Part shown: positions 1 to 64,000 of the stretch, piece by piece
How the letters are laid out: each line of letters begins with the position of its first letter
Numbering within the stretch: the first letter of the stretch is position 1
Virus record (IMG/VR): IMGVR_UViG_3300005613_000001
Span: 186,001 to 250,000 of that record
DNA: 64,000 nucleotides
Reading direction: 5' to 3' (one strand)
The notes under the pieces: generated by a model
Database searches by the model: none
Told to the model about the DNA's origin: nothing
What the model saw: only the letters and a program-made list of their open reading frames with translations
Program-made: the position numbers and the translations under genes

Positions 1-828
1 AAAATTACTCGAATTTGACAAGCCTAAAATATTTAATGTAGTTTCAACATCAACACACTTTAAGTTTCTAGGCATCGTTAATGTTTCATAATTATCAACA
101 AAAGATACAAAAAGTTGCACCCAATTTTTAATACACTCTCCATCTAAAGTGCCTTCAGGAAATCTGAATTCTATTGTACTTCGATCAAAAGTCTTACGCC
201 GACGACTGCGGGCGTAATTCACTAAGTTTAACGCTACCTGTTTTTGATTATTTTCATGAATTGATATGTCAGTAGGGCAGATGATTTTCCAAAACTCTAA
301 TGGATCATACCGCCTCAATAAACTTAACTTCTTCATCTTAGAACCAACGAGCGGACTGCAATAACTTGTGATTCTCCGATCAGGGGCGATACATTGCATC
401 ATTACATTTTCAATTTTAAACCAATTGGCTAAAAGGACACCAATCTGTTCCGGTTCAAAATCTCCCACACCCACATGAACGTGCAAGCCACAGTTATCGT
501 TGATCGTCAATCCACGCCGCCTCAAATGATTTGCAATTTTCCCAATGTGCTGCAAATCTTGGTAGCCGGAGGCTTTGTATGATGCGACTTCCCATCCATG
601 ATCAAAATACTTTCCAAGGGGACCACAGGTGGCATCATATTTAACATGCCAAAAATCGTTATTTAAAGATTGTGCCCAACCATTGCCGCTGCTGGGTACA
701 CGAACTGATTTAAAAGAAACCTCTTTTATAAAAGAGGCGATGTCCTTGCGGGGGACTTCGGGGCCAACTTCTAGTTCCACCCCAAAACTACGGTTGCTAG
801 AAAACCGCTTATACTGAATAGCATGCAT
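1..828 (-). CDS. Putative amidoligase (Amidoligase_2 / COOH-NH2 ligase type 2 family), 3' end runs off the window
   Basis: Not in the ORF track. Hand translation from ATG at 828 (GGAGG RBS upstream) stays open to base 1 and shows RSFGVELE, WHVKYDAT, GWEVAS, CGLHVHVG and TIEFRFPEGTLD motifs. Confidence 0.75.
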   Translation of the reverse strand, partial: MHAIQYKRFSSNRSFGVELEVGPEVPRKDIASFIKEVSFKSVRVPSSGNGWAQSLNNDFWHVKYDATCGPLGKYFDHGWEVASYKASGYQDLQHIGKIANHLRRRGLTINDNCGLHVHVGVGDFEPEQIGVLLANWFKIENVMMQCIAPDRRITSYCSPLVGSKMKKLSLLRRYDPLEFWKIICPTDISIHENNQKQVALNLVNYARSRRRKTFDRSTIEFRFPEGTLDGECIKNWVQLFVSFVDNYETLTMPRNLKCVDVETTLNILGLSNSSNF

Positions 829-877
829 TTTAAGGCTCCCTCCTCAAAAATAACTAATATACGGAAAAAAATCAAGA

Positions 878-1096
878 TTAAGTTTCTTGAACAAATTCCG
901 TGTTTCCCACATCCACCAGACCATCATCTGGTCCAAACCTTCGTCCCTTCGGGGGTTCCGGTGGGGGCATTGATGTAAGAATGCTGTATAGGTCTCCTAT
1001 GCCCTCAGTATTCCTAACAACAAGCGCTCCAATCATAATGATTGAAAGCAAATTTAAAACACACAATATCAAAATAATTACAATTAAAGTTATCAT
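878..1096 (-). CDS. Small membrane protein
   Basis: N-terminal hydrophobic helix, then a Pro-rich linker. Confidence 0.5.
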   Translation of the reverse strand: MITLIVIILILCVLNLLSIIMIGALVVRNTEGIGDLYSILTSMPPPEPPKGRRFGPDDGLVDVGNTEFVQET

Positions 1097-1111
1097 AAAA
1101 TTAAAATAGTA

Positions 1112-2545
1112 TCAAGTAAGTAAAACATCCTTGGGTATAATTTGGCTAATATCCAACCTCGGCGTGGCAGACCCAACACCCTGCTGGGAAATTTCTATCT
1201 TTAAATACGGATCAAGTAGCCACTCAGGAGATTTAAATAAACCGATATTATCGAAACACACATTAAGTTGTCCATTAATATTTGAGGCGGTGGTTGTCTC
1301 TATAATTGCATGAGTTTCAGTATTCAACATAAAACTGAAGACCAAATTCAATCCTGGGGGGCATACCTCTTCTGGAATAAATGCCATCAAAATCCTTGTG
1401 TCGAAATCCTCACCTGTTGTAATATTTTTCCTCTTGATGTATACACTGAACTTCCACACTTCAACGCCTAATTCCGTAGTGCCACTTCGCCTCACTTCTC
1501 CGACATCTACACCACCAACATCAGTTACACAGGCCCATTCAATCAAAATGGTCCAAGTTTCGGTGGAATTCCCATCCTCTCCCACTCCGCTATAATGTTG
1601 ATTAACTTGCCATGACTCATTCCCAGCGTTGTAAATTAAATTCATCACACTAGAAATTTGAAGTCCATTTCTTGTTAAAAATTGCGATAGTTTATTTGTA
1701 TCCTCTAAGTTGTGCCTTGCTTGAACAACCACAGGAACCAATTCGCATTCACAAGCTTCCCGAACTACTGCTGTTGATTCCTCTAGATCTTCACCATCAT
1801 CATCTTGGAACACAGCCTGCAAATCGCTATATTGAGTATAAAATGCCACATTGCTTACAAACTCACCAAGATATACAGTGGCATCCGATTCCCCTTCTGC
1901 ATCAATTTCTATATCAATAATTTCATCTTGAGTGTAACCACTAGAAGAAAATTCGCCCGGTGATGAAATTTCAATATCGCCAAATTCATCCATTCCAAAA
2001 GACCACTCAACAGTAGTCACTATTCCCCATTCGGTGACTACATCACCTGTGAGAACGAACGGGAGACATTCAGGCACTTGTTGCAATACGTGCGGGTCGT
2101 TGCCTGGGAACACTTCAATATAAGTTCCACATCCGTCAAACTCATCTTGATCTTTTGTGAGCGCGGGTTGGGTATATCGGACAATTCTACCGACATTAAA
2201 TACTTCTCTATTCTCACGATAAAACTCAGTAAATCCTCTATCTACAAGCTTCTCACAAAGCTCTTTAAGAGAACACGCCATGACTACTACAATTTGCTTT
2301 CTGTAACAATCTAATGCAGCATTCTCATGATCGTAGTAAAGAGGATACCAACCATTCTCGCCCCAAATTATACAACGAAACTTTTGGCATATACTTTCAA
2401 CCTGCCAGTAGTACGGAATGCATTCACCCACATTATAAACAAATTCCTTCTCAATGGTGAATTCATGTGAATTTAACGAGCCGGATGAGGAATGAGCCCC
2501 ACCAGTTTCAGCACCGCCCGTTGGATATTCTGTATATGTAGCCAT
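1112..2545 (-). CDS. Hypothetical acidic protein, possibly a virion protein
   Basis: 477-aa ORF with a TATATA box at 2551-2556 just upstream; no family recognised. Confidence 0.55.
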   Translation of the reverse strand: MATYTEYPTGGAETGGAHSSSGSLNSHEFTIEKEFVYNVGECIPYYWQVESICQKFRCIIWGENGWYPLYYDHENAALDCYRKQIVVVMACSLKELCEKLVDRGFTEFYRENREVFNVGRIVRYTQPALTKDQDEFDGCGTYIEVFPGNDPHVLQQVPECLPFVLTGDVVTEWGIVTTVEWSFGMDEFGDIEISSPGEFSSSGYTQDEIIDIEIDAEGESDATVYLGEFVSNVAFYTQYSDLQAVFQDDDGEDLEESTAVVREACECELVPVVVQARHNLEDTNKLSQFLTRNGLQISSVMNLIYNAGNESWQVNQHYSGVGEDGNSTETWTILIEWACVTDVGGVDVGEVRRSGTTELGVEVWKFSVYIKRKNITTGEDFDTRILMAFIPEEVCPPGLNLVFSFMLNTETHAIIETTTASNINGQLNVCFDNIGLFKSPEWLLDPYLKIEISQQGVGSATPRLDISQIIPKDVLLT

Positions 2546-2592
2546 CCCTTTATATATGGGAAATATATGTGGAAAACGTTATTTGAATATTT

Positions 2593-3246
2593 TTACGCTT
2601 CCAATCTTTTTAAAATGTCAGATACCAATGGATGTCTTACAATGGAATCTTCTCCAAAACGAATAACACCCACACCAGGCAAGGTCTCAATCCTATGGAC
2701 TACATCAACAAGAGCTACATTTCCATTAGTGTGAATGTCGCTTTGTTTTGGATCGCCCGTAATAATGATTTTGCTATTCTGCCCAAATCGGGTAAGAAAC
2801 AATTTTAATTGTGAGGGAGTGGCATTCTGAGCCTCATCAAAAATGCAGACTGAGTTATCAAAAGTACGCCCTCGCATATAAGCAATGGGGGCCACTTCCA
2901 CATACGTATTCACAAAATTGTCAAAACTCTCCTGCCCAGAGCCAACAAGCTTCTGTACGCAGTCAAATACAGGGAGAATATATGGATTTATCTTTTCTTC
3001 AAATGTCCCTGGAAGATAGCCAAGACTTTCGCCAGATTCTACGATTGGTCGGGTTAAAACCATCTTTCTTTTGGTCTTATCCAGAATCTCAGCAATGGCA
3101 AATGCCGCAGCTAAATGTGTTTTTCCAGTCCCGGCAGGGCCTAGCATTGCTATAATATCATGTTCTTTATAAACAGAATAAGCAAGTTTTTGAGCAGAAT
3201 TAAGAAAGTTTATGTGAAATTGTCCGTTAGTTTTTTTCCGCGCCAT
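2593..3246 (-). CDS. phoH: PhoH-family ATPase
   Basis: GPAGTGKT Walker A, LTRPIVESGESLGYLPG, YMRGRTF, DEAQN, ITGDPKQSD, VRHPLV. Confidence 0.93.
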   Translation of the reverse strand: MARKKTNGQFHINFLNSAQKLAYSVYKEHDIIAMLGPAGTGKTHLAAAFAIAEILDKTKRKMVLTRPIVESGESLGYLPGTFEEKINPYILPVFDCVQKLVGSGQESFDNFVNTYVEVAPIAYMRGRTFDNSVCIFDEAQNATPSQLKLFLTRFGQNSKIIITGDPKQSDIHTNGNVALVDVVHRIETLPGVGVIRFGEDSIVRHPLVSDILKRLEA

Positions 3247-3310
3247 ATGAAATCAATCCTTCTACCCTGTATATAGACATGGCGTATTTCAATATTTCAG
3301 ATTCTAAGGC

Positions 3311-3316
3311 TAAATA
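3311..3316 (+). promoter_or_regulatory. Putative late promoter box TAAATA
   Basis: Motif 7 nt before ATG 3324; recurs before many genes. Confidence 0.5.
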
Positions 3317-3323
3317 AATTATA

Positions 3324-3767
3324 ATGCAATTTAGAACCTTTTTAATAGAGTCAGAGAGTGACTATAAGGAAGAGTTGAAAAAAACGATATCTAAAATTCC
3401 TAAAGCTCATGCTGCGCTTATTAAGGGTTTTAAATACATTTTCCAAGGAACAAATACTTTAAAAAATGACGGGGAACATGTAGGTCTCATAGATCAAAAA
3501 AACAAAAAAATCGTTATTGCATCTCCTTGGAATTACGGCAGAGAATACACACTTTTACACGAAATAGGTCATTTAGTATATGAAAACTTCATGACAGATG
3601 AATTGAAAAAGCAATGGAAACGGATTGTAGAAAGGACTAAAGATAAGCAAAACCAAGGAGCGGAAGAGCTATTTTGTATGGCATATGCTAACACATACGC
3701 CAAAAATAAAATTGAAATTCACTCCCACGGCGAATGGGAGCAATTTATTAAAAAATTGCCTAAATGA
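3324..3767 (+). CDS. Zincin-like metallopeptidase with a capsid-targeting-like N-terminus
   Basis: LLHEIGH (HExxH) plus downstream AEELFC; N-terminus MQFRTFLIE. Confidence 0.6.
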   Translation: MQFRTFLIESESDYKEELKKTISKIPKAHAALIKGFKYIFQGTNTLKNDGEHVGLIDQKNKKIVIASPWNYGREYTLLHEIGHLVYENFMTDELKKQWKRIVERTKDKQNQGAEELFCMAYANTYAKNKIEIHSHGEWEQFIKKLPK

Positions 3768-3793
3768 CATAGATACTGAAAAAGAGGATAAGA

Positions 3794-4198
3794 ATGGGCA
3801 TTCGATATAAACTTAAAAGCGAAGCTGATAGAATTGATTACCTCCCCCCCCACGGACCAGGATCACAAGGAAGACAAGAGGCGGCTAATGTCGCTGATTA
3901 TACCGTGGACTTCTTACTCCAAAAAAGACTGCGCACGGTCGTAAAACGAAAATCAGGAGAATTAATCCAAGAAGACGATTCCCGAGAAGGAGAATACGTT
4001 AAAGATACCTATTTCGTAGCCGCCTCCATACCCGATGGAACTGCTGACAATAAGCCTGAGCATGTCACATTGAGACGACCTGTTGGTGCTTTTGATGTGA
4101 ATGTTATTCTTTTCGTAGAAGACGGCGAGGGTCCAGTCGTGAGCATGATGATGATGGCACCTACAAATGCTACATTGATTCCATTCTGGTCGTTTTAA
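3794..4198 (+). CDS. Hypothetical protein
   Basis: GAGG RBS, TAGATA box at 3770-3775, 134-aa ORF. Confidence 0.55.
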   Translation: MGIRYKLKSEADRIDYLPPHGPGSQGRQEAANVADYTVDFLLQKRLRTVVKRKSGELIQEDDSREGEYVKDTYFVAASIPDGTADNKPEHVTLRRPVGAFDVNVILFVEDGEGPVVSMMMMAPTNATLIPFWSF

Positions 4199-4941
4199 AC
4201 ACCTGCTGTTAATTGCTGGGCATCTCGAAGCAATCCCGGTATTGTAACCATAGCTTGTTCGCTTAATCTCTCATATTCATTAATATCAAGAGAAAATATC
4301 TTATAATGATGACAAACAGGATTTCGCATAATCTGGGGCTTCCACCCACGATTTTGTGCCCTGACCGTCATAATAAAATTACCTCCAATTTGAGGTAGCT
4401 CTTTGGGATAAGGACCAATATCATCCCAAGTCTTGCGAGTGACCAATAAGCAATATTCCTGAATGAAATCTACTTTCTGGTTTTGCATATAATAAGACTG
4501 CAACTCAACACCCACCATTCCTGAATCCTGAGCCTCTGAAACATTAATTAATAAATCAATCCAGGCAGGATTAGTAATTACCACATCGCAATGTAAGAAA
4601 AGAAAATAATTAGAACCTTTATCTGCTTGCTCAATCCCCTTGTTGATGGCCGGACCCCAGTATAAATTTTCTTCATTCCTAACAATCTTAATTCCATCAT
4701 CTTCAATTTCATCCAAGAAATCCTGTGTTTCTTGACCAGATCCATTGTCAACTACTATAATCTCATAATTATTATTACTGCTAGTGACTGCTATGGATTG
4801 CAAACATATATTTAAATATTCAGGTCTATCCTTGTGTACTACAATAACTGAAATTTGCTCTTCACTTCCATCTGCTGTCATATTAAAAGACAACTCCGGC
4901 CTCTCGCCCTCTAGGGGATTGTGTGGTGTAATATTTGCCAT
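4195..4941 (-). CDS. Glycosyltransferase family 2
   Basis: ISVIVVHKDR, EIIVVDNGS, AINKG, FLFLHCD GT-A signatures. Confidence 0.8.
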   Translation of the reverse strand: MANITPHNPLEGERPELSFNMTADGSEEQISVIVVHKDRPEYLNICLQSIAVTSSNNNYEIIVVDNGSGQETQDFLDEIEDDGIKIVRNEENLYWGPAINKGIEQADKGSNYFLFLHCDVVITNPAWIDLLINVSEAQDSGMVGVELQSYYMQNQKVDFIQEYCLLVTRKTWDDIGPYPKELPQIGGNFIMTVRAQNRGWKPQIMRNPVCHHYKIFSLDINEYERLSEQAMVTIPGLLRDAQQLTAGV

Positions 4942-4943
4942 AT

Positions 4944-5177
4944 TTAATTCTCAATATCTATTTCATGTACTCCAACTTGACATACGCACTTAATCGTCTT
5001 GCCCTCAGAAGTAATAATATTTTCTTCAAATTGCTCTCTGGATAATTTATTCACAAACTTCTCAGCCCGTGCTTTGTCCATAAAAACTCTCTCAAATCTA
5101 ATTCCAACGTGATCTAGAAGCGCAGAAGGCCCATCTATTTCCCTAGAAACCGTAACCACTGCCCATGCCTTTTTCAT
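4944..5177 (-). CDS. Hypothetical protein
   Basis: Part of a tightly packed minus-strand run. Confidence 0.55.
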   Translation of the reverse strand: MKKAWAVVTVSREIDGPSALLDHVGIRFERVFMDKARAEKFVNKLSREQFEENIITSEGKTIKCVCQVGVHEIDIEN

Positions 5178-5479
5178 CTATTTTCCTCCCGCCTCTGTTT
5201 AGCAATGCGACTCAATTGAGCTTTCACTAACTGCTTATAACGTGGCAATACGCCGTGCGGATATTTAGAAATCGTTTTTATTAATTCTTGTGTCGTGTAC
5301 TCATCATACTCTTGTTCTTCAATCCATCCGATTACAGATTTCAAAGTAACCTCAACACCACGGCTCCTACTTTTAGATTTGGTATCTTGAGAGGCGGCTT
5401 TACTCTCTTGAATCATTTGTCGCATATTACTGGCCCTGTCCTGCGACACTTGTGTATCAAAATTTAGCTTTTCTGGCAT
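5174..5479 (-). CDS. Hypothetical protein
   Basis: 4-nt overlap with the next gene, helical composition. Confidence 0.55.
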   Translation of the reverse strand: MPEKLNFDTQVSQDRASNMRQMIQESKAASQDTKSKSRSRGVEVTLKSVIGWIEEQEYDEYTTQELIKTISKYPHGVLPRYKQLVKAQLSRIAKQRREENR

Positions 5480-5805
5480 TGTGCCCTTTCTTCTTTAAAT
5501 TGCTCTACAACTTCCGGTGGAACCTCAGGAATCGCTACATCATGTCCGAAACTTCGCCATCGAAGAAACTCAAGCGTTTTACTCTTCAGCTTTTCTAAAT
5601 GAGGAAAATCACCCTGGAAATCAATCTGCTGTGTCTCGTAATCTATGTATCCCGTGACTAACGTTGAGACTCCATCTATTTCACAAGTCACCCTAATAGG
5701 GATCACATTAGCTACATGAACAATTTTAACTTCAGAGTCATCATCGTCAGGAACAGGAACCGCCTCCATTTCTTCTACATACTTAAAGCGAGTATCCTCT
5801 GACAT
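5464..5805 (-). CDS. Hypothetical protein
   Basis: ORF in operon-like arrangement. Confidence 0.55.
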   Translation of the reverse strand: MSEDTRFKYVEEMEAVPVPDDDDSEVKIVHVANVIPIRVTCEIDGVSTLVTGYIDYETQQIDFQGDFPHLEKLKSKTLEFLRWRSFGHDVAIPEVPPEVVEQFKEERAQCQKS

Positions 5806-5857
5806 TATTGAACTCCAATAGACTAAATAGGTTGTGAAATTAGTATAGTAACTGCAT

Positions 5858-6286
5858 ATGTTAAAATTTAAAGAATACCTTCGGCAAGTGGAAATGAACG
5901 TACCAGGAAAACACCTGGATTACGCACAAGGAGCCATAGGTCCAAGCCACAACACGGGAAGTGAAACCGGAGCTAGCGATACATATGGCAACAGAACACT
6001 ATCAAGCCAAGATTTAATAGTCAAAGGCGTGCCACATGAAACGATTGTGGGTCGCGTTTCAATGATTGACCCATCTAAAACCCCAATCTATATACAGGTA
6101 GCCAATGACCGGGGTGTAGTTTTAGCTCATATTAAAATACCCGAACGAGATTTAAATATGAGACTTACAGGGGTGCCGTCAAGATTAGAAGATATAAAAG
6201 GTAAGCGAATAAGAATCGTCCTTCAGCGAAGTCAGGAAGATACGTCCAAAACCTTTACGAAAATAGCTTGGGGACAAATTTATTGA
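5858..6286 (+). CDS. Hypothetical protein with a capsid-targeting-like N-terminus
   Basis: MLKFKEYLRQVE start; TAAATA at 5824-5829. Confidence 0.55.
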   Translation: MLKFKEYLRQVEMNVPGKHLDYAQGAIGPSHNTGSETGASDTYGNRTLSSQDLIVKGVPHETIVGRVSMIDPSKTPIYIQVANDRGVVLAHIKIPERDLNMRLTGVPSRLEDIKGKRIRIVLQRSQEDTSKTFTKIAWGQIY

Positions 6287-6492
6287 GGCCGATTGTGAAA
6301 CGTGGTCACCGGAACCTTGTCAGGATCAAGACCAGGACCATACGGTGAGGGGCAATAATCTTTAGATAGCTTATCGATCACACGATCAGCAACCTTATCT
6401 ACTACAAAATCACCCACGATCATCAATCCCATAATGACAGCGAATGCACCCACAACTATTAATAACACCTGCTTACTCTTTAAGTTTTTCAT
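6280..6492 (-). CDS. Small membrane protein
   Basis: Single N-terminal TM helix; AGGAG RBS. Confidence 0.55.
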   Translation of the reverse strand: MKNLKSKQVLLIVVGAFAVIMGLMIVGDFVVDKVADRVIDKLSKDYCPSPYGPGLDPDKVPVTTFHNRPQ

Positions 6493-6548
6493 TCCAATTC
6501 TCCTAACTGGTTTATAGTAGTATTTATTTTATCATAATAAGTTTTAAC

Positions 6549-7505
6549 TTACAATAGGGCTAATTTTTTCAATAGAGACTCATGCTCTTCAGTAAGTTTA
6601 TCAGGTATCAATAGATTTAAAGACACAAATAAATCGCCACGCCCCTTTTTCCCTTTCAATCCCAATCCATTTAATTTAAATTTATTCATAATGCCAGTGC
6701 GGGGCGGTATCCAAAATTTCGTTTTTTGTCCATTTATTGTTGTCACTTCCATATGAGTGCCAAAAATTAAGTCCGTGTATTTCACTTCTTTTTCACAATG
6801 TAGATTTAATCCACTTCTGGTAAATTCATTGTGTGGTTTCACCCTCACATGAATGAATAGGTCGCCATTTTGAGACGGTCCTGGCTGTCCTTCTCCCGAA
6901 AGTGCCATTAATTGATTGTTTTCAATGCCCGGAGGAATCTTCACATCTAATGAAGTGACTTCTGATCCACACCGACCTGAGCCGTTACACTCCACACATT
7001 TATTTTTAGGGATCTTCCCCATTCCATTACAAAATGAACATCTAGCAAAAAATTTAAAAGGGGCGTTATGATATTCTTGTTGTCCCGACCCTTTACAAAC
7101 CTCACAGGGCACTAAATCAGCAAACCCTTTTCCGCCACACTCAACACAAGCCTGCATCTTTCTAAAAGACACAGACTTAGTACACCCGTGGAATACATCT
7201 TCCAGAGTTACCGTAACATCGGTATGAACATCATTCCCACGGTTCTTTCTAAAGAAATCACCACCAAAAACACTGAAGGGATCAAAAAAACCGCGAGATG
7301 CATGACCCCGATGGTCATACACCGCACGTTTTTCTTCATTACCCAAAACCTCATAGGCTTGAGCTACTTGTTTGAATTTATCTGCTGCCTTGGGATCATC
7401 ATGATTGGTGTCAGGATGAAACTCTCTGGCTTTATTCCGATAGGCAGCATTAATTTCTTCAGGCGTGGCACCTTTAGGAACGTCTAATATCTCATAGAAA
7501 TCCAT
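6549..7505 (-). CDS. dnaJ: DnaJ chaperone
   Basis: J-domain with HPD, four CxxCxGxG zinc repeats, C-terminal GDLFIHV/GDLFV domain. Confidence 0.93.
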   Translation of the reverse strand: MDFYEILDVPKGATPEEINAAYRNKAREFHPDTNHDDPKAADKFKQVAQAYEVLGNEEKRAVYDHRGHASRGFFDPFSVFGGDFFRKNRGNDVHTDVTVTLEDVFHGCTKSVSFRKMQACVECGGKGFADLVPCEVCKGSGQQEYHNAPFKFFARCSFCNGMGKIPKNKCVECNGSGRCGSEVTSLDVKIPPGIENNQLMALSGEGQPGPSQNGDLFIHVRVKPHNEFTRSGLNLHCEKEVKYTDLIFGTHMEVTTINGQKTKFWIPPRTGIMNKFKLNGLGLKGKKGRGDLFVSLNLLIPDKLTEEHESLLKKLALL

Positions 7506-7807
7506 TATTCCTCAAGAACAGCCTTTACCGAATTGGGCTCAATTGTACCGATTTGTCGCTCTGAATCGTTAAACTTTGGGGCCTCTACAAAACCACCAGA
7601 AAGCATAATGCGATTCCCCACATCAAATCCCCACTCCTCGGGCTTAACTCTCGGACCCATCGCCAAAATGTAGGCTTGTGGGGTGTCCATTACATCCTGG
7701 TTATCTACCAAATGCAACTTAGTACCAAGAACCTCATCCTTATTCAAAATCTCAACTAAAACCTGACTGCCTACAGGGGCTACACCAGTTATCTTAGGTA
7801 CACTCAT
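7505..7807 (-). CDS. groES: GroES-like co-chaperonin
   Basis: PVGSQVLVE, ILAMGP, FDVGNRIML pattern; 100 aa; adjacent to dnaJ. Confidence 0.7.
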   Translation of the reverse strand: MSVPKITGVAPVGSQVLVEILNKDEVLGTKLHLVDNQDVMDTPQAYILAMGPRVKPEEWGFDVGNRIMLSGGFVEAPKFNDSERQIGTIEPNSVKAVLEE

Positions 7808-7821
7808 CTTTCTCTCCTTTG

Positions 7822-8085
7822 TTAAGAATCACTCCAAAAATTATTTGCATGGTCATAAACTACGTTGTTATTAGCCACAACATAGTCATTGTTAAGCGTA
7901 ACATCATTCGCTCCAACAGTAGTAGTAATATAACTGCTAATTTGCTTATCTACTTTGTCTGCCAACTGGTCTTCAATTACAGACTCCACAATGGACTCTG
8001 CCAAATCAAACGGACTAGACGCTCCCAAATGATACACTTCTAACAATAAAGACTTCAATTCTTCTCTGCTTAATCTATAATTCAT
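7822..8085 (-). CDS. Hypothetical protein
   Basis: 87-aa ORF in operon. Confidence 0.5.
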   Translation of the reverse strand: MNYRLSREELKSLLLEVYHLGASSPFDLAESIVESVIEDQLADKVDKQISSYITTTVGANDVTLNNDYVVANNNVVYDHANNFWSDS

Positions 8086-8783
8086 AAAATAACACCTAAA
8101 AATTCCAAATCTGACCTGCGTAAAATTTCCAAATTTATATCAGGATTCGATTTGTATATGCACTCAAACTTTTCTTTTTGTAAATTAAAATGGTACTCAT
8201 TTTTTATATCAACATAAGCATCCCACTCGTATATGTAAAAATCGGGATAATACAACCTACTACTTTCATGTATATCCAGATATGTTATCCTTCCTTTGTG
8301 TGTTTCAAACAACAAACCACTCTCATCAGCCCACTTGGCAAAAGCAAGTTCCCATGTGCCTTGACATTTAATAGTTTCTCCATTTACCTTCTTATATTCA
8401 TACCACTTACACTGACCAACTCTAACTCCTTCAAATTTGCCATCAGCCCATGCTTTTTTAGTTTTCTCTGAGTAATGTTTGCGAACTTTAATATCAGCAA
8501 ACATTTCTTTTCTCGCAACAGATACTTTAGTGCGAGCCTCTAATTTCTTCATCCCATTACAATCACCTAAATTAATTTTACCTTTAGTGCTTTGCTTAAT
8601 TTTAAAAGCCCATTCTGGATTATTCTCTTTGGTACAATAAGTCTTACCATAAGCAGGATTATTCTTACCTGTTTGATATTGATTTACACACTTTCTAGAA
8701 CAAAACTTCTGCTTATTTCTATTTTTAAATAAGGCTTCATAATTTTGATTACAAAACAAACACTTTTTAATTACTTTTGACAT
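8082..8783 (-). CDS. Free-standing PD-(D/E)xK-type putative homing endonuclease
   Basis: N-terminal CxxC...FCSRKC zinc motif and basic helices; C-terminal GTWELAF, YYPDF, YVDIK. Confidence 0.65.
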   Translation of the reverse strand: MSKVIKKCLFCNQNYEALFKNRNKQKFCSRKCVNQYQTGKNNPAYGKTYCTKENNPEWAFKIKQSTKGKINLGDCNGMKKLEARTKVSVARKEMFADIKVRKHYSEKTKKAWADGKFEGVRVGQCKWYEYKKVNGETIKCQGTWELAFAKWADESGLLFETHKGRITYLDIHESSRLYYPDFYIYEWDAYVDIKNEYHFNLQKEKFECIYKSNPDINLEILRRSDLEFLGVIL

Positions 8784-9733
8784 GGATTTAGCGGCTCTTG
8801 CTTTTCTATTTTAGTTACCGCTCGACCAACTAATTTTTCCCAATCTTTTTCAGGTCTGACCTCTAAATTTTTCTCCCAAGCACCACTCATAACTTTTGGA
8901 TCAACACCAATTTGTTTTGCCATAAACATTAGAGCATTTATATCTTTAACAAAACACGATCCTGAAAACCCCGGCAGTAGTTTTCCGCTACCATCGCTCG
9001 AAGGTGAAGGCCCCGGAACCATCCAGTGAGATACGCCAAGTCGTTTATCTTTAGTTGCATATTCGATTATTTTGTCATAATCAACATCATATAATTTATC
9101 ACAAATTTGTTTCATCTCATTCGCAAAACTAACTTTAACAGCAAGAAAACAATTTGTTACGTACTTAACCATCTCTGCGATGGTGGAGCTAGTTTTAGTT
9201 ACAGGCACCTCTGGATATGCCGTAGAATACATCTGCTTCAAAACAGACGTACCTTCACGCGGACCACCAATAATAATGCGATCCTGATTCTTGAAATCAT
9301 TTACAGCATCTCGCTCTGTTAAGAACTCAGGATTAAAACACACCACATTCATACTTGCATTATCATTAAGCTGAGCTACTGTGCCTGGCGGAACGGTAGA
9401 CTTCACTACCACTACTCGCTGAGTGTCGGAAAGCGAATCTAATTGCGTTACTACTGTCATCACAATAGAAGTGTCCGCCTCACCATTCTTTTTCATCGGT
9501 GTCGGAAGACAAACAAAAATAGGGCCATCTGTTCTCTCAAGTAAATATTCCAACCCATTTTTATCAGGAGGAATCCTATACCCCTCTACCCTAACTTCCG
9601 CTTCGTCATTTCTCCAAACATAAATTAAATCAGGGTCTTTCTTGTCATAAGTAACAACCTCAAAGGCATGTCGCATACCTTCTCTTACAGCACTACCAAC
9701 AAAACCCTGCCCCACGACACCAATAGTATTCAT
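8771..9733 (-). CDS. UDP-glucose/GDP-mannose dehydrogenase family protein (short form)
   Basis: GVVGQGFVG Rossmann motif, FVCLPTP, VKSTVPPG, FNPEFL, EMVKY, GFSGSCFVKD catalytic Cys. Confidence 0.85.
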   Translation of the reverse strand: MNTIGVVGQGFVGSAVREGMRHAFEVVTYDKKDPDLIYVWRNDEAEVRVEGYRIPPDKNGLEYLLERTDGPIFVCLPTPMKKNGEADTSIVMTVVTQLDSLSDTQRVVVVKSTVPPGTVAQLNDNASMNVVCFNPEFLTERDAVNDFKNQDRIIIGGPREGTSVLKQMYSTAYPEVPVTKTSSTIAEMVKYVTNCFLAVKVSFANEMKQICDKLYDVDYDKIIEYATKDKRLGVSHWMVPGPSPSSDGSGKLLPGFSGSCFVKDINALMFMAKQIGVDPKVMSGAWEKNLEVRPEKDWEKLVGRAVTKIEKQEPLNPCQK

Positions 9734-9762
9734 AATTTACTCCATTTCTACTAATAAAATAG

Positions 9763-10953
9763 TTAATTCAACCAATATGTTACAAAATAACATTTCCCGT
9801 CTCTCTCACCAAGCAGGATAGGGTTGATATAATTCTTTTTTATCATAAACAAATCTAAAGCCATCTTAGCTTCCGCCTCATTAGAAAATTTGACACATTT
9901 CCCATCTTCATGAAAATACCAGCGACCTTGGGATTTTTCCGGCTGGTCCAACCCAGGAACTAAAAACCACAAAGCATCAAAAATAGGCTTCTTTCCCGCA
10001 TCAGGGAACGCCTCAATTAAATTAACCACCCGGCGCATATCTTCGGGCACATGTTGCGACAACACATGAAATGGATATGCTCTCGGCTGATATTCAAAAA
10101 ACGCATTGCCGCTCTTGGTTAGTTCAGGGAACAAATCATAGGGGGCGACAATTTTATAGACGGGCTTACCTGTATTTCGCACAAACAACTCAAAACCAAT
10201 CGCCTTGGCTAAAATCACAGCCGCATTTGTCATTGTAATACGATTAAAACCAAAATATTTCTCCTGTTTTATTTTAAAATCATGAAGATCAGACATGATT
10301 AGACTATAAAGATCTTTGCAACCCAATTCCAAATATCTCGCAGCTTTTCTTTCAGCGTATTCTATTTCATTTACATGAAGGGTATTAAAACGGATATATT
10401 GTTCAAGCGAATTGGGCAGAGCATGCCACAGTTCGTTCCCCCGCCTCCAAATTATTCTTAAATCTATAGATGTTGTTTTCTTTTGTTTGCGAAGATTATT
10501 ACGAGCGTGCTGTCCCAACAATCTTGCGTGCATTTGACAAGAGGCGGGAAGGGACAACTTCTTAAAGACATCCTTAGCCACTTTATTTCTGGCTGCGGAT
10601 TTTAGGATAGAGGGAACAACTTTGGTAAGATTCTTCTCTTTGGCAAATTTAGCAACTTCAAGAATTTCCAATACACACTCTGAGAAGTCGCTATCACTCT
10701 TGAACGCCCCACCGAAGACATTAGTAACTTCAGGGTGGTCTATATCTACAGCAAGAGCAAAAGAAACGATCTGTTTGCCAAGATCGCCAAGCGCAAATTC
10801 AATTAAATCAGAATCATAAGATTTAGGAAGGCTTTGTTTGTGTCCCCTTGGAAGGAAGCTTCTCAAAAGATTAGATTGTTTTGGAGGCAGTGTGGAACTA
10901 GACTCCAACCGTTGAGAAACTAATTTTATAATTTCCTGAGCTTCGTAGATCAT
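9763..10953 (-). CDS. Hypothetical protein
   Basis: 396-aa ORF; no family recognised. Confidence 0.6.
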   Translation of the reverse strand: MIYEAQEIIKLVSQRLESSSTLPPKQSNLLRSFLPRGHKQSLPKSYDSDLIEFALGDLGKQIVSFALAVDIDHPEVTNVFGGAFKSDSDFSECVLEILEVAKFAKEKNLTKVVPSILKSAARNKVAKDVFKKLSLPASCQMHARLLGQHARNNLRKQKKTTSIDLRIIWRRGNELWHALPNSLEQYIRFNTLHVNEIEYAERKAARYLELGCKDLYSLIMSDLHDFKIKQEKYFGFNRITMTNAAVILAKAIGFELFVRNTGKPVYKIVAPYDLFPELTKSGNAFFEYQPRAYPFHVLSQHVPEDMRRVVNLIEAFPDAGKKPIFDALWFLVPGLDQPEKSQGRWYFHEDGKCVKFSNEAEAKMALDLFMIKKNYINPILLGERDGKCYFVTYWLN

Positions 10954-10963
10954 CGGGGGCTCA

Positions 10964-11479
10964 TTATTTAATGGGCTCTAATTTGCAAATAATGCGATTG
11001 CCTTCAAACTTAGGTTTTAACACAACCTTGCCCACGTTGTCAACATATTCTATTACTTTTTCTACGACCTTAAAACCTTGATCTTTGTGCGCAAACTCTC
11101 TGCTTTTAAACATCACGTTCAATTGCAGGTGCTTGCCTTGCTCTAAGAATTTTAAAGCAGCCTTAGACTTGGTTTCAATGTCATGCTCAGCAATTTTGGG
11201 GCGGAGTCTAATTTGTTTTAGCTCCACGCCTTTTTGCTTCTTTTTATCTTTGTTCTTTGTAGATTGTTGGTACTTATATTTCCCATAATCCATTATAGAG
11301 CAAACAGGGGGGCGGGCATGAGGAGCAACCTCAACCAAATCTAATCCCTCTTCTTGCGCCATTTTTCTGGCTTTATAGGTAGGATAAACACCAATATTTA
11401 AGCCATCCTTAACAACCCGAACTGGAGAAATCCGTATTTTCTCGTTTACACGAACGAACTGATTCTTTTCTTTTTTCAT
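10964..11479 (-). CDS. infC: Translation initiation factor IF-3
   Basis: VNEKIR, GLDLVEVAP, PPVCSIMDYGKYKYQ, LKQIRLRPKIAEHDIETK, MFKSRE. Confidence 0.93.
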   Translation of the reverse strand: MKKEKNQFVRVNEKIRISPVRVVKDGLNIGVYPTYKARKMAQEEGLDLVEVAPHARPPVCSIMDYGKYKYQQSTKNKDKKKQKGVELKQIRLRPKIAEHDIETKSKAALKFLEQGKHLQLNVMFKSREFAHKDQGFKVVEKVIEYVDNVGKVVLKPKFEGNRIICKLEPIK

Positions 11480-12432
11480 TAGAATTCTGTTGTGTAACTC
11501 TTTTCGATTTTAATTAAAAATCCTTCCCCTTGAACTGGAAATCTTCTGACCCACTTTATCCCTTCGCCCACAGTACAGCCAAAGTCAATTTCACTAATAT
11601 TGCTTGGTGTCCAGCTAGGAATTACACTTGTCGCCAATGATCCATAAACTACAGAATCAACTGGTATATTACTTGGAAGAATCACTCGTTCGGCTTCTCT
11701 AAGTAGTTTAAATTCCATCCAATAACATCCAGGGAGACACGTATCTCTGGCTTCCCACTCATGAACCAAATATGTATCTGTTAATTCATCCCGAGTGGTA
11801 GAGCCATCAACATTCACCGTATCTTGCTTCACCAACTCAAAAGCGGCTGGTGAATTCAAAATCCTAAATACCCTCATAGTGGAGCCTCGGGGCCAAGCTA
11901 CAGCCCTAGTGCCATTATAAGCCCTCTGCACCTTGATTAACTTATTATTTTCATCAAACCCCGTGACAAGCATATGCTCTGGGAGACGGACACGATCCAT
12001 AATGATAATGTCATTTATCATTATTTGATTAAACCCAATATCATCAGCCAATCTAAAATAAGTCTCTTGATTGGTGATCGCAGTCTTGAGTTTAGCAATT
12101 GCCCACATATTTGTTTCCACAAGCATGCGGGGAACTGTAACAATCGCATCACATCCCTCTTCGGGACAATGCCAATAATCTGCGGTAAATCCATCTGGGA
12201 CTGTAAATTCATACCCACAAGTTGGGCAGGTATATACCTCAATTTCTAATTCTAGAGGGCCATTACAGTCTTCTACTGAAACTTTGAAGTCGGGTTGTGT
12301 ATCATGTCGCCTAATGGTGAAATCGGGGCATACATCATCTGAACAGCCGAAGCCATCGGGACAACTGCCCCTTGTCACGGGCGTATCTAAAGTTGAGCCA
12401 CATCCTGAGCCGAGTCTATTACAAATTGCCAT
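11479..12432 (-). CDS. Putative virion/baseplate protein (BppU-N-like start) with a zinc-ribbon insertion
   Basis: FTIRRHDTQPDFKVSVED resembles a BppU N-terminal start; CPTCG...CPEEGC insert; TATATA at 12440-12445. Confidence 0.4.
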   Translation of the reverse strand: MAICNRLGSGCGSTLDTPVTRGSCPDGFGCSDDVCPDFTIRRHDTQPDFKVSVEDCNGPLELEIEVYTCPTCGYEFTVPDGFTADYWHCPEEGCDAIVTVPRMLVETNMWAIAKLKTAITNQETYFRLADDIGFNQIMINDIIIMDRVRLPEHMLVTGFDENNKLIKVQRAYNGTRAVAWPRGSTMRVFRILNSPAAFELVKQDTVNVDGSTTRDELTDTYLVHEWEARDTCLPGCYWMEFKLLREAERVILPSNIPVDSVVYGSLATSVIPSWTPSNISEIDFGCTVGEGIKWVRRFPVQGEGFLIKIEKSYTTEF

Positions 12433-12438
12433 GATACT

Positions 12439-13017
12439 TTATATACGCTCAATAGGATCAAATATGCTCAAATCATCCCTAAGATGTGTATTCCAATTAT
12501 CCATCCAGCTTAAATCACCCTGAAATTCTACAAGCGATACGGAACCCTTTTTGGCTATCTCATCAGTCTCAGACATATTCTGGTCTACACACATAGAGCC
12601 GGAATCATGATGCTTGGAATCACTATAATAAATTACCCTTTTAATCCCACTTGTGACAATTTCAAGCATACAAGGAGGACACGGCTTTCCTGTGACATAT
12701 ATGGTGGCTCCATCCAGAAGCTCTTCTTTTGAGTGGTTAATAGCATTCCGCTCTGCATGATTTGTGTAAGGATACTTCCTCATATACACAACACCATCAA
12801 TCACCAAATCCTCTCTACCCCAATGAATTGCATTGTCGTCAATTTGATGAGGCGGGCCATTATACCCCATGCCCAGAGGCTTATTATCATGAGTCACAAT
12901 AATAGCACCATGTTGTGTCTTGGGGTCTTTAGAAAAGGCAGACATTAGAAATGCCAGCCCCATATACTTTTCGTGACGAGAGGGAACTGCCCGAGGGGGG
13001 ACTAAATCACTCATCAT
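12439..13017 (-). CDS. dCMP deaminase (ComEB-like)
   Basis: SKDPKTQHGA, GYNG, HAERNAI, PCPPC zinc motifs. Confidence 0.88.
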   Translation of the reverse strand: MMSDLVPPRAVPSRHEKYMGLAFLMSAFSKDPKTQHGAIIVTHDNKPLGMGYNGPPHQIDDNAIHWGREDLVIDGVVYMRKYPYTNHAERNAINHSKEELLDGATIYVTGKPCPPCMLEIVTSGIKRVIYYSDSKHHDSGSMCVDQNMSETDEIAKKGSVSLVEFQGDLSWMDNWNTHLRDDLSIFDPIERI

Positions 13018-13288
13018 CCACCATTTGCTCTGCGTTGTACTTGCCGGTTAATGGGTTAAAAATACCCAAACGTACCATCTCTGCCTCGTCATCAGTGATA
13101 ACCTTAATGTATCCCCTGTTCAGCAAATCGATTACTTCTTCCAAACACTTTTCTAATCCCTGTGATGGGTCACGATCATACACATTCTTCGCGGCCCGCC
13201 TCAAAATTAACATCAAAATCTCATGACTTAGTTCATCCTGCTCAGCAAGCTCATCCACAGTCATACTAGGTTTGGTAGGATAATACAT
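13007..13288 (-). CDS. Hypothetical protein
   Basis: ORF in operon. Confidence 0.55.
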   Translation of the reverse strand: MYYPTKPSMTVDELAEQDELSHEILMLILRRAAKNVYDRDPSQGLEKCLEEVIDLLNRGYIKVITDDEAEMVRLGIFNPLTGKYNAEQMVDDE

Positions 13289-13291
13289 TTT

Positions 13292-13810
13292 TTACCTTAT
13301 TAGAATTTCTGAAAGTTTAAATTTATCCACGCTTTTTACCGCAGTAATTACCACTTTACTCTCAACGATTACCCTCGCTGGCCCTTTTGTTAGGTGAGAT
13401 AAATGAAAAGGAACTTTATCATCTCCATACTTAGAACCAGGAAGTTTCAATAACTGGGAACCTCTAAACCAAACACCAAATCTCCTCAAACACCTACGAA
13501 TCGCTATGTCTTGGTAATGATCCGCGTCTTGAGTTTGCTTTCTATAATCCGTGCCTGATTCCATGTCCTGTTTATTAAATTCACACACGTCACCATAGTT
13601 TTTAACAAGTTCTTTAAATAAAGTCAAGTTGTTTCTAAAGAACGACCAGTAAGAGTCCTCATATAGTTGCATCCCTAAATCCCAAGAGTATAGACTCTTC
13701 CCAATCTTAAAGGCCCAATACCAATTGCCTTCGCCAACTTTCTTATTCAGATATCTTTTAAATCTGTCTCTATTTTTCCCCAATGGAGGAACAGGCACCG
13801 TTTCTAACAT
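13292..13810 (-). CDS. Hypothetical protein
   Basis: 172-aa ORF with an ESGxDYxKQ...HxQDIAIRR block; function unknown. Confidence 0.6.
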   Translation of the reverse strand: MLETVPVPPLGKNRDRFKRYLNKKVGEGNWYWAFKIGKSLYSWDLGMQLYEDSYWSFFRNNLTLFKELVKNYGDVCEFNKQDMESGTDYRKQTQDADHYQDIAIRRCLRRFGVWFRGSQLLKLPGSKYGDDKVPFHLSHLTKGPARVIVESKVVITAVKSVDKFKLSEILIR

Positions 13811-14190
13811 TATGCAACATGAGCTTGAATATAATCTAACTCATATTTATTAACATCAGCATACGTTTCTTTGAAATTTGTTAATAATTCTGCCTGGGTT
13901 TCTGTCAGATATGTCTCTAAAATTGGGGCGGGCATGGGAACAGCAGTCTTCCAAAATCTGCCTAAACTTAGCTCATAAGAGATAGGTATGAAGCCCAAAG
14001 CTAAGTAATCTACACATCTCACACATAAACAATCATTAGAAACATCATAAGCATATCCGCCCAATGGAATACACTTTTTACACGGAATTCTTGTTAATGT
14101 GTTCTGCTTGTCTTGCTTGTGAATAGCAACGGCCAATACATAGGTTGCATCCAAAGCACGTACTTCAAGATGTTCTAGAATGTCTCGCAT
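13810..14190 (-). CDS. Hypothetical protein
   Basis: 1-nt overlap coupling to the downstream gene. Confidence 0.5.
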   Translation of the reverse strand: MRDILEHLEVRALDATYVLAVAIHKQDKQNTLTRIPCKKCIPLGGYAYDVSNDCLCVRCVDYLALGFIPISYELSLGRFWKTAVPMPAPILETYLTETQAELLTNFKETYADVNKYELDYIQAHVA

Positions 14191-14227
14191 TGACCTAATA
14201 TAACAAAATTAAAAGGAGGCGGCAAGT

Positions 14228-15166
14228 TTATATCAGGCTCCTCACAGCCAAATCTAACTCCATAGCACGATTTTTTAATTTATCGTTATTTTGAACAAAT
14301 TGCAGGACTTTCGGCCAATATTTTTTAACGGTAGGTCCAAACTTAAAAGAGAATTGAGCAAAATGCCTGTTGCTTTTAGCAAGGTATTTAACACCCTTCC
14401 CTATAGCGTCTCCAATTTCGGGAATCATTGAAATAATAGACATGGCAGCCAAGAAGTATTTCCACTGCTTTTCTCTTCCCTTAGATTTCTCTGCCTCTGC
14501 CATATACCAAGCTGCATTGGCAAAATCAGCGCCTTCGCCCAAACCAGGAATCAATCCAACAGCATCTAATCCCATATGCCCTAATTCAGCAGCACCCTCC
14601 CGCCTCAATTTCCATTCTTTGAATTTGGGTGGTATATTGGGCGGCTGTACTTTCGGAGGCTCAAAAGGAGGCGGGGGCGGCAATTCATTGATTTCATCTT
14701 CTTCGCCGGGCTCTTCTTCAGGGGGAGTTAGCTCTTGTTCCTCGTCGCCCACTTCAAGATCTCTGAAATCGTCTTCTTCCTCGCCCTCATCTTCTTCCGG
14801 GTTGAATTCTAAATCTTCGGGCTTGGGCTTATCTTCATCGTCTTCTTCATCATCCCAAAAGCCATCCAAATCCCGTTTTAGCTTATCTACAGCCTCTAGC
14901 CATTTATCTACTTCTTTATTAACCGGGGGCTGGGTTTTGCCCTCTTCCAACGCCTCTTTTATTTTCTTTTTCTTCTTTTTAGACTTCTTCTTCTTCTTCT
15001 TTTTCTTCTTTTTGTATTCAACTTCACGCGGATCGGCAGTTGATCTTGAGAAGATAGCTTGAGGAGCCATATCGGGACCAAGACCCAGAAGCCACATATG
15101 GCGGGATCTTGTAAAGGCGCTTGATTCTTGACTATCTAAGAATTCTTTGAATCGCAATGGTTCCAT
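14228..15166 (-). CDS. Low-complexity protein with a C-terminal pre-toxin TG (PT-TG)-like domain
   Basis: GLDAVGLIPGLGEGADFANAAWY...LAAMSIISMIPEIGD matches the PT-TG pattern; poly-K, acidic and Pro tracts; TAAATA box at 15173-15178. Confidence 0.6.
   Translation of the reverse strand: MEPLRFKEFLDSQESSAFTRSRHMWLLGLGPDMAPQAIFSRSTADPREVEYKKKKKKKKKKSKKKKKKIKEALEEGKTQPPVNKEVDKWLEAVDKLKRDLDGFWDDEEDDEDKPKPEDLEFNPEEDEGEEEDDFRDLEVGDEEQELTPPEEEPGEEDEINELPPPPPFEPPKVQPPNIPPKFKEWKLRREGAAELGHMGLDAVGLIPGLGEGADFANAAWYMAEAEKSKGREKQWKYFLAAMSIISMIPEIGDAIGKGVKYLAKSNRHFAQFSFKFGPTVKKYWPKVLQFVQNNDKLKNRAMELDLAVRSLI
14963..15013 (-). repeat. AAG/AAA codon run encoding K10-S-K6
   Basis: Read directly from the sequence. 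Confidence 0.9.
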
Positions 15167-15182
15167 GAAAGTTATTTAGGAT

Positions 15183-15488
15183 TCAAACTTTAAATTTACC
15201 CATTTGTATTAACTCTAGGGTAGTTAAATCCATTGTCTTCCTAGCTAGGAACTCTGCGGTTATCAATTTATCGTACCGACTCCGCAAGCCTCGCAACCAT
15301 CTTTTGCTACAAACACAGCCTGTATGTTCTACAAAACGGTCAGTCGTACCGAACTCTAGATAATACCGCAGGAACAACTCCTGAACCTCAGTATCAAAGT
15401 ATTTGAGGAGATATTGCTTATCCTTCGGGAGAACACAATCGAAGAATTTCCCTGATACTAATTTCAAATCACTCAATTCTATCCTCAC
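15183..15488 (-). CDS. Hypothetical protein
   Basis: 101-aa ORF. Confidence 0.55.
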   Translation of the reverse strand: MRIELSDLKLVSGKFFDCVLPKDKQYLLKYFDTEVQELFLRYYLEFGTTDRFVEHTGCVCSKRWLRGLRSRYDKLITAEFLARKTMDLTTLELIQMGKFKV

Positions 15489-15831
15489 AATACTGAAAAT
15501 GTAGCATCATGATGCCAGGCGCAAATGGTTTTGGAATGTATAGTTGGGCACACCTATTCATAATGCTGATTATTGTCTCCGTAGATTTGGGCAATCTATC
15601 ACGTTTAGAAGAGCGTCTTTTATCCACAAAACCATCAGGAATCAGAGAATGCACAGATTCAACCGCCTCAATTAACGGTGTATCAAGCACTGTATTTAAA
15701 TTTTCATCGGTTAGAAGCTGCTCTTGTGGAATGCGGCCTTCAAAAAAAAGCTCCATTGATTCGGAGGCAAATTTCTTTTTTTCTTCTCGGGTTAAACCTT
15801 CAACGGCTTCATCAAATTCTTCTTCCCACAT
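15469..15831 (-). CDS. Hypothetical protein
   Basis: 120-aa ORF overlapping the next gene. Confidence 0.55.
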   Translation of the reverse strand: MWEEEFDEAVEGLTREEKKKFASESMELFFEGRIPQEQLLTDENLNTVLDTPLIEAVESVHSLIPDGFVDKRRSSKRDRLPKSTETIISIMNRCAQLYIPKPFAPGIMMLHFQYCEDRIE

Positions 15832-15931
15832 AGTTAAATCCTTTATTTAATAGGTTGGATATAAATTAATATAGCCAAATAAAATGGATGAGTCAACCGA
15901 TATATAGGAATAGACATCCAAGGAGGAGAAT

Positions 15932-16435
15932 ATGAAGTATTTAATCCCACTTATTTTAGCAGGAATCTTCATTCTTCCAGGTTGCGGCAATTTATCTCCG
16001 CGTGGTGAGATTGATAATCGCCTTGATAACACCGAAGGAGAGATTGGCAGTTTGCAACAAGAGTTGAAAAACTTGCAGAATTCAATCAACGCAGAGATAG
16101 GCAATATACGCACCAACGCAGAAAAAATAGATAACATGCAGACGGGAATCCTGAATTTAAACAGAGAGAACTCTGGAATTCAGATTCTCCAAGGCGACGG
16201 ACCTCTAGTGGTGGTCTTTGCTCTGGGTGTGATATTCCTGATGCTCGCTTTCTATTACCGAGAAAAAAGCAAGAAAAGCGAGAAGGTTGCGGATATTTTG
16301 GCCGAAGAGGTTGTTAGAGAAAACAACGCAGACCTAGAAGATGAGGTATTCAGAGCAGCAATTCACGGGGGCGTGGAAAAAGAAGTCTTGAAAATGATTG
16401 TTAGAAAACAGAAGAAATACGGAATTACCAAATAA
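15932..16435 (+). CDS. Lipoprotein with a coiled coil and a second TM helix
   Basis: AGGAGG RBS; lipobox ILPG-C; heptad region; hydrophobic PLVVVFALGVIFLMLAFYY. Confidence 0.6.
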   Translation: MKYLIPLILAGIFILPGCGNLSPRGEIDNRLDNTEGEIGSLQQELKNLQNSINAEIGNIRTNAEKIDNMQTGILNLNRENSGIQILQGDGPLVVVFALGVIFLMLAFYYREKSKKSEKVADILAEEVVRENNADLEDEVFRAAIHGGVEKEVLKMIVRKQKKYGITK

Positions 16436-16625
16436 ACTCACTATTTCTGATGAAACCTAACCAGTAGAGCTTCTCGTCTTCGCGCACGACACAAACTCTC
16501 TCCCCTACTTGGGGTGAGAGTTTGCTATTTTCTACAGGATACGCCCACTCACCAATATCTAATTTAACGGCTCTCATACCCAATGGGTCATCTTGTACTA
16601 CTTCATGGACTTCAACACCGTTCAC
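16425..16625 (-). CDS. Hypothetical protein
   Basis: 4-nt overlap with the upstream gene. Confidence 0.5.
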   Translation of the reverse strand: MNGVEVHEVVQDDPLGMRAVKLDIGEWAYPVENSKLSPQVGERVCVVREDEKLYWLGFIRNSEFIW

Positions 16626-16897
16626 ACATCATATCCCTGTAAAACGTTTTTTAAAGTCAAGTAGCCAGTGCAGTTGTTGCCAATAGGAATGCCCTGTTTC
16701 TCAGGGTCTTTGCCTTTATCTCTCAATTTAAGCACTGCGTCTACTTCCACATCAATATCAGCCTTTTTATGAGATTTCTTCAGGCAGTAAAACTTAGAAT
16801 AATCGTGATCGTCTTCTGCCAAATAGCGACATCTAAGATGACCTCCATACGGAAGGCAATGTCGTTCTAGGTGTTTTTTAGATAGCATTCTTACCAA
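16622..16897 (-). CDS. Hypothetical Cys-containing protein
   Basis: ORF in operon after def. Confidence 0.55.
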   Translation of the reverse strand: MVRMLSKKHLERHCLPYGGHLRCRYLAEDDHDYSKFYCLKKSHKKADIDVEVDAVLKLRDKGKDPEKQGIPIGNNCTGYLTLKNVLQGYDV

Positions 16898-17451
16898 ACC
16901 TCAATTTCTGTACCTATATCCGAGACTAAAATACCCGACGAACTGTGGTCAATTTCATGCTGAAACACAATAGTTGCAGGGTTTCCAACCACGAAATTCA
17001 CATCTTCAATATTTAGCTCATCATCAGCTATTAATTTTTGCCCTGTCACTCTTACTTCAACGAATCTTTCCACTAAAAACTGGCGAAATTCACCGGCTTC
17101 GTTCAATAAAGACAAACAGCCCTCTACAGAGTCCTGTTTCTTGTCCTCTGTGGGGCCGTACACACAATTTAAATAATAATCAAACTTAGGGGCGGCTACG
17201 AGTGCGGCTGCGTTAGGAGGCGGCTCAAAGACATTTCTTTTTATTATAAAGAGGTTCCACGGAATACCCACCTGAACCGCTGATACGCCCGCCCCTTTAT
17301 TTTTCTTACAAACCTCTTCCATTTGGAGACATACTTTGTATATCTCCATGAGATTATCAGGAATTGCCGCCTCGGCTAGCGGGATTTGGTCTATTGGGAC
17401 AACTTCCATTAAAACTTGCTGGCAATGGCATTTACTCTTACTTCCAGCCAT
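16891..17451 (-). CDS. def: Peptide deformylase
   Basis: GAGVSAVQVG, EGCLS and QHEIDH motifs. Confidence 0.88.
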   Translation of the reverse strand: MAGSKSKCHCQQVLMEVVPIDQIPLAEAAIPDNLMEIYKVCLQMEEVCKKNKGAGVSAVQVGIPWNLFIIKRNVFEPPPNAAALVAAPKFDYYLNCVYGPTEDKKQDSVEGCLSLLNEAGEFRQFLVERFVEVRVTGQKLIADDELNIEDVNFVVGNPATIVFQHEIDHSSSGILVSDIGTEIEVW

Positions 17452-17684
17452 CTCCTTAATTCGGCAGGATCAGCTTGCACGCTCTTAGGAATTTGCAAAA
17501 CGATATTTGAATATTCATTGCTTTTCTCTACGACCGTCAACTGGTCCTTGTCTACAAGATATTTTTGAATTGTATCCCTAACCAATTTAGAAACGGAAAT
17601 CCCGTCTTCCTTGGCAATCCTCTTTAATTTCTCCTGCAATTCAGGTTCAATTGACAAACTCATAATGGTATGTTTCTTGGACAT
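17409..17684 (-). CDS. CopG/ribbon-helix-helix DNA-binding protein
   Basis: TIMSLSIEPELQEKLKRIAKEDGISVSKLVRDTI. Confidence 0.65.
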   Translation of the reverse strand: MSKKHTIMSLSIEPELQEKLKRIAKEDGISVSKLVRDTIQKYLVDKDQLTVVEKSNEYSNIVLQIPKSVQADPAELRRWLEVRVNAIASKF

Positions 17685-17689
17685 ATCGT

Positions 17690-17932
17690 TTACCTTAAAT
17701 CTTTCATCTTGGCTTTTTGTTTAGCTTTTTCTCTTTCACTCTCTTTGCGTTTCCTTCTTCGCTTTTCACCCTTACTTTCGAAGAACTCACGCCTCTTATA
17801 TTCTGCAAGAATCCCTGTTTCATTCACTTGCCTTTTAAATAAGTTAAACAAATATTTAAATGACTTTTCTTGTTCATCCTTCCCTCTAGGGTTCTCCCTT
17901 AATTGAACCCTAACTCGGGCATGTTGTGACAT
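17690..17932 (-). CDS. rpsU: 30S ribosomal protein bS21
   Basis: FKRQVNETGILAEYKRREFFESKGEKRRRKRKES. Confidence 0.85.
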   Translation of the reverse strand: MSQHARVRVQLRENPRGKDEQEKSFKYLFNLFKRQVNETGILAEYKRREFFESKGEKRRRKRKESEREKAKQKAKMKDLR

Positions 17933-17975
17933 ATCAAGCTCCTTTAAGCGTTTTCACACCTTATAAACGCTTTGT

Positions 17976-19112
17976 TTAATCTTGTTCAACTTTTATAAAC
18001 TTCAATCCTAATCGTTTCGCTTCGCGTTTCCTTACCTTCTTATAGGGGACTCTCTCAGTTATTTCTGAACCCGTTGGTAAGGCATCTCTGTCTATTGTGG
18101 GCAAAAAAGTATTTAACCTCGCAATCACAGAATCAAAAATATTAACGTTCCACAGGGCTGGATTACCCGCCTCTAATATAGTAGTAAAAGAGAAAATATA
18201 TTGCCGTGGCAAGTCATCGTCACAGCAAAGGTCATCCAACTCATATTCTTTGGTTTTAATATACTTATTTCTCTCATTTAATGCAAGAAAAGGAGCCCTT
18301 GCAGCAATAGCAATTCTTGAAAATCCAGAGAAGAAATCCAGAACACAATCCACAGATCGCATCGTACAGGCGATTTTTGACAAATCATGATCAGCCACAT
18401 ATAAACATTGCTGGGCAAAGCGAGATGACAGATCATATGTAGAGTAGTTTTGAACTATAACAGGCACATAGCCTTCTTTGATAAGCCTCTCAATTAAAGC
18501 TACCCAAAAATCTTCTTTGATTGGTGAGGATGTAGGATGCTCTCGCCAAGAATTAGCCACAGTTGTTGGACACACCAATATTTTATATCCAACCCTATTG
18601 GTCATCTTTTTATTGAATTCCGTACCTAAAGAACTAGATGATTGGACCATAGGCAAGAATCGCTCAACATGTCCAAAATTATTTTTAAATTCGTCTGTCA
18701 AACCGCACTCATAATATTCCTTAAATTGCCCAACATCTATTACATCATCAAAAAACTGATTAAGCTTCCTAACATAGACGACCGCCATATCAGCGTTATT
18801 GTCAAACCCTACAGCCGAAGAGTAAAAATGATTTACATTAGGATCAGAAATAGACCAATACTCATCCACATAAGGAAATAAAAATCGATGTCCAGGCCAA
18901 GAACATAAAACAAAGTAACGAGAACCCTTCTTTTCTTCACGGTATCGTTTTAACAACAAAGAAGATAATACAAAAGATGTTTTCAAATCCCCAAAGAACG
19001 GTAGAACCGTAATATTAGAGGGTATTGTGGGGATGTTGTCCTCTTGGAAGGTTTCTCTAACAAAACCACATTTATCAGCCGCTCTCTTTAAAAATTCAGG
19101 TACTTCAATCAT
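17976..19112 (-). CDS. GT9 (heptosyltransferase)-like GT-B glycosyltransferase
   Basis: FWVALIERLIKEGYVPVIV and DCVLDFFSGFSRIAIAARAPFL resemble the GT9 C-terminal lobe. Confidence 0.5.
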   Translation of the reverse strand: MIEVPEFLKRAADKCGFVRETFQEDNIPTIPSNITVLPFFGDLKTSFVLSSLLLKRYREEKKGSRYFVLCSWPGHRFLFPYVDEYWSISDPNVNHFYSSAVGFDNNADMAVVYVRKLNQFFDDVIDVGQFKEYYECGLTDEFKNNFGHVERFLPMVQSSSSLGTEFNKKMTNRVGYKILVCPTTVANSWREHPTSSPIKEDFWVALIERLIKEGYVPVIVQNYSTYDLSSRFAQQCLYVADHDLSKIACTMRSVDCVLDFFSGFSRIAIAARAPFLALNERNKYIKTKEYELDDLCCDDDLPRQYIFSFTTILEAGNPALWNVNIFDSVIARLNTFLPTIDRDALPTGSEITERVPYKKVRKREAKRLGLKFIKVEQD

Positions 19113-20248
19113 CCACCTATCCTCTTTTTGTTCATTTGCCTCAGATATTCTATATGTGACTTGTTCTCCACCATTCCAATTATATCTTCATAATTACCCT
19201 TTTCCATTTCCTTAATACACCGCTCTATCAAAGTTAAAGCACCCTCATGATCATTTAAAACCCTCAGATAATGACAAATCGCCATTTTCATAGGAGCCAA
19301 CCCCTTCAATAAATTGAGGCGATACCCCTCTTGTCCCTCGCCCCAAATTTGCATGGGGCTTTCAAAAAGCAAATAAGGCGTACCCATCAAAGCAGACAGT
19401 CTTGTAGATGCTGTCCAAAACTGAATGGTGAATTCAAGTTTGGCAATAATAGCACAAGTTAGCTCTAAATCACGCGACTCAGGCAGACGAGAGAAGTCCG
19501 TAACATGATCCACAGGGCATGGAAGGGTAGATTGCTTCTCGCCTAGCCAAACAGGGTTGTAGCCCCTAGACTCTAGCAATTCAATTAATTTGACATAAAA
19601 CTCCGGTTGTAAATTACGACCATAAGTTTTACGACCCCTTGCGAATATGCCAACCGACCTGGGCTTTACGTACTTGTCCGCCTCCTCTTGTTTCTCTTTC
19701 GTGGGTTTCGGAATGGGGGTATATTTGTTGCGGTAGTATTTAACATCACCAAACAGTGAGCGAGTTACATTCGTACTATGACAACTTGGGCAATCTTCCA
19801 CATATTTAAGATCAGCCCAAAAATTATTGCATCTCTTGCACTTGTTGCCCACTGCTACCTTGCCCAAATATTGGGAAGGTATAACCTTTCCTTGGGCTTG
19901 CAAAACTTCCTCCAGCTTTTTTAGATTCTTAGAATCGTGATGGAATGCTTTGCAATAATCCCGCAACCATTGGAACTCTTCTTTAATCTCCCAAAACTCA
20001 TCCACTAAATGCCGATAGAAATACTCCCGACCATACCACCCTACGGCTATTTTATAGTCCCCCGCGCGCTCCTGGGCTATCCTGGGAATACAGAACAAAC
20101 ATCCTATGCTTTCACACCCAAATTCAGACAAGCAAGAAATAATGCTAATCTTTCTCTTGTCATCAGGCTTTTCACGATCATTGAACTTAAATACATTAAA
20201 TTTAATATCAACAATCTTTTCCCGAGCCTTAGACCTAATTAATTTCAT
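19109..20248 (-). CDS. GT9-like GT-B glycosyltransferase with a zinc-finger insert
   Basis: RNLQPEFYVKLIELLESRGYNPVWLG; LELTCAIIAKLEFTIQFWTASTRLSALMGTP; CKRC...CPSC insert. Confidence 0.55.
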   Translation of the reverse strand: MKLIRSKAREKIVDIKFNVFKFNDREKPDDKRKISIISCLSEFGCESIGCLFCIPRIAQERAGDYKIAVGWYGREYFYRHLVDEFWEIKEEFQWLRDYCKAFHHDSKNLKKLEEVLQAQGKVIPSQYLGKVAVGNKCKRCNNFWADLKYVEDCPSCHSTNVTRSLFGDVKYYRNKYTPIPKPTKEKQEEADKYVKPRSVGIFARGRKTYGRNLQPEFYVKLIELLESRGYNPVWLGEKQSTLPCPVDHVTDFSRLPESRDLELTCAIIAKLEFTIQFWTASTRLSALMGTPYLLFESPMQIWGEGQEGYRLNLLKGLAPMKMAICHYLRVLNDHEGALTLIERCIKEMEKGNYEDIIGMVENKSHIEYLRQMNKKRIGG

Positions 20249-20439
20249 TTCTTAACCCTGAACATCTTACTGGGAGCCCCACACTTTAAACACCGGAACT
20301 TACGAAGACCACCACAAGTCTTGCAGCTTCTCTTGATTTCTCGGTCAAGAAGCCCCTGCTCCTTCAGATCGCCTTTTATCCCAGTAGTCAAAACTTGATG
20401 TCTACACTTGGGGCATCGAATAATAAAGTTCTTGTCCAT
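20245..20439 (-). CDS. Small zinc-ribbon protein
   Basis: CPKC, CKTC and CLKC motifs. Confidence 0.6.
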   Translation of the reverse strand: MDKNFIIRCPKCRHQVLTTGIKGDLKEQGLLDREIKRSCKTCGGLRKFRCLKCGAPSKMFRVKK

Positions 20440-20466
20440 ACAGAATAGTATAGTAAGATGCGAAGG

Positions 20467-21546
20467 CTAAACTTTAATCATGCGAATAATTCGCTTGATT
20501 TCCTTCTTGTTGATCGTTTGCCACATCTCGCTCTTGATATCCTCATCCTCATCTTCCTCAATAGCAAGGCCCTCAATACTATAGCGATAGGAGCCCTTTC
20601 CCTCTCTACCGCCTCCGCCTCCAATTTTTCTCTCTTTAAATCCGAGGCGGGCACAAATCTCATTCATATCTAAAGAGGCATTAATAGACCGTATAGAGCC
20701 AACAATTTGCCTTCCATCAACTACAGCAAAACAAACTGCTGTTTCTACCCCCACCCAAGAAATCATTTCATCTGCTACATCGGCAATTAAATTAAAATGC
20801 TTCTCCGGCAAAAGTCCGACACCCACTACGGCGATTCCATCCTCATCAATTACTGCCTCTTTAGAAGCTTCAGCTTTACGGTCAATCCAAAATTTGGGGC
20901 GCTTGAACTTTATAATTTCCTTAAGGGCTTTATCATTTCTAAACTCAAACAGCCGCCAATAACCCTCAAATTCATGCTCAGTGCAAGAATCCGCTAAAAG
21001 CCCATCTGTGTCGGTGGCAATACCCACCATTAACCCTGTGGCGACTTTACTATCCGCATCGTTATCATCCTGAAATTCATATCCATACGCCCTAATTAAA
21101 CTACACACAGTACCACAACAACTACCATTTTTAAGGTTCACTGACAAACCTTTGAACCCGCCATTAGGCAGAATCTTGTGGTGGTCAATCACAACATCAA
21201 ACTTAGGCTTATGACTACCCAAACCTGCATGGTCTGCTTCAGGGATACAATCCACCATAATACAATGTTGATAGTCGGTGGGGTTATACTCTTCCACTGG
21301 CTTCATATTAGGGTCTAGCAAATTGCACATTGCCCTATTTTGAGGGTGGCTAATTGTTCCCTCGTAGAATCCATCAACTTCAACCTTTAGCTTCCCAAAT
21401 AGCCACTCTAATCCCATCATTGTGCCAATGGCATCAGGATCAGGCATATGGTGTGTGAATACCGCTATCTTATCGCCACCCTTAACGGTGCCTTGCCATG
21501 TCTTAAACTTTTCCACAAATTGTGGTGATGTTGCAATCTCAGCCAT
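20467..21546 (-). CDS. DHH/DHHA1 phosphoesterase (NrnA-like)
   Basis: THHMPDPDAIG, MVDC, IDHH, GIATDT, GSIRS, GGGGG motifs. Confidence 0.85.
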   Translation of the reverse strand: MAEIATSPQFVEKFKTWQGTVKGGDKIAVFTHHMPDPDAIGTMMGLEWLFGKLKVEVDGFYEGTISHPQNRAMCNLLDPNMKPVEEYNPTDYQHCIMVDCIPEADHAGLGSHKPKFDVVIDHHKILPNGGFKGLSVNLKNGSCCGTVCSLIRAYGYEFQDDNDADSKVATGLMVGIATDTDGLLADSCTEHEFEGYWRLFEFRNDKALKEIIKFKRPKFWIDRKAEASKEAVIDEDGIAVVGVGLLPEKHFNLIADVADEMISWVGVETAVCFAVVDGRQIVGSIRSINASLDMNEICARLGFKERKIGGGGGREGKGSYRYSIEGLAIEEDEDEDIKSEMWQTINKKEIKRIIRMIKV

Positions 21547-21573
21547 GATTCCTTTACTTTCAATTGATGAAAA

Positions 21574-22893
21574 TTAAATTGTCCGTTCTATTTGTCCAGA
21601 TTTAAAACACTTTCTTTCGTCGCTACAAACAAATTCCGGCTCATTCTCTAAATCACTATATCTCAATTCCCACCAATCATATCCCATCCTTTTAATCTCT
21701 TTCCTTTGCCTCTTCCAATGTGAATATTTTACTTCGCTTATAATACCATCCGTTAATCTATATTTTTTTAATTCGGCTTTTTCACACGGCCAATCAATTC
21801 TAAGCTGCGATTGTATGATATCGTTAATTGACCTTTGCATAAAGATTATCAAAACATCTTTGCCTGCTAATTCTTCAACCCTATGGGCAAGTGCAGGACA
21901 TTGTAAAACTGTATTTTCTTTTAATAGTCTTTTGGCCCTTTTAAAGTTGTGAATCTTAAAGTCCCTTTCATCTACTGCCTTATAGCCCAATCTCTTAGCT
22001 ATGAGATTGGTAGTAAATCTTGTACCAGATCTTTGAGGTCCACTAACTACTATTTTTGAAAATTTCCTAAAAAAAGAAAGATCAAATGTATTATTTGTAA
22101 TTTCATCACATGATGATTGATTGTTTTTTTCTTTATAATGTTTCCTAGCCCAAGCCATAATCTTGTTAGATTTTAAAACACATGACACAAACCATTCATC
22201 ATGTTCTCGCAAGGGCGCAAGCTTTGCACGATCTGATTCTATAATGCTTATGGGCTGGAAGTTCTGCACGCTGAGGGGGACTTTGTATAGATTTGACAAT
22301 GATCCGGCATGTTTTAAATGTGCAGAAAGTATTTTAGGATAATATGCACAAACAAATCTTCTCTTTCTTATAAAATTATGATTAAAAACAAAACCAGCTT
22401 GATTTAAATTGCCAAGATCAGAAATATCAGAACGAATGGCGTAATTATTGCTTGAACCAAAAACATTGTGAAATGCCCCTTCACCCTTATCAAATCTAAA
22501 CATCAAATGTTGCCAAAACACAACTTCCGCATTGCCAATGGCATTAGCATAATCAATCGCCTCTTTCAATGAAGGACCAAACCAATCATCATCATCAATT
22601 GGTATAATCCATTTATACTTCTTCGCCTCATCAATAGAATAACATACAGGAATTCCCGTTTTAGAAAGACATTCTTGAGATAACTCTTTTAATTTTTGTC
22701 TAAATTCTAAAAAATGAGGAAATTTTAATAAATTTGACCTGATTCTTTTATATGAATGCTCACGCCTGTTACGGGTATGAAAAGTTGGATATTGAGGAAG
22801 ATACCTCGGTAGATCTTCATACCACAAGGGATGAAGTTCACGCCAATCAACGGTTTTCCGCACAAGAATAGTGCAATCCATAATTAATCCCAA
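21574..22893 (-). CDS. Fusion of a GT-A-like domain and a sulfotransferase-fold domain
   Basis: WIIPIDDDDWF in the N-half; SGPQRSGT 5'-PSB loop and IFMQRSINDIIQS in the C-half. Confidence 0.6.
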   Translation of the reverse strand: MGLIMDCTILVRKTVDWRELHPLWYEDLPRYLPQYPTFHTRNRREHSYKRIRSNLLKFPHFLEFRQKLKELSQECLSKTGIPVCYSIDEAKKYKWIIPIDDDDWFGPSLKEAIDYANAIGNAEVVFWQHLMFRFDKGEGAFHNVFGSSNNYAIRSDISDLGNLNQAGFVFNHNFIRKRRFVCAYYPKILSAHLKHAGSLSNLYKVPLSVQNFQPISIIESDRAKLAPLREHDEWFVSCVLKSNKIMAWARKHYKEKNNQSSCDEITNNTFDLSFFRKFSKIVVSGPQRSGTRFTTNLIAKRLGYKAVDERDFKIHNFKRAKRLLKENTVLQCPALAHRVEELAGKDVLIIFMQRSINDIIQSQLRIDWPCEKAELKKYRLTDGIISEVKYSHWKRQRKEIKRMGYDWWELRYSDLENEPEFVCSDERKCFKSGQIERTI

Positions 22894-23258
22894 ACTAATT
22901 GATTACTTCGCAACCAGTCAGTCAAAGCAAAACGTTTTTTATCTTTGACAAGATATACCTCAACATCCCATGTGTGGTCACGCTTCTTAATCAAAACAAC
23001 TTCGGGCTTAGAAGATGAATTTATTAATTGTATAACTTTTTTTGTTGCCTTAGATGGGGTCTTGATCTTTAACTGCCCTTTAATTCTTTGCTGATTATCA
23101 AGCACAATATCAAACTCATGCCCTTGAAGAACCTGAATCTTTGATATTTTATAGCGTTGATTTAAAAAATCACTGTACTTGGCATAATCCATAAAAATCA
23201 CAGTACCAAGAGCTATCATCATGAAAAGAAGCAACATCGTTATTCTTTTACTCTGCAT
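22884..23258 (-). CDS. Membrane-anchored protein, possibly a degenerate SNase-like OB fold
   Basis: N-terminal TM helix; weak thermonuclease-like layout without catalytic residues. Confidence 0.4.
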   Translation of the reverse strand: MQSKRITMLLLFMMIALGTVIFMDYAKYSDFLNQRYKISKIQVLQGHEFDIVLDNQQRIKGQLKIKTPSKATKKVIQLINSSSKPEVVLIKKRDHTWDVEVYLVKDKKRFALTDWLRSNQLVWD

Positions 23259-23775
23259 CTTTTACCACCTGCAATGCGTCTAGTCCATCAATGACTTCCT
23301 TCATCCACAAATTGTATTTACGCGCATTCTCTGCAAAAACTACTAAATCTAATGGATGAACCTTCCACTTTGGATCACCATTATCATCATATTTCACCTG
23401 ATCGGAATACTGTACTCTGCCCCAGTCGTCCTTCACAACCTTTGCTTTCCCGTTGATTTCCTGGGTAAGAGGCTCATATTCAACATCACACCTTGTCAAA
23501 TGAAGATCCAAAAGAGCCTCCCTTTGAGCATCATTTAAAATCTGATACCATACATCCACACAAAGCGTTATGCAAAAATCGTACTTAGTGCCTTGCCAAA
23601 TTTTATTAAAATCAGAAAACTTGAGCACTTTTCCTAAATTTAACTTGCCCTGGGTGAAAGGCTTAGAATCAGCCATGCAAACGGCTATGTTGGCAGTCTC
23701 TAATTGGGGGTGATTAACCTTGATCTCATTCAACAAATCAATAACTGGGGGCGGGGCCTTGGTAATAATAGGCAT
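23248..23775 (-). CDS. Phage metallopeptidase-like protein with a degenerate active site
   Basis: DFCITLCVDVW...QREALLDLHLTRC aligns by eye to the ...QREALIDHELxH pattern, but HExxH is lost. Confidence 0.5.
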   Translation of the reverse strand: MPIITKAPPPVIDLLNEIKVNHPQLETANIAVCMADSKPFTQGKLNLGKVLKFSDFNKIWQGTKYDFCITLCVDVWYQILNDAQREALLDLHLTRCDVEYEPLTQEINGKAKVVKDDWGRVQYSDQVKYDDNGDPKWKVHPLDLVVFAENARKYNLWMKEVIDGLDALQVVKDAE

Positions 23776-23794
23776 AGTAATCTCCTTTTCCCCG

Positions 23795-23823
23795 ATTTTA
23801 TATTAAAGTTAATCAGGTGTCAA
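23795..23823 (-). promoter_or_regulatory. Sigma-70-type promoter
   Basis: TTGACA-17 nt-TAAAAT on the minus strand, upstream of AGGAG RBS and ATG 23775. Confidence 0.7.
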
Positions 23824-23829
23824 CAGAGA

Positions 23830-24420
23830 TTAGGTCAAATAAGACTTCAAGAAATCAGGCGAAATTGAATCACTTAATGCATCTATCTGCGCCTTCATAT
23901 TTTCTATTTGAGTTTGAATTTTCTTGCCCTGGTCACTCTTAGCCAAAGCATCCTTGTTGTTCAGCTTGCTTTCTAATTCATGAAGATTCACTTTCATGTC
24001 GTGAAGCTGCTCCAACTGGTTAACATCAGCCAAATTGGGCTTATAATTTTGATCTTTTCCGACAGAAGCGGGTTGAATGGGGTTAGCAGCATTGGCAACA
24101 GTAGAAGCAACATCTCCTATTTCCTTTTTGCCAAGATCAGGCTCTATAGGTTGAGGAGCAGGCGTAATCCGATCATCTTCATTCAAATTCTCCTCGCATG
24201 CCGGGTCCACTCCAACTTGGTACTTGCACCCACTTAACTTATTCCAATATTCAACATCGCCCTCCTGAAGCAATTTGGGGGCGGGGGTATTGCTTTGCCC
24301 AAAGAAATCTTCTTTTTCTACGCCAGCCTCAGGCTTAGTGGTAGGAGACTCAATGGTGCCATCCTTTTGAGCCTTATCCCACATATCCACCCATTTATCG
24401 AATTTATTGTTGTCTGTCAT
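23830..24420 (-). CDS. Hypothetical protein with a C-terminal coiled coil
   Basis: 196-aa ORF; TATATA upstream. Confidence 0.6.
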   Translation of the reverse strand: MTDNNKFDKWVDMWDKAQKDGTIESPTTKPEAGVEKEDFFGQSNTPAPKLLQEGDVEYWNKLSGCKYQVGVDPACEENLNEDDRITPAPQPIEPDLGKKEIGDVASTVANAANPIQPASVGKDQNYKPNLADVNQLEQLHDMKVNLHELESKLNNKDALAKSDQGKKIQTQIENMKAQIDALSDSISPDFLKSYLT

Positions 24421-24469
24421 AATAATTTATATATTAGTCAATTTGTCATTTTATAAACTAAATAGGATT

Positions 24470-25684
24470 ATGTTTAGTTGCATTAACGAATGTGGACAAT
24501 GGGGGCAAAGCTCTGCGATGATCGGCCCGAGCTTTAGCAGTACAAATTTAGCACATCTCCCTGCTATCACGCTCTGCGGACATAACGTTGTAGCATCAGC
24601 AGGACAATTTACTTACAGCGTAAGAAGTTGCGCCGACTCAGCAACCATAACCGTTAATAATACAACTTATAAAGAAGAAAGACAAAGAGGCATTTACCTA
24701 TTTAATCCCCCTTTTGCTACCTTGGCAGACGACGACTCGCCGCCTGTCGATCAAGTCAATGTGACTGATGCATGCCCCCAAGGAGCAATCGACTGGAAAT
24801 GGGATACTTTACCAGATGGGCAATCGGCAGATTGGCAACGTGTGGATGATAGACCATGTGCTGCTGGTGCGGTGGCGGAAAAACCCGATAGAGACCCCCC
24901 AACAAACTTTCAAGGAGACCCGATACATGGAGGCACGGGTCAAACGTGTTGCGAATGCCAAAGTGGAACTGTTACTTATAGATCAGAAGGGGATGCTTTC
25001 GGTAATAATTTTACATGGGGCGATCCCATAGAAAATTGCGAAAATAACGCAATCGCGCCATCAGGAAGCGAACCCGAAACACCACCAACTAGACTTTTTG
25101 AAAGTGTAGAGAAGTGTTGTGTGTGTGAGTGTGGCGAAACAACATTTACCTTCCATGCCCCTACCGTGCCTACTAGTTTTGGCACTTGTAGCTGGGAATG
25201 GTCGGCCCAATTTAGACGCTGGTTGAAAACCTCAGACGACTGCACTAATCATGGAACTTGCGTTGCGCCATCTGGGACAGGTCCGGGCACCAGAACCACA
25301 TATTGTGATTCTCCTTATGGACATTGTATTTATAAATGGGTCACAAACCCATCAGAAGGATGGGTTCTTCTATATAATGGCTGTAAGGATGGCCCCACAG
25401 GGCAGGGCACACCCACTGAGCCGCCTGAGAATAATCCTCAGGGTTTTAGAACGTACAAGACACCATGTACGCCTCCTAATGTTGGTGGAGGATCGTGGCG
25501 ATTTAGAGACAAAGACGGAAACGACGGGCGGGATTGTGATGATGGAGCCGATGTGCCCAGCACCCCCAGTAGAGAAGACGAAGACGAAGACGGAGACATA
25601 CAAGTAATATGCTGCGAGGATTGCCCAAGTGTGAGCTTGTTGTCCCCAACACCAGCAGAATTAACTCCCTTCTGGGACTTCTGA
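24470..25684 (+). CDS. Cys/Trp/Pro-rich repeat protein, possibly a virion fibre or decoration protein
   Basis: Start moved to ATG 24470 (AGGA RBS; TAAATA at 24459-24464); several ~50-aa Cys/Trp-containing units. Confidence 0.55.
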   Translation: MFSCINECGQWGQSSAMIGPSFSSTNLAHLPAITLCGHNVVASAGQFTYSVRSCADSATITVNNTTYKEERQRGIYLFNPPFATLADDDSPPVDQVNVTDACPQGAIDWKWDTLPDGQSADWQRVDDRPCAAGAVAEKPDRDPPTNFQGDPIHGGTGQTCCECQSGTVTYRSEGDAFGNNFTWGDPIENCENNAIAPSGSEPETPPTRLFESVEKCCVCECGETTFTFHAPTVPTSFGTCSWEWSAQFRRWLKTSDDCTNHGTCVAPSGTGPGTRTTYCDSPYGHCIYKWVTNPSEGWVLLYNGCKDGPTGQGTPTEPPENNPQGFRTYKTPCTPPNVGGGSWRFRDKDGNDGRDCDDGADVPSTPSREDEDEDGDIQVICCEDCPSVSLLSPTPAELTPFWDF

Positions 25685-26152
25685 TTCAGGTTCTATAACT
25701 TTCGTTTCAATCACTGTTCCATTTCCTAAATCATCTACACTATCAACAAACTGGTCAAGGTTTTTCATTTCAATGAGACTCCAATGAGGATCATCTTCAG
25801 GGACATTCTCTGGTTTCGTCCAATAAAACTGCTCGAATTTATATTTATAGATTTTTTCAGCTACATCTTCCACCGACATGCCGGAATGTAAATCTTCCGC
25901 CATTTCTCCACACACCCTCAATGAATCACCTTCAACAGCGCCTCCTAATTTTCTCAGCAAGATAGCACATTCTTGAGCTTTATACGTATTCACCAGCAAA
26001 TTAAGAATATCGCGTTTTAAGTTGCCATCTACGAATTCAACAATAGCCGTATACTTAGCCATTGTTTGCCCTCGCTCGGGCTTATGATTTCTATTCACTT
26101 CAAAAAAGTGTTCATGAAAATTAGATTCATCAATTATCAGTTCTTCTGTCAT
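25661..26152 (-). CDS. Hypothetical protein
   Basis: Probable ATG at 26152 (MTEELIIDE), with GGAG upstream inside the dnaE 3' end. Confidence 0.55.
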   Translation of the reverse strand: MTEELIIDESNFHEHFFEVNRNHKPERGQTMAKYTAIVEFVDGNLKRDILNLLVNTYKAQECAILLRKLGGAVEGDSLRVCGEMAEDLHSGMSVEDVAEKIYKYKFEQFYWTKPENVPEDDPHWSLIEMKNLDQFVDSVDDLGNGTVIETKVIEPESEVPEGS

Positions 26153-28991
26153 TATTTTCTCCCCATTCCATAACGAACACACGGCTATCTCTCTCTTTGG
26201 GAGGTAGCATATGTCGCTTATGTCTTTGTGGGCTATCTAGTGTATATCCAAATTTAGTAGGCGGTTGAACCCTAATACGTAAAAGGTTAGCGCCTGTGAA
26301 TTCTTCTTCAAATCGTTCCCAATCATTGGCCCAGACAGTTACATATTGTCTTTCTCCATTACCATCTTCAACCCATATATTATAATTAAACCCCTTACCA
26401 TTTTTCCAATCTCTTTTTTTATGAGATACAACAACCACTTCTACAGGGCCAACAGTAGCACCATCCCGCATTTCTAACCGTAATTGAGAAAATGTGCAAC
26501 CTGTATAATCTGGGCTTTTCTCTAAAGGGTGGTTCCAAATGAATCCCAGATACTTAGTCTCCGCCGATTCAGGGGAAGTATAGATTTCTTCTAATTCTTT
26601 TGGAATATAAGTATCATCACTTGTAGGATCAAATTTATCAAATGTGAATGGATTTTCGTCTGCTTCCGCCTCTTTTTTAAGATATCCTTTGATGGATCTT
26701 TCTCGTTTGCCCCATAAAGTCTTTAATCTTTTCCATTTATTCAGATTCTTCTTTTGAACTTTCCCATATTTAGGACCAGGAGTGCGACATACTTCCTCAA
26801 CAATGTCATCTTCATCAAACAATTGTTGCCACAATTCTAAATTAGACTCATCAAACGTTGCCAATTCATCATGGTCAGCAAGTATTTCTTTCAACTCACT
26901 ATCATACCTATCCAAAGTTTTCTGGTATCTCTTCCCACGATCTATCCTATTTTTCTCCGCAGCCTTAAAGTTTTCGTAATATTTATACAATGTAACGGGA
27001 TCGCCCTCATCAAAAAGATTAAGACCCAAAAGCGGCTTGATAACTGTGGCATCTGTACCAAAGAATCTTAAGAACTGTTCAAGAGATGCATAGGGCTGTC
27101 CTTGAACAATTTTCTCAGCATTTGACTCACCCACCCCTTTGATATTTGAAAGTCCAAAATAAATCTTATCATCAGGCGAAGGCTCTTCATTCTCTTGGAT
27201 GATTGCAAATCTCACATTTGATTTACTAATATTGACTGGCTCTACGGGGATATCATGAATTACCGCCTCAGTTTTATACTCTCTAATTTTGTCCTCTTTT
27301 GTTTCACAGCTTAGAATACCAGCGTAGAATTCAAGTGGGTAATGGGCTTTTAGCCAAAGAAGTCTTGAGCTTACATAAGTGTAGGCTACCGCGTGGCTTT
27401 TGTTAAATCCATAAGCCGCGAATGCTTCAATTTGATCCCATAGGAATCTAGTATTTGCTGCTGCGGCTGTTTGGTGGATATTTTCTTTTGTGAGTTTGGA
27501 CGGATATTGAAGTTTATACAAATAAGCAACGTATCCCAGAGATTTAGCGTAAGCATTCTCCATACCTTCATAAAATGCATAATTCGCCACTTCTCGTTCT
27601 AATTCTTCAAATGAATCTTTATGGAGTCCAATCAGAGGCGTAACAACTTCTTTTGCATCTTTCGGGATTTCGGGCTCACAATCACGTACTAATATTTTAG
27701 CCCCATTTTCAAGAAACATCTCTTTATACTTACCAAAAATCTCAACCTTCTTCTTACTAATAGCCTTTCTCACTTTTTCAGTGTGACTATCAGGAACCCC
27801 ACCAATATATTGGAGAACCTTCATAACCTGTTCTTGATAAGCCATTACCCCGTAGGTATTCCCTAGAATACTTTCCATAGCTGGGTGTATCGTATATGGT
27901 TCTTCTCCCTTCTTTCTTTTTACATACTTCTCCGCCATGCCCATTCCCAACGGACCAGGGCGATATAAGGCTGTGTACGCTACCAAATCATCGAAACTTG
28001 TAACGCCTCCTTGTTTTACCAATGATCTTATTCCAGGGGAATCAAATTGGAACACGCATTTTAAATCCCCCTTGTTTGCCATTGCAATCGCTTTGGCATC
28101 ATCTAGATAAGCCGTATCTGACCAATCCCGTTGTCCAGGTAATGCGCAGATTGAATCCAAACCATGACGAGCTTTCACTAATTGACAAATTCTACCAATT
28201 TGTTCCAAGTTCGTAATTACAAGAAGATCAAATTTTACCAGACCCAATGGCCCAAGCTCCTGTGCATTCAATCCCTCAACAAAGGCAGAGGTAATTTGTT
28301 CAGCCCTATCAACCACAAGGGGAACAAAATTACCAAGAGGTTTATTAGAAATAATCAAACCCGCAGCATGCTTGCCCATGCTCTTATTGCGATTTGTGAG
28401 CTTTCTAGCCGCATTGTAAATATCAGGATTCGCTTCACAAAACTCTGCAAGGGCAGGATTTAATCGCAGTGCGTCTTCCCAAGTAACCGCATCACCCTCT
28501 TCATCTTTATCTACTAAATATTTGGTAATTGCCACCATTTCATCCCGACTCTTACCATAAACCTTAGCAATATCAATAAGAGAGCTACGCATACCAAACG
28601 TATTATAACTGCCGATATTGCAAACCCGTTCTGGACCGAAGGCATTAGGTGCCCATTCCTCCTTCAAATAATCTCGTATTGTCTTGTGGAAGTCTACATC
28701 TACATCAGGCATATCCCCATCAAATTCAAAAACAGGCTTCTCATTAATATCAAAATCAGGAACCAAATTTAAAAGATAAGCTACCAAGAGATTGTTTTGA
28801 TTAACAGGATAACGGATTTTCTTTTCTTGAAACTCATCGTATAAATCAACAAAATATTGAGCTTCATTCTTGGTTTTTATAGCCTTAATCTCCTCAGACA
28901 ATCGCCCCTTGTGTAGATCATCCTCTAAACCCCGCCTCTTTAAAGCGCTAGCACACAAATAAATCAGTCTATCTTGGTAGTTCATAAGCAT
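26130..28991 (-). CDS. dnaE: DNA polymerase III alpha (DnaE), C-terminal catalytic polypeptide of a split enzyme
   Basis: MPDVDVDF catalytic motif, GKHAAGLII, KFDLL, VFQFDS, ALYRPGP, YQEQVM, YGFNKSHA, GLSNIKGVG, C-terminal OB fold; no PHP domain; start probably 28991 or 28985. Confidence 0.92.
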   Translation of the reverse strand: MLMNYQDRLIYLCASALKRRGLEDDLHKGRLSEEIKAIKTKNEAQYFVDLYDEFQEKKIRYPVNQNNLLVAYLLNLVPDFDINEKPVFEFDGDMPDVDVDFHKTIRDYLKEEWAPNAFGPERVCNIGSYNTFGMRSSLIDIAKVYGKSRDEMVAITKYLVDKDEEGDAVTWEDALRLNPALAEFCEANPDIYNAARKLTNRNKSMGKHAAGLIISNKPLGNFVPLVVDRAEQITSAFVEGLNAQELGPLGLVKFDLLVITNLEQIGRICQLVKARHGLDSICALPGQRDWSDTAYLDDAKAIAMANKGDLKCVFQFDSPGIRSLVKQGGVTSFDDLVAYTALYRPGPLGMGMAEKYVKRKKGEEPYTIHPAMESILGNTYGVMAYQEQVMKVLQYIGGVPDSHTEKVRKAISKKKVEIFGKYKEMFLENGAKILVRDCEPEIPKDAKEVVTPLIGLHKDSFEELEREVANYAFYEGMENAYAKSLGYVAYLYKLQYPSKLTKENIHQTAAAANTRFLWDQIEAFAAYGFNKSHAVAYTYVSSRLLWLKAHYPLEFYAGILSCETKEDKIREYKTEAVIHDIPVEPVNISKSNVRFAIIQENEEPSPDDKIYFGLSNIKGVGESNAEKIVQGQPYASLEQFLRFFGTDATVIKPLLGLNLFDEGDPVTLYKYYENFKAAEKNRIDRGKRYQKTLDRYDSELKEILADHDELATFDESNLELWQQLFDEDDIVEEVCRTPGPKYGKVQKKNLNKWKRLKTLWGKRERSIKGYLKKEAEADENPFTFDKFDPTSDDTYIPKELEEIYTSPESAETKYLGFIWNHPLEKSPDYTGCTFSQLRLEMRDGATVGPVEVVVVSHKKRDWKNGKGFNYNIWVEDGNGERQYVTVWANDWERFEEEFTGANLLRIRVQPPTKFGYTLDSPQRHKRHMLPPKERDSRVFVMEWGENNDRRTDN

Positions 28992-29031
28992 AAATATAAT
29001 TGATTCTCTATAAATCGTCAAGGGAGACAAT

Positions 29032-29793
29032 ATGAAACGAGCATTATTAGTTGGTATAAATAATTACCAGGAACCAGGAAGTGATTTGTCAGGCTGTTTA
29101 AACGATGTGGCATTCATGCAAGCCCATATTCGCAAATATGGATTTGAAGAAATGCAAACGCTTAAAAACAGCCAAGCAACTAAGAACAATATATTGACCG
29201 CACTCACCAATTTAGTTGATAGTTCCGAGGCGGGAGATAAAATTCTATATTACCACAGCGGTCACGGAACTCGCGTGGTAGATGGCTTTGATGGAGATGA
29301 AACAGACAGCATGGATGAATGCCTTGTCTCCTACGATCACGATTGGATGGAACCGCTTCGTGACGACCTTATTGCCAAAGCAATCAGTGGCATCCACCCA
29401 AAAGCACGCCTCTATTTAATTATAGACACCTGCCACAGCGGGACTATCACTGATATTATATCAAATGGGAAAATAAAATCTATCCCAATGCCACCAGAAA
29501 TGGAAGAATATGCTTTACGAAAGGAATTAAAAGTCAAAAGAGATGTTCGCCCTAAAACATTAAACCATATTCTTTTATCAGGATGCAAACCCCATGAATA
29601 CAGCTATGAAGCAGTAGTAGATGGGAAAATCAGAGGATTAATGACATGGGGTTTTATTAAAACCACACAGCGAAGAAAGCCCTGGAATAGAGTGATTTCA
29701 GCCGTTAGAAAACAAGTTACCAGACAACAACCAGGACAGCATCCTGTGTTGGCGGGGAAACCTAGACTTAGAAAAGAATTAATATTTAAGTAA
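29032..29793 (+). CDS. Caspase-family (C14, metacaspase-like) cysteine protease
   Basis: KRALLVGINNY, LSGCLND, YHSGHG and DTCHSG His-Cys dyad. Confidence 0.88.
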   Translation: MKRALLVGINNYQEPGSDLSGCLNDVAFMQAHIRKYGFEEMQTLKNSQATKNNILTALTNLVDSSEAGDKILYYHSGHGTRVVDGFDGDETDSMDECLVSYDHDWMEPLRDDLIAKAISGIHPKARLYLIIDTCHSGTITDIISNGKIKSIPMPPEMEEYALRKELKVKRDVRPKTLNHILLSGCKPHEYSYEAVVDGKIRGLMTWGFIKTTQRRKPWNRVISAVRKQVTRQQPGQHPVLAGKPRLRKELIFK

Positions 29794-29807
29794 CCCTAAA
29801 TTAAGTT

Positions 29808-30461
29808 ATGATTGTAGCTACGTATTTAACAGATTCTCACAAACAACTCTACGAGGAGTTTTTTGAACCGTCTGCTACTAAAAATGGGTGGGAAATCTAC
29901 AAAGTGGAAGGGCCGCAGGTTGGGTGCGGGCACTTTGGCGAGCCAGATTGGCCGGAAATGATGAGGCGGAAAGCTCGGGCAATGTATGATGCTATATGTA
30001 CTTACCCAAATGAAATCATACTATATGCCGATTGCGACATATATTTTGCCCGAGACTTCAACTGTAAGAAGCTTCTGGGAGATAACCTCTTGGCAGCCCA
30101 GGTAAGCGACAGAAGAGAAATGTGTGCAGGCTTAATGATAATTAATTGCACGCAAGAAATTAAAAGGATGTATAGAAAAATATATCGCTCTAAGAGATTC
30201 TATCAGCCAGGGAATCTAATGAGCGATCAAGATGCATTAAATCACTTTGTAAAAAAAGATAAAATCCCTCGCAAACTCATACCTAGACATCTATTTTGGT
30301 GTCCAGCTATTGTGAAGCGATGGGAGAGATGGCAAGAAGTGGATTCAATTGAACAAATTCAACCTATACCTAAAACTATACTAGCTGCCCATGCTAATTG
30401 GTGTAGGGGTCTTGAATTAAAAAAGGAAATTTTAAACTACGTGAAACAATGCATAAATTAA
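29808..30461 (+). CDS. Nucleotide-diphospho-sugar transferase (GT77-like)
   Basis: LYADCDIYF DxD, CAGLM, SDQDALN, AHANW. Confidence 0.7.
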   Translation: MIVATYLTDSHKQLYEEFFEPSATKNGWEIYKVEGPQVGCGHFGEPDWPEMMRRKARAMYDAICTYPNEIILYADCDIYFARDFNCKKLLGDNLLAAQVSDRREMCAGLMIINCTQEIKRMYRKIYRSKRFYQPGNLMSDQDALNHFVKKDKIPRKLIPRHLFWCPAIVKRWERWQEVDSIEQIQPIPKTILAAHANWCRGLELKKEILNYVKQCIN

Positions 30462-31042
30462 AACACACTCACATGAGAACTAAAAGGAATTCGCCAGGAC
30501 TCCATAAGCTCTGTAATTCGATCCCAGAAAAACACAGAAATCTTCTTGTAGAAATTGGAAGTTTCTACGGAGAATCCACAGCAATCTTTGCAGGGCACTT
30601 TAAACAAGTAATCGCAATTGATCCTTGGGATTTCAAAGGCTGCAACGAATTAAATAAGGGTTCAAAGAATAGCAGCGAGAAGCTAATCACAGGAAAAATG
30701 GCTGAGGAGCGATTTGACGAAAATGTAGGCAAAATAGAAAATATTAAAAAAATCAAAGCATACGACCATGATGTAGTTGACTCTTTTGAAGACAACTCCA
30801 TCGATTGCATCTATATTGACAGCATACACACTTTTGAAGCGTGTGGGCTCACGATATTAAGATGGTGGCCCAAAGTTAAAAACTATGGATACATAGCGGG
30901 ACACGATTTTACGCCAATGTGGCCGGGTATCCAAAAAGTGGTAAAAATAATAGCACAAATGACAAAACAAAGAATGCGCCGATTTAAAGGGGATTGTAGT
31001 TGGCTACTACAAAAAAGAGTTTTCACCCCGCATCAAGTATAA
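30449..31042 (+). CDS. Class I SAM-dependent methyltransferase (Methyltransf_24-like)
   Basis: VEIGSFYGES, AIDPW, IYIDSIH, IAGHDF. Confidence 0.8.
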   Translation: MHKLKHTHMRTKRNSPGLHKLCNSIPEKHRNLLVEIGSFYGESTAIFAGHFKQVIAIDPWDFKGCNELNKGSKNSSEKLITGKMAEERFDENVGKIENIKKIKAYDHDVVDSFEDNSIDCIYIDSIHTFEACGLTILRWWPKVKNYGYIAGHDFTPMWPGIQKVVKIIAQMTKQRMRRFKGDCSWLLQKRVFTPHQV

Positions 31043-31424
31043 CTTCTAACAAATTCTTATCTCCCACCTTCTCATAAACCAAACTTGTAATTGCCATTCT
31101 CTGAACCTCATATCCCACCTTTGCTAAATCTTCAGTCATGTATTGTGCAGCGACACTATTGCAAGAATGTACCACCACCTTTTTAACATCGGGCTTATTT
31201 ACCGCCATCCATCTAACAACTTCGCTACCTGTATTCGGATGAGCAGGATCAACATAGACCTCCCCACCTAAATCATGGTCCAAAAAAACAATGTCCCACG
31301 GTTCCTCAGCCGCCTCTAATACTTCAATACATTCAGAGGCGGTTGAGGTAACCGTGGCGTATGGCGCAAAGCTGCGGAATAACCTTGTTCTCTCAGGCGA
31401 ATCATCAAGCCATAACACATTCAT
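31023..31424 (-). CDS. Cyclic-phosphate-processing receiver-domain protein
   Basis: LWLDD, IVFLDHDLG, TGSEVVRWM, VHSCN. Confidence 0.7.
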   Translation of the reverse strand: MNVLWLDDSPERTRLFRSFAPYATVTSTASECIEVLEAAEEPWDIVFLDHDLGGEVYVDPAHPNTGSEVVRWMAVNKPDVKKVVVHSCNSVAAQYMTEDLAKVGYEVQRMAITSLVYEKVGDKNLLEVILDAG

Positions 31425-32233
31425 TCTTTTCTATTCCTTCTCTTAAACAACATCATACCAAAAAATGCCGTCAAAAGCAAAGCGATCTGGGATGGTTCCG
31501 GCACTCTACCCATCAAGTTATCATTTCCACATTCCATTGTGAAGTGCGTATAAAACTCATCGCCCGCTGACGCCAAGTATGGCCCATCATCCATGAATCC
31601 CAAATCAATACCTCTAATTCGATAGTGCCAAGTATGGTGACCATCTGCGCCTGTGAAGCCTGTCTCGGCATCAGTTAAATTACTCTCGTACAAGAAAGCC
31701 CCTTCATCTATTGCCTGTCCACCGGAAACATAGCGGACAGGATTCGCTATATCCATCTCCGGTCGTGTTGCTAAACTTAGAATTGAATCGGAACCAATTT
31801 CATAAACTGTGTATTGGTTGCTATCAAAATTCAATCTAATGGCATAATTATAACCAAAGATGTTTGGCATTGTGCCACTACCTGTTCCCGCCGCTGCATC
31901 ACCATAAATTGGTTTCTGACGAGCGATAAAAATGTCGCCCGAATCGTACCCCTCATAGCCCGTCGCAAAGTTAAAACCCCCAACCATACCAAGTTGTCGC
32001 CCTTCTAGGAAGACTGACTCTAAATCATACTTTTGTGTGCCGTGACTATCAGGTTCTACTTCCTGATCTTCGTGAATCCCCTCTCTGGCATCATCGCCAG
32101 CCCACCAGGGATCGTGGGGGCGGGCACCATAGGCAATTGAGTCATCAAAGATAGTAATGTCAGTGGCTTCGCCAAGTGCGTAGCCCGAGGCCATTGCCCA
32201 ACACACCACAAAAATTGTAAAGAACCTCATCAC
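31421..32233 (-). CDS. PEP-CTERM sorting-domain surface protein
   Basis: N-terminal signal peptide; C-terminal VPEPSQIALLLTAFFGMMLFKRRNRKE (VPEP, TM helix, basic tail). Confidence 0.9.
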   Translation of the reverse strand: MMRFFTIFVVCWAMASGYALGEATDITIFDDSIAYGARPHDPWWAGDDAREGIHEDQEVEPDSHGTQKYDLESVFLEGRQLGMVGGFNFATGYEGYDSGDIFIARQKPIYGDAAAGTGSGTMPNIFGYNYAIRLNFDSNQYTVYEIGSDSILSLATRPEMDIANPVRYVSGGQAIDEGAFLYESNLTDAETGFTGADGHHTWHYRIRGIDLGFMDDGPYLASAGDEFYTHFTMECGNDNLMGRVPEPSQIALLLTAFFGMMLFKRRNRKE

Positions 32234-32301
32234 ACACCTCCATTCGAGTAGTGGAAGAAAAAACGATCCATTTTTACATCATACCACAAATAGGCTGACT
32301 G

Positions 32302-33156
32302 TTAAGCAAATTTCTTGCGAAGCCACCATCTTTTGAGTTGCTGCAATGGATGGCGATTACCCCCCCATAGAAAGCCCCTCTTTAACATGTGGCGGTAGGC
32401 GTCAAACTGAAAATAATAGGGGGCTTGCGACACTTCACCCCGCCCCAAAAGAATTTTAAGAGCCTCAGCCGAAGCGACTCCGCTACACAACTGACAAGCT
32501 AGAGAAGCTGAGGGGCCTTTGCCGGTATCAGGTTCTACCTTATCAAAATCTAAATAGGTAATATGAGTATGCGAAGGTGCAAGTCCTACAGCAAATGCCA
32601 CAAGTTTATCCATATGATCCATTGAATCATTTAAATCAAAGTAATCATCAAATGACATACCTGTTGGGTGGAATGAAAGCCAGGCTGTACTAAAGCCCAC
32701 GGGGCCTGCTGTGACTGCCCAGATGCCCCTTTCACGCGCGGTGGCGAACAACAAGCGTCTAGCGTCAATAGAAAAGAAATCAATACCATCAACAAATAAA
32801 TCGGCATCATCAAGGAATCTAGAAACGTTGTCTTGCGAGATGGGTTCATGAAAAATGCGAAAATCAATATTAGGATTGATAGCCAGGGCCATATCAACCA
32901 TTGATTCAACTTTACTATGACCTATCGTAGCTGTTGTTGCTCCACACTGACGATTGAAATTAGCAACTTCAAATGTATCAGGATCAGCAATTGTAAATTT
33001 GCCAACCCCCAGGCGAGTCAAGGTAAGCAAATGAATACCCCCGACACCACCCATGCCAGCAATTGCTACCCGACTATTGCGAACAACACTCTGTTCATCT
33101 GAGGCGATCAAGCCCTGATTGCGGGCAAAAGCCTCTTCGTAAGACCAAGAATCCAT
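32302..33156 (-). CDS. ThiF/MoeB/E1-family adenylyltransferase
   Basis: VAIAGMGGVGG, ADPDTFEVANFNRQ, LFVDGID, ACQLCSG; start ATG 33156 (alternative TTG 33171). Confidence 0.85.
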   Translation of the reverse strand: MDSWSYEEAFARNQGLIASDEQSVVRNSRVAIAGMGGVGGIHLLTLTRLGVGKFTIADPDTFEVANFNRQCGATTATIGHSKVESMVDMALAINPNIDFRIFHEPISQDNVSRFLDDADLFVDGIDFFSIDARRLLFATARERGIWAVTAGPVGFSTAWLSFHPTGMSFDDYFDLNDSMDHMDKLVAFAVGLAPSHTHITYLDFDKVEPDTGKGPSASLACQLCSGVASAEALKILLGRGEVSQAPYYFQFDAYRHMLKRGFLWGGNRHPLQQLKRWWLRKKFA

Positions 33157-33479
33157 TTTAAGATTATCCAAATACTAAGCCCGGTAATGTATACTAAGAA
33201 CACCGGCCACCAAAAGAAAACAGCTTTTAGTAAAACGGGCAAATCGTACCTTATAAAATCACATGGGATATCTCGGGTGTCATAGAGAAACACGCCGGTA
33301 AAAAACAAAATGAATACCGGCCACCAGAAAACGTAAGTCGTAAATGTTTGCCACGCTATGCTTGGCATTTCTCTGACGGTCTGCCAAAATCCTTTTCTAT
33401 AGACAGACACTTGCCGATAGGCAAATGGGAACAGGAGTTGGTCGCCGTCTTTCTTGCGTTCCACGGTAATCCAGGGCAT
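33108..33479 (-). CDS. Membrane protein with a duplicated FWWPVF helix
   Basis: Two similar TM segments, VFWWPVFILFFTG and FFWWPVFLVYITG. Confidence 0.5.
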   Translation of the reverse strand: MPWITVERKKDGDQLLFPFAYRQVSVYRKGFWQTVREMPSIAWQTFTTYVFWWPVFILFFTGVFLYDTRDIPCDFIRYDLPVLLKAVFFWWPVFLVYITGLSIWIILKWILGLTKRLLPAIRA

Positions 33480-33898
33480 TCCTTAAACCACCATTTTAGA
33501 TTCCAATAGATAGGAAACAAAAACCAACCAACCGTCCAGGGTATGAAAAGCACAAGCCAAATCAGATGCCAAATAATAATGGCAATCCACACCTTGTCTG
33601 TATCAAAGCAAATTCTTTTGTTGTTTTCCTTTAATGCTTGATCTTGCTTACCCTTAGATATCCCTTCCCACCTTCCTAAAAACCACCACGGCGCAGTTTT
33701 ATTTTCTTCATGAGGCAAAACATGATTAAAATGTAAAGCATGACCTTTTTCATTTCTTACAATAAAGTGATAAGGCCATATTGGAGAATCTGAATTTACT
33801 CCAACAAGACTTTTTACTTTGCCCTTCATGAAAAGATAAAAAGTAGCAAAGAAACAATTACCATAAAATTCCTTTGGTATCTGCACGGCTCCCTCCAA
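33356..33898 (-). CDS. Hypothetical membrane protein
   Basis: 180-aa ORF with a Trp-rich TM segment; overlaps the next gene by 124 nt. Confidence 0.5.
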   Translation of the reverse strand: MEGAVQIPKEFYGNCFFATFYLFMKGKVKSLVGVNSDSPIWPYHFIVRNEKGHALHFNHVLPHEENKTAPWWFLGRWEGISKGKQDQALKENNKRICFDTDKVWIAIIIWHLIWLVLFIPWTVGWFLFPIYWNLKWWFKECPGLPWNARKTATNSCSHLPIGKCLSIEKDFGRPSEKCQA

Positions 33899-33931
33899 TG
33901 TGTACAGATATCTACCGTTATTAACGGCATT

Positions 33932-35005
33932 TTATACAACATTGGAGTTTGCATTCTTTTCAGCTTTTAACCTGAGATGACGCTGCCTCTTTCTTTCTAA
34001 ATCATGCTTACGACGGCACGATTCTCCACACAACTTGGCATATCTTCTTTTGGGTGTAAACTTCTTGCCACACCACACACAAATCTTCACTGCTGGTTCT
34101 GATTTCTGCTTCTGCCAATTATATTTTTCACGACACTTAACCGAACAATATTTTTGGTGACCTATGTGATTCTGGGCTGGTAAAAACTTGCTGCCGCAAT
34201 ACAAACACTCGTAGTATGGATCGTAGTCGGGATCATAATAATTTTTGAGATCCTGAATTGCTAATAGCAAAGCATAGCTTATGCTTCCCTCCGAGGTCTG
34301 CATTTCCTTGGCAAGCTTTCTTGTTCCTGTTTTCTCTTCTCCACACAATCCATAATGCATACAAAATATTTCCCGACGAGCTTCATCAGGAATAGAATGT
34401 TTTATATTCCTCTCTACCTCAGCTAAACAAGGGAAAATATCATTACCAAGAGGAAATTGGTTTGTAGACTCCACTTGTTGTTTTACCGCATGTAACGCAG
34501 GGAACCCTAATTCAATCTCACCAACCTGTTTAGCAGCCAACAAAAAGAGTATTCGTTTCTTGCTAAGAAACAACATCTCTGCCAGTTCATCAACAGTGAA
34601 GTGGTACTCGCCAAGATTTTCAGTATCAATTAACTTTCTAAGATTCCTCCAAACATTTCGTGGAATGACAATAAGATTGGAAGCGCGGATGGTCTCAATA
34701 ACCGCACGACGGGCAAGGGAATAAGCATATCCCTGAAGAGATCGCGCCTTATCTTCAGACCATGTATCTACAGCCTGAATGACGGCGCATTGAGCAGTTT
34801 GAACTAGATCTTCAAAATCTGCTTTACAATGCTTTGAGCGATATTTATACGCAACTCTATAAGCGAGTCGCATAAGAGACTTAATGAGCCGCTGTCTTGC
34901 TTGCTCGTCGCCGGATTTCGCTTGGAAGAAATATTCTAGTGTCTGCCCGTTAAGAGACTCACAATCAGGGTCATTTAAGTATCCGAATACATTCGGATAA
35001 GCCAT
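33932..35005 (-). CDS. Sigma-70-family RNA polymerase sigma factor with two C-terminal zinc-finger repeats
   Basis: GDEQARQRLIKSLMRLAYRVAYKY, FEDLVQ (region 2); region-4-like HTH; CLYCG...YCSVKC and CVWCG...LCGESC. Confidence 0.8.
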   Translation of the reverse strand: MAYPNVFGYLNDPDCESLNGQTLEYFFQAKSGDEQARQRLIKSLMRLAYRVAYKYRSKHCKADFEDLVQTAQCAVIQAVDTWSEDKARSLQGYAYSLARRAVIETIRASNLIVIPRNVWRNLRKLIDTENLGEYHFTVDELAEMLFLSKKRILFLLAAKQVGEIELGFPALHAVKQQVESTNQFPLGNDIFPCLAEVERNIKHSIPDEARREIFCMHYGLCGEEKTGTRKLAKEMQTSEGSISYALLLAIQDLKNYYDPDYDPYYECLYCGSKFLPAQNHIGHQKYCSVKCREKYNWQKQKSEPAVKICVWCGKKFTPKRRYAKLCGESCRRKHDLERKRQRHLRLKAEKNANSNVV

Positions 35006-35076
35006 TGTACCACGCTCTCCTTACGGTACATTTTTGACCTCCCACAATAAGTTGCCAATCCATTGATGTTAATTCC

Positions 35077-35105
35077 ATTGTAAGAGATGTAGTGGGTTAT
35101 GTCAA
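35077..35105 (-). promoter_or_regulatory. Sigma-70-type promoter for the phage sigma gene
   Basis: TTGACA-17 nt-TACAAT on the minus strand. Confidence 0.7.
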
Positions 35106-35344
35106 GTAGGCCCATCATACGGATAATCAGGGCCATATAAATAAACTGGGTAATAAATCACAAATCCAACAATCAGGAAGCCAACGCCCAAGCCCACCAA
35201 CACCCAGTCATACCATATAAATGCCCAATCATGTGCCTTCCAAATCTCTACAAGAGTGGGGGATATTTGAAGAAAAAAACGGAAAACAAATCCAAGCAAA
35301 CAAACTAAACCAATGTACCGTAGATAGCGGCCAAATCTCTGCAT
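35102..35344 (-). CDS. Small membrane protein
   Basis: Two hydrophobic helices. Confidence 0.5.
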   Translation of the reverse strand: MQRFGRYLRYIGLVCLLGFVFRFFLQISPTLVEIWKAHDWAFIWYDWVLVGLGVGFLIVGFVIYYPVYLYGPDYPYDGPT

Positions 35345-35348
35345 TGAT

Positions 35349-35984
35349 TTACCTAAGTTTATTTGGAACCACCGGCTGGTTCATCCACAATTGATCGGTT
35401 TGAACATGGTGAGGACGAACCCACTTGCCAACGTGATTTTGGAAATCGTTATAGCCAAAACCTTCAACAGTCCTAATCACATAGCCTTCCTTCGTATCAC
35501 CAAAAGCCGAAGCTTCTGTCAACGGGTTTAATCTACTAAATTTTTCTTTCGACCACAACCCCACAAATTCTACAGGCACAACTTCTAACCCTAAGTCGCT
35601 AGCCATTTGTACAGTATCCGGCCAAGAAAGGCAAAAGTTGTGTTCATTATAAACTGCAAAAACGTAAAAGTACGCAGTTAGCCGATCATAAAAAATACTG
35701 TGCTTGGCGAACATGTTTTCTCCACAAATTCGCCAACCTTGAGGAATTAAATGCGCAATACCACCCCATAATCCCTTCACTAAATTCCTTGATGGGTGAT
35801 TTCTAGAATCTAGGCTGCGGGCATGGAAATGGTCACGATACATAGACGTATTTTCACCGTCCAGTTTTTCAGTTAAGACAACCTCTTTACCTTGAAACTG
35901 CTGGGTGCTTTCCAATATCCGATCTGCCGAGCTTGTCCCCGGTGACCACGGAAAGTGAAACGTCTTAGGGTATTTGAATAACAT
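35349..35984 (-). CDS. ATP-dependent RNA ligase family protein
   Basis: TEKLDGEN motif I, CGENMF, FYVFAV, EGYVIR, KWVR. Confidence 0.85.
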   Translation of the reverse strand: MLFKYPKTFHFPWSPGTSSADRILESTQQFQGKEVVLTEKLDGENTSMYRDHFHARSLDSRNHPSRNLVKGLWGGIAHLIPQGWRICGENMFAKHSIFYDRLTAYFYVFAVYNEHNFCLSWPDTVQMASDLGLEVVPVEFVGLWSKEKFSRLNPLTEASAFGDTKEGYVIRTVEGFGYNDFQNHVGKWVRPHHVQTDQLWMNQPVVPNKLR

Positions 35985-36041
35985 GACAAACCTAAACTAA
36001 TAAGAATAAATATTTTTAAAGGATTTTATGCAAGGAGTGCC

Positions 36042-36725
36042 GTGATAGTAAGTAGGACACATAAATTTATCTTTCTTAAAAGCGTTAAAACAGCAGGGAC
36101 TAGTATTCAAGTGGCTTTGTCTCCCTTTTTAGTCCCAGGAGTAGATTGTGGATGTGGGGCTAGATGGTGTTCAACAAAATGCCCCTTTGTGGGAGGGAAC
36201 TGCTATCAACTTCTCAATCCAAAGAAGACCCCGCCGACACGCGAACAACTGCCGGGACACTATCGCAGAACACAATTCTTTTCTCCCCACGAAAGTTTAA
36301 AAAGCCTAGTAGCGACTCTACCTCAAGATGAAATTAAACAATACTTTAAATTTGTGTTTGTAAGAAACCCTTTTGATAGATTAGTCTCTCGTTATTGGCA
36401 TCTTGGAGGGCCTAAAAAATATGATAGCTTTAACCAATTTGTTTTAAAATACCCATGTCTGCCTGGGAATTTCATATATCGTACATGGTGTAGATACAAT
36501 GAAATAAAAGTTGATTTCATTGGGAGATATGAAAACTTAAAGACAGATTTTAATTATATTTGTGATACTATCGGCTTGCCGAGAACTGAACTTCCCAGAT
36601 GTAGAGGCCAGCACCGGAAGGATAAAAAACATTACACAGAATATTATACAAAAGAATTGCGGGAATTAGTAGAAAGTTACTGTGCTGAGGATTTAAAACA
36701 ATTTAATTATAAATTTGGGGACTAA
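36042..36725 (+). CDS. Sulfotransferase family 2 protein
   Basis: FIFLKSVKTAGTSI, FVFVRNPFDRLVSRY, DFIGRYENL; AGGAG RBS, TAAATA at 36007-36012. Confidence 0.85.
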   Translation: MIVSRTHKFIFLKSVKTAGTSIQVALSPFLVPGVDCGCGARWCSTKCPFVGGNCYQLLNPKKTPPTREQLPGHYRRTQFFSPHESLKSLVATLPQDEIKQYFKFVFVRNPFDRLVSRYWHLGGPKKYDSFNQFVLKYPCLPGNFIYRTWCRYNEIKVDFIGRYENLKTDFNYICDTIGLPRTELPRCRGQHRKDKKHYTEYYTKELRELVESYCAEDLKQFNYKFGD

Positions 36726-37507
36726 ATATCAAGACCCGGCTCTTGCGGAAGTTCTAATCCAAGCACTTCCTTGAAAGATTCCTTCCATCTAACCTTGGGC
36801 TCATTCTTTAATTGCTCATATATTTCTTTAATTCGTTCGTCTGTCTGTCCAACTTCAATTCTGGCAATCGCTTCTTCACTTGTATCTGGCTGAACACGGT
36901 TGCGAACATCATTCATCTTTCCAATCCAAATACTGTCCGTTACAATAGGCTCAAGCCTATAAAATAAAGCAGCCACATTATCAGAATCTAACATCGGCTC
37001 TGCACTAACACTGGTCCTGAAACCGTTGCCAAATGCTAACGCCAAAGAAGCCAATCGTTCCTCAAACTTTGGGGCTACCGGCTCCCAATAAGATAAAATC
37101 TCATCATCCATTGCCCCAATGGTGAACCTAAAGAGGATTTGATCCTTGTATTCTTTAAACTTTGTACATATCTCCGCGATGCATTCCAGGTGAGGTTTGC
37201 TCACTATTAAAACATCATTGCCCGCCTCAAAAAGATTTTCTAGAACAGCCATACACGCATCAAAACCTTTAGGCGTAATATCATGCGTGGTGGGGAACAT
37301 TACAGTTCCATCAAATTTCTTTCTTTTCTTACGTACTTCTTTTGCACGAACCCTATGGTACGTAGTTCCCCATTCTTCTAAATTATTGATAAGTTTGAAC
37401 TTTTTCGCTTTAGCTCTTGCATAACAATACCTACAGCGATGGGGACACCCCAACACGCAATTAATGCTTGCAACAGCCCACTCACGGGTTCCGCTAATCA
37501 TTGCCAT
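36722..37507 (-). CDS. Radical SAM protein (SplB-like / phage radical SAM)
   Basis: CPHRCRYC (CxxxCxxC), SVSAEPM, WIGKMN. Confidence 0.75.
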   Translation of the reverse strand: MAMISGTREWAVASINCVLGCPHRCRYCYARAKAKKFKLINNLEEWGTTYHRVRAKEVRKKRKKFDGTVMFPTTHDITPKGFDACMAVLENLFEAGNDVLIVSKPHLECIAEICTKFKEYKDQILFRFTIGAMDDEILSYWEPVAPKFEERLASLALAFGNGFRTSVSAEPMLDSDNVAALFYRLEPIVTDSIWIGKMNDVRNRVQPDTSEEAIARIEVGQTDERIKEIYEQLKNEPKVRWKESFKEVLGLELPQEPGLDI

Positions 37508-37519
37508 TTTAGAATCCCT

Positions 37520-37672
37520 TTAGGCGGCTTCTTCTTGTTGATCTTGAGCCGAAATGACTTTAGAAATGTCACACGATTCTATAGCTTGGTGACATTGAAC
37601 ACAATGAACTTTAGTTCTTTGAACGATGAAAAGCAGACCGCCACAATTTGGACATCTCATGTCAGAATCCAT
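37520..37672 (-). CDS. 50-aa zinc-ribbon protein (below the ORF-track size cutoff)
   Basis: Hand translation MDSDMRCPNCGGLL...HCVQC...QDQQEEAA*; AGGA RBS. Confidence 0.65.
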   Translation of the reverse strand: MDSDMRCPNCGGLLFIVQRTKVHCVQCHQAIESCDISKVISAQDQQEEAA

Positions 37673-37776
37673 AATTTATCCTTTCTTGCTTTCGGTACAA
37701 TTCCTCTAATATAGATAGTAACAAAAGAGGCGAATTTTGACAACATTTGTTGTTATATATTACAATGCTTATGGCA

Positions 37777-38340
37777 TTAGTAGGGATTATTATGTTCTAC
37801 CACCGCTTCACAAAATTCTATAAGTTCATTGCCATCCCAAGTATTTTTAGCATATTGAGCCATTAAAGATACAAATTGAATATTATCTTTAGTGTAAGGT
37901 TTAGACGAATCAATTCGATCTAAACTTGCTCGCTTTGGATGATACATTTTAATCTTTTCAGCTTTTGCAGAACGAGATTGTGCCCTAATATCTAAATCCC
38001 AGCCAGTGTAAGGGCATTTTCCTCCTTGTTCGTCCCATTGATTCACTAAATCCTCAACCGACAAATCAAAACCATCATTTCTACCTTTATCAGAAAATTG
38101 ACGACGTTTGGCAGAGCGAAAAAAATTACGAAATGGAGTTAGTGAATTTTTTCGGGTGTGAGAGACAAGATTGGGATGCACAACACCCTTGGGCGGCTTC
38201 TCTAACTGATTAAAATTATCTTTTCCAACACACTTTCTACTACAATACGATCTCATTCCTCTTTTTTTTCGAAATTCAACTACCGATTTTTCTCTTTCAA
38301 AATAATTTCCACAATGAGAACATTTAACTTTAACATTCAT
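37777..38340 (-). CDS. Free-standing HNH-like putative homing endonuclease
   Basis: CSHC...YCSRKC N-terminal motif; CPYTG, SLDRIDSSKPYTKDNIQFV. Confidence 0.7.
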   Translation of the reverse strand: MNVKVKCSHCGNYFEREKSVVEFRKKRGMRSYCSRKCVGKDNFNQLEKPPKGVVHPNLVSHTRKNSLTPFRNFFRSAKRRQFSDKGRNDGFDLSVEDLVNQWDEQGGKCPYTGWDLDIRAQSRSAKAEKIKMYHPKRASLDRIDSSKPYTKDNIQFVSLMAQYAKNTWDGNELIEFCEAVVEHNNPY

Positions 38341-38389
38341 ATATTTACCCAGCCATTACATTTTAATTTTATATATGGCTGGATAATAA

Positions 38390-38418
38390 AAAATCCACCA
38401 ATAATTTTGGTGGATTTT
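38390..38418. terminator. Intrinsic terminator hairpin downstream of tmRNA
   Basis: AAAATCCACCA / TGGTGGATTTT inverted repeat flanked by A/T tracts. Confidence 0.75.
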
Positions 38419-38420
38419 AG

Positions 38421-38772
38421 TGGAGAGGATGGGACTCGAACCCATGTCCACGACGAACTCACACAGGGGCATCTACGTGTGTAGTTTATTGTTCATTTTC
38501 TCGCATCATTACACTACAACAAACAAAAGTGTAAATCAACCAGCAACAAATCTTACTTGAGATCGTCGTTGCATGAACTCAAGAGTAGCCAACTTTTATG
38601 GCGAGACTTCAGACTCCGTTAGCTAAGGATTCTTTGTCTCGGGCTGCTTACGCAGCCATTTGAAGCGGAGCTTCGACAAATAAAGTTTTAATCGACTTTT
38701 AAAGTGGCCTGTCGATCAACCACTACACGCCACCCAAGCGCTTGTTTGTGTGTCGAAACCAAATTCCTCCCC
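38421..38772 (-). ncRNA. ssrA: tmRNA (transfer-messenger RNA)
   Basis: 5' GGGGAGG...TTTCGAC; 3' T-arm GGTTCGAGTCCC and CCTCTCCA. The acceptor stem has the G3-U alanine wobble; length 352 nt; internal tag ORF; CCA not encoded. Confidence 0.93.
38648..38677 (-). other. tmRNA tag reading frame, (A)VEAPLQMAA*
   Basis: UA at -5/-4 before GUC resume codon; ends GCT GCG TAA. Confidence 0.75.
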
Positions 38773-38976
38773 TTTTTTAAGGTTCTTTATGTATGCTTCT
38801 GTTTCCTCCTTTGCTGTGCCCATTTTAGCCAGCCAAACCTTCAACCGATCCAGCACTGTAGGATCACGGTCATATTCAGCCGCTATAAACATACGCAAGA
38901 TAACAAATATTTGATTTGAAGTATAGTCTGAACTGTCTTCAAAATCAAATATTTCTTTGGAAGTAGGATGTATCAC
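38716..38976 (-). CDS. Hypothetical protein whose last 19 codons overlap the tmRNA 5' end
   Basis: 4-nt overlap start with the upstream gene; frame continues into ssrA. Confidence 0.5.
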   Translation of the reverse strand: MIHPTSKEIFDFEDSSDYTSNQIFVILRMFIAAEYDRDPTVLDRLKVWLAKMGTAKEETEAYIKNLKKGEEFGFDTQTSAWVACSG

Positions 38977-39215
38977 AGCAACTTTCTTGCTCTCGCAGAC
39001 CTTGCTTTCAAATCTTTTACTGCATCTCCCGGTACAATTTGAGGTTTTGGGGCGGCTCCACCTTCCTGTAATACCAACCCACCATTTGCATCCTTACCTA
39101 CATGGAATGCATGCCCGCCAGGGCCTATTTGTCTGACATTTTCTACGCCCATTTCTTTGAGCCAATCTACAACTTGTTGGTCTGTTTTACCAGCAATATC
39201 ATCCATCTTTTCCAT
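38973..39215 (-). CDS. Hypothetical protein
   Basis: ORF in operon. Confidence 0.5.
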   Translation of the reverse strand: MEKMDDIAGKTDQQVVDWLKEMGVENVRQIGPGGHAFHVGKDANGGLVLQEGGAAPKPQIVPGDAVKDLKARSARARKLL

Positions 39216-39516
39216 CTTTTTTCTCCTCTGATTCGACCAATTTTCTTAATTCATCAAAAGCCTCAGAATCAGGAAATTTTCCCAATCTCATTGTCGGGTG
39301 ACTTCCTACACCATTAAACATATCAGCAAACAACTGCCAATTACCGTCTTCTACTTCTCGTCCCCCCGAGCTATTCCCCCCTTTATCACACCACTCCCAA
39401 TAAAGGCGGTGACCAAATCCACCATCAACTCTTTTTTCTTCAACAAGAATACGCCAACGGGGCAGCAAACAATGCTTCAATAATTGTTCATCGGTCATTT
39501 TATTACTCCCATACAA
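39199..39516 (-). CDS. Hypothetical protein
   Basis: ORF in operon. Confidence 0.55.
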   Translation of the reverse strand: MYGSNKMTDEQLLKHCLLPRWRILVEEKRVDGGFGHRLYWEWCDKGGNSSGGREVEDGNWQLFADMFNGVGSHPTMRLGKFPDSEAFDELRKLVESEEKKDGKDG

Positions 39517-39727
39517 AATCTACTTCAGTGGAAAACTCATCACAGTGAGAACAATAACCACCACACACACCACCTTGACCGCGATGTAGAGTTTTAATCC
39601 CAGAACAATCTCTTCCACACTTCTCACAAACCACCATGAATTTAACATACTCAAGAGATGAATTTTGCACTTCATCTATAATTCTGGCTTTGCCTTTTAC
39701 TAATCTAGCAGCCATTTTAATCACCAT
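39503..39727 (-). CDS. Small zinc-finger protein
   Basis: CEKC...CGGYCSHC. Confidence 0.5.
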   Translation of the reverse strand: MVIKMAARLVKGKARIIDEVQNSSLEYVKFMVVCEKCGRDCSGIKTLHRGQGGVCGGYCSHCDEFSTEVDFVWE

Positions 39728-39946
39728 TGGGCTAGGAAGAAATGAGCCACTTCACCGGCTGAGTGGTGGTCATCCGGGTTATCATCATCATTTGTCACTT
39801 GCCAAATAGTTGCCGTTCGTTGCCGTTACAATAGGGTCAATATCTGTTTTTCTCTCCCATGCTTCAATAGGCGCAAGGACATTGAAAACATTAAAGAGTT
39901 TCAGTTGTTTTACTTCTTGAAACTGTCATGACGACCTACAGCTTGT

Positions 39947-40130
39947 AAAAATTGCGGGCTCTTTTTCAGAACCGTTATTTGAACCCGCTGATAGGAGGGC
40001 AGGCGGCGCGATTGAGTTTGCTTTGCCTACCGCCAGCAGTGCCGCTAAGGACGGTTCTAGCCTACGGAATACTGGCTCCAGTTATGGCGTGCTTCCGCAC
40101 AGACCACACCCACGACAACGACAAGCGTTG
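39947..40130 (-). other. GC-rich multi-stem intergenic segment, candidate structured RNA/attenuator
   Basis: Several inverted repeats and a terminator-like hairpin with a U tract; family not recognised. Confidence 0.35.
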
Positions 40131-40133
40131 CTC

Positions 40134-40601
40134 CTACTTTTCCCTAAGTTTTCTGTAATGTTTCCAGCGATGATCGAACTTATCCCGTAATCGCAAATAT
40201 TCACGGTATTCGGGATCATCTGTCAATTTTTTGAGGCGTTTCTTTACTTCAGCAGGAGTACGACTATTTCCTTTACTGAAGTCTGCTTTTTCTATTACCC
40301 GCCTCAATTTGACTTCAACTTCAACTAAGCCACACCCTTTATGTCCTGGTACGGCTTCGGGATCGGGATAAACGATGGTGCCTAATCTATCGCCACCAAT
40401 TTCGTAATCCCACTCTACTTGCTCCATAAACCCTACTACAATGCCATCCTTGTCCCCCCATAGTGGGGTGTCAAATGTGCCGTCTTCGTGCCTCATGATT
40501 GAGCGGGTCGTCCCCGCGATTGCTAGTGGTCCTATCCTAATCATACCATAGAAAAAAGGAACGTCAACTGGCTTGGGAAATTGTTCATAACAATAATACA
40601 T
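40134..40601 (-). CDS. Hypothetical protein
   Basis: Probable start ATG 40601; the ORF-track extension overlaps pspC antisense. Confidence 0.55.
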   Translation of the reverse strand: MYYCYEQFPKPVDVPFFYGMIRIGPLAIAGTTRSIMRHEDGTFDTPLWGDKDGIVVGFMEQVEWDYEIGGDRLGTIVYPDPEAVPGHKGCGLVEVEVKLRRVIEKADFSKGNSRTPAEVKKRLKKLTDDPEYREYLRLRDKFDHRWKHYRKLREK

Positions 40602-40626
40602 AACAGTATCACAGGAGGATACTATT

Positions 40627-41025
40627 ATGTATAGAGACAAAGAAAATGCCATTATCGGCGGTGTTTGTGCTGGATTAGCGAATGCAGTTGGAATGCCAAT
40701 CTTAGTTATGAGATTGATCTTCCTTATTGCGATTTTGTGGGTGGGCGTTTCCATTTGGATTTACCCAATTTTATGGTTACTAATGCCCGTAGCAAAAGAC
40801 AAAAAGGAATTCCTTGATGGTTTAAAGCAATTGAAACTTGACAAGGAAAACAGAGTGCTTGCCGGTGTGTGCGCCGGAATTGCCAACATGATGGGGCTAC
40901 CGCATATTGTAGTCCGGTTGGCGTGGATAATCTTCAGCTTGTGGTTCGGTTTCGGTATTATTGCTTATTTAATCATGTGGATGCTAATGGCTTGTAATAC
41001 AAAAGACGAAAAAGCAGAAGAATAA
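40627..41025 (+). CDS. pspC: Tandem PspC-domain membrane protein
   Basis: Two repeats of R/KDKENxxxxGVCAGxA...RL + TM helix; GGAGG RBS. Confidence 0.85.
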   Translation: MYRDKENAIIGGVCAGLANAVGMPILVMRLIFLIAILWVGVSIWIYPILWLLMPVAKDKKEFLDGLKQLKLDKENRVLAGVCAGIANMMGLPHIVVRLAWIIFSLWFGFGIIAYLIMWMLMACNTKDEKAEE

Positions 41026-41076
41026 TTAAATATAAAGGCTAGATAAAGTAATAAAACAAGCTAGAGGTATCAGATT

Positions 41077-42096
41077 ATGGCTTATGCATCATTTCAAGAT
41101 TATTTAGAAGTTAAGAAAAATTGCAAATGCAAAATGGCTGTTGAGAAACCGCCCGTTGAAGAAGTGCCCGATTATCACGGTGACACTAATAAAGCAGGTG
41201 AAGAGGGTAAAGAAAAACGAAAAGGCATCAAAAATCACCAAGTTCAAGAACGTGCCCGCACGTTTCAAGAATACCTAAATGCTAAAGGTAGCATGCAGGA
41301 TAAGCCTGGAAGTGGCATGGGTGATGACCATTTCACCGATGAAAAAGCACCCCCAAAGGGTTCAATTCCTCCAGCCAATGTAAGTGGCGGAAAGCCTCAC
41401 CCTTATAAAGCCGCATCTATGTCCACTGGGGACAAAGCCTTTGGCGATATGGGTGTTGATCCACCGTATGAGCCAAAAACTGATACCTCTAAGCTTGAAA
41501 CTAAGCCTACTATGCCCAAAAGTGAAAAGGGTGTTCCACAAGCCGAATCATTGATTTCCAACAAAAGTCTAATTTCTGTTACCCAACTAATGTCGGAACT
41601 AAATGATAAAGTTGTGGATTATGATATCCCCTCCATTACCGTTGGTAGGGACAAATTTCATCCGAACCCCTTGGAAGCCGTAGAATATGTCGCATATCTC
41701 GTAGGTGAAAATAGAAACCTACTCGATGTATTCCTCAGAATTCTTAAAAAAAGAGGCGTTAAATTAATGGAAGCCATCGCCCCGCCTATCGGATTTGAAG
41801 GCGATGAAACCGAAGCTGAAGTTCTTAAAAAAAAGAAACCCGACTTAGGGGACTTTGAGGACGAAGAAGAAGAAACGCCAGCAGAAGATGAATTTGGGGC
41901 GGAAGATGAGGAAGATCCTGACGATGGGTTTGGAGCAGGTGACGAAGAAGATGAATTTGGTGGCGAAGAAGAAGCCCCCGAAGATGAAATGGGACCGCCC
42001 GAGATGGAACGCCCAAGGCGACATAAAAATCGCAAAAGAGGGTTCGGACCAGAAATAGAAGGCCCCGGAATGGGTGCTGGACCAGAAATGGCGTAA
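41077..42096 (+). CDS. Low-complexity acidic protein with a capsid-targeting-like N-terminus
   Basis: MAYASFQDYLE start, internal RTFQEYL, D/E-rich tail; TAAATA 41027-41032 and TAGATA 41040-41045. Confidence 0.6.
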   Translation: MAYASFQDYLEVKKNCKCKMAVEKPPVEEVPDYHGDTNKAGEEGKEKRKGIKNHQVQERARTFQEYLNAKGSMQDKPGSGMGDDHFTDEKAPPKGSIPPANVSGGKPHPYKAASMSTGDKAFGDMGVDPPYEPKTDTSKLETKPTMPKSEKGVPQAESLISNKSLISVTQLMSELNDKVVDYDIPSITVGRDKFHPNPLEAVEYVAYLVGENRNLLDVFLRILKKRGVKLMEAIAPPIGFEGDETEAEVLKKKKPDLGDFEDEEEETPAEDEFGAEDEEDPDDGFGAGDEEDEFGGEEEAPEDEMGPPEMERPRRHKNRKRGFGPEIEGPGMGAGPEMA

Positions 42097-42113
42097 CATT
42101 GCTTAATTAGGAT

Positions 42114-43244
42114 ATGAAGGTACTAGTATCAGGCTGCTTCGATCTAATCCACAGCGGCCATATCCAATTTCTTAAAGAAGCCGCTGAATACGGCGATCTA
42201 TATGTCTCCATTGGATCAGATCAAACAATCCAAGAACTAAAAAATAGAACTCCCATCTATAACGAGCAAGAACGCCTCTTTATTATGGAGTCTATCAAAT
42301 ATATTAAAAAAGCTTTTATCGCTCAGGGGTCTGGGACACTAGATTTCTTAAACGAATTAAAACAATTAAAGCCAGGGGCGTTTGTGGTCAATTCTGATGG
42401 TCATTCCCAAGAAAAGGAAGACCTGTGCAAAGAGCTAAAAATTAAATATATTGTCCTCAATCGGTCCCCCTACAAAACTCTTCCCGCTCGCAGTACATCA
42501 AAATTGCTTGGCGAAATAGAAATGCCCTATCGTATTGATTTGGCAGGAGGCTGGCTGGATCAACCGTGGGTTTCCAATATGGGGCACGGGCCTGTTATCA
42601 CCATCTCATTAGAAGCCTCACATATTTTCTTTAGAAGAAGCGGAATGGCTACCTCCACCAGAGAAAAAGCCATTAAATTATGGGGCTCTGGGATTCCTTA
42701 TGGTGACTACGAAGAAAATGCAAAACTCCTATTTTCTTATGATAATTTCCCCGATAAAGAGTTTGTTTCTGGTTCTCAAGATACATTGGGAATTGTCATG
42801 CCAGGAGTTAATAAATTAGACTATTCCGGTAAGTATTGGCCGGAAGCTATAGAGTCTATTGTAGATGATGACACTGCGCGTTGGTTAGAAGACCACATTC
42901 GCTTAGTCCCCTTATATCCAAGACCAAAAGACTATTCTGTGCTGTCCAATACCAATATTAAAGAAGAATATGTTAGAGGTTTAGCCTTCAATGCCCACAA
43001 AGTTTGGAAAGCAATTGAATTAAAACATGCCAGCATGTTAGGGCTACACGTAGAAAAGTGTTTCGGTGCCCAAGTGGCTATGTTCCCCAATATGATAACT
43101 CATAGAATAGCCAAAATAATCAAAAAATACAGAAATAAAATATTGGGAGTTAAAATATCAGGGGCGGGTGGGGGCGGATATCTAATCTTCATCACCGATC
43201 AAGATATAGAAAATTCAATTAAAATTAAAGTGAGAACTCAATAA
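42114..43244 (+). CDS. Cytidylyltransferase-like nucleotidyltransferase fused to a GHMP sugar kinase (HddA-like)
   Basis: SGCFDLIHSGH (HIGH motif); RIDLAGGWLD, RSGMATS, SGSQD, KISGAGGGG. Confidence 0.85.
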   Translation: MKVLVSGCFDLIHSGHIQFLKEAAEYGDLYVSIGSDQTIQELKNRTPIYNEQERLFIMESIKYIKKAFIAQGSGTLDFLNELKQLKPGAFVVNSDGHSQEKEDLCKELKIKYIVLNRSPYKTLPARSTSKLLGEIEMPYRIDLAGGWLDQPWVSNMGHGPVITISLEASHIFFRRSGMATSTREKAIKLWGSGIPYGDYEENAKLLFSYDNFPDKEFVSGSQDTLGIVMPGVNKLDYSGKYWPEAIESIVDDDTARWLEDHIRLVPLYPRPKDYSVLSNTNIKEEYVRGLAFNAHKVWKAIELKHASMLGLHVEKCFGAQVAMFPNMITHRIAKIIKKYRNKILGVKISGAGGGGYLIFITDQDIENSIKIKVRTQ

Positions 43245-43708
43245 ATCACTGCCGTAGCGTAAGAAAGCTCTACTTTACACCCATAATCCATCAACTTAAG
43301 CTGCCACAGTCTAGCCACATCTAAACTATCAAAATCCCTAATCCGATCTCTTCCTTGTACGGTCCAATACTGAACATGGAAATCAAACCCTACAGATGAC
43401 ATTTGCGTTTCAAACCCCATCTCCTTCATTATATGATTGAAAGACCTTGCATTAGCCTCAAAATCAGTATGTGGGTCACGCTCAAACCGCCTCGTTATTT
43501 TATATCCATTAGTATTGTATTTTAATGTATATGTTGGTGCGGGAGGTTCTGGTTTAGCTTCAGGTAGAGATGCTTTTGGACATGGAACGGGAACAACGGG
43601 ACGTGTAGGTTTTTCGCGGCGGGAACATGAAATTAATATTATGGGAACACCTATAACAATTGACAGTATTAAAATATTAATGAATCGCATTTTCAACCTC
43701 ACAACCAT
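43238..43708 (-). CDS. Membrane-anchored protein, paralog of the next gene, SPOR-like repeats
   Basis: N-terminal TM helix; two F-x(4-6)-A-x-x-(F/W)-x(6)-G units. Confidence 0.5.
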   Translation of the reverse strand: MVVRLKMRFINILILSIVIGVPIILISCSRREKPTRPVVPVPCPKASLPEAKPEPPAPTYTLKYNTNGYKITRRFERDPHTDFEANARSFNHIMKEMGFETQMSSVGFDFHVQYWTVQGRDRIRDFDSLDVARLWQLKLMDYGCKVELSYATAVIY

Positions 43709-44150
43709 ATTCTGTTAATTTAAGCATCCACAAATCTGCTGTTTCTTTGTCGGTGAATTCCCGCCTCTGTTTATTTGCCCAATATACTACAGCCCACATA
43801 TGTATTGTGGTTCCATCATGAAAAAGATTAGCCATATCATTAGGGTTATAGGGCAATTCGTAAGTCAAAGGATATGGCGGCTTGTTTTTGTGAATTTCTG
43901 TTTTAAAACCAAAATCATGCAACACTTTACAGAAATTATCAGCACTGCCTTGGGTATCAAATCTCTTAATCTTCTTCTCACAACTGTATTCTAAAACAAC
44001 CTTAGGTTTAACAGTAGGAGAAATAGAATTAAAAGGAGGCGTCGGTTGTAAATCCATTACGCGGGCGGTACGCGGGAATAGCCAAACCCCTAGAATAACA
44101 CCTAAAAGGGTTCCAACAATCGCACAAAGAACTAAACGTTTATCCACCAT
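43677..44150 (-). CDS. Membrane-anchored protein, paralog of the previous gene
   Basis: Shared pattern REFTDKETADLWMLKLTEYGCEVE vs RDFDSLDVARLWQLKLMDYGCKVE. Confidence 0.5.
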   Translation of the reverse strand: MVDKRLVLCAIVGTLLGVILGVWLFPRTARVMDLQPTPPFNSISPTVKPKVVLEYSCEKKIKRFDTQGSADNFCKVLHDFGFKTEIHKNKPPYPLTYELPYNPNDMANLFHDGTTIHMWAVVYWANKQRREFTDKETADLWMLKLTEYGCEVENAIH

Positions 44151-44153
44151 ACT

Positions 44154-45539
44154 TTATATATCCTCAATGGGCACAGGATCAATATTATTAAACCTTAACT
44201 TCATTGAGCGACCGCCCCTTGATTCACTAAGGAAACGCGAGAAAAGAAGATCGTGCTTAATGGGATCAACGTCGGTAATACCCAAACAATAACAGGTCAA
44301 TGCCCCTACGGCTGATCCTCTTCCGGGGCCAACTGCCTCTGATCCATCTCCCCAGCCTAGTAATCTAGGGAAGGCAATTCTAGCCTCATCTGTCATCTGT
44401 TTTTGCATTAAGAAGTAAGTAGAGAATCCTTTTCGGCATATCAATTCATATTCTTCCTTAATCCGATTTAAATACCTATTTTCCGTGGGCAACCTTCTAG
44501 CTTTAACTCCCTCTATGATTACCTCTTTGAACATTTCATCAGCATCAGGAAACTGGGGAAGTTTAATACTACGGTCTAATTGTACGCCTTTTGCTTTCTC
44601 GCATATTACAACCGTATTTTGTTTAGCTTGTCTAAAGAGATCGTCAGGGATTACTTGGCTATACTTCTTGAGCCACATTTGGTTGAGTTCATCTTCTGAC
44701 TTCATCCAAAGGTTAGTATCCTGTAGTTCAAAGAAATCCGCATCAGGATTGGCTCTCATTTTCTCTTCAATTTCAGCCATTGTTGTGTTGGTTTGAAGCA
44801 TCAACATCAATCGCTGCATCAAAGCATCTTCTTCACGGCAATAGTGACAATCATTTGTGACAACGAGAGGAATGCCATACCTGTCGTGTGCTTTAATAAT
44901 AAATTTATCAAAAGGTGTTTGTTTGTCAAAATCCAAAAGCATCATTTCCAAGTAAAAATTATCTGGAAACATCTGCTGATATTTTTCAACCATTGCAAAT
45001 CCAGCTTCATCCCCACCCTCGCAATGAAAGCCATCAAATGCTTGTCCTATCTCGCCATTATAACAGCCTGACGAGAATACGATTCCCTCTTTGTATTTCA
45101 GTAATTGCTCATGATTCACACGGGGTCGCTTTGGACGACCGCCCTGACCATTAATCCAAGCCCAAGAACTTAAATTAACCAGATTTGCGTATCCAATCTC
45201 ATTATAAGCTATAGCTAATAAATGGAAGCTTTTACGAAGATAAAGCTTTTCATTCTCAGTGAGGTTAGATTGGAAATCAGCATACTCATCCTTATTCCTT
45301 ACACCGGGTTGCATTGGGTTGAGATATAATTCACATGCGAAAACAGGATGAATGTCGTGTTTTTCACAAGTCTTAATCTGACGGGGGATAACCCCCATTT
45401 GCCCGTGGTCCGATATACAAAGAAACTTCTGATTTACCTGCTGAGAGTATTCTGCGTACTCTTCAGGGTGAGCGTAGCCATCAAGAAGTGAGAAGTGGCT
45501 ATGGCGGTGAAGGTGCTCAAAACCCACAATATCAATCAC
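44154..45539 (-). CDS. dnaE: DNA polymerase III alpha (DnaE), N-terminal PHP-domain polypeptide of a split enzyme
   Basis: HLHRHSHFSLLDG, SDHG, ACELY, NDCHY, GPGRGSAVG, LGITDVDP, LFSRFL; ends before the PDxDxDF motif. Confidence 0.92.
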   Translation of the reverse strand: MIDIVGFEHLHRHSHFSLLDGYAHPEEYAEYSQQVNQKFLCISDHGQMGVIPRQIKTCEKHDIHPVFACELYLNPMQPGVRNKDEYADFQSNLTENEKLYLRKSFHLLAIAYNEIGYANLVNLSSWAWINGQGGRPKRPRVNHEQLLKYKEGIVFSSGCYNGEIGQAFDGFHCEGGDEAGFAMVEKYQQMFPDNFYLEMMLLDFDKQTPFDKFIIKAHDRYGIPLVVTNDCHYCREEDALMQRLMLMLQTNTTMAEIEEKMRANPDADFFELQDTNLWMKSEDELNQMWLKKYSQVIPDDLFRQAKQNTVVICEKAKGVQLDRSIKLPQFPDADEMFKEVIIEGVKARRLPTENRYLNRIKEEYELICRKGFSTYFLMQKQMTDEARIAFPRLLGWGDGSEAVGPGRGSAVGALTCYCLGITDVDPIKHDLLFSRFLSESRGGRSMKLRFNNIDPVPIEDI

Positions 45540-45605
45540 AAATACTATCCTTTATTTAACATAACACTAACCTAATGTCCAGCATGTCAAAATCTACATA
45601 CCACT

Positions 45606-45899
45606 ATGAAAGAAAAATGGTGGCATTCAATTTGGAAATGGTGGGTACTCATTCACTCAGCGGACATCATGACTACGGAAGGTATGTTGGATGTAATCAA
45701 CCACATGGAAGAACAACCTCATGCGGAAGAAGAACAACCTCATTTAGTTTCAGATTTAGCAGCCGTTTCTGCTGACTTCTTCCACTCTTCAAAGGCCGCG
45801 ACTATCTTTCTAGCCTCATCATCCATAGTTTTTAGTTCTTTATTAAATGCTTCAAACTTAGCCTTGAATTCATCCTTCATGGCTTTCTTTTTAGTGTGA
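45606..45899 (+). CDS. Possible small Trp-rich protein overlapping the opposite-strand gene
   Basis: TACATA box 5 nt before the ATG; last 160 nt antisense to 45740-45964. Confidence 0.3.
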   Translation: MKEKWWHSIWKWWVLIHSADIMTTEGMLDVINHMEEQPHAEEEQPHLVSDLAAVSADFFHSSKAATIFLASSSIVFSSLLNASNLALNSSFMAFFLV

Positions 45900-45964
45900 A
45901 TTTCAGCTATCTTCTGCGAAAATTCTACGTACTTGTCTGATAGGAAAATATCAATGTCTGACAT
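45740..45964 (-). CDS. Small coiled-coil protein
   Basis: Abuts the clpP stop; K/E-rich helix. Confidence 0.6.
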   Translation of the reverse strand: MSDIDIFLSDKYVEFSQKIAEIHTKKKAMKDEFKAKFEAFNKELKTMDDEARKIVAAFEEWKKSAETAAKSETK

Positions 45965-46690
45965 TTATCTCTCCAATCTTACTTTCTTGTTAATTCTAAT
46001 CTTGTCTAACGTCTCATAACCGGGCCAGCCCAAAACACAATCTGCGAAGCCGTAATAAACAGCTTTCTCGGCATCCAACCACCAATCGCCACGCTCTTGC
46101 ATCTTCCTTGCCAAAAATGCCATCACTTTATCTTCAGTAAGTGTTTTATAGCGATTCTGAAAGTGTTCCCCATTTATACACCTTTTCGCATAAATACGCA
46201 ACATTCTTTCTGCTGCTTTTTTAGAAGCTTCTGCTGCGGACATATATGCTAAATAATGATCTTCATTTCCCTCAGAACCATAATGAATCATAAAATCCGA
46301 GTCAGGCATCATCACTCTTTTGCTAGCCGCCTGTAAAATTAAACTACTCATTGAACGAGCATGAGCATATGCTAGGATAGTCACAGGTGATTTAGCGAAT
46401 TCAATCGCATTATACATCCCCATCCCATCATTCCAGTTGCCGCCGAAGGTATGCATGTGGACGAGAATATTGGCTTGCCCCTCTTGATCCAGAATACGCA
46501 TGTTCTTTTCAAAAGTCGTCGCCATTCTGTATTCAACGCCAGGCTCTTCACTATCACCTGATCCGTAGTACCCGTGGAGAAAAATCTCCCTGGTAAATAC
46601 GTTGACATTATGATGGTGAGCATCTGTTAAAATCTGCTCGATCTTAGACCCAGAGTGTTTCGGAGTTAATTTAGGGGGAGCCATAATCAC
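45965..46690 (-). CDS. clpP: ClpP-family serine protease
   Basis: HTFGG, ARSMSSLILQA (Ser), FMIH (His), DWWLDAEKAVYYGFAD. Confidence 0.8.
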   Translation of the reverse strand: MIMAPPKLTPKHSGSKIEQILTDAHHHNVNVFTREIFLHGYYGSGDSEEPGVEYRMATTFEKNMRILDQEGQANILVHMHTFGGNWNDGMGMYNAIEFAKSPVTILAYAHARSMSSLILQAASKRVMMPDSDFMIHYGSEGNEDHYLAYMSAAEASKKAAERMLRIYAKRCINGEHFQNRYKTLTEDKVMAFLARKMQERGDWWLDAEKAVYYGFADCVLGWPGYETLDKIRINKKVRLER

Positions 46691-46748
46691 CTTTAAATAG
46701 AACCTATTTAATGTAGTAGAGCCGCCCCAAAAGATTGCCTGACTTTAC

Positions 46749-48383
46749 CTATGTATTGGCTATGAAACGACTTACATTCGGCTCAGCCCATTTATTTTCG
46801 TACTCATCACGCGACATTACACGCACATTGTCTTCAGACTTGGGATCGTCACATATATAAACAATCTCCTGATTGTCACCGTCTCTTGTGGATAATAAAA
46901 CAGAGTTCTTCCAAATATTACAAATTGAAACCATAACGGCTCTTGCATAAGGCTCATGTAGTGGTCTGCCGTCCCATGTGTGTTCTAACAAAAATGTTCC
47001 ACGACCACGATGGTTTGGATCAACCAAACGAATATGAGGCTGTCCACCATTCAAATAACTCTTAAGAAGCTTCTTTTTAATTTGTTGATAATCCTTACTG
47101 ACTATGACATACTCGCCCTTTGGGGTTTTTTCCCACTCAAAGAATTCATTCTCATTACAAAAATCTTCTGTAAAGAATTCGGAAATAGCCATAAAGTCAT
47201 CATAGCACTTTCTGACTTCAAAAATCTTCTCTTTCCCTAAACCCAACTCTTTATCCCAATCTTCTCTTTCTTTTAAATTGTCACATGATTCGTACTCTTC
47301 TCCAAACCTTCCTTTATTCCACCTATCTTCTATATCTTGGAATATTTGGAATCCTAATTTGTATGGATTCAAAGAATACTTGCCACCCATAACCATCATT
47401 CTAGCCTTGGCATATTCTACTATACCGCAGTCTTCACCTTCCTGCCCCAAAGCTGCCATTCCGTTGCAAGCCAAAACTTCATAATCAACCTTAGAAGCCC
47501 AGCCCTCATTCATCATCTTGGTTCTAATTTGGGGAGAAAAATACTCCGCCTCCTCATGAAGCATGGCAATAATATCCGCCTGCCATTGTTTAAGGGGCGC
47601 ATTGTCTCTGAGATAGCCTAAAATATCTCGGGAAGGAGAAGTAAACAATTCTAATTGTTCGGCAATTTCAGCCTTCTTTATTCTCTCTTGCTCCTTCTTC
47701 TTCCACGCCTCCGTATTAATCCAATCTTCCATATAATCCCGTTCCTCATCAACTTTGAGGCGGCGGGCGTTATGGTATCTCCTTTTGTCTTTAAATTCTG
47801 TCTTCTTTTTATGCGTTTGCTTAGTTTTAGCAGGATCAATTAGATTCTCTAGCCTTAGAACATGATCAATAAACTCCATCACTCGTTCTTTGCCCCACCG
47901 AGCCATATACTTTCTAATTCTCATACCATTATTTGCCATTTTGTTCATCATATTAGTATCGGTATGAGAAAAATAAACATTGTTCTTGAAGAAGTCATTA
48001 TGTCCTAGAGCATGTGCAACCACCATCACATTATCAACAAAAGTATTACTGCTAAGACAATAGATGTAGCAAGGGTTGGTATTAATAACCAACTCCGCGA
48101 TACGGCGACTTCCAATGTCATATCCTCTTTGGAGTTCTTCGTATTCCATTCCAAATTTCCAGTGAGGATACCTAACAGGGAACCCATAATATGCTGCAAT
48201 TTCACTAATTTCGTCATCTCGCAACACTTCAACTACGGCAGGATAAAAGTCACAACCGTAATCCCTAACCCCTTGAAAAATCTTAGGGAGTTGTTTTTTA
48301 AGCTCTTCCGGCAAGCTTGCACCAGGAACAGTATTGTCCCCGATAAGCAATGACGATCCCATCAATGATCTTAAACTTGGCAT
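46749..48383 (-). CDS. spoVR: SpoVR (YcgB) family protein
   Basis: GFPVRYPHWKFG, AELVIN, VVAHALGHNDFF, MNEGWAS, NPYKLG. Confidence 0.92.
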   Translation of the reverse strand: MPSLRSLMGSSLLIGDNTVPGASLPEELKKQLPKIFQGVRDYGCDFYPAVVEVLRDDEISEIAAYYGFPVRYPHWKFGMEYEELQRGYDIGSRRIAELVINTNPCYIYCLSSNTFVDNVMVVAHALGHNDFFKNNVYFSHTDTNMMNKMANNGMRIRKYMARWGKERVMEFIDHVLRLENLIDPAKTKQTHKKKTEFKDKRRYHNARRLKVDEERDYMEDWINTEAWKKKEQERIKKAEIAEQLELFTSPSRDILGYLRDNAPLKQWQADIIAMLHEEAEYFSPQIRTKMMNEGWASKVDYEVLACNGMAALGQEGEDCGIVEYAKARMMVMGGKYSLNPYKLGFQIFQDIEDRWNKGRFGEEYESCDNLKEREDWDKELGLGKEKIFEVRKCYDDFMAISEFFTEDFCNENEFFEWEKTPKGEYVIVSKDYQQIKKKLLKSYLNGGQPHIRLVDPNHRGRGTFLLEHTWDGRPLHEPYARAVMVSICNIWKNSVLLSTRDGDNQEIVYICDDPKSEDNVRVMSRDEYENKWAEPNVSRFIANT

Positions 48384-49612
48384 TATAATCCCTGAACTTG
48401 AACTTTAATTTTTTGTCTCCCCAGAAGGTCTTTGATTGCCTTCTGGATTCCTTCATTTCTCTCATCTTCACTCATAGATGGAGAACCATACCCGAGCGTA
48501 AAGCCCTTCTGTTTTTCTTCAGGGCCGACTCCTGTAAGCCTCACTTGCTCCCCGTCTAAATAACCTTCTTCAACCTTCTTGTGTACAAACTGTTTTAAGC
48601 TGCCCTCGTAATTCCAAGGTAGAACTTGGGTTATTCCTACAAAATTGGCTATATTGGGAGGAAACTTCTCTTTGATAACTTGACAAAACCTATCATTATC
48701 ATTATCCCAATTTTCACCATCAGAAAAGTAAAATAGGTAAATGTTCCACTTCTCGGGAGGAAAACGATATTTTAATTGTTTAGCAATCAAACTTAATGCT
48801 GATGAGCATTTAGTCCCGCCTCCATAACGATACTTATAGAATTTCTCCTCATCTACCTCTTGAGCTTCTGTATCATGTACGAAGTAACACCGTTCTGTTT
48901 TCTTATAGAAACTACGAATCCAAACATCAATCCACCAAGACATATCAGATACAATATCACATTTAAAATCATTCATTGAGTATGAACAATCTCTTGCAAA
49001 AAAGATAACCGCATTGCTAGATGGCTTCTTCAACACTTTGTATTGCCTATACCTAAAATCGCTGTTTATAGGCGTAATCATCCTTACCTTTTCGACCATT
49101 CCAGGTATTGCGTGCAGCTTATCCGCCTCCCCTACTTGCACCAGCCTTTGATAAGCCTTCATGAGTGTGCGTTTCATATGTCGTAGAGAATGGGGGCCTG
49201 TTAATGAAATGTCATTATACTTATACTCAGTTTCCTCAAAGGTCTGATTTTCCTTTGGTTTAAGATTAGGAAGCTGAAGCTCATCTTGCATGAATTTTAA
49301 GATGTGTTCCAAATCAATTTGGAGTTCAATTCCTTCATTGTGTTGATCTCCTGGCTTGTTGCCTTTCCCTGGCTGTGGGTCACGACCAATCACATCTCCT
49401 GGTTTGCCGGGGCCTCTCCCAACCCCTATTTTATTATCCCCGTATTTAAACCGAGGAATAGCAATCCTATCGATTGGGATGCCAATTTTACCACCCTTAG
49501 CCCTTTGGCGAAATATTGTGCCTTTTGACATGTATTTGCGTATAGCTTTGCGGGCGCGACCTTCCACAACATCCCTAAAGTGTTTGTGGTCTTCTTCTAC
49601 TCTTCTTGGCAT
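48383..49612 (-). CDS. yeaH: YeaH/YhbH (DUF444) vWA-domain protein
   Basis: ELQLPNLKPK, RDCSYSM, GGGTKCSSA, WNIYLFYFSDGENW. Confidence 0.92.
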   Translation of the reverse strand: MPRRVEEDHKHFRDVVEGRARKAIRKYMSKGTIFRQRAKGGKIGIPIDRIAIPRFKYGDNKIGVGRGPGKPGDVIGRDPQPGKGNKPGDQHNEGIELQIDLEHILKFMQDELQLPNLKPKENQTFEETEYKYNDISLTGPHSLRHMKRTLMKAYQRLVQVGEADKLHAIPGMVEKVRMITPINSDFRYRQYKVLKKPSSNAVIFFARDCSYSMNDFKCDIVSDMSWWIDVWIRSFYKKTERCYFVHDTEAQEVDEEKFYKYRYGGGTKCSSALSLIAKQLKYRFPPEKWNIYLFYFSDGENWDNDNDRFCQVIKEKFPPNIANFVGITQVLPWNYEGSLKQFVHKKVEEGYLDGEQVRLTGVGPEEKQKGFTLGYGSPSMSEDERNEGIQKAIKDLLGRQKIKVQVQGL

Positions 49613-49626
49613 TTCCTTGTCCTTTT

Positions 49627-49690
49627 AAAAAAAGGGCGTGATCTCTCTGTATAATCAAGGATGAAATATAAAAATCGAGAGACCACGCCC
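49627..49690 (-). terminator. Large-loop hairpin with a U7 tract between prkA and yeaH
   Basis: GGGCGTG.TCTCTC / GAGAGA.CACGCCC stem followed by TTTTTTT on the minus strand. Confidence 0.55.
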
Positions 49691-49699
49691 AAACCCTAT

Positions 49700-51787
49700 C
49701 TATTCATCTTCTTCCGCTAAATTTCCCCTCGCAAAAATACTCCCAACATGATCCAATACATCGGAGGCAGACTTTTCATTGTAACCAAAATCTTTAATGA
49801 GCCTCGTCTTAATAGCATCGATCTTCTCTTGTAGGTCAGGATCAACAACAGCAGCACCGCTAACATTTAATGCACTCAACTTAATGTGATCCTTTGTATC
49901 CTCAAACAATTTAGCTTGAAGTGCTTTCTTGAGTTCGGGGTTGGAGTCCCAAGTGAATTTCTTCCCTTTATTCGCCAAATCACCCATGAACGCTGCTAAT
50001 GTAACTCTGAAGTCCTCAGCACCCGTACCTGGAATATTGATCTTCTCTTCAATGCTTCTCATCAACTGCTCATTGGGCTCTTCCTCCCTACCAGTATAAG
50101 GATTTAACACCTTTGATTCATTAATGGAAGCCATCATATTATCAATATAATTGCTGCACAATCTGACAATTGCAGTCTTATCCGACACAAGGGCTTTCTG
50201 AACTTCATTCTTCAATATATCATCCAATTCTTTAATAGCTAAATCAGCACATTCTACATATCGCTTCAACCTCTCTTTATCACTATACAAAGAATTGTGC
50301 TTCAAGCCTGATTTGAGTTCATTCATCACCATAAAGGGATTTACATAATCGTAATTATCACTCAGGCAATTGGAAATCTTATCCTGAACGTATCGGGCAC
50401 TAATCCCACCAACCATACCCTCTTCGTCCTGCTTCTCCTTAATTTCCTTAACCTTATCCTCAGTCCATCCAGGCATAGCCCGACCGTCGTATAATTTGAC
50501 CTTCTTGACCAAATCGCCAATCTCCTCATTATCTTTGAGGCGGCTTAAAATGGCGAATAAGCCCGCAATTTCCAAGGTATGTGGAGCCACATGCTGCTTT
50601 ACTTTGCCTTCGCCATAATCCTGTTCATAGACCTTCATCTCCTGTGACCATTCAAGCAGATAAGGCACATCAATCTTAAAGGTTCGGTCACGCAACGCCT
50701 CCATAAATTGATCTTCCTGCAATTTAACAAATTCAGGATTATTGGTGTGCCCAAGAAGAACTGTATCAATACCAATCTGGGGGAATTTCTTAGGCTTGAT
50801 TTGCTGCTCTTGGGTAGCACCTAACAAGTCATAAAGGAATTCTTTTTGAAGCTTTAAGATTTCAATGAACTCCACCATTCCCCTAGAACCAACACAAAAT
50901 TCCCCATCAAAATTAAATGCTCGGGGATCGGAGTCACTACCAAAGTGGGCAATCTTGCTCCAATTGATATCTCCGGTTAGTTCCGTGGAGTCTTGATTTT
51001 TTTCATCCTTGGGCTGGAAGGTTGCAATGCCCACACGATCAGCTTCCGAGTGTACCTTTCTAATCACCCTAATGTGACCGTCTAACACTTTTTGAAGATC
51101 GCCATTGTAACGGTTCAATAATTCCTTCATGTACTTCTTACACCGGGGATTTAACGAACCCATAATCCTCAAACCATAAAGCCCAATCCTGTCTTCCTCA
51201 GGGGTTAATTCATGCAAGCGATTATTCAATCCACCCAAAACCTCTTGTTGTAATTCCGCAGGGAGCAACTTCAAAGGTTCATCGTTCATTGGGCATTCAT
51301 CTACATCATTTGTAGCAATGCCCTTCTGTCCCGTAGGAAGATCAACCCACTTAAATGTATACCAAGCCCCATCATCCGTGCGGGAGTATCTTTCTAACCC
51401 TCTTTTTAAGAGGCGGCAGATAGTGGATTTTGAAGACCCAACAGGTCCGTGGAAAAGTAAAATTCTTTTCTCAGGACCATACCCCCCAGCAGCACCACGA
51501 ATGAATCTAACAAAATTATTTAAAGTTTCCTCAAGTCCAAAAATGGGGATCTCTGGATCGTCAAAGAAGTGATAATTGGTATATGTGTGACGATACTTCT
51601 GAAACTTAGAAGTCCCCCCTGCCATTATCATGTCGTATATTCTTTGGTAGGCTGTGCGGATAAGGCGGGGTCGGTCATTCACCCGATTAAGGTACTCAGA
51701 GAATGACATCTCCTCATTCAACGCACAAAACTGTTCTCGATTAAATTTGCCAAGTAGTTGCGAATAGCTGTTATTTTCAGGTTCCAT
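49700..51787 (-). CDS. prkA: PrkA/YeaG AAA+ serine kinase-like ATPase
   Basis: LFHGPVGSSKST, DPRAFNFDGE, EFIEILK, LLGHTNNPEF, EALRDR, GISARY. Confidence 0.93.
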   Translation of the reverse strand: MEPENNSYSQLLGKFNREQFCALNEEMSFSEYLNRVNDRPRLIRTAYQRIYDMIMAGGTSKFQKYRHTYTNYHFFDDPEIPIFGLEETLNNFVRFIRGAAGGYGPEKRILLFHGPVGSSKSTICRLLKRGLERYSRTDDGAWYTFKWVDLPTGQKGIATNDVDECPMNDEPLKLLPAELQQEVLGGLNNRLHELTPEEDRIGLYGLRIMGSLNPRCKKYMKELLNRYNGDLQKVLDGHIRVIRKVHSEADRVGIATFQPKDEKNQDSTELTGDINWSKIAHFGSDSDPRAFNFDGEFCVGSRGMVEFIEILKLQKEFLYDLLGATQEQQIKPKKFPQIGIDTVLLGHTNNPEFVKLQEDQFMEALRDRTFKIDVPYLLEWSQEMKVYEQDYGEGKVKQHVAPHTLEIAGLFAILSRLKDNEEIGDLVKKVKLYDGRAMPGWTEDKVKEIKEKQDEEGMVGGISARYVQDKISNCLSDNYDYVNPFMVMNELKSGLKHNSLYSDKERLKRYVECADLAIKELDDILKNEVQKALVSDKTAIVRLCSNYIDNMMASINESKVLNPYTGREEEPNEQLMRSIEEKINIPGTGAEDFRVTLAAFMGDLANKGKKFTWDSNPELKKALQAKLFEDTKDHIKLSALNVSGAAVVDPDLQEKIDAIKTRLIKDFGYNEKSASDVLDHVGSIFARGNLAEEDE

Positions 51788-51822
51788 ATTTATATCCTTG
51801 TTAGTGGGGCTTCAACAACCGG

Positions 51823-51851
51823 ATTATATTAAAATAATAGGGTTAGGTCAA
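51823..51851 (-). promoter_or_regulatory. Sigma-70-type promoter for the prkA-yeaH-spoVR operon
   Basis: TTGACC-17 nt-TATAAT on the minus strand. Confidence 0.75.
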
Positions 51852-51856
51852 GAATA

Positions 51857-52195
51857 TTATTTAACTTCTCCAAAATGTTTGCCGCTGGAGATGTCATCTA
51901 TGTTGTTATATGGGGTTGGACCTACGTGTGACAACTCTTCGGCCATTTTTCGTTGATCTCTTACACCACCATCTTTTTCCATTTGGTGATGGTAACGAAG
52001 ATCATGAGAAGCTGCGTATTTTTTAGTGCCTTCGGGGTTGGTGAAGGTCATCGTACACGCAGAAACCTTAAGAATTTTTGCTTTAGAATTACATTCAGGA
52101 CAACAAACTTTAGAATACTTGCCAGTTTCATCATAAGCAGCCAACTCTTCATAGTCATTGTCGCATTTCTTGCATTTAAACTCATACATCGGCAT
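51857..52195 (-). CDS. FmdB-family zinc-ribbon protein
   Basis: MPMYEFKCKKC...CPECNS. Confidence 0.8.
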   Translation of the reverse strand: MPMYEFKCKKCDNDYEELAAYDETGKYSKVCCPECNSKAKILKVSACTMTFTNPEGTKKYAASHDLRYHHQMEKDGGVRDQRKMAEELSHVGPTPYNNIDDISSGKHFGEVK

Positions 52196-52493
52196 TTTTC
52201 TTGTCCTTTTCCTTCACTTCTATAAGCAATTTATCAAACACCATATACGCCTTGCCAATCATTCTTAACTTGGTTTTAAAAGAGTAGAATCTCCACCAAA
52301 TAGACTTCTCTAACATTTTAATTGATGTTTGAAGTAGCTTTAAATTCAAATTATTTTCCTCTATCTCTAGCTGCATCGCGTGGAGAAGTTCTTCTTTATA
52401 CCCTTCTTCATCTAAAAATTCCCCCTCATCATCAAAAAACCTATCAACCTCATGCCTAAATTCATCATTATCTTCATAATCAAAATTTCTCAT
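52182..52493 (-). CDS. Hypothetical protein
   Basis: Probable start ATG 52493. Confidence 0.5.
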   Translation of the reverse strand: MRNFDYEDNDEFRHEVDRFFDDEGEFLDEEGYKEELLHAMQLEIEENNLNLKLLQTSIKMLEKSIWWRFYSFKTKLRMIGKAYMVFDKLLIEVKEKDKKNADV

Positions 52494-52495
52494 GT

Positions 52496-52993
52496 TTATC
52501 CTATCATTGAATAGATGGGGTACAACTTTCTCCACAATTCTAATATCTTCCATTCATTCACTGCCATGCTTTCCTTCCGAAAGTTCGCCACCCGGATAAA
52601 GGGAGCCTCAATGCTATTTATCCATTCGGCTAATATAAAATTACCGCATCTCTCATTATAACGCGCAAAGGTAGCAACCTCATCAGATGTGGCTTCACAA
52701 ACCTCAAACCCCCTCCACTCCCTCACGGCCATCGTATCACAATTTATTTCATAGTCATATTCATGAGTGGCAGTAGGATTAACATAATAAAATTCTAACT
52801 CAAGCTTGACACACCATTTAAACAATTCTATTGGAGAAGATTTTGATTTATCACACAAAATCATAAACTTGGCATCAGGAAGGTTTTTTAATAAAGAATA
52901 CCACGACGCCATAACCATCCAGTTATGATGGGGTAAATAGTTACACTTAATCGCAATGGTAACACCATCCCCTGTCGGGCTAATTTGCTTCAT
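52496..52993 (-). CDS. Hypothetical protein
   Basis: ORF in operon. Confidence 0.55.
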   Translation of the reverse strand: MKQISPTGDGVTIAIKCNYLPHHNWMVMASWYSLLKNLPDAKFMILCDKSKSSPIELFKWCVKLELEFYYVNPTATHEYDYEINCDTMAVREWRGFEVCEATSDEVATFARYNERCGNFILAEWINSIEAPFIRVANFRKESMAVNEWKILELWRKLYPIYSMIG

Positions 52994-52994
52994 A

Positions 52995-53204
52995 CTACAG
53001 CATTACTTCCTCGCCGGTTTCAGAATCAACAATGATAAAATTATCTTTGAAATCATACCAGCCTTTTAATTTCAAATATTCATGGAAATCTTCCATTGAT
53101 GCTTTTAAGTCCTTTATATTGTTACCAACAACATACGGAACGCCAGTTTGAGGGTGGCTTAAAGTCTGTCCCGTTTCCCTATTAAATAAAATATAAGTGG
53201 TCAT
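52995..53204 (-). CDS. Hypothetical protein
   Basis: 4-nt overlap coupling. Confidence 0.55.
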   Translation of the reverse strand: MTTYILFNRETGQTLSHPQTGVPYVVGNNIKDLKASMEDFHEYLKLKGWYDFKDNFIIVDSETGEEVML

Positions 53205-53416
53205 TTGCTTATATCTAAAGTAGTGTTGGGCGGGCGTTTTACCTTATAGAGAACGCCTGGTTTGCCAGAAATGGGATTAGGATTAGGCATAGCAGCCTTG
53301 GGGCTAACCGGCCCAGAGGGGTTGGCAGGCTTGAGAGTGACAGGGCTAGTAAGAGATATGTTCCTCTTACCGCCTCTATTATCTTTTTCTAAGAGAAATT
53401 GCCGAAATGTCTTCAT
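53201..53416 (-). CDS. Small basic Pro-rich protein with a capsid-targeting-like N-terminus
   Basis: MKTFRQFLLE start. Confidence 0.6.
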   Translation of the reverse strand: MKTFRQFLLEKDNRGGKRNISLTSPVTLKPANPSGPVSPKAAMPNPNPISGKPGVLYKVKRPPNTTLDISK

Positions 53417-53727
53417 TTTACCTTCATCTTCTTCATCTTTTTCTTCATCATCATGCGGTCGCCCTCTTCCTCTTCAGCGGTTTTAGCAATAGCAGAAACA
53501 GCCTGTTTGGGAGCCACTGTTCCACCTGTATTATCCACTGCTACTTTAGCGGCTTTTGCTACTACCGTAGGATCTTGCAGCTTATCTGCCACTGTTTGTC
53601 CGGGGTTAAGATTTTTGCCTGTCAGAACCGAGTTCACCGCACCCGCCGCTGCTTTATTGGCTTGACGAGTCACTAATGGAGACATATTCTCTAATTTCTC
53701 TTTATACCACTCTCTAAATGTTTTCAT
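53413..53727 (-). CDS. Ala-rich protein with a capsid-targeting-like N-terminus and K/M tail
   Basis: MKTFREWYKE start at ATG 53727; TAAATA at 53733-53738; MMMKKKMKKMK tail. Confidence 0.6.
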   Translation of the reverse strand: MKTFREWYKEKLENMSPLVTRQANKAAAGAVNSVLTGKNLNPGQTVADKLQDPTVVAKAAKVAVDNTGGTVAPKQAVSAIAKTAEEEEGDRMMMKKKMKKMKVK

Positions 53728-53735
53728 ATTTCTAT

Positions 53736-53999
53736 TTAGCACTCTATAAGCTGTTCTTCTCCATCAATCTCACACAAAAGGACATGACACCCGGCAGTCG
53801 TGAAATGCTTGCCAAATATCTTAATTCTCCCAGAATGGCACTTTCTATGGCATGTGGCGCAAGCGGTCACCGTATTCCCTTTCGTATATTTACCGCCTTC
53901 TTCGCCAGGAATAATTCTATGCGTGTCAAGCAGATTATAGTCATCCTCGCCACAAAAGCAGCACTCTTTATCCACTCTCTTTTTGCTTTTCTTATCCAC
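53736..53999 (-). CDS. Small HNH endonuclease
   Basis: CCFCG, DTHRII, GGKYTKGNTVTACATCHRKCH. Confidence 0.8.
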   Translation of the reverse strand: MDKKSKKRVDKECCFCGEDDYNLLDTHRIIPGEEGGKYTKGNTVTACATCHRKCHSGRIKIFGKHFTTAGCHVLLCEIDGEEQLIEC

Positions 54000-54037
54000 A
54001 TCTCTAATATAGTTACTTTTATAATATGGAGGTAAAA

Positions 54038-54463
54038 ATGACTGTTACATTTAAGAAAAAATTCGTATGGAAAGTAAATGCAAAAAAAGAGGGCAAAGTC
54101 CTTTTTAAAGAATTTTGTAAAGTGCTAGCACGGCCAAATATCAAAATTGAAGAAGTAGAAATTAATGATGAATGGATTCCAGGCAAAGCAGAATGGGAAC
54201 ATATCAGCATCAAAATTCAAGATATCCCTCCCGACCATGATTCACACTTAACTAGCGAATTAAAAAATGCAGATGAAGTAGAATTGGAAATGTATGGCGG
54301 AGATGGCTCCCTGTTTGAAAAATGGAGTCTTAAAAATGATCTAGAAATAATTGATTGTCAATACACTCCCTATCTTGATGATATTGATGATCGAGGCGAG
54401 ATAACATATACTATTAAATACAACGACTGTTCTTACATACATAAAAATGGGTTTAAGACATGA
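54038..54463 (+). CDS. T4 gp19-like tail-tube paralog
   Basis: ARPNIKIEEVEIN, WIPGKAEWEHISI, LEMYGGDG...EKWSL, ITYTIKY; GGAGG RBS supports ATG 54038. Confidence 0.55.
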   Translation: MTVTFKKKFVWKVNAKKEGKVLFKEFCKVLARPNIKIEEVEINDEWIPGKAEWEHISIKIQDIPPDHDSHLTSELKNADEVELEMYGGDGSLFEKWSLKNDLEIIDCQYTPYLDDIDDRGEITYTIKYNDCSYIHKNGFKT

Positions 54464-54984
54464 AATTGCATTTAGGATGTGGAAGAAAGCATTTAGAGGG
54501 ATGGGCAAATGTTGATGTGAACCCTAAAGCCAATCCCGACATTTGTTTAGATTTAAATGATGAATGGCCGTGGGATGATAATAGCGTAGATGAAGTCTAT
54601 TGCAATCATGTTTTAGAACACTTCACTCCCAGAGAATATCTTAAAATACTAGGCAAGATGTATAGAGTGTGCAAACATGCAGCCATTTTAAGAATCAATG
54701 TCCCATATGTGTCTAATTCTAGATATAATCAAGTCAATCCCTATCACCTAACACATTTCAATGAATTCTCTTTTCATTTCTTCGATAGTAAAAAAATGAA
54801 AAAGGGACCATATCACTCTCAAACAGAAATAGAACTTAAAGAAAAGTCAATAGAACTTGTTTATTTCCCAGAGTGGAGAAACAAACCAGAAGATAAGAAA
54901 ACCCACGCACGCAAACACTACTGGAATGTGGTTAAAGAAATAAAATTTGTCTTAGAAGTGGTAAAGAATTTTGGTGATAAATAA
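54460..54984 (+). CDS. SAM-dependent methyltransferase (Methyltransf_11-like)
   Basis: KLHLGCG, NVDV, DEVYCNHVLEHF, INVP. Confidence 0.8.
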   Translation: MKLHLGCGRKHLEGWANVDVNPKANPDICLDLNDEWPWDDNSVDEVYCNHVLEHFTPREYLKILGKMYRVCKHAAILRINVPYVSNSRYNQVNPYHLTHFNEFSFHFFDSKKMKKGPYHSQTEIELKEKSIELVYFPEWRNKPEDKKTHARKHYWNVVKEIKFVLEVVKNFGDK

Positions 54985-55020
54985 CCATATATAAAGTAGA
55001 ACTTTAGGAAAGGAGTTTCC

Positions 55021-55218
55021 ATGTATAAAAGTTTAATTGCTTGTATAGGCGCAATGGCTCTAGTTGTAGCCATCGGTTGTTGCCCCGCCACTCAAACCTC
55101 CGTGTTTGAAGAAGAGGGTGTCAATGAAGGGCAAACCAGTGAAATTGAAAAACAATTTAAACCGGAATTCTGCCCGGATGATAGAGAAGATTGTGAAAGA
55201 GATTGCTGCCCTAAGTAG
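55021..55218 (+). CDS. Small secreted or lipoprotein-like Cys-rich protein
   Basis: Signal peptide ending AIGC; AAGGAG RBS; TATATA 54988-54993. Confidence 0.5.
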   Translation: MYKSLIACIGAMALVVAIGCCPATQTSVFEEEGVNEGQTSEIEKQFKPEFCPDDREDCERDCCPK

Positions 55219-55249
55219 TCTTAAAAACGTTTTCTAATAAATGCTGGTG

Positions 55250-55498
55250 TTAGGGAGTTCCCTCATCAGCATTTTCCGTTTCTAGCCACTCTCTAAAGGC
55301 TAATTGTGCAAACATATTGAGCGATCTATTGGGATTATCAAGAAGCTTCTTCATTTCCTTTTGTCCTGCCGTCCCTGAAAGCTTTTTCCATGCTTTCTTC
55401 CGTGCAGCGCGACTATACCTCTTAAATGAAGGCTTTAAGGCATGTGCCATATCTAAGATAGCACTGCGGATATTGGTGTCTACGCTTTTACGTTTCAT
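55250..55498 (-). CDS. Hypothetical basic protein
   Basis: 82-aa ORF divergent from 55517. Confidence 0.5.
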   Translation of the reverse strand: MKRKSVDTNIRSAILDMAHALKPSFKRYSRAARKKAWKKLSGTAGQKEMKKLLDNPNRSLNMFAQLAFREWLETENADEGTP

Positions 55499-55505
55499 AA
55501 TACCC

Positions 55506-55511
55506 TATATA
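55506..55511. promoter_or_regulatory. Palindromic TATATA box between divergent genes, putative bidirectional late promoter
   Basis: The 18-nt gap between two ATGs contains essentially only this motif. Confidence 0.5.
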
Positions 55512-55516
55512 CTAAA

Positions 55517-56197
55517 ATGGAATTAAATTTAAATAAATCTGACTTCCAAGTTATTGGAATGCGAAGGAGCGGTCACCACGCTATTATTCATTGGCTAATT
55601 CCCAACCTGGGTTGTGAGGTTTATTTCTCTAATAACTGTCATATAACAAAAAATAAACAAATCACAACAAACCACAAAGCCAACATAAACATCCCAGAAA
55701 ACGCTCATAGGCTTGTAAATTTTGAGGACAAACTATTAACTCTAATTGAAACAATCATTCGAGGAAAACGCATACTTGTTTTAAGAGACCCTTTCAACTG
55801 TATAGCAAGTAGAATCTGTAAGCGTCTTGATAACAAACGACCATTAACTCCACGTTGCTTAAAATTTGACATGAATCTTTGGTATCAATACGCAATGGAA
55901 TTCACGGGGAAAACAAATTATCTTGGGGGATGTGTTAAAATTAATTACAACAAGTGGTTTGTAGATAAAGAATATAGAAACCAAATTGCAGATAAATTCG
56001 GAGGCTTGAAAAAAGACCTAAAAAGTAAAGTATGTACTTTTAGTAGCTTTGATGGGAAAAAATATCAAGACAGAGCAGAAGAAATGCAAGTTTTACATAG
56101 ATGGAAACAAATAAAACACCCACTCTTTCAAAAGGTTCTAGCCAATAAAAAATTACGCGAACTATCCAACTCAATATTTGGAGATGTGTTGAAATAA
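55517..56197 (+). CDS. Sulfotransferase-fold protein
   Basis: GMRRSGHHAI, LVLRDPFNCIASR, INYNKW. Confidence 0.65.
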   Translation: MELNLNKSDFQVIGMRRSGHHAIIHWLIPNLGCEVYFSNNCHITKNKQITTNHKANINIPENAHRLVNFEDKLLTLIETIIRGKRILVLRDPFNCIASRICKRLDNKRPLTPRCLKFDMNLWYQYAMEFTGKTNYLGGCVKINYNKWFVDKEYRNQIADKFGGLKKDLKSKVCTFSSFDGKKYQDRAEEMQVLHRWKQIKHPLFQKVLANKKLRELSNSIFGDVLK

Positions 56198-56198
56198 A

Positions 56199-56225
56199 AA
56201 AACCCCGCCAAAATGGCGGGGTTTT
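56199..56225. terminator. Bidirectional intrinsic terminator
   Basis: AAAACCCCGCCA-AAA-TGGCGGGGTTTT between convergent genes. Confidence 0.9.
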
Positions 56226-56240
56226 AGCACAATTTTTAAT

Positions 56241-56465
56241 TCACATATAGGCTGGACGACCAGTTGCCTTGGCAACCACCCGTTCATGGGGCCAATTGGG
56301 ATTTCGGCGGGCATAACTTTTCACCAGCCTACCGATTACACGCCCGCTACGAGCGGGATTCCTGCCTAAGCACAGCGCCATCTGCTGGTAGGTGCCCGAC
56401 CAGCCGCCATCCAAAATAGCCTTACAACGATGGTAGGTTTCCGACAATTGAGATTCAGGTTTCAT
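56241..56465 (-). CDS. Alkyltransferase-like (MGMT DNA-binding domain) protein lacking the catalytic Cys
   Basis: TYQQMALCLG..ARSGRVIG and WPHERVV in place of PCHRVV. Confidence 0.5.
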   Translation of the reverse strand: MKPESQLSETYHRCKAILDGGWSGTYQQMALCLGRNPARSGRVIGRLVKSYARRNPNWPHERVVAKATGRPAYM

Positions 56466-56471
56466 CCCAAA

Positions 56472-56601
56472 ACTCCCTGTATGAGAGAACCGCAGGGGGA
56501 CGGCACTCCCTGTATGAGAGCTAAAACCGGCCTGCTTTTCCCATTATAGCACAGGTTTGCTCCCTGTATAGTGGGAAAATTCGAGAAAAATCACCCTGTA
56601 T
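56472..56601. repeat. Four direct copies of CCCTGTAT (two as ACTCCCTGTATGAGAG)
   Basis: Cores at 56475, 56508, 56562, 56594. Confidence 0.85.
56543..56551 (-). promoter_or_regulatory. Extended -10 promoter TG-C-TATAAT
   Basis: Minus strand, between the repeat pairs, upstream of ORF 56465. Confidence 0.6.
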
Positions 56602-56831
56602 CAAATTTCCCGCTGTGGGACGTAGGGCGCGTAGAAATAGCCCATATCAAGATAAGATGGACCCCTATAACTCCCAAATAGCCCAGGATAGCTATGTACG
56701 CCACATTCACGACTGCTCTCGCCCCACGTCGGCCAAACGCCACATTGGGGCACGCGGGTAAGATTAGGAAGATCCTCAGGATTAAATTGCATCATAGATG
56801 CAACATATAATTTAGCTGGCTTCTTCGACAT
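56601..56831 (-). CDS. Hypothetical protein
   Basis: 76-aa ORF overlapping the HD gene end. Confidence 0.35.
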   Translation of the reverse strand: MSKKPAKLYVASMMQFNPEDLPNLTRVPQCGVWPTWGESSRECGVHSYPGLFGSYRGPSYLDMGYFYAPYVPQREI

Positions 56832-57801
56832 AATGTTTCATCCCAATACTAGCGAAATACCAATCCTTATAGATATCAAAAGAATCTCTAAGCGGCTGGC
56901 CTAATTTCACATTTTCTTTGAGGCGAGCTTCTATTTTACCATTCCTGCTACTTATCAAATCTACGGCGCTCAAAATAGTCGCCTCTTGTGATTGTGTCGG
57001 CTTATAGCTTCCCCATTCAATTTTACCATGATGAGATGCTATCAAATGAATAACTTCATTAATGAAATCTTGTTCTAAACCCTCACTCTCACCTACACTC
57101 TTAACCAATTCCATTCCATAGAAAATGTGACCAATGGACTGCTCAGTAGCCAATTGATCTGCTAATCCCGCCTCTGTAATAAAATAGGTTTCAACTTTAC
57201 CTATATCGTGCAATATAGCTCCTGCGTATAGGACATCCCTATTGATGAAGCCATATGGTTCCTTACAACTTTCGTAAATCACCCTACATAAATCTAAAAC
57301 CTCAGCGGTGTGGACCAACAAACCGCCTGAATAATTATGATGAATTGTAGAGGCGGCGGGGCAGGACATCAACTTCTTTCTGTCCAGTTTAGAAAGGCAT
57401 TTATTCACAAAGTTATAGTGTTTCTCATCATCCCACAGGCTCTTATCAGAAATCAACTTCAAAGCCCATTTAAGCCGTTCAGGGTCAGCTTTTGGGAATT
57501 CGCAAAGTTCTTTCTCATCTTCAGGCAAGTCTTCTTTTGATATCCTATCAAAGCCAAGCGGAGAAATTACAATACTCTTATGGGTGGCTAGTTGATCTTT
57601 GAATTTGTTAATTCTGATTACATCATTCACATGGGGATAGTCGGGGTCTTTAGCCGCCTCTTTGTGTGCATCCCACATGTTTGCTTTAATTTGACCAGAA
57701 TTAGTCTTTATAAGCAAAGCATAGTAAAATCTATCCCCAGCTTTAGTAGGGCGAATACCTGTCTCTAACACCAGGGCATATAAGGGAGTTGGTAGAGCCA
57801 T
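56812..57801 (-). CDS. YhaM/Cbf1-like OB-fold + HD-domain nuclease
   Basis: IKANMWD OB region, HHNYSGGLLVHT, LHDIGKV, GHIFYG, SHHG. Confidence 0.8.
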   Translation of the reverse strand: MALPTPLYALVLETGIRPTKAGDRFYYALLIKTNSGQIKANMWDAHKEAAKDPDYPHVNDVIRINKFKDQLATHKSIVISPLGFDRISKEDLPEDEKELCEFPKADPERLKWALKLISDKSLWDDEKHYNFVNKCLSKLDRKKLMSCPAASTIHHNYSGGLLVHTAEVLDLCRVIYESCKEPYGFINRDVLYAGAILHDIGKVETYFITEAGLADQLATEQSIGHIFYGMELVKSVGESEGLEQDFINEVIHLIASHHGKIEWGSYKPTQSQEATILSAVDLISSRNGKIEARLKENVKLGQPLRDSFDIYKDWYFASIGMKHYVEEAS

Positions 57802-57868
57802 TATTTCTTTTCCATGAATACCTTGTTAAAATCAATCCACGTTTCTTGTAACGCTTTTTGCCCGTTCC

Positions 57869-59062
57869 TCAAAACCTACCAAAATCTAACAGTGCTAAAT
57901 TTTGCGTTTGATTCTCACTTCTCCGACGACCACCTGTTGTCAAAACAACATGAACCTTATCATCTCCATGAGCGTTGATTTCCGTCGAACTGACGGTATT
58001 TTTTAGATTACATGCAGCATTTAAGTCTCGATCCATCTCAAGACCACAGCTACACTTGTATGTTCTCTCGGATAGTTTCAAGTCTTTCTTGACCTTGCCA
58101 CAACCCGAACACATCTTACTTGAAGGAAAGAACCGATCCACAAACCTAACCTCAATACCAGACCAACCAGCCTTGTATTCCACCTGCCTACGAAACTCTC
58201 GCATGTTGGCATCGTGAATAGCTTTTGCTAAATTATGGTTTTTGGTCATGCCGCTTACATTCAGATTTTCCATCACAATGATCTGAGGTTGCTTGGTTTT
58301 TACAATCTCTGAACTTGCTTTGTGAGTGGCATCTTTCCTAATGTTCACGACCCGTCGCCACAACCTTGCGATCTTCGTTCGTAGTTTCTTTCTTCGCTTG
58401 CTTTTCTTGTCTATCTTCTTTGCCAGCCTTCGCTGAAAGTATTTGATCTTGCTTTCCAGCTTGGATAATGCTTTGGGATTATCATATTGGCTTCCATCAG
58501 AAGTGGTTGCCAACGTCTTGATGCCCAAGTCGATCCCCAATACATCACCTGTATTTTTATGTTCTTCAACTTCCTCACGAACCAGAACCGAGACATACCA
58601 GCGACCCGCTTGCTCGCTCACCGTTACTGACAAAATGTGTTGGTCAGTTGGGATATATCCCACTTCTTTCAATCTAAGCCAACCGAGTCTCGGTAACTTG
58701 ATTCGTTTGTTTTCAACTTTGATTGATCCAGTCAAACGGAAAGAGCCGATGCCTTTGTTTCTGGACTTGAACTTAGGGAATCCTGCTCGCTTCTCAAAGA
58801 AGTTCTTGAACGCCGTCTGTAAGTCTCTGAGGCTTTCCTGCATCGCACACTTGGAAACCTCATACATGAAGGCAAATTGTCCCTTTTTCTCCACATTGAG
58901 TTCTCGGTGCAGTTGCATGGCGTTTGGCTTAGACTCTTTCTCTTGGATGCGTCCTAACGCCCAATTCCAAGCCTTTCTCGCACAACCAGCGTTCTTCATC
59001 AGCAAAGTGCGTTGCTTATTATTTGGATCAAGTTCTGTTTTGTAAGCCTTCTGGATCAACAT
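57869..59062 (-). CDS. tnpB: TnpB RNA-guided endonuclease
   Basis: KAYKTEL, FPKFKS, GIDLG, VMENL, DRDLNAA RuvC residues; CSGC...CSC zinc finger. Confidence 0.95.
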   Translation of the reverse strand: MLIQKAYKTELDPNNKQRTLLMKNAGCARKAWNWALGRIQEKESKPNAMQLHRELNVEKKGQFAFMYEVSKCAMQESLRDLQTAFKNFFEKRAGFPKFKSRNKGIGSFRLTGSIKVENKRIKLPRLGWLRLKEVGYIPTDQHILSVTVSEQAGRWYVSVLVREEVEEHKNTGDVLGIDLGIKTLATTSDGSQYDNPKALSKLESKIKYFQRRLAKKIDKKSKRRKKLRTKIARLWRRVVNIRKDATHKASSEIVKTKQPQIIVMENLNVSGMTKNHNLAKAIHDANMREFRRQVEYKAGWSGIEVRFVDRFFPSSKMCSGCGKVKKDLKLSERTYKCSCGLEMDRDLNAACNLKNTVSSTEINAHGDDKVHVVLTTGGRRRSENQTQNLALLDFGRF

Positions 59063-59703
59063 GCAGCCTCCTGCTGTTGTTGTTCCAGCAACTTCTTTTG
59101 CTTTCTTATCTCGGCTGAACGTCTCCCGTATATGCGATTACTGAATGAAGACATGAGCGAAAGCATATCTTCAACAAGTTCTGCCTCATAACTCTTGCCT
59201 AAGACTTCGCCAATCCATTCGATCTCAACATCATGGCTGGAAAAGAACTGATTGAGAAAGTCAAAGTTGAAACGAGTCAAACGGTCTTTATGCTCAACTA
59301 CAACCTTGTCAATTTCTCTTTTGGAAACCAGCTTGAATAGTTGCTTGAGTTTAGATCGGGTATCACACATGCCCGATCCCACTTCCTCAAACGATTTTAC
59401 AACATGGTATCCTTGTTTCGCACAATAGGTCAGGACTCGCCCGTTCTGTCGTTCTAGGTCGCCCTTCTGCTTTTGTTCGTGAGAACTGACTCTGCAATAG
59501 CTGGCTACTCGAATTATATCTTTCTTTTTCTGTTTTTGGTATTCACCACAGAGTTTTTGAATGTCGGTCAAGCGATACCTGCGGTGATTTCCACAGGTCT
59601 TGACTGCTTCCAGTTTACCTTCTTCATCCCAAGTTCTCAGAGTATTGATATGGACTCCGAGTAAGTCTGCGGCTTTACCGATGCTCAATAGTTTCTGGTT
59701 CAT
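59056..59703 (-). CDS. tnpA: IS607 TnpA serine recombinase
   Basis: MerR-type HTH (SIGKAADLLGVHINTLRTWD), YCRVSS, VVEHKDRLTRF, ELVEDM; start ATG 59703. Confidence 0.93.
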   Translation of the reverse strand: MNQKLLSIGKAADLLGVHINTLRTWDEEGKLEAVKTCGNHRRYRLTDIQKLCGEYQKQKKKDIIRVASYCRVSSHEQKQKGDLERQNGRVLTYCAKQGYHVVKSFEEVGSGMCDTRSKLKQLFKLVSKREIDKVVVEHKDRLTRFNFDFLNQFFSSHDVEIEWIGEVLGKSYEAELVEDMLSLMSSFSNRIYGRRSAEIRKQKKLLEQQQQEAAC

Positions 59704-59869
59704 TCTCCAATAGTTCCTTTTCACGGAACACATGGAGCCATTCATCGTATTGTTTCTGAAACTCCTCAACTGTGGGAACTTCATCAAGTTCAAACATCAT
59801 AGGATGGACAGTGCCATCTGCTGTTTCAAACTCAGTTTTGGTTACTTTGACGATTTTTCGGCTCAACAT
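59675..59869 (-). CDS. Small acidic ORF upstream of tnpA inside the IS
   Basis: GAGAGG RBS; TACATA box at 59889-59894; overlaps the tnpA start. Confidence 0.55.
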   Translation of the reverse strand: MLSRKIVKVTKTEFETADGTVHPMMFELDEVPTVEEFQKQYDEWLHVFREKELLENEPETIEHR

Positions 59870-59956
59870 AATGTGTTTCCTCTCTTTATATGTAGTATCA
59901 TACCTACAATTTTCATTTAGAAAAAGTCAGATTTTGTGAGATTTTCTGGCAACTGT

Positions 59957-60610
59957 TCACAACCCTTCCAATGGCGGCTTTTTTGCCATTGTAATTTTTC
60001 GCTTGCTTATTGATTCGGGTGAGGGCTTTTTGCCTAAATGAGACAATCTAATTTTATTTTTAGTTTCTTCAGAAAACACCTTCCCTAAATGCCTTAATCT
60101 AATTCTTTCTTTAGTCTCTTTTGAATGTTTTCGCCCGAGTTGGCATTGTCTCCTTCGCTCTCTTACACTGCATGGGGTTCCAAACTCTTTAAATCTCTTT
60201 TTTTGAGAATTGCTTTGTTTTAATTTAGATTCAGTTGTCCAAACTCGTTTTTTATTCGCATTGCCTATTTTAATCTTTGTTTCATCACTTCGCTTCATGC
60301 CAAGACAACTACCGCCTGCGGTTGGTTGCATATTATAACAATTCCCCCAAACTTCATTAATCCAATATTGTTCTCGATCATCTAGCTCCCCAATATCACA
60401 AACTTCTTCTAATATAAAAAACTCAAAATTATCACCACCATATTTATTCCAAGCTCTTTGTAGGTGTTTGTTGTAATGAGAGCCCTTAATCAATAATCTT
60501 TTATGTTCCAAAAAACGACCCTCCACTCCCTTTTTGCCATTCACCTGCCCAACGTACATCTTATTATTTACTTTGTTTTTTATCCCGTATATTCCCTGTG
60601 TCTTTTTCAT
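59957..60610 (-). CDS. GIY-YIG homing endonuclease with NUMOD3 repeats
   Basis: GIYGIKN...MYVGQ, HYNKHLQRAWNKYG, E...N catalytic residues, four G.K.S.E(T/S) repeats. Confidence 0.9.
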   Translation of the reverse strand: MKKTQGIYGIKNKVNNKMYVGQVNGKKGVEGRFLEHKRLLIKGSHYNKHLQRAWNKYGGDNFEFFILEEVCDIGELDDREQYWINEVWGNCYNMQPTAGGSCLGMKRSDETKIKIGNANKKRVWTTESKLKQSNSQKKRFKEFGTPCSVRERRRQCQLGRKHSKETKERIRLRHLGKVFSEETKNKIRLSHLGKKPSPESISKRKITMAKKPPLEGL

Positions 60611-60761
60611 AAATCATCTCCAGATCAGAAACCCTATATCTTCTGTGCCCTCCGATTGTGCGAAGTGGGGCGAGTTTGCCATTCTTATCCCAATTTCTCA
60701 AAGTGGTCGTAGTGACTCCTAACATTGAAGCCGCTTTTTTTATAGACACAATTTCTTCCAT
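60564..60761 (-). CDS. Stand-alone MerR-type HTH similar to the IS607 TnpA N-domain
   Basis: SIKKAASMLGVTTTTLRNWDKNGKL...GGHRRY; start ATG 60761. Confidence 0.75.
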   Translation of the reverse strand: MEEIVSIKKAASMLGVTTTTLRNWDKNGKLAPLRTIGGHRRYRVSDLEMIYEKDTGNIRDKKQSK

Positions 60762-60780
60762 AATATTATATAGTAACACT

Positions 60781-62163
60781 TTATAGGTTTTTATAAGATT
60801 TTACAACTTTTTCAATAATTTGGGTTGTAGAAACACCTTCCACTAATGGGGCATAATAGAACTCCTTAGCCAATTCAGCAGAGCGGGGTCGTTTTATACC
60901 TTCACCCTTTACGAGCACATCAGGCTGAATTTCCTTATACAAGTTATAAGGACTTTCAGTTTTAAAAGGAAGTACAAAATCTACACACTCTAAGGAAGCA
61001 ATTAAATTTAATCTCTGTTCTAAAGGTACAACAGGTCGATTTTCGCCCTTTAGCTTTTTAACACTTTCATCAGAATTTATTAAAACAGCCAACTTATCCC
61101 CTTTTGATTTAGCAAATTGAAAAGAAGCAACATGCCCATAATGCATAAGATCAAATACGCCATTCGAACACACTAATTTAAAATCTCTATTCATCAGATC
61201 GTGGGGGTCCACAAATTTTGTTTCAACAAGCTCATAAGGATATATGGGCTTATTGTATTCCATCTGGACATAAACAGCACCAGCCCTATAGGCAATTTCA
61301 ACAGCTTCAACTAAAGAGAAATTATGAGCTATTGCTAGAGCTAAATGGGACACAAATGAGTCTCCCGCCCCAATTACACTGGTTACTTCTGTGGAGAGAT
61401 TGGGGCGGTATGAAAATGTCTTTCCATCTATTGACATCCCCATCACACCACACCCGCCATAAGTTGTTACAATATTACTTCCACCTAACTTTTCAGCCAA
61501 TCTCTGACATTGGAAATCAGGGTCTTTTACATCTGTAAATCGTTCTGCTTCGACAGAATTAGGCTTAAAAACCGAACACCCTATCCATTTCTCAATAGGT
61601 TCATCTTTGGGATCAACTATAGTTTTAACGCCATGCGTATGACAAATTGTAATGATCTCTTGTGTAAACTTAAAATCATTAAAAAGCCCCTTGCCATAAT
61701 CACTTAAAATTGCTAATTCAAACGCATTTTTCCTAATCCCCTCTTCAAAAACCTCAAGCAACCGCCTGCGGTCATCATGATCTATCACAAATTGACTTGT
61801 TTCAATATCCCATCTAATTAAATTTTGACCATCTTGAAATCGTTTTTTGATTGGAATTCTATTAGATGTGATAACAGGATCAATATTTAGATGATGTAAA
61901 ACATTTAAATCCTTCTGGGAGAGCAACCCAAATAATGTGTATTCCACATTCCAGTTCTTAAACTGGTGTGCTACATTTGCCGCACCACCAGGAACTACTT
62001 GAATGGGTTCGTCATCATTTGACCGCATAACGGGGATTGGGGCCTCGGGTGAAATCCTTTTTACATCCACCTTGTAATACTCATCAATCATTAGGTCGCC
62101 CAAAATGGCTATACGAGGCGATCTTAAACGGTTATCTGTAAGGTATTGTGCTATTATGCTCAT
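60781..62163 (-). CDS. hldE: Bifunctional heptose-7-phosphate kinase / heptose-1-phosphate adenylyltransferase
   Basis: GDLMIDEY, RISPEAPIPV, PGGAANVA, SDYGKG, GAGDSF; NGVFDLMHYGH, NSDESVKKLKG.NRP, STTQII. Confidence 0.92.
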   Translation of the reverse strand: MSIIAQYLTDNRLRSPRIAILGDLMIDEYYKVDVKRISPEAPIPVMRSNDDEPIQVVPGGAANVAHQFKNWNVEYTLFGLLSQKDLNVLHHLNIDPVITSNRIPIKKRFQDGQNLIRWDIETSQFVIDHDDRRRLLEVFEEGIRKNAFELAILSDYGKGLFNDFKFTQEIITICHTHGVKTIVDPKDEPIEKWIGCSVFKPNSVEAERFTDVKDPDFQCQRLAEKLGGSNIVTTYGGCGVMGMSIDGKTFSYRPNLSTEVTSVIGAGDSFVSHLALAIAHNFSLVEAVEIAYRAGAVYVQMEYNKPIYPYELVETKFVDPHDLMNRDFKLVCSNGVFDLMHYGHVASFQFAKSKGDKLAVLINSDESVKKLKGENRPVVPLEQRLNLIASLECVDFVLPFKTESPYNLYKEIQPDVLVKGEGIKRPRSAELAKEFYYAPLVEGVSTTQIIEKVVKSYKNL

Positions 62164-62196
62164 AACATAATGAGAGTAAAATCATACAATATTAAA

Positions 62197-62204
62197 TATA
62201 AATA
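62197..62204 (+). promoter_or_regulatory. Canonical T4-type late promoter TATAAATA
   Basis: Exact match upstream of ATG 62240. Confidence 0.6.
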
Positions 62205-62239
62205 AGGCAAAGGACATTCCGTAAATACAAGGTGGTATT

Positions 62240-62935
62240 ATGATACACAATCAGAGAATTTATCAAATAATAATTCGAGGAGAAAGAAACACAGGAACAC
62301 ACTGGTTGCATTCCCTATGCCGAGAGAATATTAAGAACGTGAAAATAGGCAATAAGGCATACTTATGGAAGCACGGATTTTTTCTAGGAAAAGAACCTAA
62401 AAAAACAACACATTTAATTTTAGTGATTACAAAAGATGTATATGCATGGGTTTATTCATTGTATAAGCGCCCATATCATGTGAAAAGAACTTCAAATTTA
62501 AATCACTTCATAAGAAGGCCATACCAATCATTCTGCACTACTAAATGGTTCGTCAAACACATGAAGCAAACTATGTATAAGGAGTTAACCTTTGAGAAAA
62601 AACCAAATGGTAAATTATACGAAAACATCATACAACTAAGAAATGCAAAACATCGCCAATGGCTATCATTAAGAGGAGAGAGAAAAGTTGAATTTATAAA
62701 ATACGAAGACCTATTTGCAACTCCTGAGAAAGTTATTGATACAATATGTCAAAAATACAAGTTACAGACCAAAAGATTCACAAACAAAATGGGTTGGCGA
62801 AGTCAGTGGTCATCTCCTAAAACATATAAAGAAAATGATCCCAAAGCTCGCTTTAATAAAAAACAAATCCAATTTATAGCCGCTGAAAATGATTGGGAAA
62901 CAGAGGCTCTCATAGATCAAATCGCCATTAAATAA
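62240..62935 (+). CDS. Sulfotransferase-fold protein
   Basis: GERNTGTHWL, WKHG, ITKDVYAWVYSLY, IKYEDL. Confidence 0.65.
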   Translation: MIHNQRIYQIIIRGERNTGTHWLHSLCRENIKNVKIGNKAYLWKHGFFLGKEPKKTTHLILVITKDVYAWVYSLYKRPYHVKRTSNLNHFIRRPYQSFCTTKWFVKHMKQTMYKELTFEKKPNGKLYENIIQLRNAKHRQWLSLRGERKVEFIKYEDLFATPEKVIDTICQKYKLQTKRFTNKMGWRSQWSSPKTYKENDPKARFNKKQIQFIAAENDWETEALIDQIAIK

Positions 62936-62936
62936 C

Positions 62937-63722
62937 CTACATAGTTATCTTGGGTAAATCTTCCATTCCTAACGCATATCGGAAAGCGCTAGATATCATA
63001 AAATTACTATTAAGCCAATCATTTGGAGTGAATTGGAAACAATGTCTTGGAGCATCTTTCTTAAAATGCGATCCAAAACAAATAGCCCAGATAACAGGCG
63101 CGGGGAATTTCTTTCTGATGAACTTAGACCAATGTTTATTAGAAAGAAATGCAGCAGCAGCCTCACTTATGGGACATGGACGCTGATAGTGTAACCCATA
63201 AACATCACCAGATACCCTGCTTTTATTTAACATTACGGCCCCAATAGCGTGCCAACTAGGAACCTTAAATTTAGTTTTTTTTAATAGCTTATATTGCTTA
63301 CGTAAGTATCTTTTTAATGTTGGACTATTAGGCTTTGCAATCATTAAATTTACAGATAGCCACTTTGTTGTCCCTGGCGAAAGCTCATCAGCCATAAATG
63401 TGGCCTTAGATTTCTCAAGACGATCAGTTAAAAGAGATAAATTATTCAAACAAATTACATCTACATCTACAAAAACCCCGCCATATTTAGTCAGAATTCT
63501 TGGCTTAACATAATCTGTCTTGTGTGCCCATTTCCTAATTTTCTCCCAATTTTCCGTCAAATCCGGCAAATACTCTCTGATGTTTTTGCTGTTTAATAAA
63601 TGAAAATCAAAGTCTTGAGAATTATGAAGCAGTGTTTTGAGTCCCAACTCACAAAGCGGGGGCATAGGGGGTCCATCCCAAAAACACCAAAGATTTTTTA
63701 GTTTGGGTTCAACTTCTTGCAT
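62937..63722 (-). CDS. Capsular-polysaccharide-synthesis / GT32-like glycosyltransferase
   Basis: LWCFWDG, HKTDYVK..IL.KYGGVFVDVD DxD; TATATA at 63727-63732. Confidence 0.8.
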   Translation of the reverse strand: MQEVEPKLKNLWCFWDGPPMPPLCELGLKTLLHNSQDFDFHLLNSKNIREYLPDLTENWEKIRKWAHKTDYVKPRILTKYGGVFVDVDVICLNNLSLLTDRLEKSKATFMADELSPGTTKWLSVNLMIAKPNSPTLKRYLRKQYKLLKKTKFKVPSWHAIGAVMLNKSRVSGDVYGLHYQRPCPISEAAAAFLSNKHWSKFIRKKFPAPVIWAICFGSHFKKDAPRHCFQFTPNDWLNSNFMISSAFRYALGMEDLPKITM

Positions 63723-63734
63723 AATCTATATATA

Positions 63735-64000
63735 TCAACCATAAACCGTATTATGCGTCCGGTTAACCCTTACAAACGTGGTACATTTAGATAGATCTCT
63801 TAATTTATCAGTACCTACATAGGCGCAAGCTGATCTCAAGCCTCCTGTAATTTCCTGTATGATATTCCTAACTGTCCCTTTATATGGCACAGTGACGCAT
63901 TTCCCTTCTGCTGCACGGTACTTCTTTAGCCCGCCTGAATATTTCTCATTTGCCCTCTTGGAAGACATGCCATAGAAAACTAATTCTCTACGACTATGTT
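63735..64000 (-). CDS. guaC: GMP reductase (GuaC), C-terminal fragment; 5' part outside the window
   Basis: FYGMSS, YRAAEGK, PYKG, GGLRSACAYVG, CTTFVRV; frame open to the window edge. Confidence 0.8.
   Translation of the reverse strand, partial: HSRRELVFYGMSSKRANEKYSGGLKKYRAAEGKCVTVPYKGTVRNIIQEITGGLRSACAYVGTDKLRDLSKCTTFVRVNRTHNTVYG

Follow-up and report, generated by a model that had tools for sequence, protein, structure and literature searches.

The window examined here is the whole 64,000-nucleotide stretch at positions 186,001 to 250,000 of the virus record IMGVR_UViG_3300005613_000001, a 527-kb virus with T4-type head genes. Six genes in this window, and probably a seventh, encode proteins that begin with a short leader closely resembling the capsid targeting sequence (CTS) of phage T4 internal proteins, and an eighth gene carries a copy of the motif near its C-terminus:

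3324..3767 (+), leader protein 1 (147 aa), leader MQFRTFLIE; the cargo is a small HExxH zincin-like protein.
3310..3316 (+), CTAAATA box, 7 nt before the ATG at 3324, with no Shine-Dalgarno (SD) sequence.
5858..6286 (+), leader protein 2 (142 aa), leader MLKFKEYL; the cargo has no Pfam or PHROG hit; CTAAATA at 5823-5829, 28 nt upstream.
14228..15166 (-), leader protein 3 (312 aa), leader MEPLRFKEFL, with a poly-Lys tract, an acidic low-complexity region and a C-terminal IPxxG repeat region; CTAAATA at 15179-15173, 6 nt before the ATG.
23830..24420 (-), probable seventh member (196 aa), MTDNNKFDKWVDMW (MTDNNKFDKWV); ATATATA box 7 nt before the ATG; it shares a 49-nt divergent intergenic region with the gene starting at 24470 (+), which has its own CTAAATA box.
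41077..42096 (+), leader protein 4 (339 aa), leader MAYASFQDYLE, with a second internal copy, RTFQEYL, near residue 62 and a very acidic C-terminal half; CTAGATA at 41039-41045, 31 nt upstream.
53201..53416 (-), leader protein 6 (71 aa), leader MKTFRQFLLE; its start overlaps the stop of protein 5, and it has a GAAGGT SD-like site and no box of its own.
53413..53727 (-), leader protein 5 (104 aa), leader MKTFREWYKE, from an ATG inside a longer GTG ORF; CTAAATA at 53739-53733, 5 nt before the ATG, with no SD.
55250..55498 (-), an 82-aa protein with a C-terminal copy of the motif (FREWLETEN at residue 68).

The six N-termini had been singled out in an initial annotation, which described otherwise unrelated ORFs sharing an F-x-x-(F/Y/W) motif and lying behind a late box, with the ORF at 53416 served through co-transcription with that at 53727. 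This observation is confirmed, since all six ORFs start as described (three of the listed coordinates being minus-strand starts), although the size of the family was underestimated.

A scan of the entire genome shows that the motif is far more frequent than expected by chance. Between 32 and 47 of about 791 called proteins begin with M-x(0-4)-F-[KRQ]-x-[WFY]-[LIVMF], often followed by E, whereas about 1 is expected from shuffled sequences. Specifically, 36 of 791 proteins start with M-x(0-3)-F-[KRQ]-x-[WFY], compared to 2.7 expected from the internal rate, and on addition of [LIVMF] there are 32, compared to 0.9 expected from 200 shuffles, whose maximum was 4. Of 5012 ATGs followed by at least 40 open codons, 50 carry the motif, and 34 of these are called gene starts. 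Likewise, an unbiased scan of N-terminal tripeptides places TFK, KTF and WLE at the head of the list, with TFR also among the top six. The family has about 40-47 members in this genome. The gene calls were made for this analysis and some of the starts are wrong, but independent gene calls in public databases give the same N-termini for more than 100 homologs.

The proteins that follow the leader are unrelated to each other. No BLAST pairs at E<1e-3 were found among 47 leader-stripped cargoes. Codons at the conserved positions vary (F is TTT in 29 cases and TTC in 18; L uses TTA, CTT, CTA and CTC; R uses AGA, CGA, AGG, CGT and CGG), so selection acts on the peptide. Among NUDIX homologs, only the four closest carry the leader, while more distant proteins with the same core do not. 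Cargoes with a recognizable domain are enzymes (NUDIX, GNAT, a PolyA_pol/CCA-type nucleotidyltransferase, a PRTase domain and a small zincin), two cargo proteins are large (751 and 947 aa), and most are ORFans. The leader proteins are hydrophilic and lack transmembrane segments.

Two cargo assignments made in the initial annotation were examined further. The PT-TG domain proposed for the protein at 15166 is not supported, because a Pfam scan at E<=0.1 lists only DUF4112 (E 0.0043), which at 17.7 bits falls below its cut-off of 23.3. The HExxH protease proposed for the protein at 3324 is only a weakly supported small zincin. Residues H79, E80 and H83 are invariant in 89 aligned homologs, and some JGI records name homologs ImmA/M78, but Foldseek hits to zincins are weak (E 0.03-0.3, TM about 0.5), as is the PHROG metallo-protease match (E 0.011). 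The leader is retained by 167 metagenomic homologs of this protein. F3 is invariant in the 89-homolog alignment, yet residues 1-9 are left unplaced (pLDDT <50) in an AF2 model with a pLDDT of 87, a pattern that is typical of a motif acting in trans.

The resemblance to the T4 CTS is genuine when compared with the T4 record (NC_000866), where IPII and IPIII begin with MKTYQEFIAE and IPI begins with MKTFKEFTST. In T4, where the leader has about 10-20 residues, targeting depends on large hydrophobic or aromatic residues at positions 4 and 7 (as determined for IPIII) and processing on an aliphatic residue at position 8 and Glu at position 10 (PMC9026906), and the conserved positions of the new leaders (4, 7, 8 and 9/10) correspond to these. 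An F at residue 3-6 is followed three residues later by W, F or Y in 36-47 proteins. At the positions that direct processing in T4, where gp21 cuts after Glu, the agreement is less uniform: L, I, V, F or M follows the aromatic residue in most leaders and E lies at +5 or +6 from F in 25 of 37, but a [LIVMF]-x-E ends by residue 12 in only 21 of 47 leader proteins, compared to 72 of 732 other proteins. The T4 gp23 cleavage site LTE|A aligns to LFNE|T in the capsid protein of this phage. The propeptide of the T4 gp24 vertex protein, MAKINELLRE, has the same spacing of hydrophobic residues at 4, 7 and 8 and Glu at 10, although it resides on a structural shell protein rather than on an internal cargo.

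The genome also encodes the T4-type machinery that a CTS would require. Pfam searches identified a Gp23 capsid protein (278 bits) and a Peptidase_S77 (gp21-family) prohead protease (92.8 bits, above the cut-off), between which lies a gene for a 311-aa acidic coiled-coil, gp22-like scaffold, and no HK97-type (S78) protease was found. BLAST reveals homologs of T4 gp17, 18, 20, 21, 23, 24, 6, 15 and 25.

Similar leaders are present in other phages. A 595-kb relative whose capsid protein is 74.5% identical has about 43 leader genes, and orthologs keep the leader, although most leader proteins of the present phage lack a homolog even in a relative this close. A more distant 484-kb T4-like phage (LR756508) carries the variant M-x-[FL]-K-x-L-L-x-E, which closely resembles the gp24 propeptide, on 23 proteins, compared to 1.0 expected; however, 15 of these 23 are paralogs. 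Flavobacterium phage immuto has MENFDLKKFLVE on a gene directly upstream of its terminase, portal, protease and capsid genes.

The CTAAATA box upstream of many leader genes is identical to a published late-promoter consensus of the T4-like phage Aeh1 (CTAAATA from -12; PMC1524935) and resembles the T4 late promoter TATAAATA (-13 to -6). The box is enriched upstream of gene starts, with TATATA and TAGATA variants also common, and it precedes the terminase (TerL), head operon, sheath, gp15 and gp6 genes. It lies within 100 nt of 31 of 47 leader genes, compared to 188 of 744 others. The box usually ends 5 nt before the ATG with no SD, so that the predicted transcription start is the A of the ATG, which implies leaderless late mRNAs. 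This arrangement, which is not described for T4, is found for 20 of 47 leader genes and 53 of 744 others (odds ratio 9.7, p 2e-10). Late timing is nevertheless inferred only. The box also precedes some replication genes, including PHP-DnaE and gp47, and a single-sequence search with T4 gp55 found no late sigma factor homolog at E<=10, although a divergent homolog could be missed by such a search.

On this evidence, the explanation we favor, with moderate confidence, is that the shared N-terminus is a CTS-like propeptide of a huge phage in the T4 superfamily. By analogy with T4 IPI, IPII and IPIII, the roughly 10-residue leader would form a short amphipathic segment whose hydrophobic face (F at position 3-4, W/F/Y three residues later and L/I/V next to it) would bind the gp22-type scaffolding core while the prohead assembles. 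The gp21-family protease would then cut after the Glu that follows (...[LIV]-x-E), freeing the cargo inside the head to leave with the DNA at infection. What the sequences themselves demonstrate is a strongly N-terminal motif on unrelated cargoes, its conservation at the peptide level and across relatives, its match to the functional positions of T4, the presence of T4-type protease, scaffold and capsid genes, and the preferential location of leader genes behind a T4-like late box. By contrast, binding to the core, cleavage, packaging, ejection and any early anti-defence function are inferred only. The initial interpretation, that these proteins are packaged, cleaved after Glu and injected as candidate first-minute anti-defence effectors, is thus partly supported.

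Several points count against this model. Searches uncovered no RNA or proteome data for this uncultured phage, and only about half of the leaders have a T4-style [LIV]-x-E within 12 residues. The motif also occurs internally or C-terminally more often than chance (F[KR][EDQ]W[LIVMF] is found 8 times, compared to 0.77 expected), which a purely N-terminal propeptide model does not predict. Moreover, T4 itself has the same leader on gp61.1, an uncharacterized ORF in an early region, some cargoes look like housekeeping enzymes (NUDIX, GNAT and nucleotidyltransferase), and the two large cargo proteins also count against the model.

The internal and C-terminal copies of the motif, its presence on ordinary enzymes and its occurrence on T4 gp61.1 leave room for an alternative that we consider unlikely, in which the leader is a short docking motif or degron for a partner other than the prohead core, such as a phage or host protease/unfoldase, a chaperone, or a replication or transcription hub, and serves to time the activity or turnover of many accessory proteins rather than to package them. 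The conserved but structurally unplaced nature of this amphipathic linear motif is compatible with such a role, and KTFKE loosely resembles ClpX N-terminal recognition motifs reportedly described by Flynn et al. 2003. However, this alternative is countered by the near-identity of the leader to the experimentally defined T4 CTS, by its co-occurrence with gp21, gp22 and gp23, by the enrichment of a Glu in a cleavage-like context, and by the placement of leader genes inside or beside head modules (G000 420128-420439 and 428861-429328, and immuto gp076).

Less likely still, the conserved start could be a translation feature, either an N-terminal coding ramp or a nascent-peptide signature that makes leaderless, SD-less late mRNAs efficiently translated, perhaps together with the IF3 and bS21 proteins encoded by this phage. 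The strong association with the leaderless architecture and the A/T-rich first codons favor this possibility. However, 27 of 47 leader genes are not leaderless and some have an SD, 53 leaderless-type genes lack the motif, conservation is by amino-acid class with free synonymous codons and extends to residues 7-10, and the same peptide occurs in T4 on mRNAs with a normal SD leader. Chance, a gene-calling artefact or a single paralogous family is effectively refuted by the shuffle and ATG controls, the absence of paralog pairs in this genome and the independent gene calls for homologs.

The closest known system is the set of T4 internal proteins IPI, IPII and IPIII and their CTS (Mullaney & Black 1996; reviewed in PMC9026906 and PMC3012670), which share a leader of the form M-K-T-[F/Y]-[K/Q]-E-[F/W/Y]-[I/L]-x-E on diverse cargoes. 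The new family differs in having about 40-47 leader proteins per genome rather than 3-4, in including recognizable enzymes and proteins up to 947 aa, in the dominance of W at position 7, and in having many leaderless genes behind a late box, whereas T4 ip genes have SD leaders and early-type promoters. The polymorphic internal-protein loci of T-even phages, whose diverse products share only the CTS and act against restriction enzymes (PMC3012670, PMC9026906), offer a precedent for a fast-turning-over arsenal, but here the scale is larger, the genes are dispersed over the whole 527-kb genome rather than at one or two loci, and no member is known to have anti-restriction activity. The giant heads of phiKZ-like phages (SPN3US and phiKZ; PMC5694885, PMC7411985) carry tens of different internal proteins processed after Glu by a gp21-related protease. 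However, their propeptides are mostly long (over 100 residues), with an A/S/G-x-E site and no short shared consensus leader, and these phages belong to a different lineage.

A bolder reading, which is possible but remains tentative, is that a clade of 0.5-0.6-Mb T4-superfamily phages uses one portable ten-residue tag to load some 40 different, rapidly exchanged proteins, including enzymes that act on nucleotides, RNA ends and proteins, into a giant head. These proteins would be made from a dedicated class of leaderless late mRNAs, possibly read with the help of phage-encoded IF3 and bS21, and the infecting particle would deliver a pre-made starter proteome rather than just a few anti-restriction proteins. 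In this view, lineage-specific variants of the tag (F-K-E-W-L-E-E here, F-K-D-L-L-F-E in LR756508 and Y-Q-E-F-I-A-E in T4) would co-evolve with the scaffold.

If the leaders work as in T4, a simple sequence rule would predict the injected-protein repertoire of uncultured huge phages, yielding dozens of candidate first-minute effectors against bacterial defence systems, most of them ORFans. This would show that the T4 encapsidation tag is ancient, portable and expandable, which is useful for engineering protein delivery in phage capsids, and would offer one answer to what very large capsids carry besides DNA. Separately, the apparent class of about 70 leaderless late genes, in a phage that also encodes IF3 and bS21, gives a concrete handle on why huge phages carry translation-initiation genes.

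The 527,112-bp IMG/VR virus record to which the window (bases 186,001-250,000) belongs is rated complete by CheckV. The GC content is 40.8% and the standard genetic code fits, while alternative codes were considered and not supported. The genome carries a T4-type head module, including a Pfam Gp23 major capsid protein (278 bits) and a Peptidase_S77 (T4 gp21) prohead protease (92.8 bits), between which lies a gene for a 311-aa acidic coiled-coil gp22-like protein. A gp17-like terminase and a gp20-like portal are also present, and no HK97-type S78 protease was found. The portal gene (genome positions 429339-431912, minus strand) appears to contain an intein, as its product is 857 aa compared to 524 in T4 and includes a CLAGNT...HNC-type insertion. 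BLAST against T4 also finds gp18, gp24, gp6, gp15, gp25, gp41 and gp46/47 at 23-31% identity. A megablast of 5 kb of the window against GenBank phages found no match, and relatives were found only by protein search. The nearest public genome is LR756511.1, an uncultured 595-kb phage with 74.5% capsid-protein identity, whereas cultured relatives reach only about 32%.

Other genes of the window with recognizable identities are as follows (window coordinates).
10964-11479 and 17690-17932 (both minus strand): translation initiation factor IF3 (IF3_C, 89.8 bits) and ribosomal protein bS21 (44.5 bits).
26130-29030 and 44154-45539 (both minus strand): a DnaE-type Pol III alpha split into two distant genes, a PHP + N-terminal part and a core/finger/HhH part.
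46749-51787 (minus strand): a complete PrkA - DUF444 (YeaH) - SpoVR operon.
57869-59062 (minus strand): a TnpB / IS605 OrfB-type gene (OrfB_IS605 + Cas12f1-like TNB), of which the 484-kb phage LR756508 carries at least 7 copies of a 430-aa relative that starts M[KR]LTKTLKFKL.

The initial annotation had described six otherwise unrelated proteins with T4-like capsid-targeting N-termini, and all six N-termini are present where it placed them, three of them on the minus strand. To determine how far this pattern extends, we called genes over the whole genome with a custom Markov caller, which gave 791 genes covering 91% of the sequence. The pattern M-x(0-3)-F-[KRQ]-x-[WFY] starts 36 proteins, compared to 2.7 expected from its internal frequency. 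With the next residue restricted to [LIVMF], there are 32 N-terminal hits against 0.9 in 200 within-protein shuffles, whose maximum was 4. Among 5012 ATGs followed by at least 40 open codons, 50 carry the motif, and 34 of those are called starts. An unbiased scan of N-terminal tripeptides ranks TFK, KTF, WLE and TFR among the top six, with the first three leading the list. The anchored consensus is M-K-T-F-[K/R]-[E/D/Q]-[W/F/Y]-[L/I/V/F]-E-E, and a slightly looser definition gives 47 members spread over the genome.

After removal of the leader, no two of the 47 proteins share BLAST similarity at E<1e-3, which led us to reject an explanation based on paralogy. Codons at the conserved positions vary freely among synonyms, with TTT used 29 times and TTC 18 times for F, five Arg codons and several Leu codons. 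Selection therefore acts on the peptide and not on the DNA or RNA, and a nucleotide-level explanation was likewise rejected. A second small family of shared N-termini, MGA-x-S-x-TG-x-GPGS(AEG), occurs on four proteins (genome positions 122359, 414869, 415287 and 420655, all minus strand), three of which lie next to the head module.

The leaders were compared with those of T4 using the T4 genome record itself. A back-translated pattern found four sites in NC_000866, corresponding to ipII and ipIII (both MKTYQEFIAE), ipI (MKTFKEFTSTTTPVSTITE...) and the uncharacterized gene 61.1 (MKTFKEFIKE; 18966-19130, minus strand). The last of these is a perfect CTS-like leader with an I-K-E site. The gene lies in an early region next to the primase gene, and its product is not known to be packaged. 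A review of the T4 work states that the first 10 residues of IPIII suffice for encapsidation, that targeting depends mainly on residues 4 and 7, and that processing depends on residues 8 and 10 (PMC9026906). Those are the positions conserved here, as F4, W/F/Y7, L/I/V8 and E9/10. The ten-residue propeptide of T4 gp24, MAKINELLRE, has the same spacing (PMC5694885). Also, the T4 gp23 maturation site LTE/A (slash at the cut) aligns with LFNE/T in the capsid protein of this phage. A [LIVMF]-x-E ending by residue 12 occurs in 21 of 47 leader proteins, compared to 72 of 732 others.

LR756511 has about 43 genes with the same leader. Only 250 of the 791 proteins have any homolog there, but where a leader protein does have an ortholog, the leader pattern is usually kept even at 40-55% cargo identity. 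The protein starting at window position 3324 has 167 metagenomic homologs of 48-67% identity on contigs up to 640 kb, and practically all full-length ones start M-x-F-[KR]-x-[FYW]-[LIF]-x-E. In an alignment of 89 sequences, F3 is invariant together with the HExxH residues. Even so, the AlphaFold2 model has a mean pLDDT of 87 but leaves residues 1-9 below 50, which is the signature of a conserved motif that works in trans. In the NUDIX cargo family, only the four closest homologs carry the leader, while more distant ones with the same catalytic core do not.

With the strict pattern, hit counts are 34 in this genome, 28 in LR756511, 4 in T4, 1 in Flavobacterium phage immuto, and 0 in both LR756508 and cyanophage S-SSM4. 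However, an unbiased tripeptide scan showed that LR756508, which has S77 protease matches and 34% capsid-protein identity, has its own variant. Specifically, M-x-[F/L]-K-x-L-L-x-E occurs on 23 of its proteins against 1.0 expected, although 15 of them form one paralogous family. Immuto has MENFDLKKFLVE twice, once on a 99-aa ORF directly upstream of its terminase, portal, protease and capsid genes. Immuto gp076 and its paralog are the nearest cultured candidates carrying such leaders. A search of IMG/VR with an exact back-translated MKTFKEWL pattern found only 9 loci and was too narrow to inform on distribution.

Pfam identifies NUDIX, GNAT, a PolyA_pol-type nucleotidyltransferase and a PRTase domain on four leader proteins outside the window, while about twenty others, including five of the six in the window, have no hit. 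The 3324 protein has only weak support as a zincin, with a PHROG metallo-protease score of E 0.011 and Foldseek hits of E 0.03-0.3 to lethal-factor-type catalytic domains, Pro-Pro endopeptidases, selecase and IrrE. The PT-TG domain proposed in the initial annotation for the protein starting at 15166 is not supported by the Pfam scan. That protein (14228-15166, minus strand) and the one at 41077-42096 (plus strand) are extreme low-complexity polyampholytes, with a run of about 20 Lys followed by long Asp/Glu-rich tracts, and might bind DNA or mimic it. The 41077 protein also has a second, internal leader-like copy, RTFQEYL. Leader proteins are more hydrophilic than the rest (GRAVY -0.66 against -0.46, p 2e-5), and only 2 of the 47 contain a long hydrophobic stretch, whereas charge, pI and length do not distinguish them from other proteins.

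K-mer enrichment upstream of start codons recovered the Shine-Dalgarno (SD) sequence (AAGGAG) and two related boxes, [C/A]TAAATA and [C/A]TATATA. The distance from TA[ATG]ATA to the start codon has a sharp peak at 4-7 nt, with the mode at 5. About 70 genes fall in this peak, and only 4 of 73 have an SD, compared to about half of all genes. The T4 late promoter TATAAATA occupies -13 to -6, and the predicted late promoter of the T4-like phage Aeh1 is CTAAATA from -12 (PMC1524935). A 5-nt gap therefore places the predicted transcription start on the A of the ATG, which implies leaderless mRNAs. Examples in the window are at 3310-3326, 15164-15179, 53725-53739, 24418-24434 and 2543-2560. Divergent pairs share intergenic regions of only 29-49 nt that hold both boxes, such as window 24421-24469 and genome positions 370708-370736. 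The IF3 and bS21 genes may be linked to this SD-less, leaderless gene class.

The leaderless class includes the large terminase. The same box with a normal leader precedes the head operon, sheath, gp15 and gp6, but it also precedes PHP-DnaE and gp47. Genes with the capsid-targeting-like leader are strongly over-represented in the leaderless class (20 of 47 against 53 of 744, odds ratio 9.7, p 2e-10), and also behind the box in general (31 of 47 against 188 of 744). A second promoter-like motif, (G)AAATTGTAC[C/G], precedes 24-34 SD-bearing genes, mostly in the first 180 kb of the genome, lying 20-80 nt upstream of about 34 of them, and may represent the early or middle class. Within the window it is found in the 37520-37672 region (genome position 223520) and at 52182-52493 (genome position 238182), and none of the genes it precedes has the leader. 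The ip genes of T4 itself have SD leaders and early-type promoters, and timing therefore neither proves nor disproves packaging.

The leaders, their enrichment and their conservation are read directly from sequence, whereas their function is inferred. Public sequencing runs yielded only a marine DNA run holding 8% of the words and metatranscriptomes at the 5% noise level. A predicted complex of gp22, gp21 and the 71-aa leader protein scored 0.01, which is no answer and is not counted as evidence, and a search of the genome with T4 gp55 detected no homolog. Packaging, cleavage and ejection therefore rest on analogy with T4.

Moreover, four points weigh against a simple propeptide model. First, the motif also occurs internally and C-terminally above chance, with 8 copies of F[KR]EWL against 0.77 expected, including those at window 55250-55498 (minus strand) and genome positions 371207-371692, 398107-398289, 258192-258557 and 419475-420137. 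The C-terminal copy at 371207-371692 has a counterpart, by position alone, in LR756511 (w474464: SFKEWLSQRI). Second, only half of the leaders have a canonical cleavage context. Third, some cargoes look like housekeeping enzymes. Finally, T4 gp61.1 carries the leader without any known virion role.

The observation made in the initial annotation is confirmed and greatly extended. Its interpretation is supported in part, as encapsidation by CTS-like leaders is the best-supported reading and one that we hold with moderate confidence, while the proposed injected anti-defense arsenal is a reasonable extension that remains hypothetical. A literature search for the leader strings or for CTS-like sequences returned only irrelevant papers, and none of the huge- or jumbo-phage papers retrieved mentions a capsid targeting sequence. 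Although this kind of system is known from T4, what appears undescribed is its roughly ten-fold expansion in huge phages, the lineage-specific variants of the tag, and the coupling to predicted leaderless late genes.

What the first reader, a model, noticed from the sequence alone, without database searches (positions are those of the whole stretch)
17976..62163. Phage-encoded nucleotide-heptose pathway with two GT9-like transferases
Seen: full HldE (kinase + adenylyltransferase), a second nucleotidyltransferase fused to an HddA-like GHMP kinase, and tandem GT9-like genes. Established: HldE makes the beta-anomer route to ADP-heptose and HddA the alpha route to GDP-heptose; GT9 enzymes transfer heptose. 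Inference: the phage may make both activated heptoses, either to remodel host LPS (superinfection exclusion) or to heptosylate its own virion proteins. gmhA, gmhB and hldD are not in this window.
Basis: partly seen in the sequence, partly recalled or inferred. Interest (0 to 1): 0.6.

Follow-up and report, generated by a model that had tools for sequence, protein, structure and literature searches.

The report
Huge-phage ADP-heptose genes and GT9-fold pair
A 527-kb uncultured phage carries genes that look able to make the activated sugar ADP-heptose, plus several heptosyltransferase-like enzymes. Two of these are a very divergent tandem pair shared across its whole clade, but the proposed second (GDP-heptose) route is not supported and the target of the sugar is unknown.

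Summary

- **HldE-like gene (60781-62163, minus strand).** It is a full-length HldE-like kinase/adenylyltransferase with intact motifs. It is conserved in 10-11 of 12 related huge phages.
- **HldD-like epimerase.** One lies elsewhere in the genome. gmhA and gmhB are absent from the genome, and gmhA from all 12 related records, so the heptose-7-phosphate and the phosphatase step would have to come from the host.
- **Link between this pair and heptose.** It is not shown. The better-linked consumers are three or four canonical GT9 genes outside the window, whose relatives sit next to hldE or hldD in related phages.
- **Nucleotidyltransferase-GHMP fusion (42114-43244).** It is a recent acquisition of a widespread Bacteroidota-type protein. 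It is absent from five relatives, has no HddC-type domain and no link to gmhA/gmhB. The GDP-heptose idea is not supported.

The acceptor (virion protein, host envelope or something else) remains inferred.

The parts
60781..62163 (-). HldE-like bifunctional sugar kinase (PfkB) / nucleotidyltransferase, 460 aa
   Evidence: Pfam PfkB plus CTP_transf_like. NF008454 242.8 bits, TIGR02198 168.5 bits, TIGR02199 123.3 bits, all below their equivalog cut-offs. Best PDB sequence matches are HldC 5x9q (E 2e-20) and HldA 4e84 (E 2e-17). The R-I-S-P-E and GAGD motifs and the second His of HxGH are invariant, and the first His is at least 90% conserved, in 25 clade members. Full-length orthologs occur in 10-11 of 12 related huge-phage records.
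19109..20248 (-). GT9-fold protein A, 379 aa, core gene of the phage clade
19781..19840 (-). Four-cysteine (zinc-ribbon-like) insert in the N-lobe of protein A (C137, C140, C153, C156)
   Evidence: All four cysteines are invariant in 34 sequences. The insert is absent from paralog B in the profile alignment.
17976..19112 (-). GT9-fold protein B, 378 aa, distant paralog of A
42114..43244 (+). Cytidylyltransferase-like nucleotidyltransferase fused to a compact GHMP-type kinase, 376 aa; sugar unknown
   Evidence: Domain hits. The HxGH-type motif and the GHMP glycine-rich motif are visible in the translation. More than 7,990 homologs; every listed hit that carries a taxon name is Bacteroidales, at 53-58% identity. 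Absent from 5 related huge phages.
62937..63722 (-). DXD-type glycosyltransferase (Caps_synth / Gly_transf_sug), 261 aa, close to hldE
   Evidence: Pfam PF05704 E 2e-8 and PF04488 E 3e-8.
62240..62935 (+). Possible sulfotransferase, 231 aa, between hldE and the DXD glycosyltransferase (weak)
   Evidence: PF00685 E 1.7e-4, 21.5 bits against a cut-off of 22. No NCBIfam hit.

Best explanation
The window is part of a complete-looking 527-kb huge-phage genome that carries a broad glycan toolkit.

Proposed pathway: the HldE-like enzyme phosphorylates host-made D-glycero-D-manno-heptose 7-phosphate at C1. After a host GmhB-type phosphatase acts, HldE adenylylates the heptose 1-phosphate. A phage HldD-like epimerase, encoded outside the window, then converts ADP-D,D-heptose to ADP-L,D-heptose. 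The phage's GT9 enzymes spend this donor on a heptose-containing glycan attached to a macromolecular acceptor, most plausibly a phage or cell-envelope component.

Tandem pair A/B: these are very divergent, clade-core, translationally coupled GT9-fold paralogs. I infer that they act together as one glycosyltransferase, with A (many invariant polar residues and a four-cysteine finger) as the main catalytic or substrate-recognising subunit. Their donor may be ADP-heptose.

Fusion: the nucleotidyltransferase-GHMP protein is a separate, recently acquired Bacteroidota-type 'kinase then nucleotidyltransferase' enzyme. It activates some other sugar or polyol, not the alpha-heptose/GDP route.

Shown: domain architectures, motifs, folds, paralogy, synteny, co-occurrence, and the absence of gmhA/gmhB.
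Inferred: substrates, A/B partnership, acceptor.
For: - HldE-like architecture and heptose-specific best matches; catalytic motifs invariant across the clade.
- HldD-like gene at genome 383409-384305 (TIGR02197 224 bits; 35% identity to E. coli RfaD, E 1e-42). Orthologs above 210 bits occur in 6 of 12 records.
- Canonical PF01075 GT9 genes: 4 in this genome (3 over the cut-off), and present in 10 of 12 relatives.
- In relatives these GT9 genes lie beside hldE or hldD. In G006 the GT9_c ortholog is at 35087-35974 and hldE at 33699-35054. In G004 a GT9 is at 365976 and hldD at 367782. G005, G009 and G010 have them within about 5 kb.
- A and B have the GT9 fold with a clear margin over other GT-B families.
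- A and B are paralogs, have overlapping stop and start codons, and are adjacent in 61 of 62 loci.
- hldE lies at a similar distance from A/B in relatives (24-42 kb), so both belong to the conserved core region.
- hldE is close to a DXD glycosyltransferase.
Against: - HldE, HldD and the canonical GT9s all score below the NCBIfam equivalog cut-offs, so the substrate could be a related sugar.
- No gmhA or gmhB in the genome, and no gmhA in any of 12 related records, so the pathway depends on an unknown host.
- A and B do not match GT9 at sequence level (hhalign probability 1.8% and 48.6%). The WaaC D261 position aligns to Trp in A.
- A/B are never adjacent to hldE or hldD.
- The A/B complex prediction could not be run.
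- No acceptor has been identified. The position of one GT9 beside the tail sheath gene is not conserved in relatives.
Confidence: 0.55

Rival explanations
1. The A/B pair has nothing to do with heptose. It is either a GT-B enzyme pair using another donor, or a non-catalytic structural or scaffolding pair that only keeps the GT9 fold. The HldE/HldD product is used solely by the canonical GT9 genes elsewhere in the genome.
For: - No sequence-level GT9 match.
- B has only 5 invariant residues.
- GT9-fold chloroplast NDH subunits (9grx_1, 7wff_a, 7f9o_6) score as high as WaaC.
- A/B sit in a conserved block with DNA polymerase III alpha, a DHH phosphoesterase and peptide deformylase, not with sugar genes.
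- Canonical GT9s, not A/B, are the genes found next to hldE/hldD in relatives.
Against: - A has about 65 invariant positions rich in Asp, Glu, Arg and His, in a family that is 53-74% identical among the listed hits, as expected of an enzyme.
- B keeps a Gly-Asp at the position of the WaaC Gly12-Asp13 loop; D42 is at least 90% conserved (positional reading by eye).
- hldE co-occurs with A/B in 10-11 of 12 records.
Confidence: 0.3
2. The heptose genes serve DNA hypermodification. Heptose would be transferred to a hydroxymethylated base in phage DNA by a GT-B enzyme, as shown for a metagenomic phage cluster that makes 5-heptosyl-methylcytosine.
For: - Precedent: a phage cluster of kinase/phosphatase, cytidylyltransferase and a GT-B DNA glycosyltransferase puts one or two heptoses on 5hmC (bioRxiv 10.1101/2023.12.21.572611).
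- A/B lie among replication genes. A is basic (pI 9.0) and carries a zinc-ribbon-like insert.
Against: - No Tet/JBP dioxygenase in the genome.
- The only thymidylate-synthase homolog is an ordinary ThyA (TIGR03284 241 bits, above the cut-off of 108), with DHFR beside it.
- No hydroxymethylase was detected.
- T4 beta-glucosyltransferase is not among the listed fold matches of A or B.
Confidence: 0.07
3. The genes remodel the host's lipopolysaccharide inner core, for superinfection exclusion or receptor masking, in the manner of WaaC/WaaF.
For: - The canonical phage GT9s have WaaF, WaaC or WaaQ as their best named matches and WaaF 1psw as best PDB sequence match.
- The host must already make heptose 7-phosphate, because the phage lacks gmhA.
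- Heptosyltransferase I has been reported as an auxiliary gene in a wastewater huge phage (PMC10747093).
Against: - All scores are far below the equivalog cut-offs (46 against 134.6 bits).
- A host that already makes heptose 7-phosphate for LPS would normally have its own HldE/HldD.
- hldE and A/B are core genes across a diverse clade rather than variable accessory genes.
- The host is unknown; the fusion gene's named homologs are all Bacteroidales.
Confidence: 0.15
4. The nucleotidyltransferase-GHMP fusion is a compact HddA-HddC analog that makes an alpha-linked NDP-heptose, so the phage makes two activated heptoses.
For: - HddA is a GHMP kinase of the same subgroup as fucokinase (from established knowledge).
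- The fusion's nucleotidyltransferase domain also hits the RfaE domain II model (54.9 bits).
- The kinase-plus-nucleotidyltransferase logic parallels HldE.
Against: - No GHMP_kinases_N hit anywhere in the genome.
- The nucleotidyltransferase is not HddC-type, and the HddC model matches only the RmlA-like gene, at 37 bits.
- Bacterial homologs sit beside MurA, MurB and an iron alcohol dehydrogenase, or in an O-antigen-type locus beside GT11 and Wzy, never beside gmhA/gmhB.
- The closest homolog lies in a phage-like contig with LicD genes.
- Absent from 5 relatives that keep hldE.
Confidence: 0.08

Closest known systems
E. coli ADP-L-glycero-beta-D-manno-heptose pathway (GmhA, HldE, GmhB, HldD) with WaaC/WaaF
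   Same: Same two-domain HldE architecture with conserved kinase and nucleotidyltransferase motifs. An HldD-like epimerase 35% identical to RfaD. Canonical GT9 genes in the same genome.
   Different: gmhA and gmhB are missing. All scores are below the equivalog cut-offs. The genes are scattered over a 527-kb phage genome. The acceptor is unknown and probably not Kdo2-lipid A.
Cyanophage (T4-like) split rfaE-like kinase and nucleotidyltransferase genes
   Same: Phage-borne HldE-related genes annotated as auxiliary metabolic genes; 27-30% identical to the window protein.
   Different: In cyanophages the two domains are separate neighbouring genes next to carbamoyltransferase or halogenase genes. 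Here they are fused, and the protein belongs to a distinct huge-phage clade (best hit 40% identity, in the 595-kb uncultured phage LR756511).
TibC/AAH bacterial autotransporter heptosyltransferases (BAHT)
   Different: A has no N-terminal beta-barrel. Its cysteine finger is in the N-lobe, not the C-lobe. B has none. There is no sequence similarity.
Phage 5hmC-heptose DNA hypermodification cluster (contig 53 of bioRxiv 10.1101/2023.12.21.572611)
   Same: Phage-encoded kinase plus cytidylyltransferase-type nucleotidyltransferase plus GT-B transferase that installs heptose.
   Different: That system needs a C5-methyltransferase and a TET-like oxidase, and its transferase resembles T4 beta-glucosyltransferase. 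This genome has no TET-like gene, has an ordinary ThyA, and its transferases resemble GT9.
Chloroplast NDH subunits with a GT9 fold (chains 9grx_1, 7wff_a, 7f9o_6)
   Different: These are non-enzymatic complex subunits. They show that the GT9 fold alone does not prove transferase activity.

Membership tests
HldE (bifunctional heptose 7-phosphate kinase / heptose 1-phosphate adenylyltransferase) | N-terminal PfkB kinase fused to a C-terminal cytidylyltransferase-like domain, aligned end to end with the family model | tested here: met
   Pfam domains at residues 54-300 and 334-425. NF008454 aligned over 13-455 of 460 residues.
HldE (bifunctional heptose 7-phosphate kinase / heptose 1-phosphate adenylyltransferase) | Score at or above the curated equivalog cut-off | tested here: not met
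   242.8 bits against 521 (NF008454), 168.5 against 345 (TIGR02198), 123.3 against 181.5 (TIGR02199).
HldE (bifunctional heptose 7-phosphate kinase / heptose 1-phosphate adenylyltransferase) | Catalytic motifs: N-terminal R-I-S-P-E segment, GAGD of the kinase, HxGH of the nucleotidyltransferase | tested here: met
   Aligned with HldA 4e84 and HldC 5x9q. R36, S38, P39, E40, G265-D268 and H344 are invariant and H341 is at least 90% conserved in 25 clade members.
HldE (bifunctional heptose 7-phosphate kinase / heptose 1-phosphate adenylyltransferase) | Activity on D-glycero-D-manno-heptose phosphates | not testable with these tools
   Needs an enzyme assay or complementation of an hldE mutant.
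Complete ADP-heptose pathway | GmhA isomerase and GmhB phosphatase present | tested here: not met
   No SIS_2, TIGR00441 or TIGR01656 match in the 527-kb genome. No SIS_2 match in 12 related records.
Complete ADP-heptose pathway | HldD ADP-heptose 6-epimerase present | tested here: met
   Genome 383409-384305(-): TIGR02197 224.3 bits (cut-off 274.6), E 2e-66. 35% identity to E. coli RfaD, E 1e-42.
CAZy GT9 / Pfam PF01075 (proteins A and B) | Sequence match to the family model | tested here: not met
   No PF01075 hit for either protein. hhalign against an alignment of WaaC, WaaF and three phage GT9s gives probability 1.8% (A) and 48.6% (B).
CAZy GT9 / Pfam PF01075 (proteins A and B) | GT-B fold closest to solved GT9 structures | tested here: met
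CAZy GT9 / Pfam PF01075 (proteins A and B) | Catalytic and donor-binding residues equivalent to WaaC Asp13, Lys192 and Asp261 (the roles of these residues are recalled from the WaaC literature, not checked here) | tested here: inconclusive
   Low-confidence profile alignment puts A R211 at K192 and A W278 at D261. B has a Gly-Asp at the Asp13 loop by eye. No residue-level structural superposition was available.
CAZy GT9 / Pfam PF01075 (proteins A and B) | Use of ADP-heptose as donor | not testable with these tools
   Needs biochemistry.
HddA/HddC GDP-heptose (alpha) route (the fusion protein) | HddC-type NTP_transferase (PF00483) domain | tested here: not met
   The fusion carries PF01467, not PF00483. 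The only PF00483 gene in the genome is RmlA-like (193.5 bits), with the HddC model at 37 bits.
HddA/HddC GDP-heptose (alpha) route (the fusion protein) | HddA-type GHMP kinase linked to gmhA/gmhB | tested here: not met
   Only GHMP_kinases_C at 21.8 bits, with best match fucokinase. No GHMP_kinases_N in the genome. No gmhA/gmhB next to homologs in four contexts.
BAHT (TibC/AAH protein heptosyltransferases) | N-terminal beta-barrel, beta-hairpin thumb and a C-lobe iron finger (PMC4358343) | tested here: not met
Phage DNA sugar-hypermodification clusters | An enzyme that makes a hydroxymethylated base (TET/5mYOX, or a ThyA-like hydroxymethylase) | tested here: not met
   No Tet_JBP match. The single ThyA homolog passes the thymidylate synthase equivalog cut-off.

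The most novel reading that the evidence does not exclude
The translationally coupled A/B pair is a previously undescribed heterodimeric GT9-fold heptosyltransferase. It would be core to a whole clade of 340-670 kb phages and would use phage-made ADP-heptose to modify an essential phage macromolecule (virion protein or nucleic acid). Heptosylation would then be an obligatory step of the huge-phage life cycle rather than an accessory trait.
Probability: 0.18. Interest if true: 0.75.

Novelty: new variant of a known kind. Interest (0 to 1): 0.5.

Why it matters
Phage-borne rfaE/hldE and heptosyltransferase genes have so far been listed only as auxiliary metabolic genes. Here hldE is a conserved core gene of a clade of very large uncultured phages. 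It is often accompanied by hldD and by canonical GT9 genes placed next to it, which makes ADP-heptose synthesis by these phages a concrete, testable claim.

The clade also carries a strictly syntenic, highly conserved pair of GT9-fold proteins that no family database recognises. If the pair is an active transferase, it defines a new branch of GT9-like enzymes and points to an essential glycosylation step in huge phages.

The consistent lack of gmhA and gmhB also restricts the possible hosts to organisms that make heptose 7-phosphate.

Tried and rejected
- Megablast of 5 kb of the window against GenBank phages: no match.
- The search for related loci with the single HldE and fusion proteins: nothing, because the patterns were too specific. 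Whole-record searches of relatives were used instead.
No verdict.
- ESM Atlas fold library: not available.
- Profile search of A against PDB sequences: only chance hits.
- Promoter and terminator scans around A/B: no more sites than in shuffled sequence.
- Sequencing-run search: one marine metagenome run holding 8% of the sampled words. This is too little to name a habitat, and no RNA data were found.
- Literature searches for a characterised cytidylyltransferase-GHMP fusion in Bacteroidota, and for LR756511: nothing.
- The upstream ORF 41077-42096 was considered as a partner of the fusion. It is an acidic low-complexity protein with no family match.
- Tail-sheath glycosylation was considered because one GT9 gene abuts the sheath gene. 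That adjacency is not conserved in relatives.
- No claim here rests on it.

Full report
**Setting.** The window is bases 186001-250000 of a single 527,112-bp IMG/VR virus record. CheckV estimates it as 100% complete and finds no terminal repeat. It has 40.8% G+C, uses the standard genetic code and is about 93% coding. Its only relative among 50,697 GenBank phage records is the 595-kb uncultured phage LR756511. Many further relatives are IMG/VR contigs of 100-570 kb and metagenomic contigs up to about 690 kb. It therefore belongs to a clade of uncultured huge phages. The host is unknown.

**The HldE-like gene.** Window 60781-62163(-) encodes 460 aa with a PfkB kinase domain and a cytidylyltransferase-like domain.
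- It aligns over its whole length with the NCBIfam HldE model (242.8 bits, E 6e-72) and with both RfaE domain models, but stays below their equivalog cut-offs.
- Its best matches among solved structures are the two Burkholderia heptose enzymes HldC (5x9q, E 2e-20) and HldA (4e84, E 2e-17). Ribokinase and phosphofructokinase lie far behind.
- In 25 clade members the R-I-S-P-E segment, the GAGD motif and the second His of HxGH are invariant, and the first His is at least 90% conserved.
- Full-length orthologs (39-44% identity) occur in 10-11 of 12 related records. The exceptions are one record (69% complete) with no match and one that carries only the nucleotidyltransferase part.
- hldE lies 24-42 kb from the A/B pair in this genome, in LR756511 and in several relatives, so both sit in the conserved core region.

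**The rest of the heptose pathway.**
- An HldD-like epimerase lies at genome 383409-384305(-). It scores 224 bits on TIGR02197 (cut-off 274.6) and is 35% identical to E. coli RfaD (E 1e-42). Orthologs above 210 bits are present in 6 of 12 records, many of which are incomplete.
- gmhA (SIS_2, TIGR00441) and gmhB-type phosphatases (TIGR01656) are absent from the genome. SIS_2 is absent from all 12 records.
- The isomerase and phosphatase steps must therefore come from the host or from unrecognised enzymes.

**Canonical GT9 genes.**
- PF01075 finds four genes in this genome, all outside the window. Three are about 300 aa (genome 390778-391686, 472620-473615, 358408-359313). The fourth is a 754-aa TPR protein with a sub-threshold GT9-like C-terminus.
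- Aligned with WaaC and WaaF, all share Gly12, Lys192 and His266 (WaaC numbering). Two of the three also keep the Asp after the glycine.
- Relatives carry 2-5 such genes in 10 of 12 records.
- Several of these lie beside hldE or hldD. In G006 the ortholog of the 358-kb gene directly abuts hldE. In G004 a GT9 is 1.6 kb from hldD. In G005, G009 and G010 the distance is under 5 kb.
- This is the best evidence linking the nucleotide-sugar genes to a transferase, and it points to the canonical GT9s rather than to the tandem pair.

**The tandem pair.** Protein A (19109-20248, 379 aa) and protein B (17976-19112, 378 aa) match no family in Pfam, NCBIfam or PHROGs. A profile of A finds nothing in PDB sequences.
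- Both give confident AlphaFold models (pLDDT 90.8 and 92.5).
- Foldseek ranks GT9 structures first for both (3tov, WaaC, WaaF, TibC).
- A and B are homologous (hhalign 98.4%, E 6e-15; 19% pairwise identity).
- B's ATG overlaps A's TGA.
- B follows A in 61 of 62 related loci. Both sit inside a conserved block: DNA polymerase III alpha C-part, coiled-coil protein, metallopeptidase, DHH phosphoesterase, A, B, peptide deformylase.
- A is strongly constrained. It has about 65 invariant positions, and the best 120 of its 970 homologs are 53-74% identical. It carries an invariant C-x2-C ... C-x2-C insert at residues 137-156 that B lacks.
- B has only five invariant residues.
- Neither protein has a hydrophobic segment long enough for a membrane span. 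A is basic (pI 9.0) and B is mildly acidic.
- Sequence-profile alignment to true GT9s is too weak to map the active site. WaaC K192 falls on A R211, and the WaaC D-T-G-L-S-H segment falls on A W-T-A-S-T-R.
- I read the pair as a two-subunit GT9-fold transferase with A as the main functional subunit. That partnership is inferred only from paralogy, translational coupling and synteny. The complex prediction could not be run.

**The fusion.** Window 42114-43244(+) has a cytidylyltransferase-like domain of the TagD / ethanolamine-phosphate / RfaE-II class. It is followed by a compact (about 245 aa) GHMP-type kinase whose only clear matches are the C-terminal motif region and the kinase part of fucokinase Fkp.
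- It has more than 7,990 homologs. Every listed hit that carries a taxon name is from Bacteroidales (Dysgonomonas, Prevotella and others), at 53-58% identity. Structure neighbours extend to Chloroflexota and Verrucomicrobiota.
- In Dysgonomonas-type genomes it follows an epimerase, MurB, MurA and an iron alcohol dehydrogenase.
- In one large genome it sits in an O-antigen-like locus between a GT11 gene and Wzy.
- Its closest homolog (58% identity) is on a phage-like contig with LicD genes, a PLD protein and a small nucleotidyltransferase. The same PLD / small nucleotidyltransferase / LicD trio exists in this genome at 342.8-345.1 kb.
- Five related huge phages lack the fusion.
- The genome has no GHMP_kinases_N match. 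Its only NTP_transferase gene is RmlA-like, not HddC-like.
- The fusion is therefore best read as a recently acquired 'anomeric kinase then nucleotidyltransferase' salvage enzyme for an unidentified sugar or polyol. The GDP-heptose reading is not supported.

**Wider glycan toolkit.**
- Near hldE are a possible sulfotransferase (62240-62935, sub-threshold) and, beyond it, a DXD glycosyltransferase (62937-63722).
- Beyond the window end lie a DegT aminotransferase, an ATP-grasp enzyme, a methyltransferase and a weak GT-D match.
- Elsewhere there are RmlA-like and RmlB-like genes, and a GT2 next to one GT9.
- Beside the tail sheath genes there is a group of one GT9, a sulfotransferase and a mannosyltransferase-GT4 fusion. 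This placement suggested virion glycosylation, but it is not conserved in relatives.

**Rivals.**
- DNA heptosylation has a direct precedent. However, this genome has no TET-like enzyme and has an ordinary ThyA with DHFR.
- LPS remodelling fits the family names. It sits poorly with core-gene status and with the very low equivalog scores.
- A non-heptose or non-catalytic role for A/B cannot be excluded.

**Verdict.** There is a credible, clade-conserved ADP-heptose branch (HldE here, HldD and canonical GT9s elsewhere). There is a new, very divergent GT9-fold core pair of unknown donor and acceptor. And there is an unrelated, recently acquired nucleotidyltransferase-kinase fusion.

Noticed in passing
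window 38418-38772 (-): A phage-encoded tmRNA gene (Rfam RF00023, 127 bits, full length). ARAGORN did not call it.
   Followed up: partly
window 44154-45539 (-) and 26130-29030 (-): DNA polymerase III alpha is split into two genes about 15 kb apart. One holds the PHP domain and the start of the polymerase core (461 aa). The other holds the rest of the core, the fingers and HhH (966 aa).
   Followed up: no
window 46749-51787 (-): A complete PrkA / DUF444 (YeaH-like) / SpoVR gene trio, a bacterial stress or sporulation-associated operon, carried by the phage. A ClpP protease gene lies next to it at 45965-46690.
   Followed up: no
window 56812-60610 (-): An HD-domain protein (56812-57801), a TnpB/IS605 OrfB-like gene (57869-59062) and a group-I-intron-type homing endonuclease (59957-60610) lie directly downstream of hldE. 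These are mobile elements in the core region.
   Followed up: no
window 29032-29793 (+), 32302-33171 (-); L089:7863-8597 (-): A caspase-like peptidase C14, a ThiF/E1-like protein and, elsewhere in the genome, a prokaryotic E2 family D protein. These could be parts of a ubiquitin-like conjugation system.
   Followed up: no
window 33932-35005 (-), 36722-37507 (-), 16891-17451 (-), 20467-21546 (-): A sigma-70 region 2 protein, a radical SAM protein, a peptide deformylase and a DHH phosphoesterase. The deformylase and the DHH gene flank the A/B pair in most relatives.
   Followed up: partly
window 41077-42096 (+): A 339-aa, highly acidic, low-complexity protein with no family match, immediately upstream of the nucleotidyltransferase-GHMP fusion.
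   Followed up: partly
L085:7164-8171 (-) (genome 471164-472171): A strong match to Volactin, an archaeal-type actin homolog (PF25216, E 2e-66), close to one of the canonical GT9 genes.
   Followed up: no
L095:7218-9652 (-) (genome 375218-377652): A phage-encoded two-component pair: a histidine kinase (509 aa) and a response regulator (293 aa), next to an RmlA-like nucleotidyltransferase (L095:6503-7240).
   Followed up: no
L089:4783-7141 (genome 342783-345141): A PLD-like protein, a small RfaE-II/TagD-like nucleotidyltransferase (142 aa) and a LicD-family phosphotransferase in a row. The same trio sits near the closest homolog of the fusion gene on another phage-like contig, which suggests a CDP-alcohol phosphotransfer module.
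   Followed up: partly
L086:4676-12017 (genome 354676-362017): The tail sheath and sheath-stabiliser genes are directly followed by a GT9 gene, a sulfotransferase and a 666-aa mannosyltransferase-GT4 fusion. The adjacency to the sheath is not conserved in relatives.
   Followed up: partly
L094:3735-12211 (genome 249735-258211): Just past the window end: GMP reductase/IMPDH-like, DHFR, an ordinary ThyA, then a DegT sugar aminotransferase, an ATP-grasp enzyme, a methyltransferase and a weak GT-D match.
   Followed up: partly
G001:C1:211858-212319 (-): In the 572-kb relative with terminal repeats, the hldE position holds a 332-aa ORF that matches only the nucleotidyltransferase half. The kinase half is missing or unrecognisable.
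   Followed up: no

What the first reader, a model, noticed from the sequence alone, without database searches (positions are those of the whole stretch)
21574..63722. Four sulfotransferase-fold genes and several GTs, many under late boxes: possible sulfated virion glycocalyx
Seen: sulfotransferase folds at 21574, 36042, 55517 and 62240; GT2, GT32-like and GT77-like enzymes; two methyltransferases; a nucleotide-sugar dehydrogenase. Genes 36042, 55517, 62240 and 63722 carry late boxes. Established: giant eukaryotic viruses glycosylate their own capsids. Inference: late expression fits decorating the virion with sulfated/methylated uronic-acid glycans better than host capsule conversion. This is poorly characterised for bacteriophages as far as I know.
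Basis: partly seen in the sequence, partly recalled or inferred. Interest (0 to 1): 0.62.

Follow-up and report, generated by a model that had tools for sequence, protein, structure and literature searches.

The report
Phage-encoded sulfation and glycosylation toolkit
A 527-kb T4-like giant phage encodes its own PAPS-making kinase, about seventeen sulfotransferases (four in this window) and many sugar-handling enzymes, most likely to coat its own particle, above all a collagen-like tail fibre, with sulfated sugars, which no study has shown for any bacterial virus.

Summary
All four sulfotransferase (ST) calls hold, with unequal support. 36042 is a Pfam hit. 62240 is confirmed by a confident fold. 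55517 and the C-terminal half of 21574 are probable; 21574 is a glycosyltransferase-ST fusion. The GT32-like gene, the GT77-like gene and one methyltransferase are confirmed. The GT2 and the sugar dehydrogenase exist but lie upstream of the stated range. No second methyltransferase was found.

The "late box" is a real motif (TATATA or NATAAATA), 9-13 times enriched upstream of genes. It heads every virion-gene unit I identified, including the T4 gp23-like capsid operon. 62240, 63722 and 55517 carry it; 36042 has only a weak version.

The window is part of a genome-wide system. It comprises an APS kinase (no ATP sulfurylase, no CysH), 13 Pfam-level and 4 structure- or motif-level STs, an NrnA-like PAP phosphatase next to the fusion gene, an HldE-like enzyme, 4 GT9-like and about 6 GT2 genes. 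All are soluble, and no export machinery is encoded.

Outside the window, a GT2-TPR-methyltransferase gene directly precedes a tail fibre with 127 Gly-X-Thr triplets, and an ST follows 3.3 kb downstream.

Virion decoration is the best reading (about 0.45). It is unproven, and host-envelope remodelling remains a live rival.

The parts
4195..4941 (-). GT2-family glycosyltransferase (outside the stated range)
   Evidence: Pfam Glycos_transf_2, E 2.6e-20
8771..9733 (-). UDP-glucose/GDP-mannose dehydrogenase-like gene. It is 320 aa with the N-terminal and central domains only (outside the stated range)
   Evidence: Pfam UDPG_MGDP_dh_N, E 1e-22, and UDPG_MGDP_dh, E 3e-22
20467..21546 (-). DHH-family phosphoesterase, NrnA-like. 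It is a candidate 3'-phosphoadenosine-5'-phosphate (PAP) phosphatase and lies directly downstream of the GT-ST fusion gene
   Evidence: Pfam DHH, E 2.4e-11. The best solved relative is the NrnA bifunctional oligoribonuclease/PAP phosphatase 8iu7, E 8e-6, over residues 21-300
21574..22893 (-). Fusion protein: N-terminal GT-A-like glycosyltransferase plus C-terminal sulfotransferase-like domain
   Evidence: Atlas features and structure. hhalign probability 79% to the ST4 family over the PSB and PB motifs. Motifs read directly. No Pfam hit
28989..28996 (+). CATAAATA box, 43 nt before the caspase/GT77-like/methyltransferase operon
29808..30461 (+). GT77-like nucleotide-diphospho-sugar transferase
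   Evidence: Pfam Nucleotid_trans, E 1.1e-6
30449..31042 (+). Class I SAM-dependent methyltransferase (Methyltransf_24)
   Evidence: Pfam, E 4.2e-13
36005..36012 (+). AATAAATA, a weak box variant 37 nt before ST2
   Evidence: This 8-mer is only 3.7 times enriched upstream of genes
36042..36725 (+). Sulfotransferase, family 2 (the carbohydrate-ST type)
   Evidence: Pfam Sulfotransfer_2, E 9.1e-16. 721 homologues were found, all carrying PF03567
42114..43244 (+). Nucleotidyltransferase (cytidylyl/adenylyl type) fused to a GHMP-type sugar kinase C-terminal region. It is a candidate maker of an activated sugar
   Evidence: Pfam CTP_transf_like, E 1.4e-14, plus GHMP_kinases_C. NCBIfam rfaE domain II and fucokinase hits. 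PDB relatives
55506..55511 (+). TATATA box, 11 nt before ST3, with no Shine-Dalgarno sequence
55517..56197 (+). Probable sulfotransferase of a divergent, mostly viral family. A paralogue is fused to TPR repeats and a GT9-like domain at genome 276778-279042
   Evidence: Atlas model and neighbours. Paralogue E 9e-31. Motifs. Alignment A2
60781..62163 (-). HldE-like bifunctional heptose-7-phosphate kinase / heptose-1-phosphate adenylyltransferase
   Evidence: Pfam PfkB plus CTP_transf_like. NCBIfam HldE, E 5.9e-72, full length but below the equivalog cut-off
62197..62204 (+). TATAAATA box, 43 nt before ST4
62240..62935 (+). Sulfotransferase (fold-confirmed)
   Evidence: AF2 pLDDT 90.5. Foldseek returns only STs. 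VIA Z up to 12.2. 752 relatives
62937..63722 (-). GT32-like glycosyltransferase with a DXD sugar-binding region
   Evidence: Pfam Caps_synth, E 2e-8, and Gly_transf_sug, E 3.1e-8
63727..63734 (-). TATATATA box, 12 nt before the GT32-like start codon (leaderless-type spacing)

Best explanation
The window holds part of a genome-wide, phage-encoded sulfation and glycosylation system in a 527-kb T4-like myovirus.

SHOWN
- The genome encodes an APS kinase but no ATP sulfurylase and no PAPS/APS reductase.
- It has 13 sulfotransferase genes over the Pfam cut-offs and 4 more supported by fold or motifs. Four of the 17 are in the window.
- An NrnA-like DHH phosphoesterase lies immediately downstream of the GT-ST fusion gene.
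- Sugar-activating enzymes are present: an HldE-like gene, a nucleotidyltransferase-kinase fusion, a UDP-sugar dehydrogenase-like gene and an epimerase.
- Many glycosyltransferases are present: about 6 GT2, 4 GT9-like, a GT32-like and a GT77-like gene.
- None of these enzymes has a membrane segment. The genome has no flippase-, polymerase- or priming-transferase-like polytopic protein.

INFERRED
- The host supplies APS and the phage kinase converts it to PAPS.
- The sulfotransferases move sulfate onto sugars that the phage glycosyltransferases have attached to an acceptor in the cytoplasm.
- The NrnA-like enzyme removes the inhibitory product PAP.
- Several of the genes are read from T4-type late promoters (TATATA / NATAAATA).
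- The acceptors are virion proteins. The first candidate is the 1357-aa collagen-like tail fibre, which has 127 Gly-X-Thr triplets. Its gene is directly preceded by a GT2-TPR-methyltransferase gene and followed, 3.3 kb downstream on the same strand, by a sulfotransferase gene.
- The variable ST set would then tune the charge and antigenic surface of the particle.
For: TOOLKIT
- APS kinase, E 1.5e-39. No PF01747 and no PF01507 in a record that CheckV rates 100% complete.
- ST census.
- Fold proof for 62240.
- NrnA-like gene. HldE-like gene. GT9-like x4. GT2 x6-7.

CYTOPLASMIC, WITH NO EXPORT ROUTE
- The hydrophobicity scan finds no protein with more than 6 membrane segments apart from the tape measure. 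Every ST and GT checked has none.

LATE BOX
- CATATATA is 13 times, TATATAAA 8.8 times and CATAAATA 6.9 times enriched within 60 nt upstream of ORFs.
- The box is present at the head of 7 of 7 virion-gene units, against 71 of 393 unit heads overall. The seven units are the capsid operon, the portal operon, the adaptor, the sheath-stabilizer/sheath unit, the tail fibre, the tape measure and a 952-aa gene.
- Virion genes were identified.
- The capsid protein is T4 gp23-like, E 2e-32. T4-like phages use TATAAATA late promoters with gp55 (PMC1524935).
- In the window the box precedes 62240, 63722, 55517 and the caspase/GT77-like/methyltransferase operon.

LINK TO THE VIRION
- The tail fibre matches PHROG tail-fibre families at E 1e-115. 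It has 15 Gly-X-Y runs covering 591 residues, with 127 Thr in the third position.
- The upstream gene is a GT2 + TPR + methyltransferase fusion, and a downstream gene is Sulfotransfer_3, E 5.7e-17.
- Gly-Pro-Thr repeats of BclA-type proteins are O-glycosylated on Thr by a neighbouring glycosyltransferase (PMC7157674).
- A GT9/ST/GT cassette lies directly beside the sheath-stabilizer and sheath genes.
- GT9-like genes are present in 6 of 6 kin records.
- An ST3 paralogue is fused to TPR repeats, a protein-binding module, and a GT9-like domain.
Against: - There are no expression, proteome or chemical data. No sequencing run could be listed.
- Only 4 of 18 ST genes carry the box, or 4 of 11 that head a unit, against a background of 18%. 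This is not significant.
- Structural genes were partly found by picking box-bearing or large genes. The 7-of-7 figure therefore carries selection bias.
- No gp55-like late sigma was identified. The window's sigma protein resembles SigA.
- A strong terminator-like hairpin separates the fibre genes from the downstream ST.
- The four window STs sit among replication and stress genes, not virion genes.
- The closest homologue of 36042 (37% identity) lies in a bacterial GT4/GT9/Wzy_C/ABC polysaccharide cluster.
- HldE and GT9 are classically LPS-core enzymes.
- The phage encodes a PEP-CTERM protein, which points to the host cell surface.
- Sulfotransferase activity and acceptors are untested. 55517 and the 21574 C-terminal domain rest on remote evidence.
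Confidence: 0.45

Rival explanations
1. Host-envelope remodelling. The phage enzymes build or sulfate heptose-containing LPS-core, O-antigen or exopolysaccharide intermediates of the infected Gram-negative host on the cytoplasmic face. The host's own flippases and exporters carry them out. This would block superinfection, change the matrix around the cell or ease release.
For: - The closest homologue of 36042 lies in a bacterial cluster of seven GT4 genes, a GT9, Wzy_C, a deacetylase and an ABC transporter.
- HldE-like and GT9-like enzymes are classic LPS inner-core tools.
- The GT32-like gene hits Caps_synth.
- A PEP-CTERM protein is encoded in the window.
- ST cassettes differ between kin phages, as host-range or exclusion genes do.
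Against: - No membrane-bound GT, flippase, polymerase or Gtr-type protein is encoded.
- Boxes shared with virion genes suggest late expression, when envelope conversion brings little benefit to a lytic phage.
- GT, methyltransferase and ST genes flank the fibre and sheath genes.
- TPR fusions point to protein acceptors.
Confidence: 0.22
2. Other acceptors. The sulfotransferases act on proteins directly (tyrosine sulfation, RaxST/TPST-like) or on small molecules or lipids. They would serve signalling, counter-defence or detoxification rather than glycan decoration.
For: - The 62240 model aligns to tyrosylprotein sulfotransferases with the lowest rmsd of the list (Z 10.9, 3.1 A over 174 residues). 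It also aligns to small-molecule SULTs, Z 11.9-12.2.
- The three single-domain window STs (36042, 55517, 62240) are lone plus-strand genes among minus-strand neighbours, each needing its own promoter, like independently acquired morons.
- The NrnA-like enzyme could equally be a nanoRNase or cyclic-dinucleotide phosphodiesterase used against host defence.
Against: - 36042 belongs to the carbohydrate-type Sulfotransfer_2 family.
- One ST is fused to a GT and another to a GT9-like domain.
- The same genome carries more than a dozen GTs and sugar-activating enzymes.
- Other viral contigs show the same ST plus GT25/GT2/GT77/epimerase islands.
Confidence: 0.12
3. No concerted system. The APS kinase is an assimilatory sulfur auxiliary gene that boosts host cysteine synthesis. 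The sulfotransferase-like genes are an unrelated, partly decaying collection of acquired genes.
For: - The literature reads viral cysC as an assimilatory-sulfate gene and notes that cysC phages have larger genomes (PMC10914622).
- One ST_4 gene has an in-frame stop, and one ST_2 ORF is only 99 aa.
- The 595-kb relative has STs but no APS kinase.
Against: - There is no CysH, CysD, CysN or ATP sulfurylase. PAPS would therefore have no phage-encoded assimilatory sink, while at least 13 PAPS users are encoded.
- Three STs lie within 6 kb of the kinase.
- The ST motifs are intact in all four window genes.
Confidence: 0.08
4. DNA hypermodification. The glycosyl- and sulfotransferases decorate modified bases of the phage DNA, as T4 glucosylates hydroxymethylcytosine, to evade restriction.
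For: - The phage is T4-like.
- In Ralstonia phage phiRSL1 the ST2-like ORF overlaps a RefSeq annotation naming a beta-glucosyl-HMC alpha-glucosyltransferase.
Against: - To my knowledge no sulfated DNA base is known.
- The GT families here (GT2, GT9, GT32-like, GT77-like) are not the T4 DNA glucosyltransferase families.
- TPR fusions and the fibre neighbourhood point to proteins.
- I did not test for base-hydroxymethylase genes.
Confidence: 0.05

Closest known systems
Virion glycosylation in mycobacteriophages (Che8/Corndog type; cited in PMC12363180 and others; details from my own knowledge)
   Same: Phage-encoded glycosyltransferases lie near structural genes and are thought or shown to glycosylate capsid and tail proteins in the cytoplasm before lysis.
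   Different: That system has no sulfotransferases, no PAPS supply, few enzymes and actinobacterial hosts. Here there are about 17 STs, an APS kinase and heptose-type enzymes in a T4-like huge phage.
Self-encoded glycosylation machinery of giant eukaryotic viruses
   Same: A large virus carries its own sugar-nucleotide synthesis and many GTs to coat particle fibrils. Collagen-like proteins are among the glycosylated targets.
   Different: Those are eukaryotic viruses of an unrelated lineage, and a sulfation arm of this size is not a described feature of them. No homology was tested here.
BclA/BclA3 collagen-like spore glycoproteins with an adjacent glycosyltransferase (SgtA) (PMC7157674)
   Same: They have long Gly-Pro-Thr triplet arrays whose Thr residues are O-glycosylated by a GT encoded next to the structural gene. 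The phage fibre has 127 Gly-X-Thr triplets and a GT2 fusion gene directly upstream.
   Different: That is a spore surface of Firmicutes, not a phage tail fibre. No sulfate is involved. The similarity lies in repeat type and gene arrangement only.
Viral cysC/cysH auxiliary metabolic genes (PMC10914622)
   Same: This is the same enzyme family (APS kinase) in a large phage genome.
   Different: The published reading is assimilatory sulfate reduction. Here CysH and the sulfate-activation genes are absent and at least 13 PAPS-using STs are present, so PAPS more likely feeds sulfotransferases.
Bacterial carbohydrate sulfation systems (NodH/NodPQ Nod-factor sulfation, mycobacterial Stf0/Stf9, sulfated exopolysaccharide clusters; own knowledge; Stf9, Stf1 and Stf0 appear as fold matches)
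   Same: PAPS-dependent STs act on sugars together with dedicated PAPS synthesis. The ST fold and motifs are shared.
   Different: Those are cellular systems with export machinery and one to a few STs. Here the system is viral, has no export genes and the ST family is greatly expanded.
Annotated but uncharacterised phage sulfotransferases (Ralstonia jumbo phage phiRSL1, Stenotrophomonas phage DLP6)
   Same: They are Sulfotransfer_2-like ORFs in large phages, 25-35% identical to 36042.
   Different: They are single genes. Only 4 of 50,697 GenBank phage records match at all, and no function is known.
T4-type late promoters (TATAAATA, gp55/gp33/gp45; PMC1524935)
   Same: The element is an AT-rich 8-mer without a -35 element, found upstream of virion genes in a phage with T4-like capsid, sheath and portal.
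   Different: The consensus here leans to CATATATA/TATATA. About 30 genes have the box 10-14 nt before ATG with no Shine-Dalgarno sequence, a leaderless-type arrangement. No gp55 homologue was identified.

Membership tests
PAPS-dependent sulfotransferase superfamily | Family profile match above the curated cut-off | tested here: inconclusive
   Met for 36042 (59.2 bits against a cut-off of 22). Just missed for 62240 (21.5 against 22). No hit for 55517 or 21574. Genome-wide, 13 loci pass.
PAPS-dependent sulfotransferase superfamily | Sulfotransferase fold: a P-loop-like alpha/beta core with PAPS-binding elements, distinct from nucleotide kinases | tested here: met
   62240: Foldseek returns only STs, and VIA Z is 8.1-12.2 for 23 ST chains against 7.9 or less for kinases. 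55517 and the 21574 C-terminal domain rest only on Atlas models, TM 0.6-0.76 to ST clusters. My own model of 21574 failed, pLDDT 35.
PAPS-dependent sulfotransferase superfamily | 5'-phosphosulfate-binding loop and 3'-phosphate-binding R...S motif | tested here: met
   Read directly in all four genes. In the 62240 family R16, G19, K44 and H45 are invariant, and S18, T20, W70 and S73 are at least 90% conserved. hhalign aligns both motifs of the 21574 C-terminal domain.
PAPS-dependent sulfotransferase superfamily | Sulfate transfer from PAPS to an acceptor | not testable with these tools
   This needs an enzyme assay.
Assimilatory sulfate-reduction auxiliary gene set (cysC with cysH/cysDN) | APS kinase present | tested here: met
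   PF01583, E 1.5e-39, at genome 151972-152388.
Assimilatory sulfate-reduction auxiliary gene set (cysC with cysH/cysDN) | PAPS/APS reductase (CysH) or sulfate adenylyltransferase present to complete the assimilatory route | tested here: not met
   There is no PF01507 and no PF01747 match in the record, which CheckV rates 100% complete.
T4-type late promoter | TATAAATA-like box enriched upstream of genes and heading virion-gene units | tested here: met
   Enrichment is 9-13 fold. The box heads 7 of 7 identified virion units against 18% of all unit heads. Some selection bias applies.
T4-type late promoter | gp55-type late sigma with gp33 co-activator and sliding-clamp dependence | not tested
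   The only sigma seen, at 33932-35005, resembles SigA regions 2-3.
T4-type late promoter | Transcripts start a few bases downstream of the box, late in infection | not testable with these tools
   No sequencing run could be listed.
Phage virion glycosylation system | Glycosyltransferase genes adjacent to virion structural genes | tested here: met
   A GT2-TPR-methyltransferase gene lies directly upstream of the tail fibre. A GT9/ST/GT cassette lies beside the sheath stabilizer and sheath. GT9-like, GT2 and epimerase genes inside the structural module are conserved in kin phage G004. The window's own genes are not next to virion genes.
Phage virion glycosylation system | Glycan, here also sulfate, covalently bound to virion proteins | not testable with these tools
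   This needs purified particles.
Phage seroconversion / O-antigen modification (Gtr-type or Wzy-dependent) | Membrane-embedded transferase, flippase or polymerase encoded by the phage | tested here: not met
   The hydrophobicity scan finds no polytopic protein beyond a 232-aa protein with 6 segments, and none of the ST or GT genes has a segment. The method is crude, and host proteins could substitute.
NrnA-type PAP phosphatase | DHH catalytic domain with NrnA-like full-length similarity | tested here: inconclusive
   DHH domain, E 2.4e-11. The best solved relative is NrnA, E 8e-6, over residues 21-300. Cyclic-dinucleotide and pGpG phosphodiesterases score close behind. The substrate is unknown.

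The most novel reading that the evidence does not exclude
A bacterial virus makes its own PAPS from host APS and uses an expanded family of about 17 sulfotransferases with its own glycosyltransferases and methyltransferases. With them it clothes its particle, chiefly a BclA-like Gly-X-Thr tail fibre, in sulfated, methylated heptose-containing glycans. This would be the first sulfated glycoconjugate coat of a phage. It would also mean that viral cysC genes, now counted as sulfur-assimilation auxiliary genes, in large phages mostly feed sulfotransferases.
Probability: 0.35. Interest if true: 0.8.

Novelty: new variant of a known kind. Interest (0 to 1): 0.64.

Why it matters
- **A new surface chemistry for phages.** Virus-made surface glycans are known from giant eukaryotic viruses and a few mycobacteriophages. 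Sulfation by a bacterial virus has not been described: the library holds no paper on a phage-encoded sulfotransferase. A polyanionic, variable glycan coat on a phage could affect adsorption, passage through charged exopolysaccharide matrices, particle stability and recognition by grazers or immune systems.
- **A different reading of viral cysC.** Metagenomic surveys count viral cysC as sulfur assimilation (PMC10914622). Here the gene sits with at least 13 PAPS users and no reductase, which suggests another role that can be tested across viral catalogues.
- **A source of enzymes.** The ST families here are mostly viral and uncharacterised. The 62240 family has 752 relatives, of which only 12 of 56 sampled reach any Pfam ST model. 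They are a pool of new carbohydrate-sulfating enzymes.

Tried and rejected
**Steps that failed or gave nothing**
- A single-sequence AF2 model of 21574 was useless (pLDDT 35) and was not used.
- The word-index homologue search found no relative of 62240. The exhaustive search then found 752.
- Sequence profiles of 55517 and its paralogue found no solved structure. hhalign of 55517 to the 62240 family aligned only the P-loop, probability 6%.
- EM motif discovery drifted to an AT-rich/Shine-Dalgarno mixture and was dropped in favour of k-mer enrichment.
- IMG/VR scans with the GT-ST fusion and with the GT2-TPR-methyltransferase protein found no relatives.
- No sequencing run could be listed for 58000-64000.

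**Host inference: unresolved**
- The TnpB at 57869-59062 hits mostly cyanobacteria (Rivularia and Tolypothrix, 42-44% identity).
- The phage IF3 is slightly closer to Pseudomonadota (45-48%) than to cyanobacteria (40-45%).
- The PrkA search gave no taxon names.
- 55517 has no homologue in eight candidate genomes.
- I therefore rejected naming a cyanobacterial host.

**Ideas rejected**
- The whole phage clade does not share the system. Kin fragments at 60-64% portal identity show no ST_1, ST_2, ST_3 or APS kinase.
- The fibre and the downstream ST are not surely one operon. A terminator-like hairpin lies between them.

- No alternative genetic code was needed.

Full report
**What the sequence is.**
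The window is bases 186001-250000 of a single 527,112-bp virus record that CheckV rates complete. GC content is 41%, about 92% is coding, and the standard code applies. The virus is a tailed phage of the T4 type.
- Its capsid protein (genome 423703-425178) matches T4 gp23 at E 2e-32. It is 74.5% identical to that of an uncultured 595-kb phage, LR756511.
- Tail sheath, sheath stabilizer, portal, head-tail adaptor, a 2654-aa tape measure and a tail fibre were identified with PHROGs.
- The host is unresolved. A PEP-CTERM protein in the window points to a Gram-negative with an exosortase. The TnpB hint to cyanobacteria is not backed by IF3.

**Checking the observation.**
36042-36725 is a clear Sulfotransfer_2 protein (E 9e-16). 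Both PAPS-binding motifs are intact.

62240-62935 just misses the Sulfotransfer_1 cut-off, and the word index finds no relatives.
- The exhaustive search found 752 relatives.
- A model built on 56 of them is confident, pLDDT 90.5.
- Foldseek returns only PAP- or PAPS-bound sulfotransferases.
- A Foldseek-independent search puts 23 sulfotransferase chains (Z 8.1-12.2) above all P-loop kinases.
- A profile of the family hits only sulfotransferases in the PDB, weakly.

55517-56197 has no family or PDB sequence hit.
- Its Atlas model (pTM 0.84) has ST_3/ST_1 clusters as structural neighbours, TM 0.60-0.76.
- It carries both motifs.
- It has a paralogue that forms the N-terminus of a 754-aa protein with TPR repeats and a GT9-like C-terminal domain.

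21574-22893 is a fusion. The N-terminal part is GT-A-like with a DDDD motif, and the C-terminal part is ST-like. The nearest Atlas cluster with the same architecture has 285 members, 97% viral. hhalign links the C-terminal domain to the 62240 family over both motifs, probability 79%.

The GT32-like gene, the GT77-like gene and one methyltransferase are confirmed. The GT2 and the sugar dehydrogenase exist at 4195-4941 and 8771-9733, upstream of the stated range. I found no second methyltransferase.

**The boxes.**
Upstream regions are strongly enriched for CATATATA (13 times), TATATAAA (8.8 times) and CATAAATA (6.9 times).
- TATATA shows a sharp peak starting 10-14 nt before the start codon, about 30 genes, typically with no Shine-Dalgarno sequence. 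This suggests leaderless transcripts.
- Taking TATATA or [CT]ATAAATA within 70 nt, 90 of 742 ORFs and 71 of 393 unit heads carry a box.
- All seven virion-gene units do: capsid operon, portal operon, adaptor, sheath unit, tail fibre, tape measure and a 952-aa gene.
- Some of these genes were picked for annotation because they had a box or were large. The 7-of-7 figure is therefore supportive rather than a clean test.
- With a T4-like virion module, the resemblance to the T4 late promoter TATAAATA (PMC1524935) makes 'late' a fair reading.
- In the window, boxes precede 62240, the 63722 gene, 55517 and the caspase/GT77-like/methyltransferase operon. 36042 has only AATAAATA.
- Across the genome only 4 of 18 ST genes have a box. 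Many of the others sit inside longer gene runs.

**Beyond the window: a genome-wide system.**
- The genome encodes an APS kinase (E 1.5e-39) but no ATP sulfurylase and no PAPS/APS reductase family member.
- Three STs lie within 6 kb of the kinase.
- Thirteen loci pass Pfam ST cut-offs and four more are supported by fold or motifs. That is about one ST per 31 kb.
- The same families ring in 0-5 of 14 control bacteria.
- There are four GT9-like genes, six to seven GT2 genes, further GTs and an epimerase, the HldE-like gene and a nucleotidyltransferase-kinase fusion.
- No GmhA-type isomerase was found.
- The DHH protein directly downstream of the GT-ST fusion has the PAP phosphatase/oligoribonuclease NrnA as its best solved relative. 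It would fit removal of PAP, the inhibitory product of sulfotransfer. Its substrate is unknown.
- None of the ST or GT proteins checked has a membrane segment. The genome has no polytopic protein of the flippase, polymerase or priming-transferase kind.

**Link to the particle.**
The 1357-aa tail fibre (genome 449380-453453) contains 15 runs of Gly-X-Y triplets, 591 residues in all, with Thr in the third position 127 times. It is the only collagen-like protein in the genome.
- The gene directly upstream on the same strand is a GT2 + TPR + SAM-methyltransferase fusion. A CATATATA box lies 30 nt before the fibre start.
- Downstream on the same strand come two unknown genes, a terminator-like hairpin, two small genes and a Sulfotransfer_3 gene.
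- Three more STs lie within 8 kb.
- Gly-Pro-Thr arrays of BclA-type spore proteins are O-glycosylated on Thr by a GT encoded next door (PMC7157674). The arrangement here is analogous.
- A GT9/ST/GT cassette (358408-362017) sits directly beside the sheath-stabilizer and sheath genes.
- This cassette is missing at the same place in a syntenic kin phage. That phage instead carries a dehydrogenase-like plus ST2-like cassette elsewhere in its structural region.
- GT9-like genes occur in 6 of 6 kin records.
- ST genes occur in the closer relatives only: LR756511 has at least 5 and G004 has 2-3. The APS kinase occurs only here.
- Glycosylation genes therefore look like a conserved trait of the clade, and sulfation like a variable, expanding add-on.

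**How it most likely works.**
The enzyme families, their number, their solubility, the absence of assimilatory partners and export genes, and the neighbourhoods are shown. The following steps are inferred.
1. Host APS is converted to PAPS by the phage kinase.
2. Phage GTs build glycans on protein acceptors in the cytoplasm, with heptose from the HldE-like route among the sugars.
3. STs and methyltransferases modify those glycans.
4. PAP is cleared by the NrnA-like enzyme.
5. Part of the set is transcribed late together with the virion genes.
6. The fibre is the prime acceptor.

I put this at 0.45.

**Rivals.**
- *Host-envelope remodelling (0.22).* It is favoured by the bacterial polysaccharide context of the closest 36042 homologue, the LPS-core flavour of HldE and GT9, and the PEP-CTERM protein.
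- *Direct protein or small-molecule sulfation (0.12).* It is favoured by the TPST and SULT fold matches.
- *No concerted system (0.08).*
- *DNA modification (0.05).*

**Comparison and novelty.**
- Similar ST plus GT islands occur on other large viral contigs. One 190-kb contig has five Sulfotransfer_2 genes, one Sulfotransfer_4, three GT25, an epimerase, a GT77-like and a GT2 gene within 16 kb.
- The Atlas holds several all-viral ST clusters.
- Only 4 of 50,697 GenBank phage records match 36042.
- The paper library holds nothing on phage-encoded sulfotransferases.
- Viral cysC is read in the literature as sulfur assimilation (PMC10914622). Here that reading fails a defining test, because no reductase is present.
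- I file the finding as a new variant of a known kind: virus-encoded surface glycosylation, extended by a large sulfation arm.

**Limits.**
Everything is computational.
- Two of the four window STs rest on remote evidence.
- Timing rests on a motif.
- The target is inferred from neighbourhood and analogy.

No alternative genetic code was used. No reads were laid. 

Noticed in passing
window 44154-45539(-) and 26130-29030(-): The DnaE-type polymerase III alpha is encoded in two separate genes about 15 kb apart on the same strand. One holds the PHP domain plus the start of the alpha domain. The other holds the rest with the finger and HHH domains. About 20 genes lie between them, including ST 36042. 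No room for a classical split intein was obvious, but this was not examined.
   Followed up: no
window 46749-51787(-): A complete PrkA / DUF444 (YeaH) / SpoVR stress-kinase operon is carried by the phage. PrkA is 92% identical to proteins on two short metagenomic contigs and 65-75% identical to many others, several of them on contigs over 500 kb.
   Followed up: partly
window 57869-60610(-): An IS607-type unit (MerR-HTH serine resolvase 59056-59793 plus TnpB/OrfB 57869-59062) lies next to a GIY-YIG/NUMOD3 homing endonuclease (59957-60610). The best TnpB relatives in species genomes are cyanobacterial, 42-44% identity.
   Followed up: partly
window 31421-32233(-): A phage-encoded protein has a PEP-CTERM sorting signal (TIGR02595, E 1.7e-5). 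This implies a host with an exosortase and points to the cell surface.
   Followed up: no
window 28989-31042(+): An orthocaspase (Peptidase_C14, E 6e-26) heads an operon with the GT77-like transferase and the methyltransferase, under a CATAAATA box.
   Followed up: partly
whole genome, e.g. window 2551-2558(-), 55506-55511(+), 63727-63734(-): About 30 genes have the TATATA box starting 10-14 nt before the start codon and lack a Shine-Dalgarno sequence. This suggests leaderless late mRNAs. The phage also encodes its own IF3 (10964-11479), a factor that governs start-site choice.
   Followed up: partly
window 2593-3246, 6549-7505, 10964-11479, 33932-35005, 45965-46690: Host-like housekeeping genes are present: PhoH, a full DnaJ, IF3, a SigA-like sigma factor (regions 2-3) and ClpP.
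   Followed up: no
window 31023-31424, 32302-33171, 35349-35984, 36722-37507; genome 148737-149642: A cyclic-phosphate-processing receiver domain, a ThiF/E1-like enzyme, an RNA ligase and a radical SAM protein lie in the window. An RlaP RNA-repair nucleotidyltransferase lies elsewhere in the genome. Together they could be an RNA-repair or conflict module.
   Followed up: no
genome 324458-324973(+): A Sulfotransfer_4 gene has an in-frame TAA between its two matched halves. It is either decaying or split.
   Followed up: no
genome 358408-362017 versus kin record G004 (L144-L149): Kin phage G004 is syntenic over genome 331-439 kb but lacks the GT9/ST/GT cassette beside the sheath genes. It carries an HldE-like fragment, a dehydrogenase-like gene and an ST2-like gene at other places in the same syntenic region. 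Glyco/sulfo cassettes therefore move as units.
   Followed up: yes
window 24407-25684(+): A 425-aa TTG-start ORF lies in an unusually GC-rich stretch (45.5% against about 40%). It has no Pfam or NCBIfam hit, and small ORFs overlap it on the other strand. It may not be a gene.
   Followed up: no
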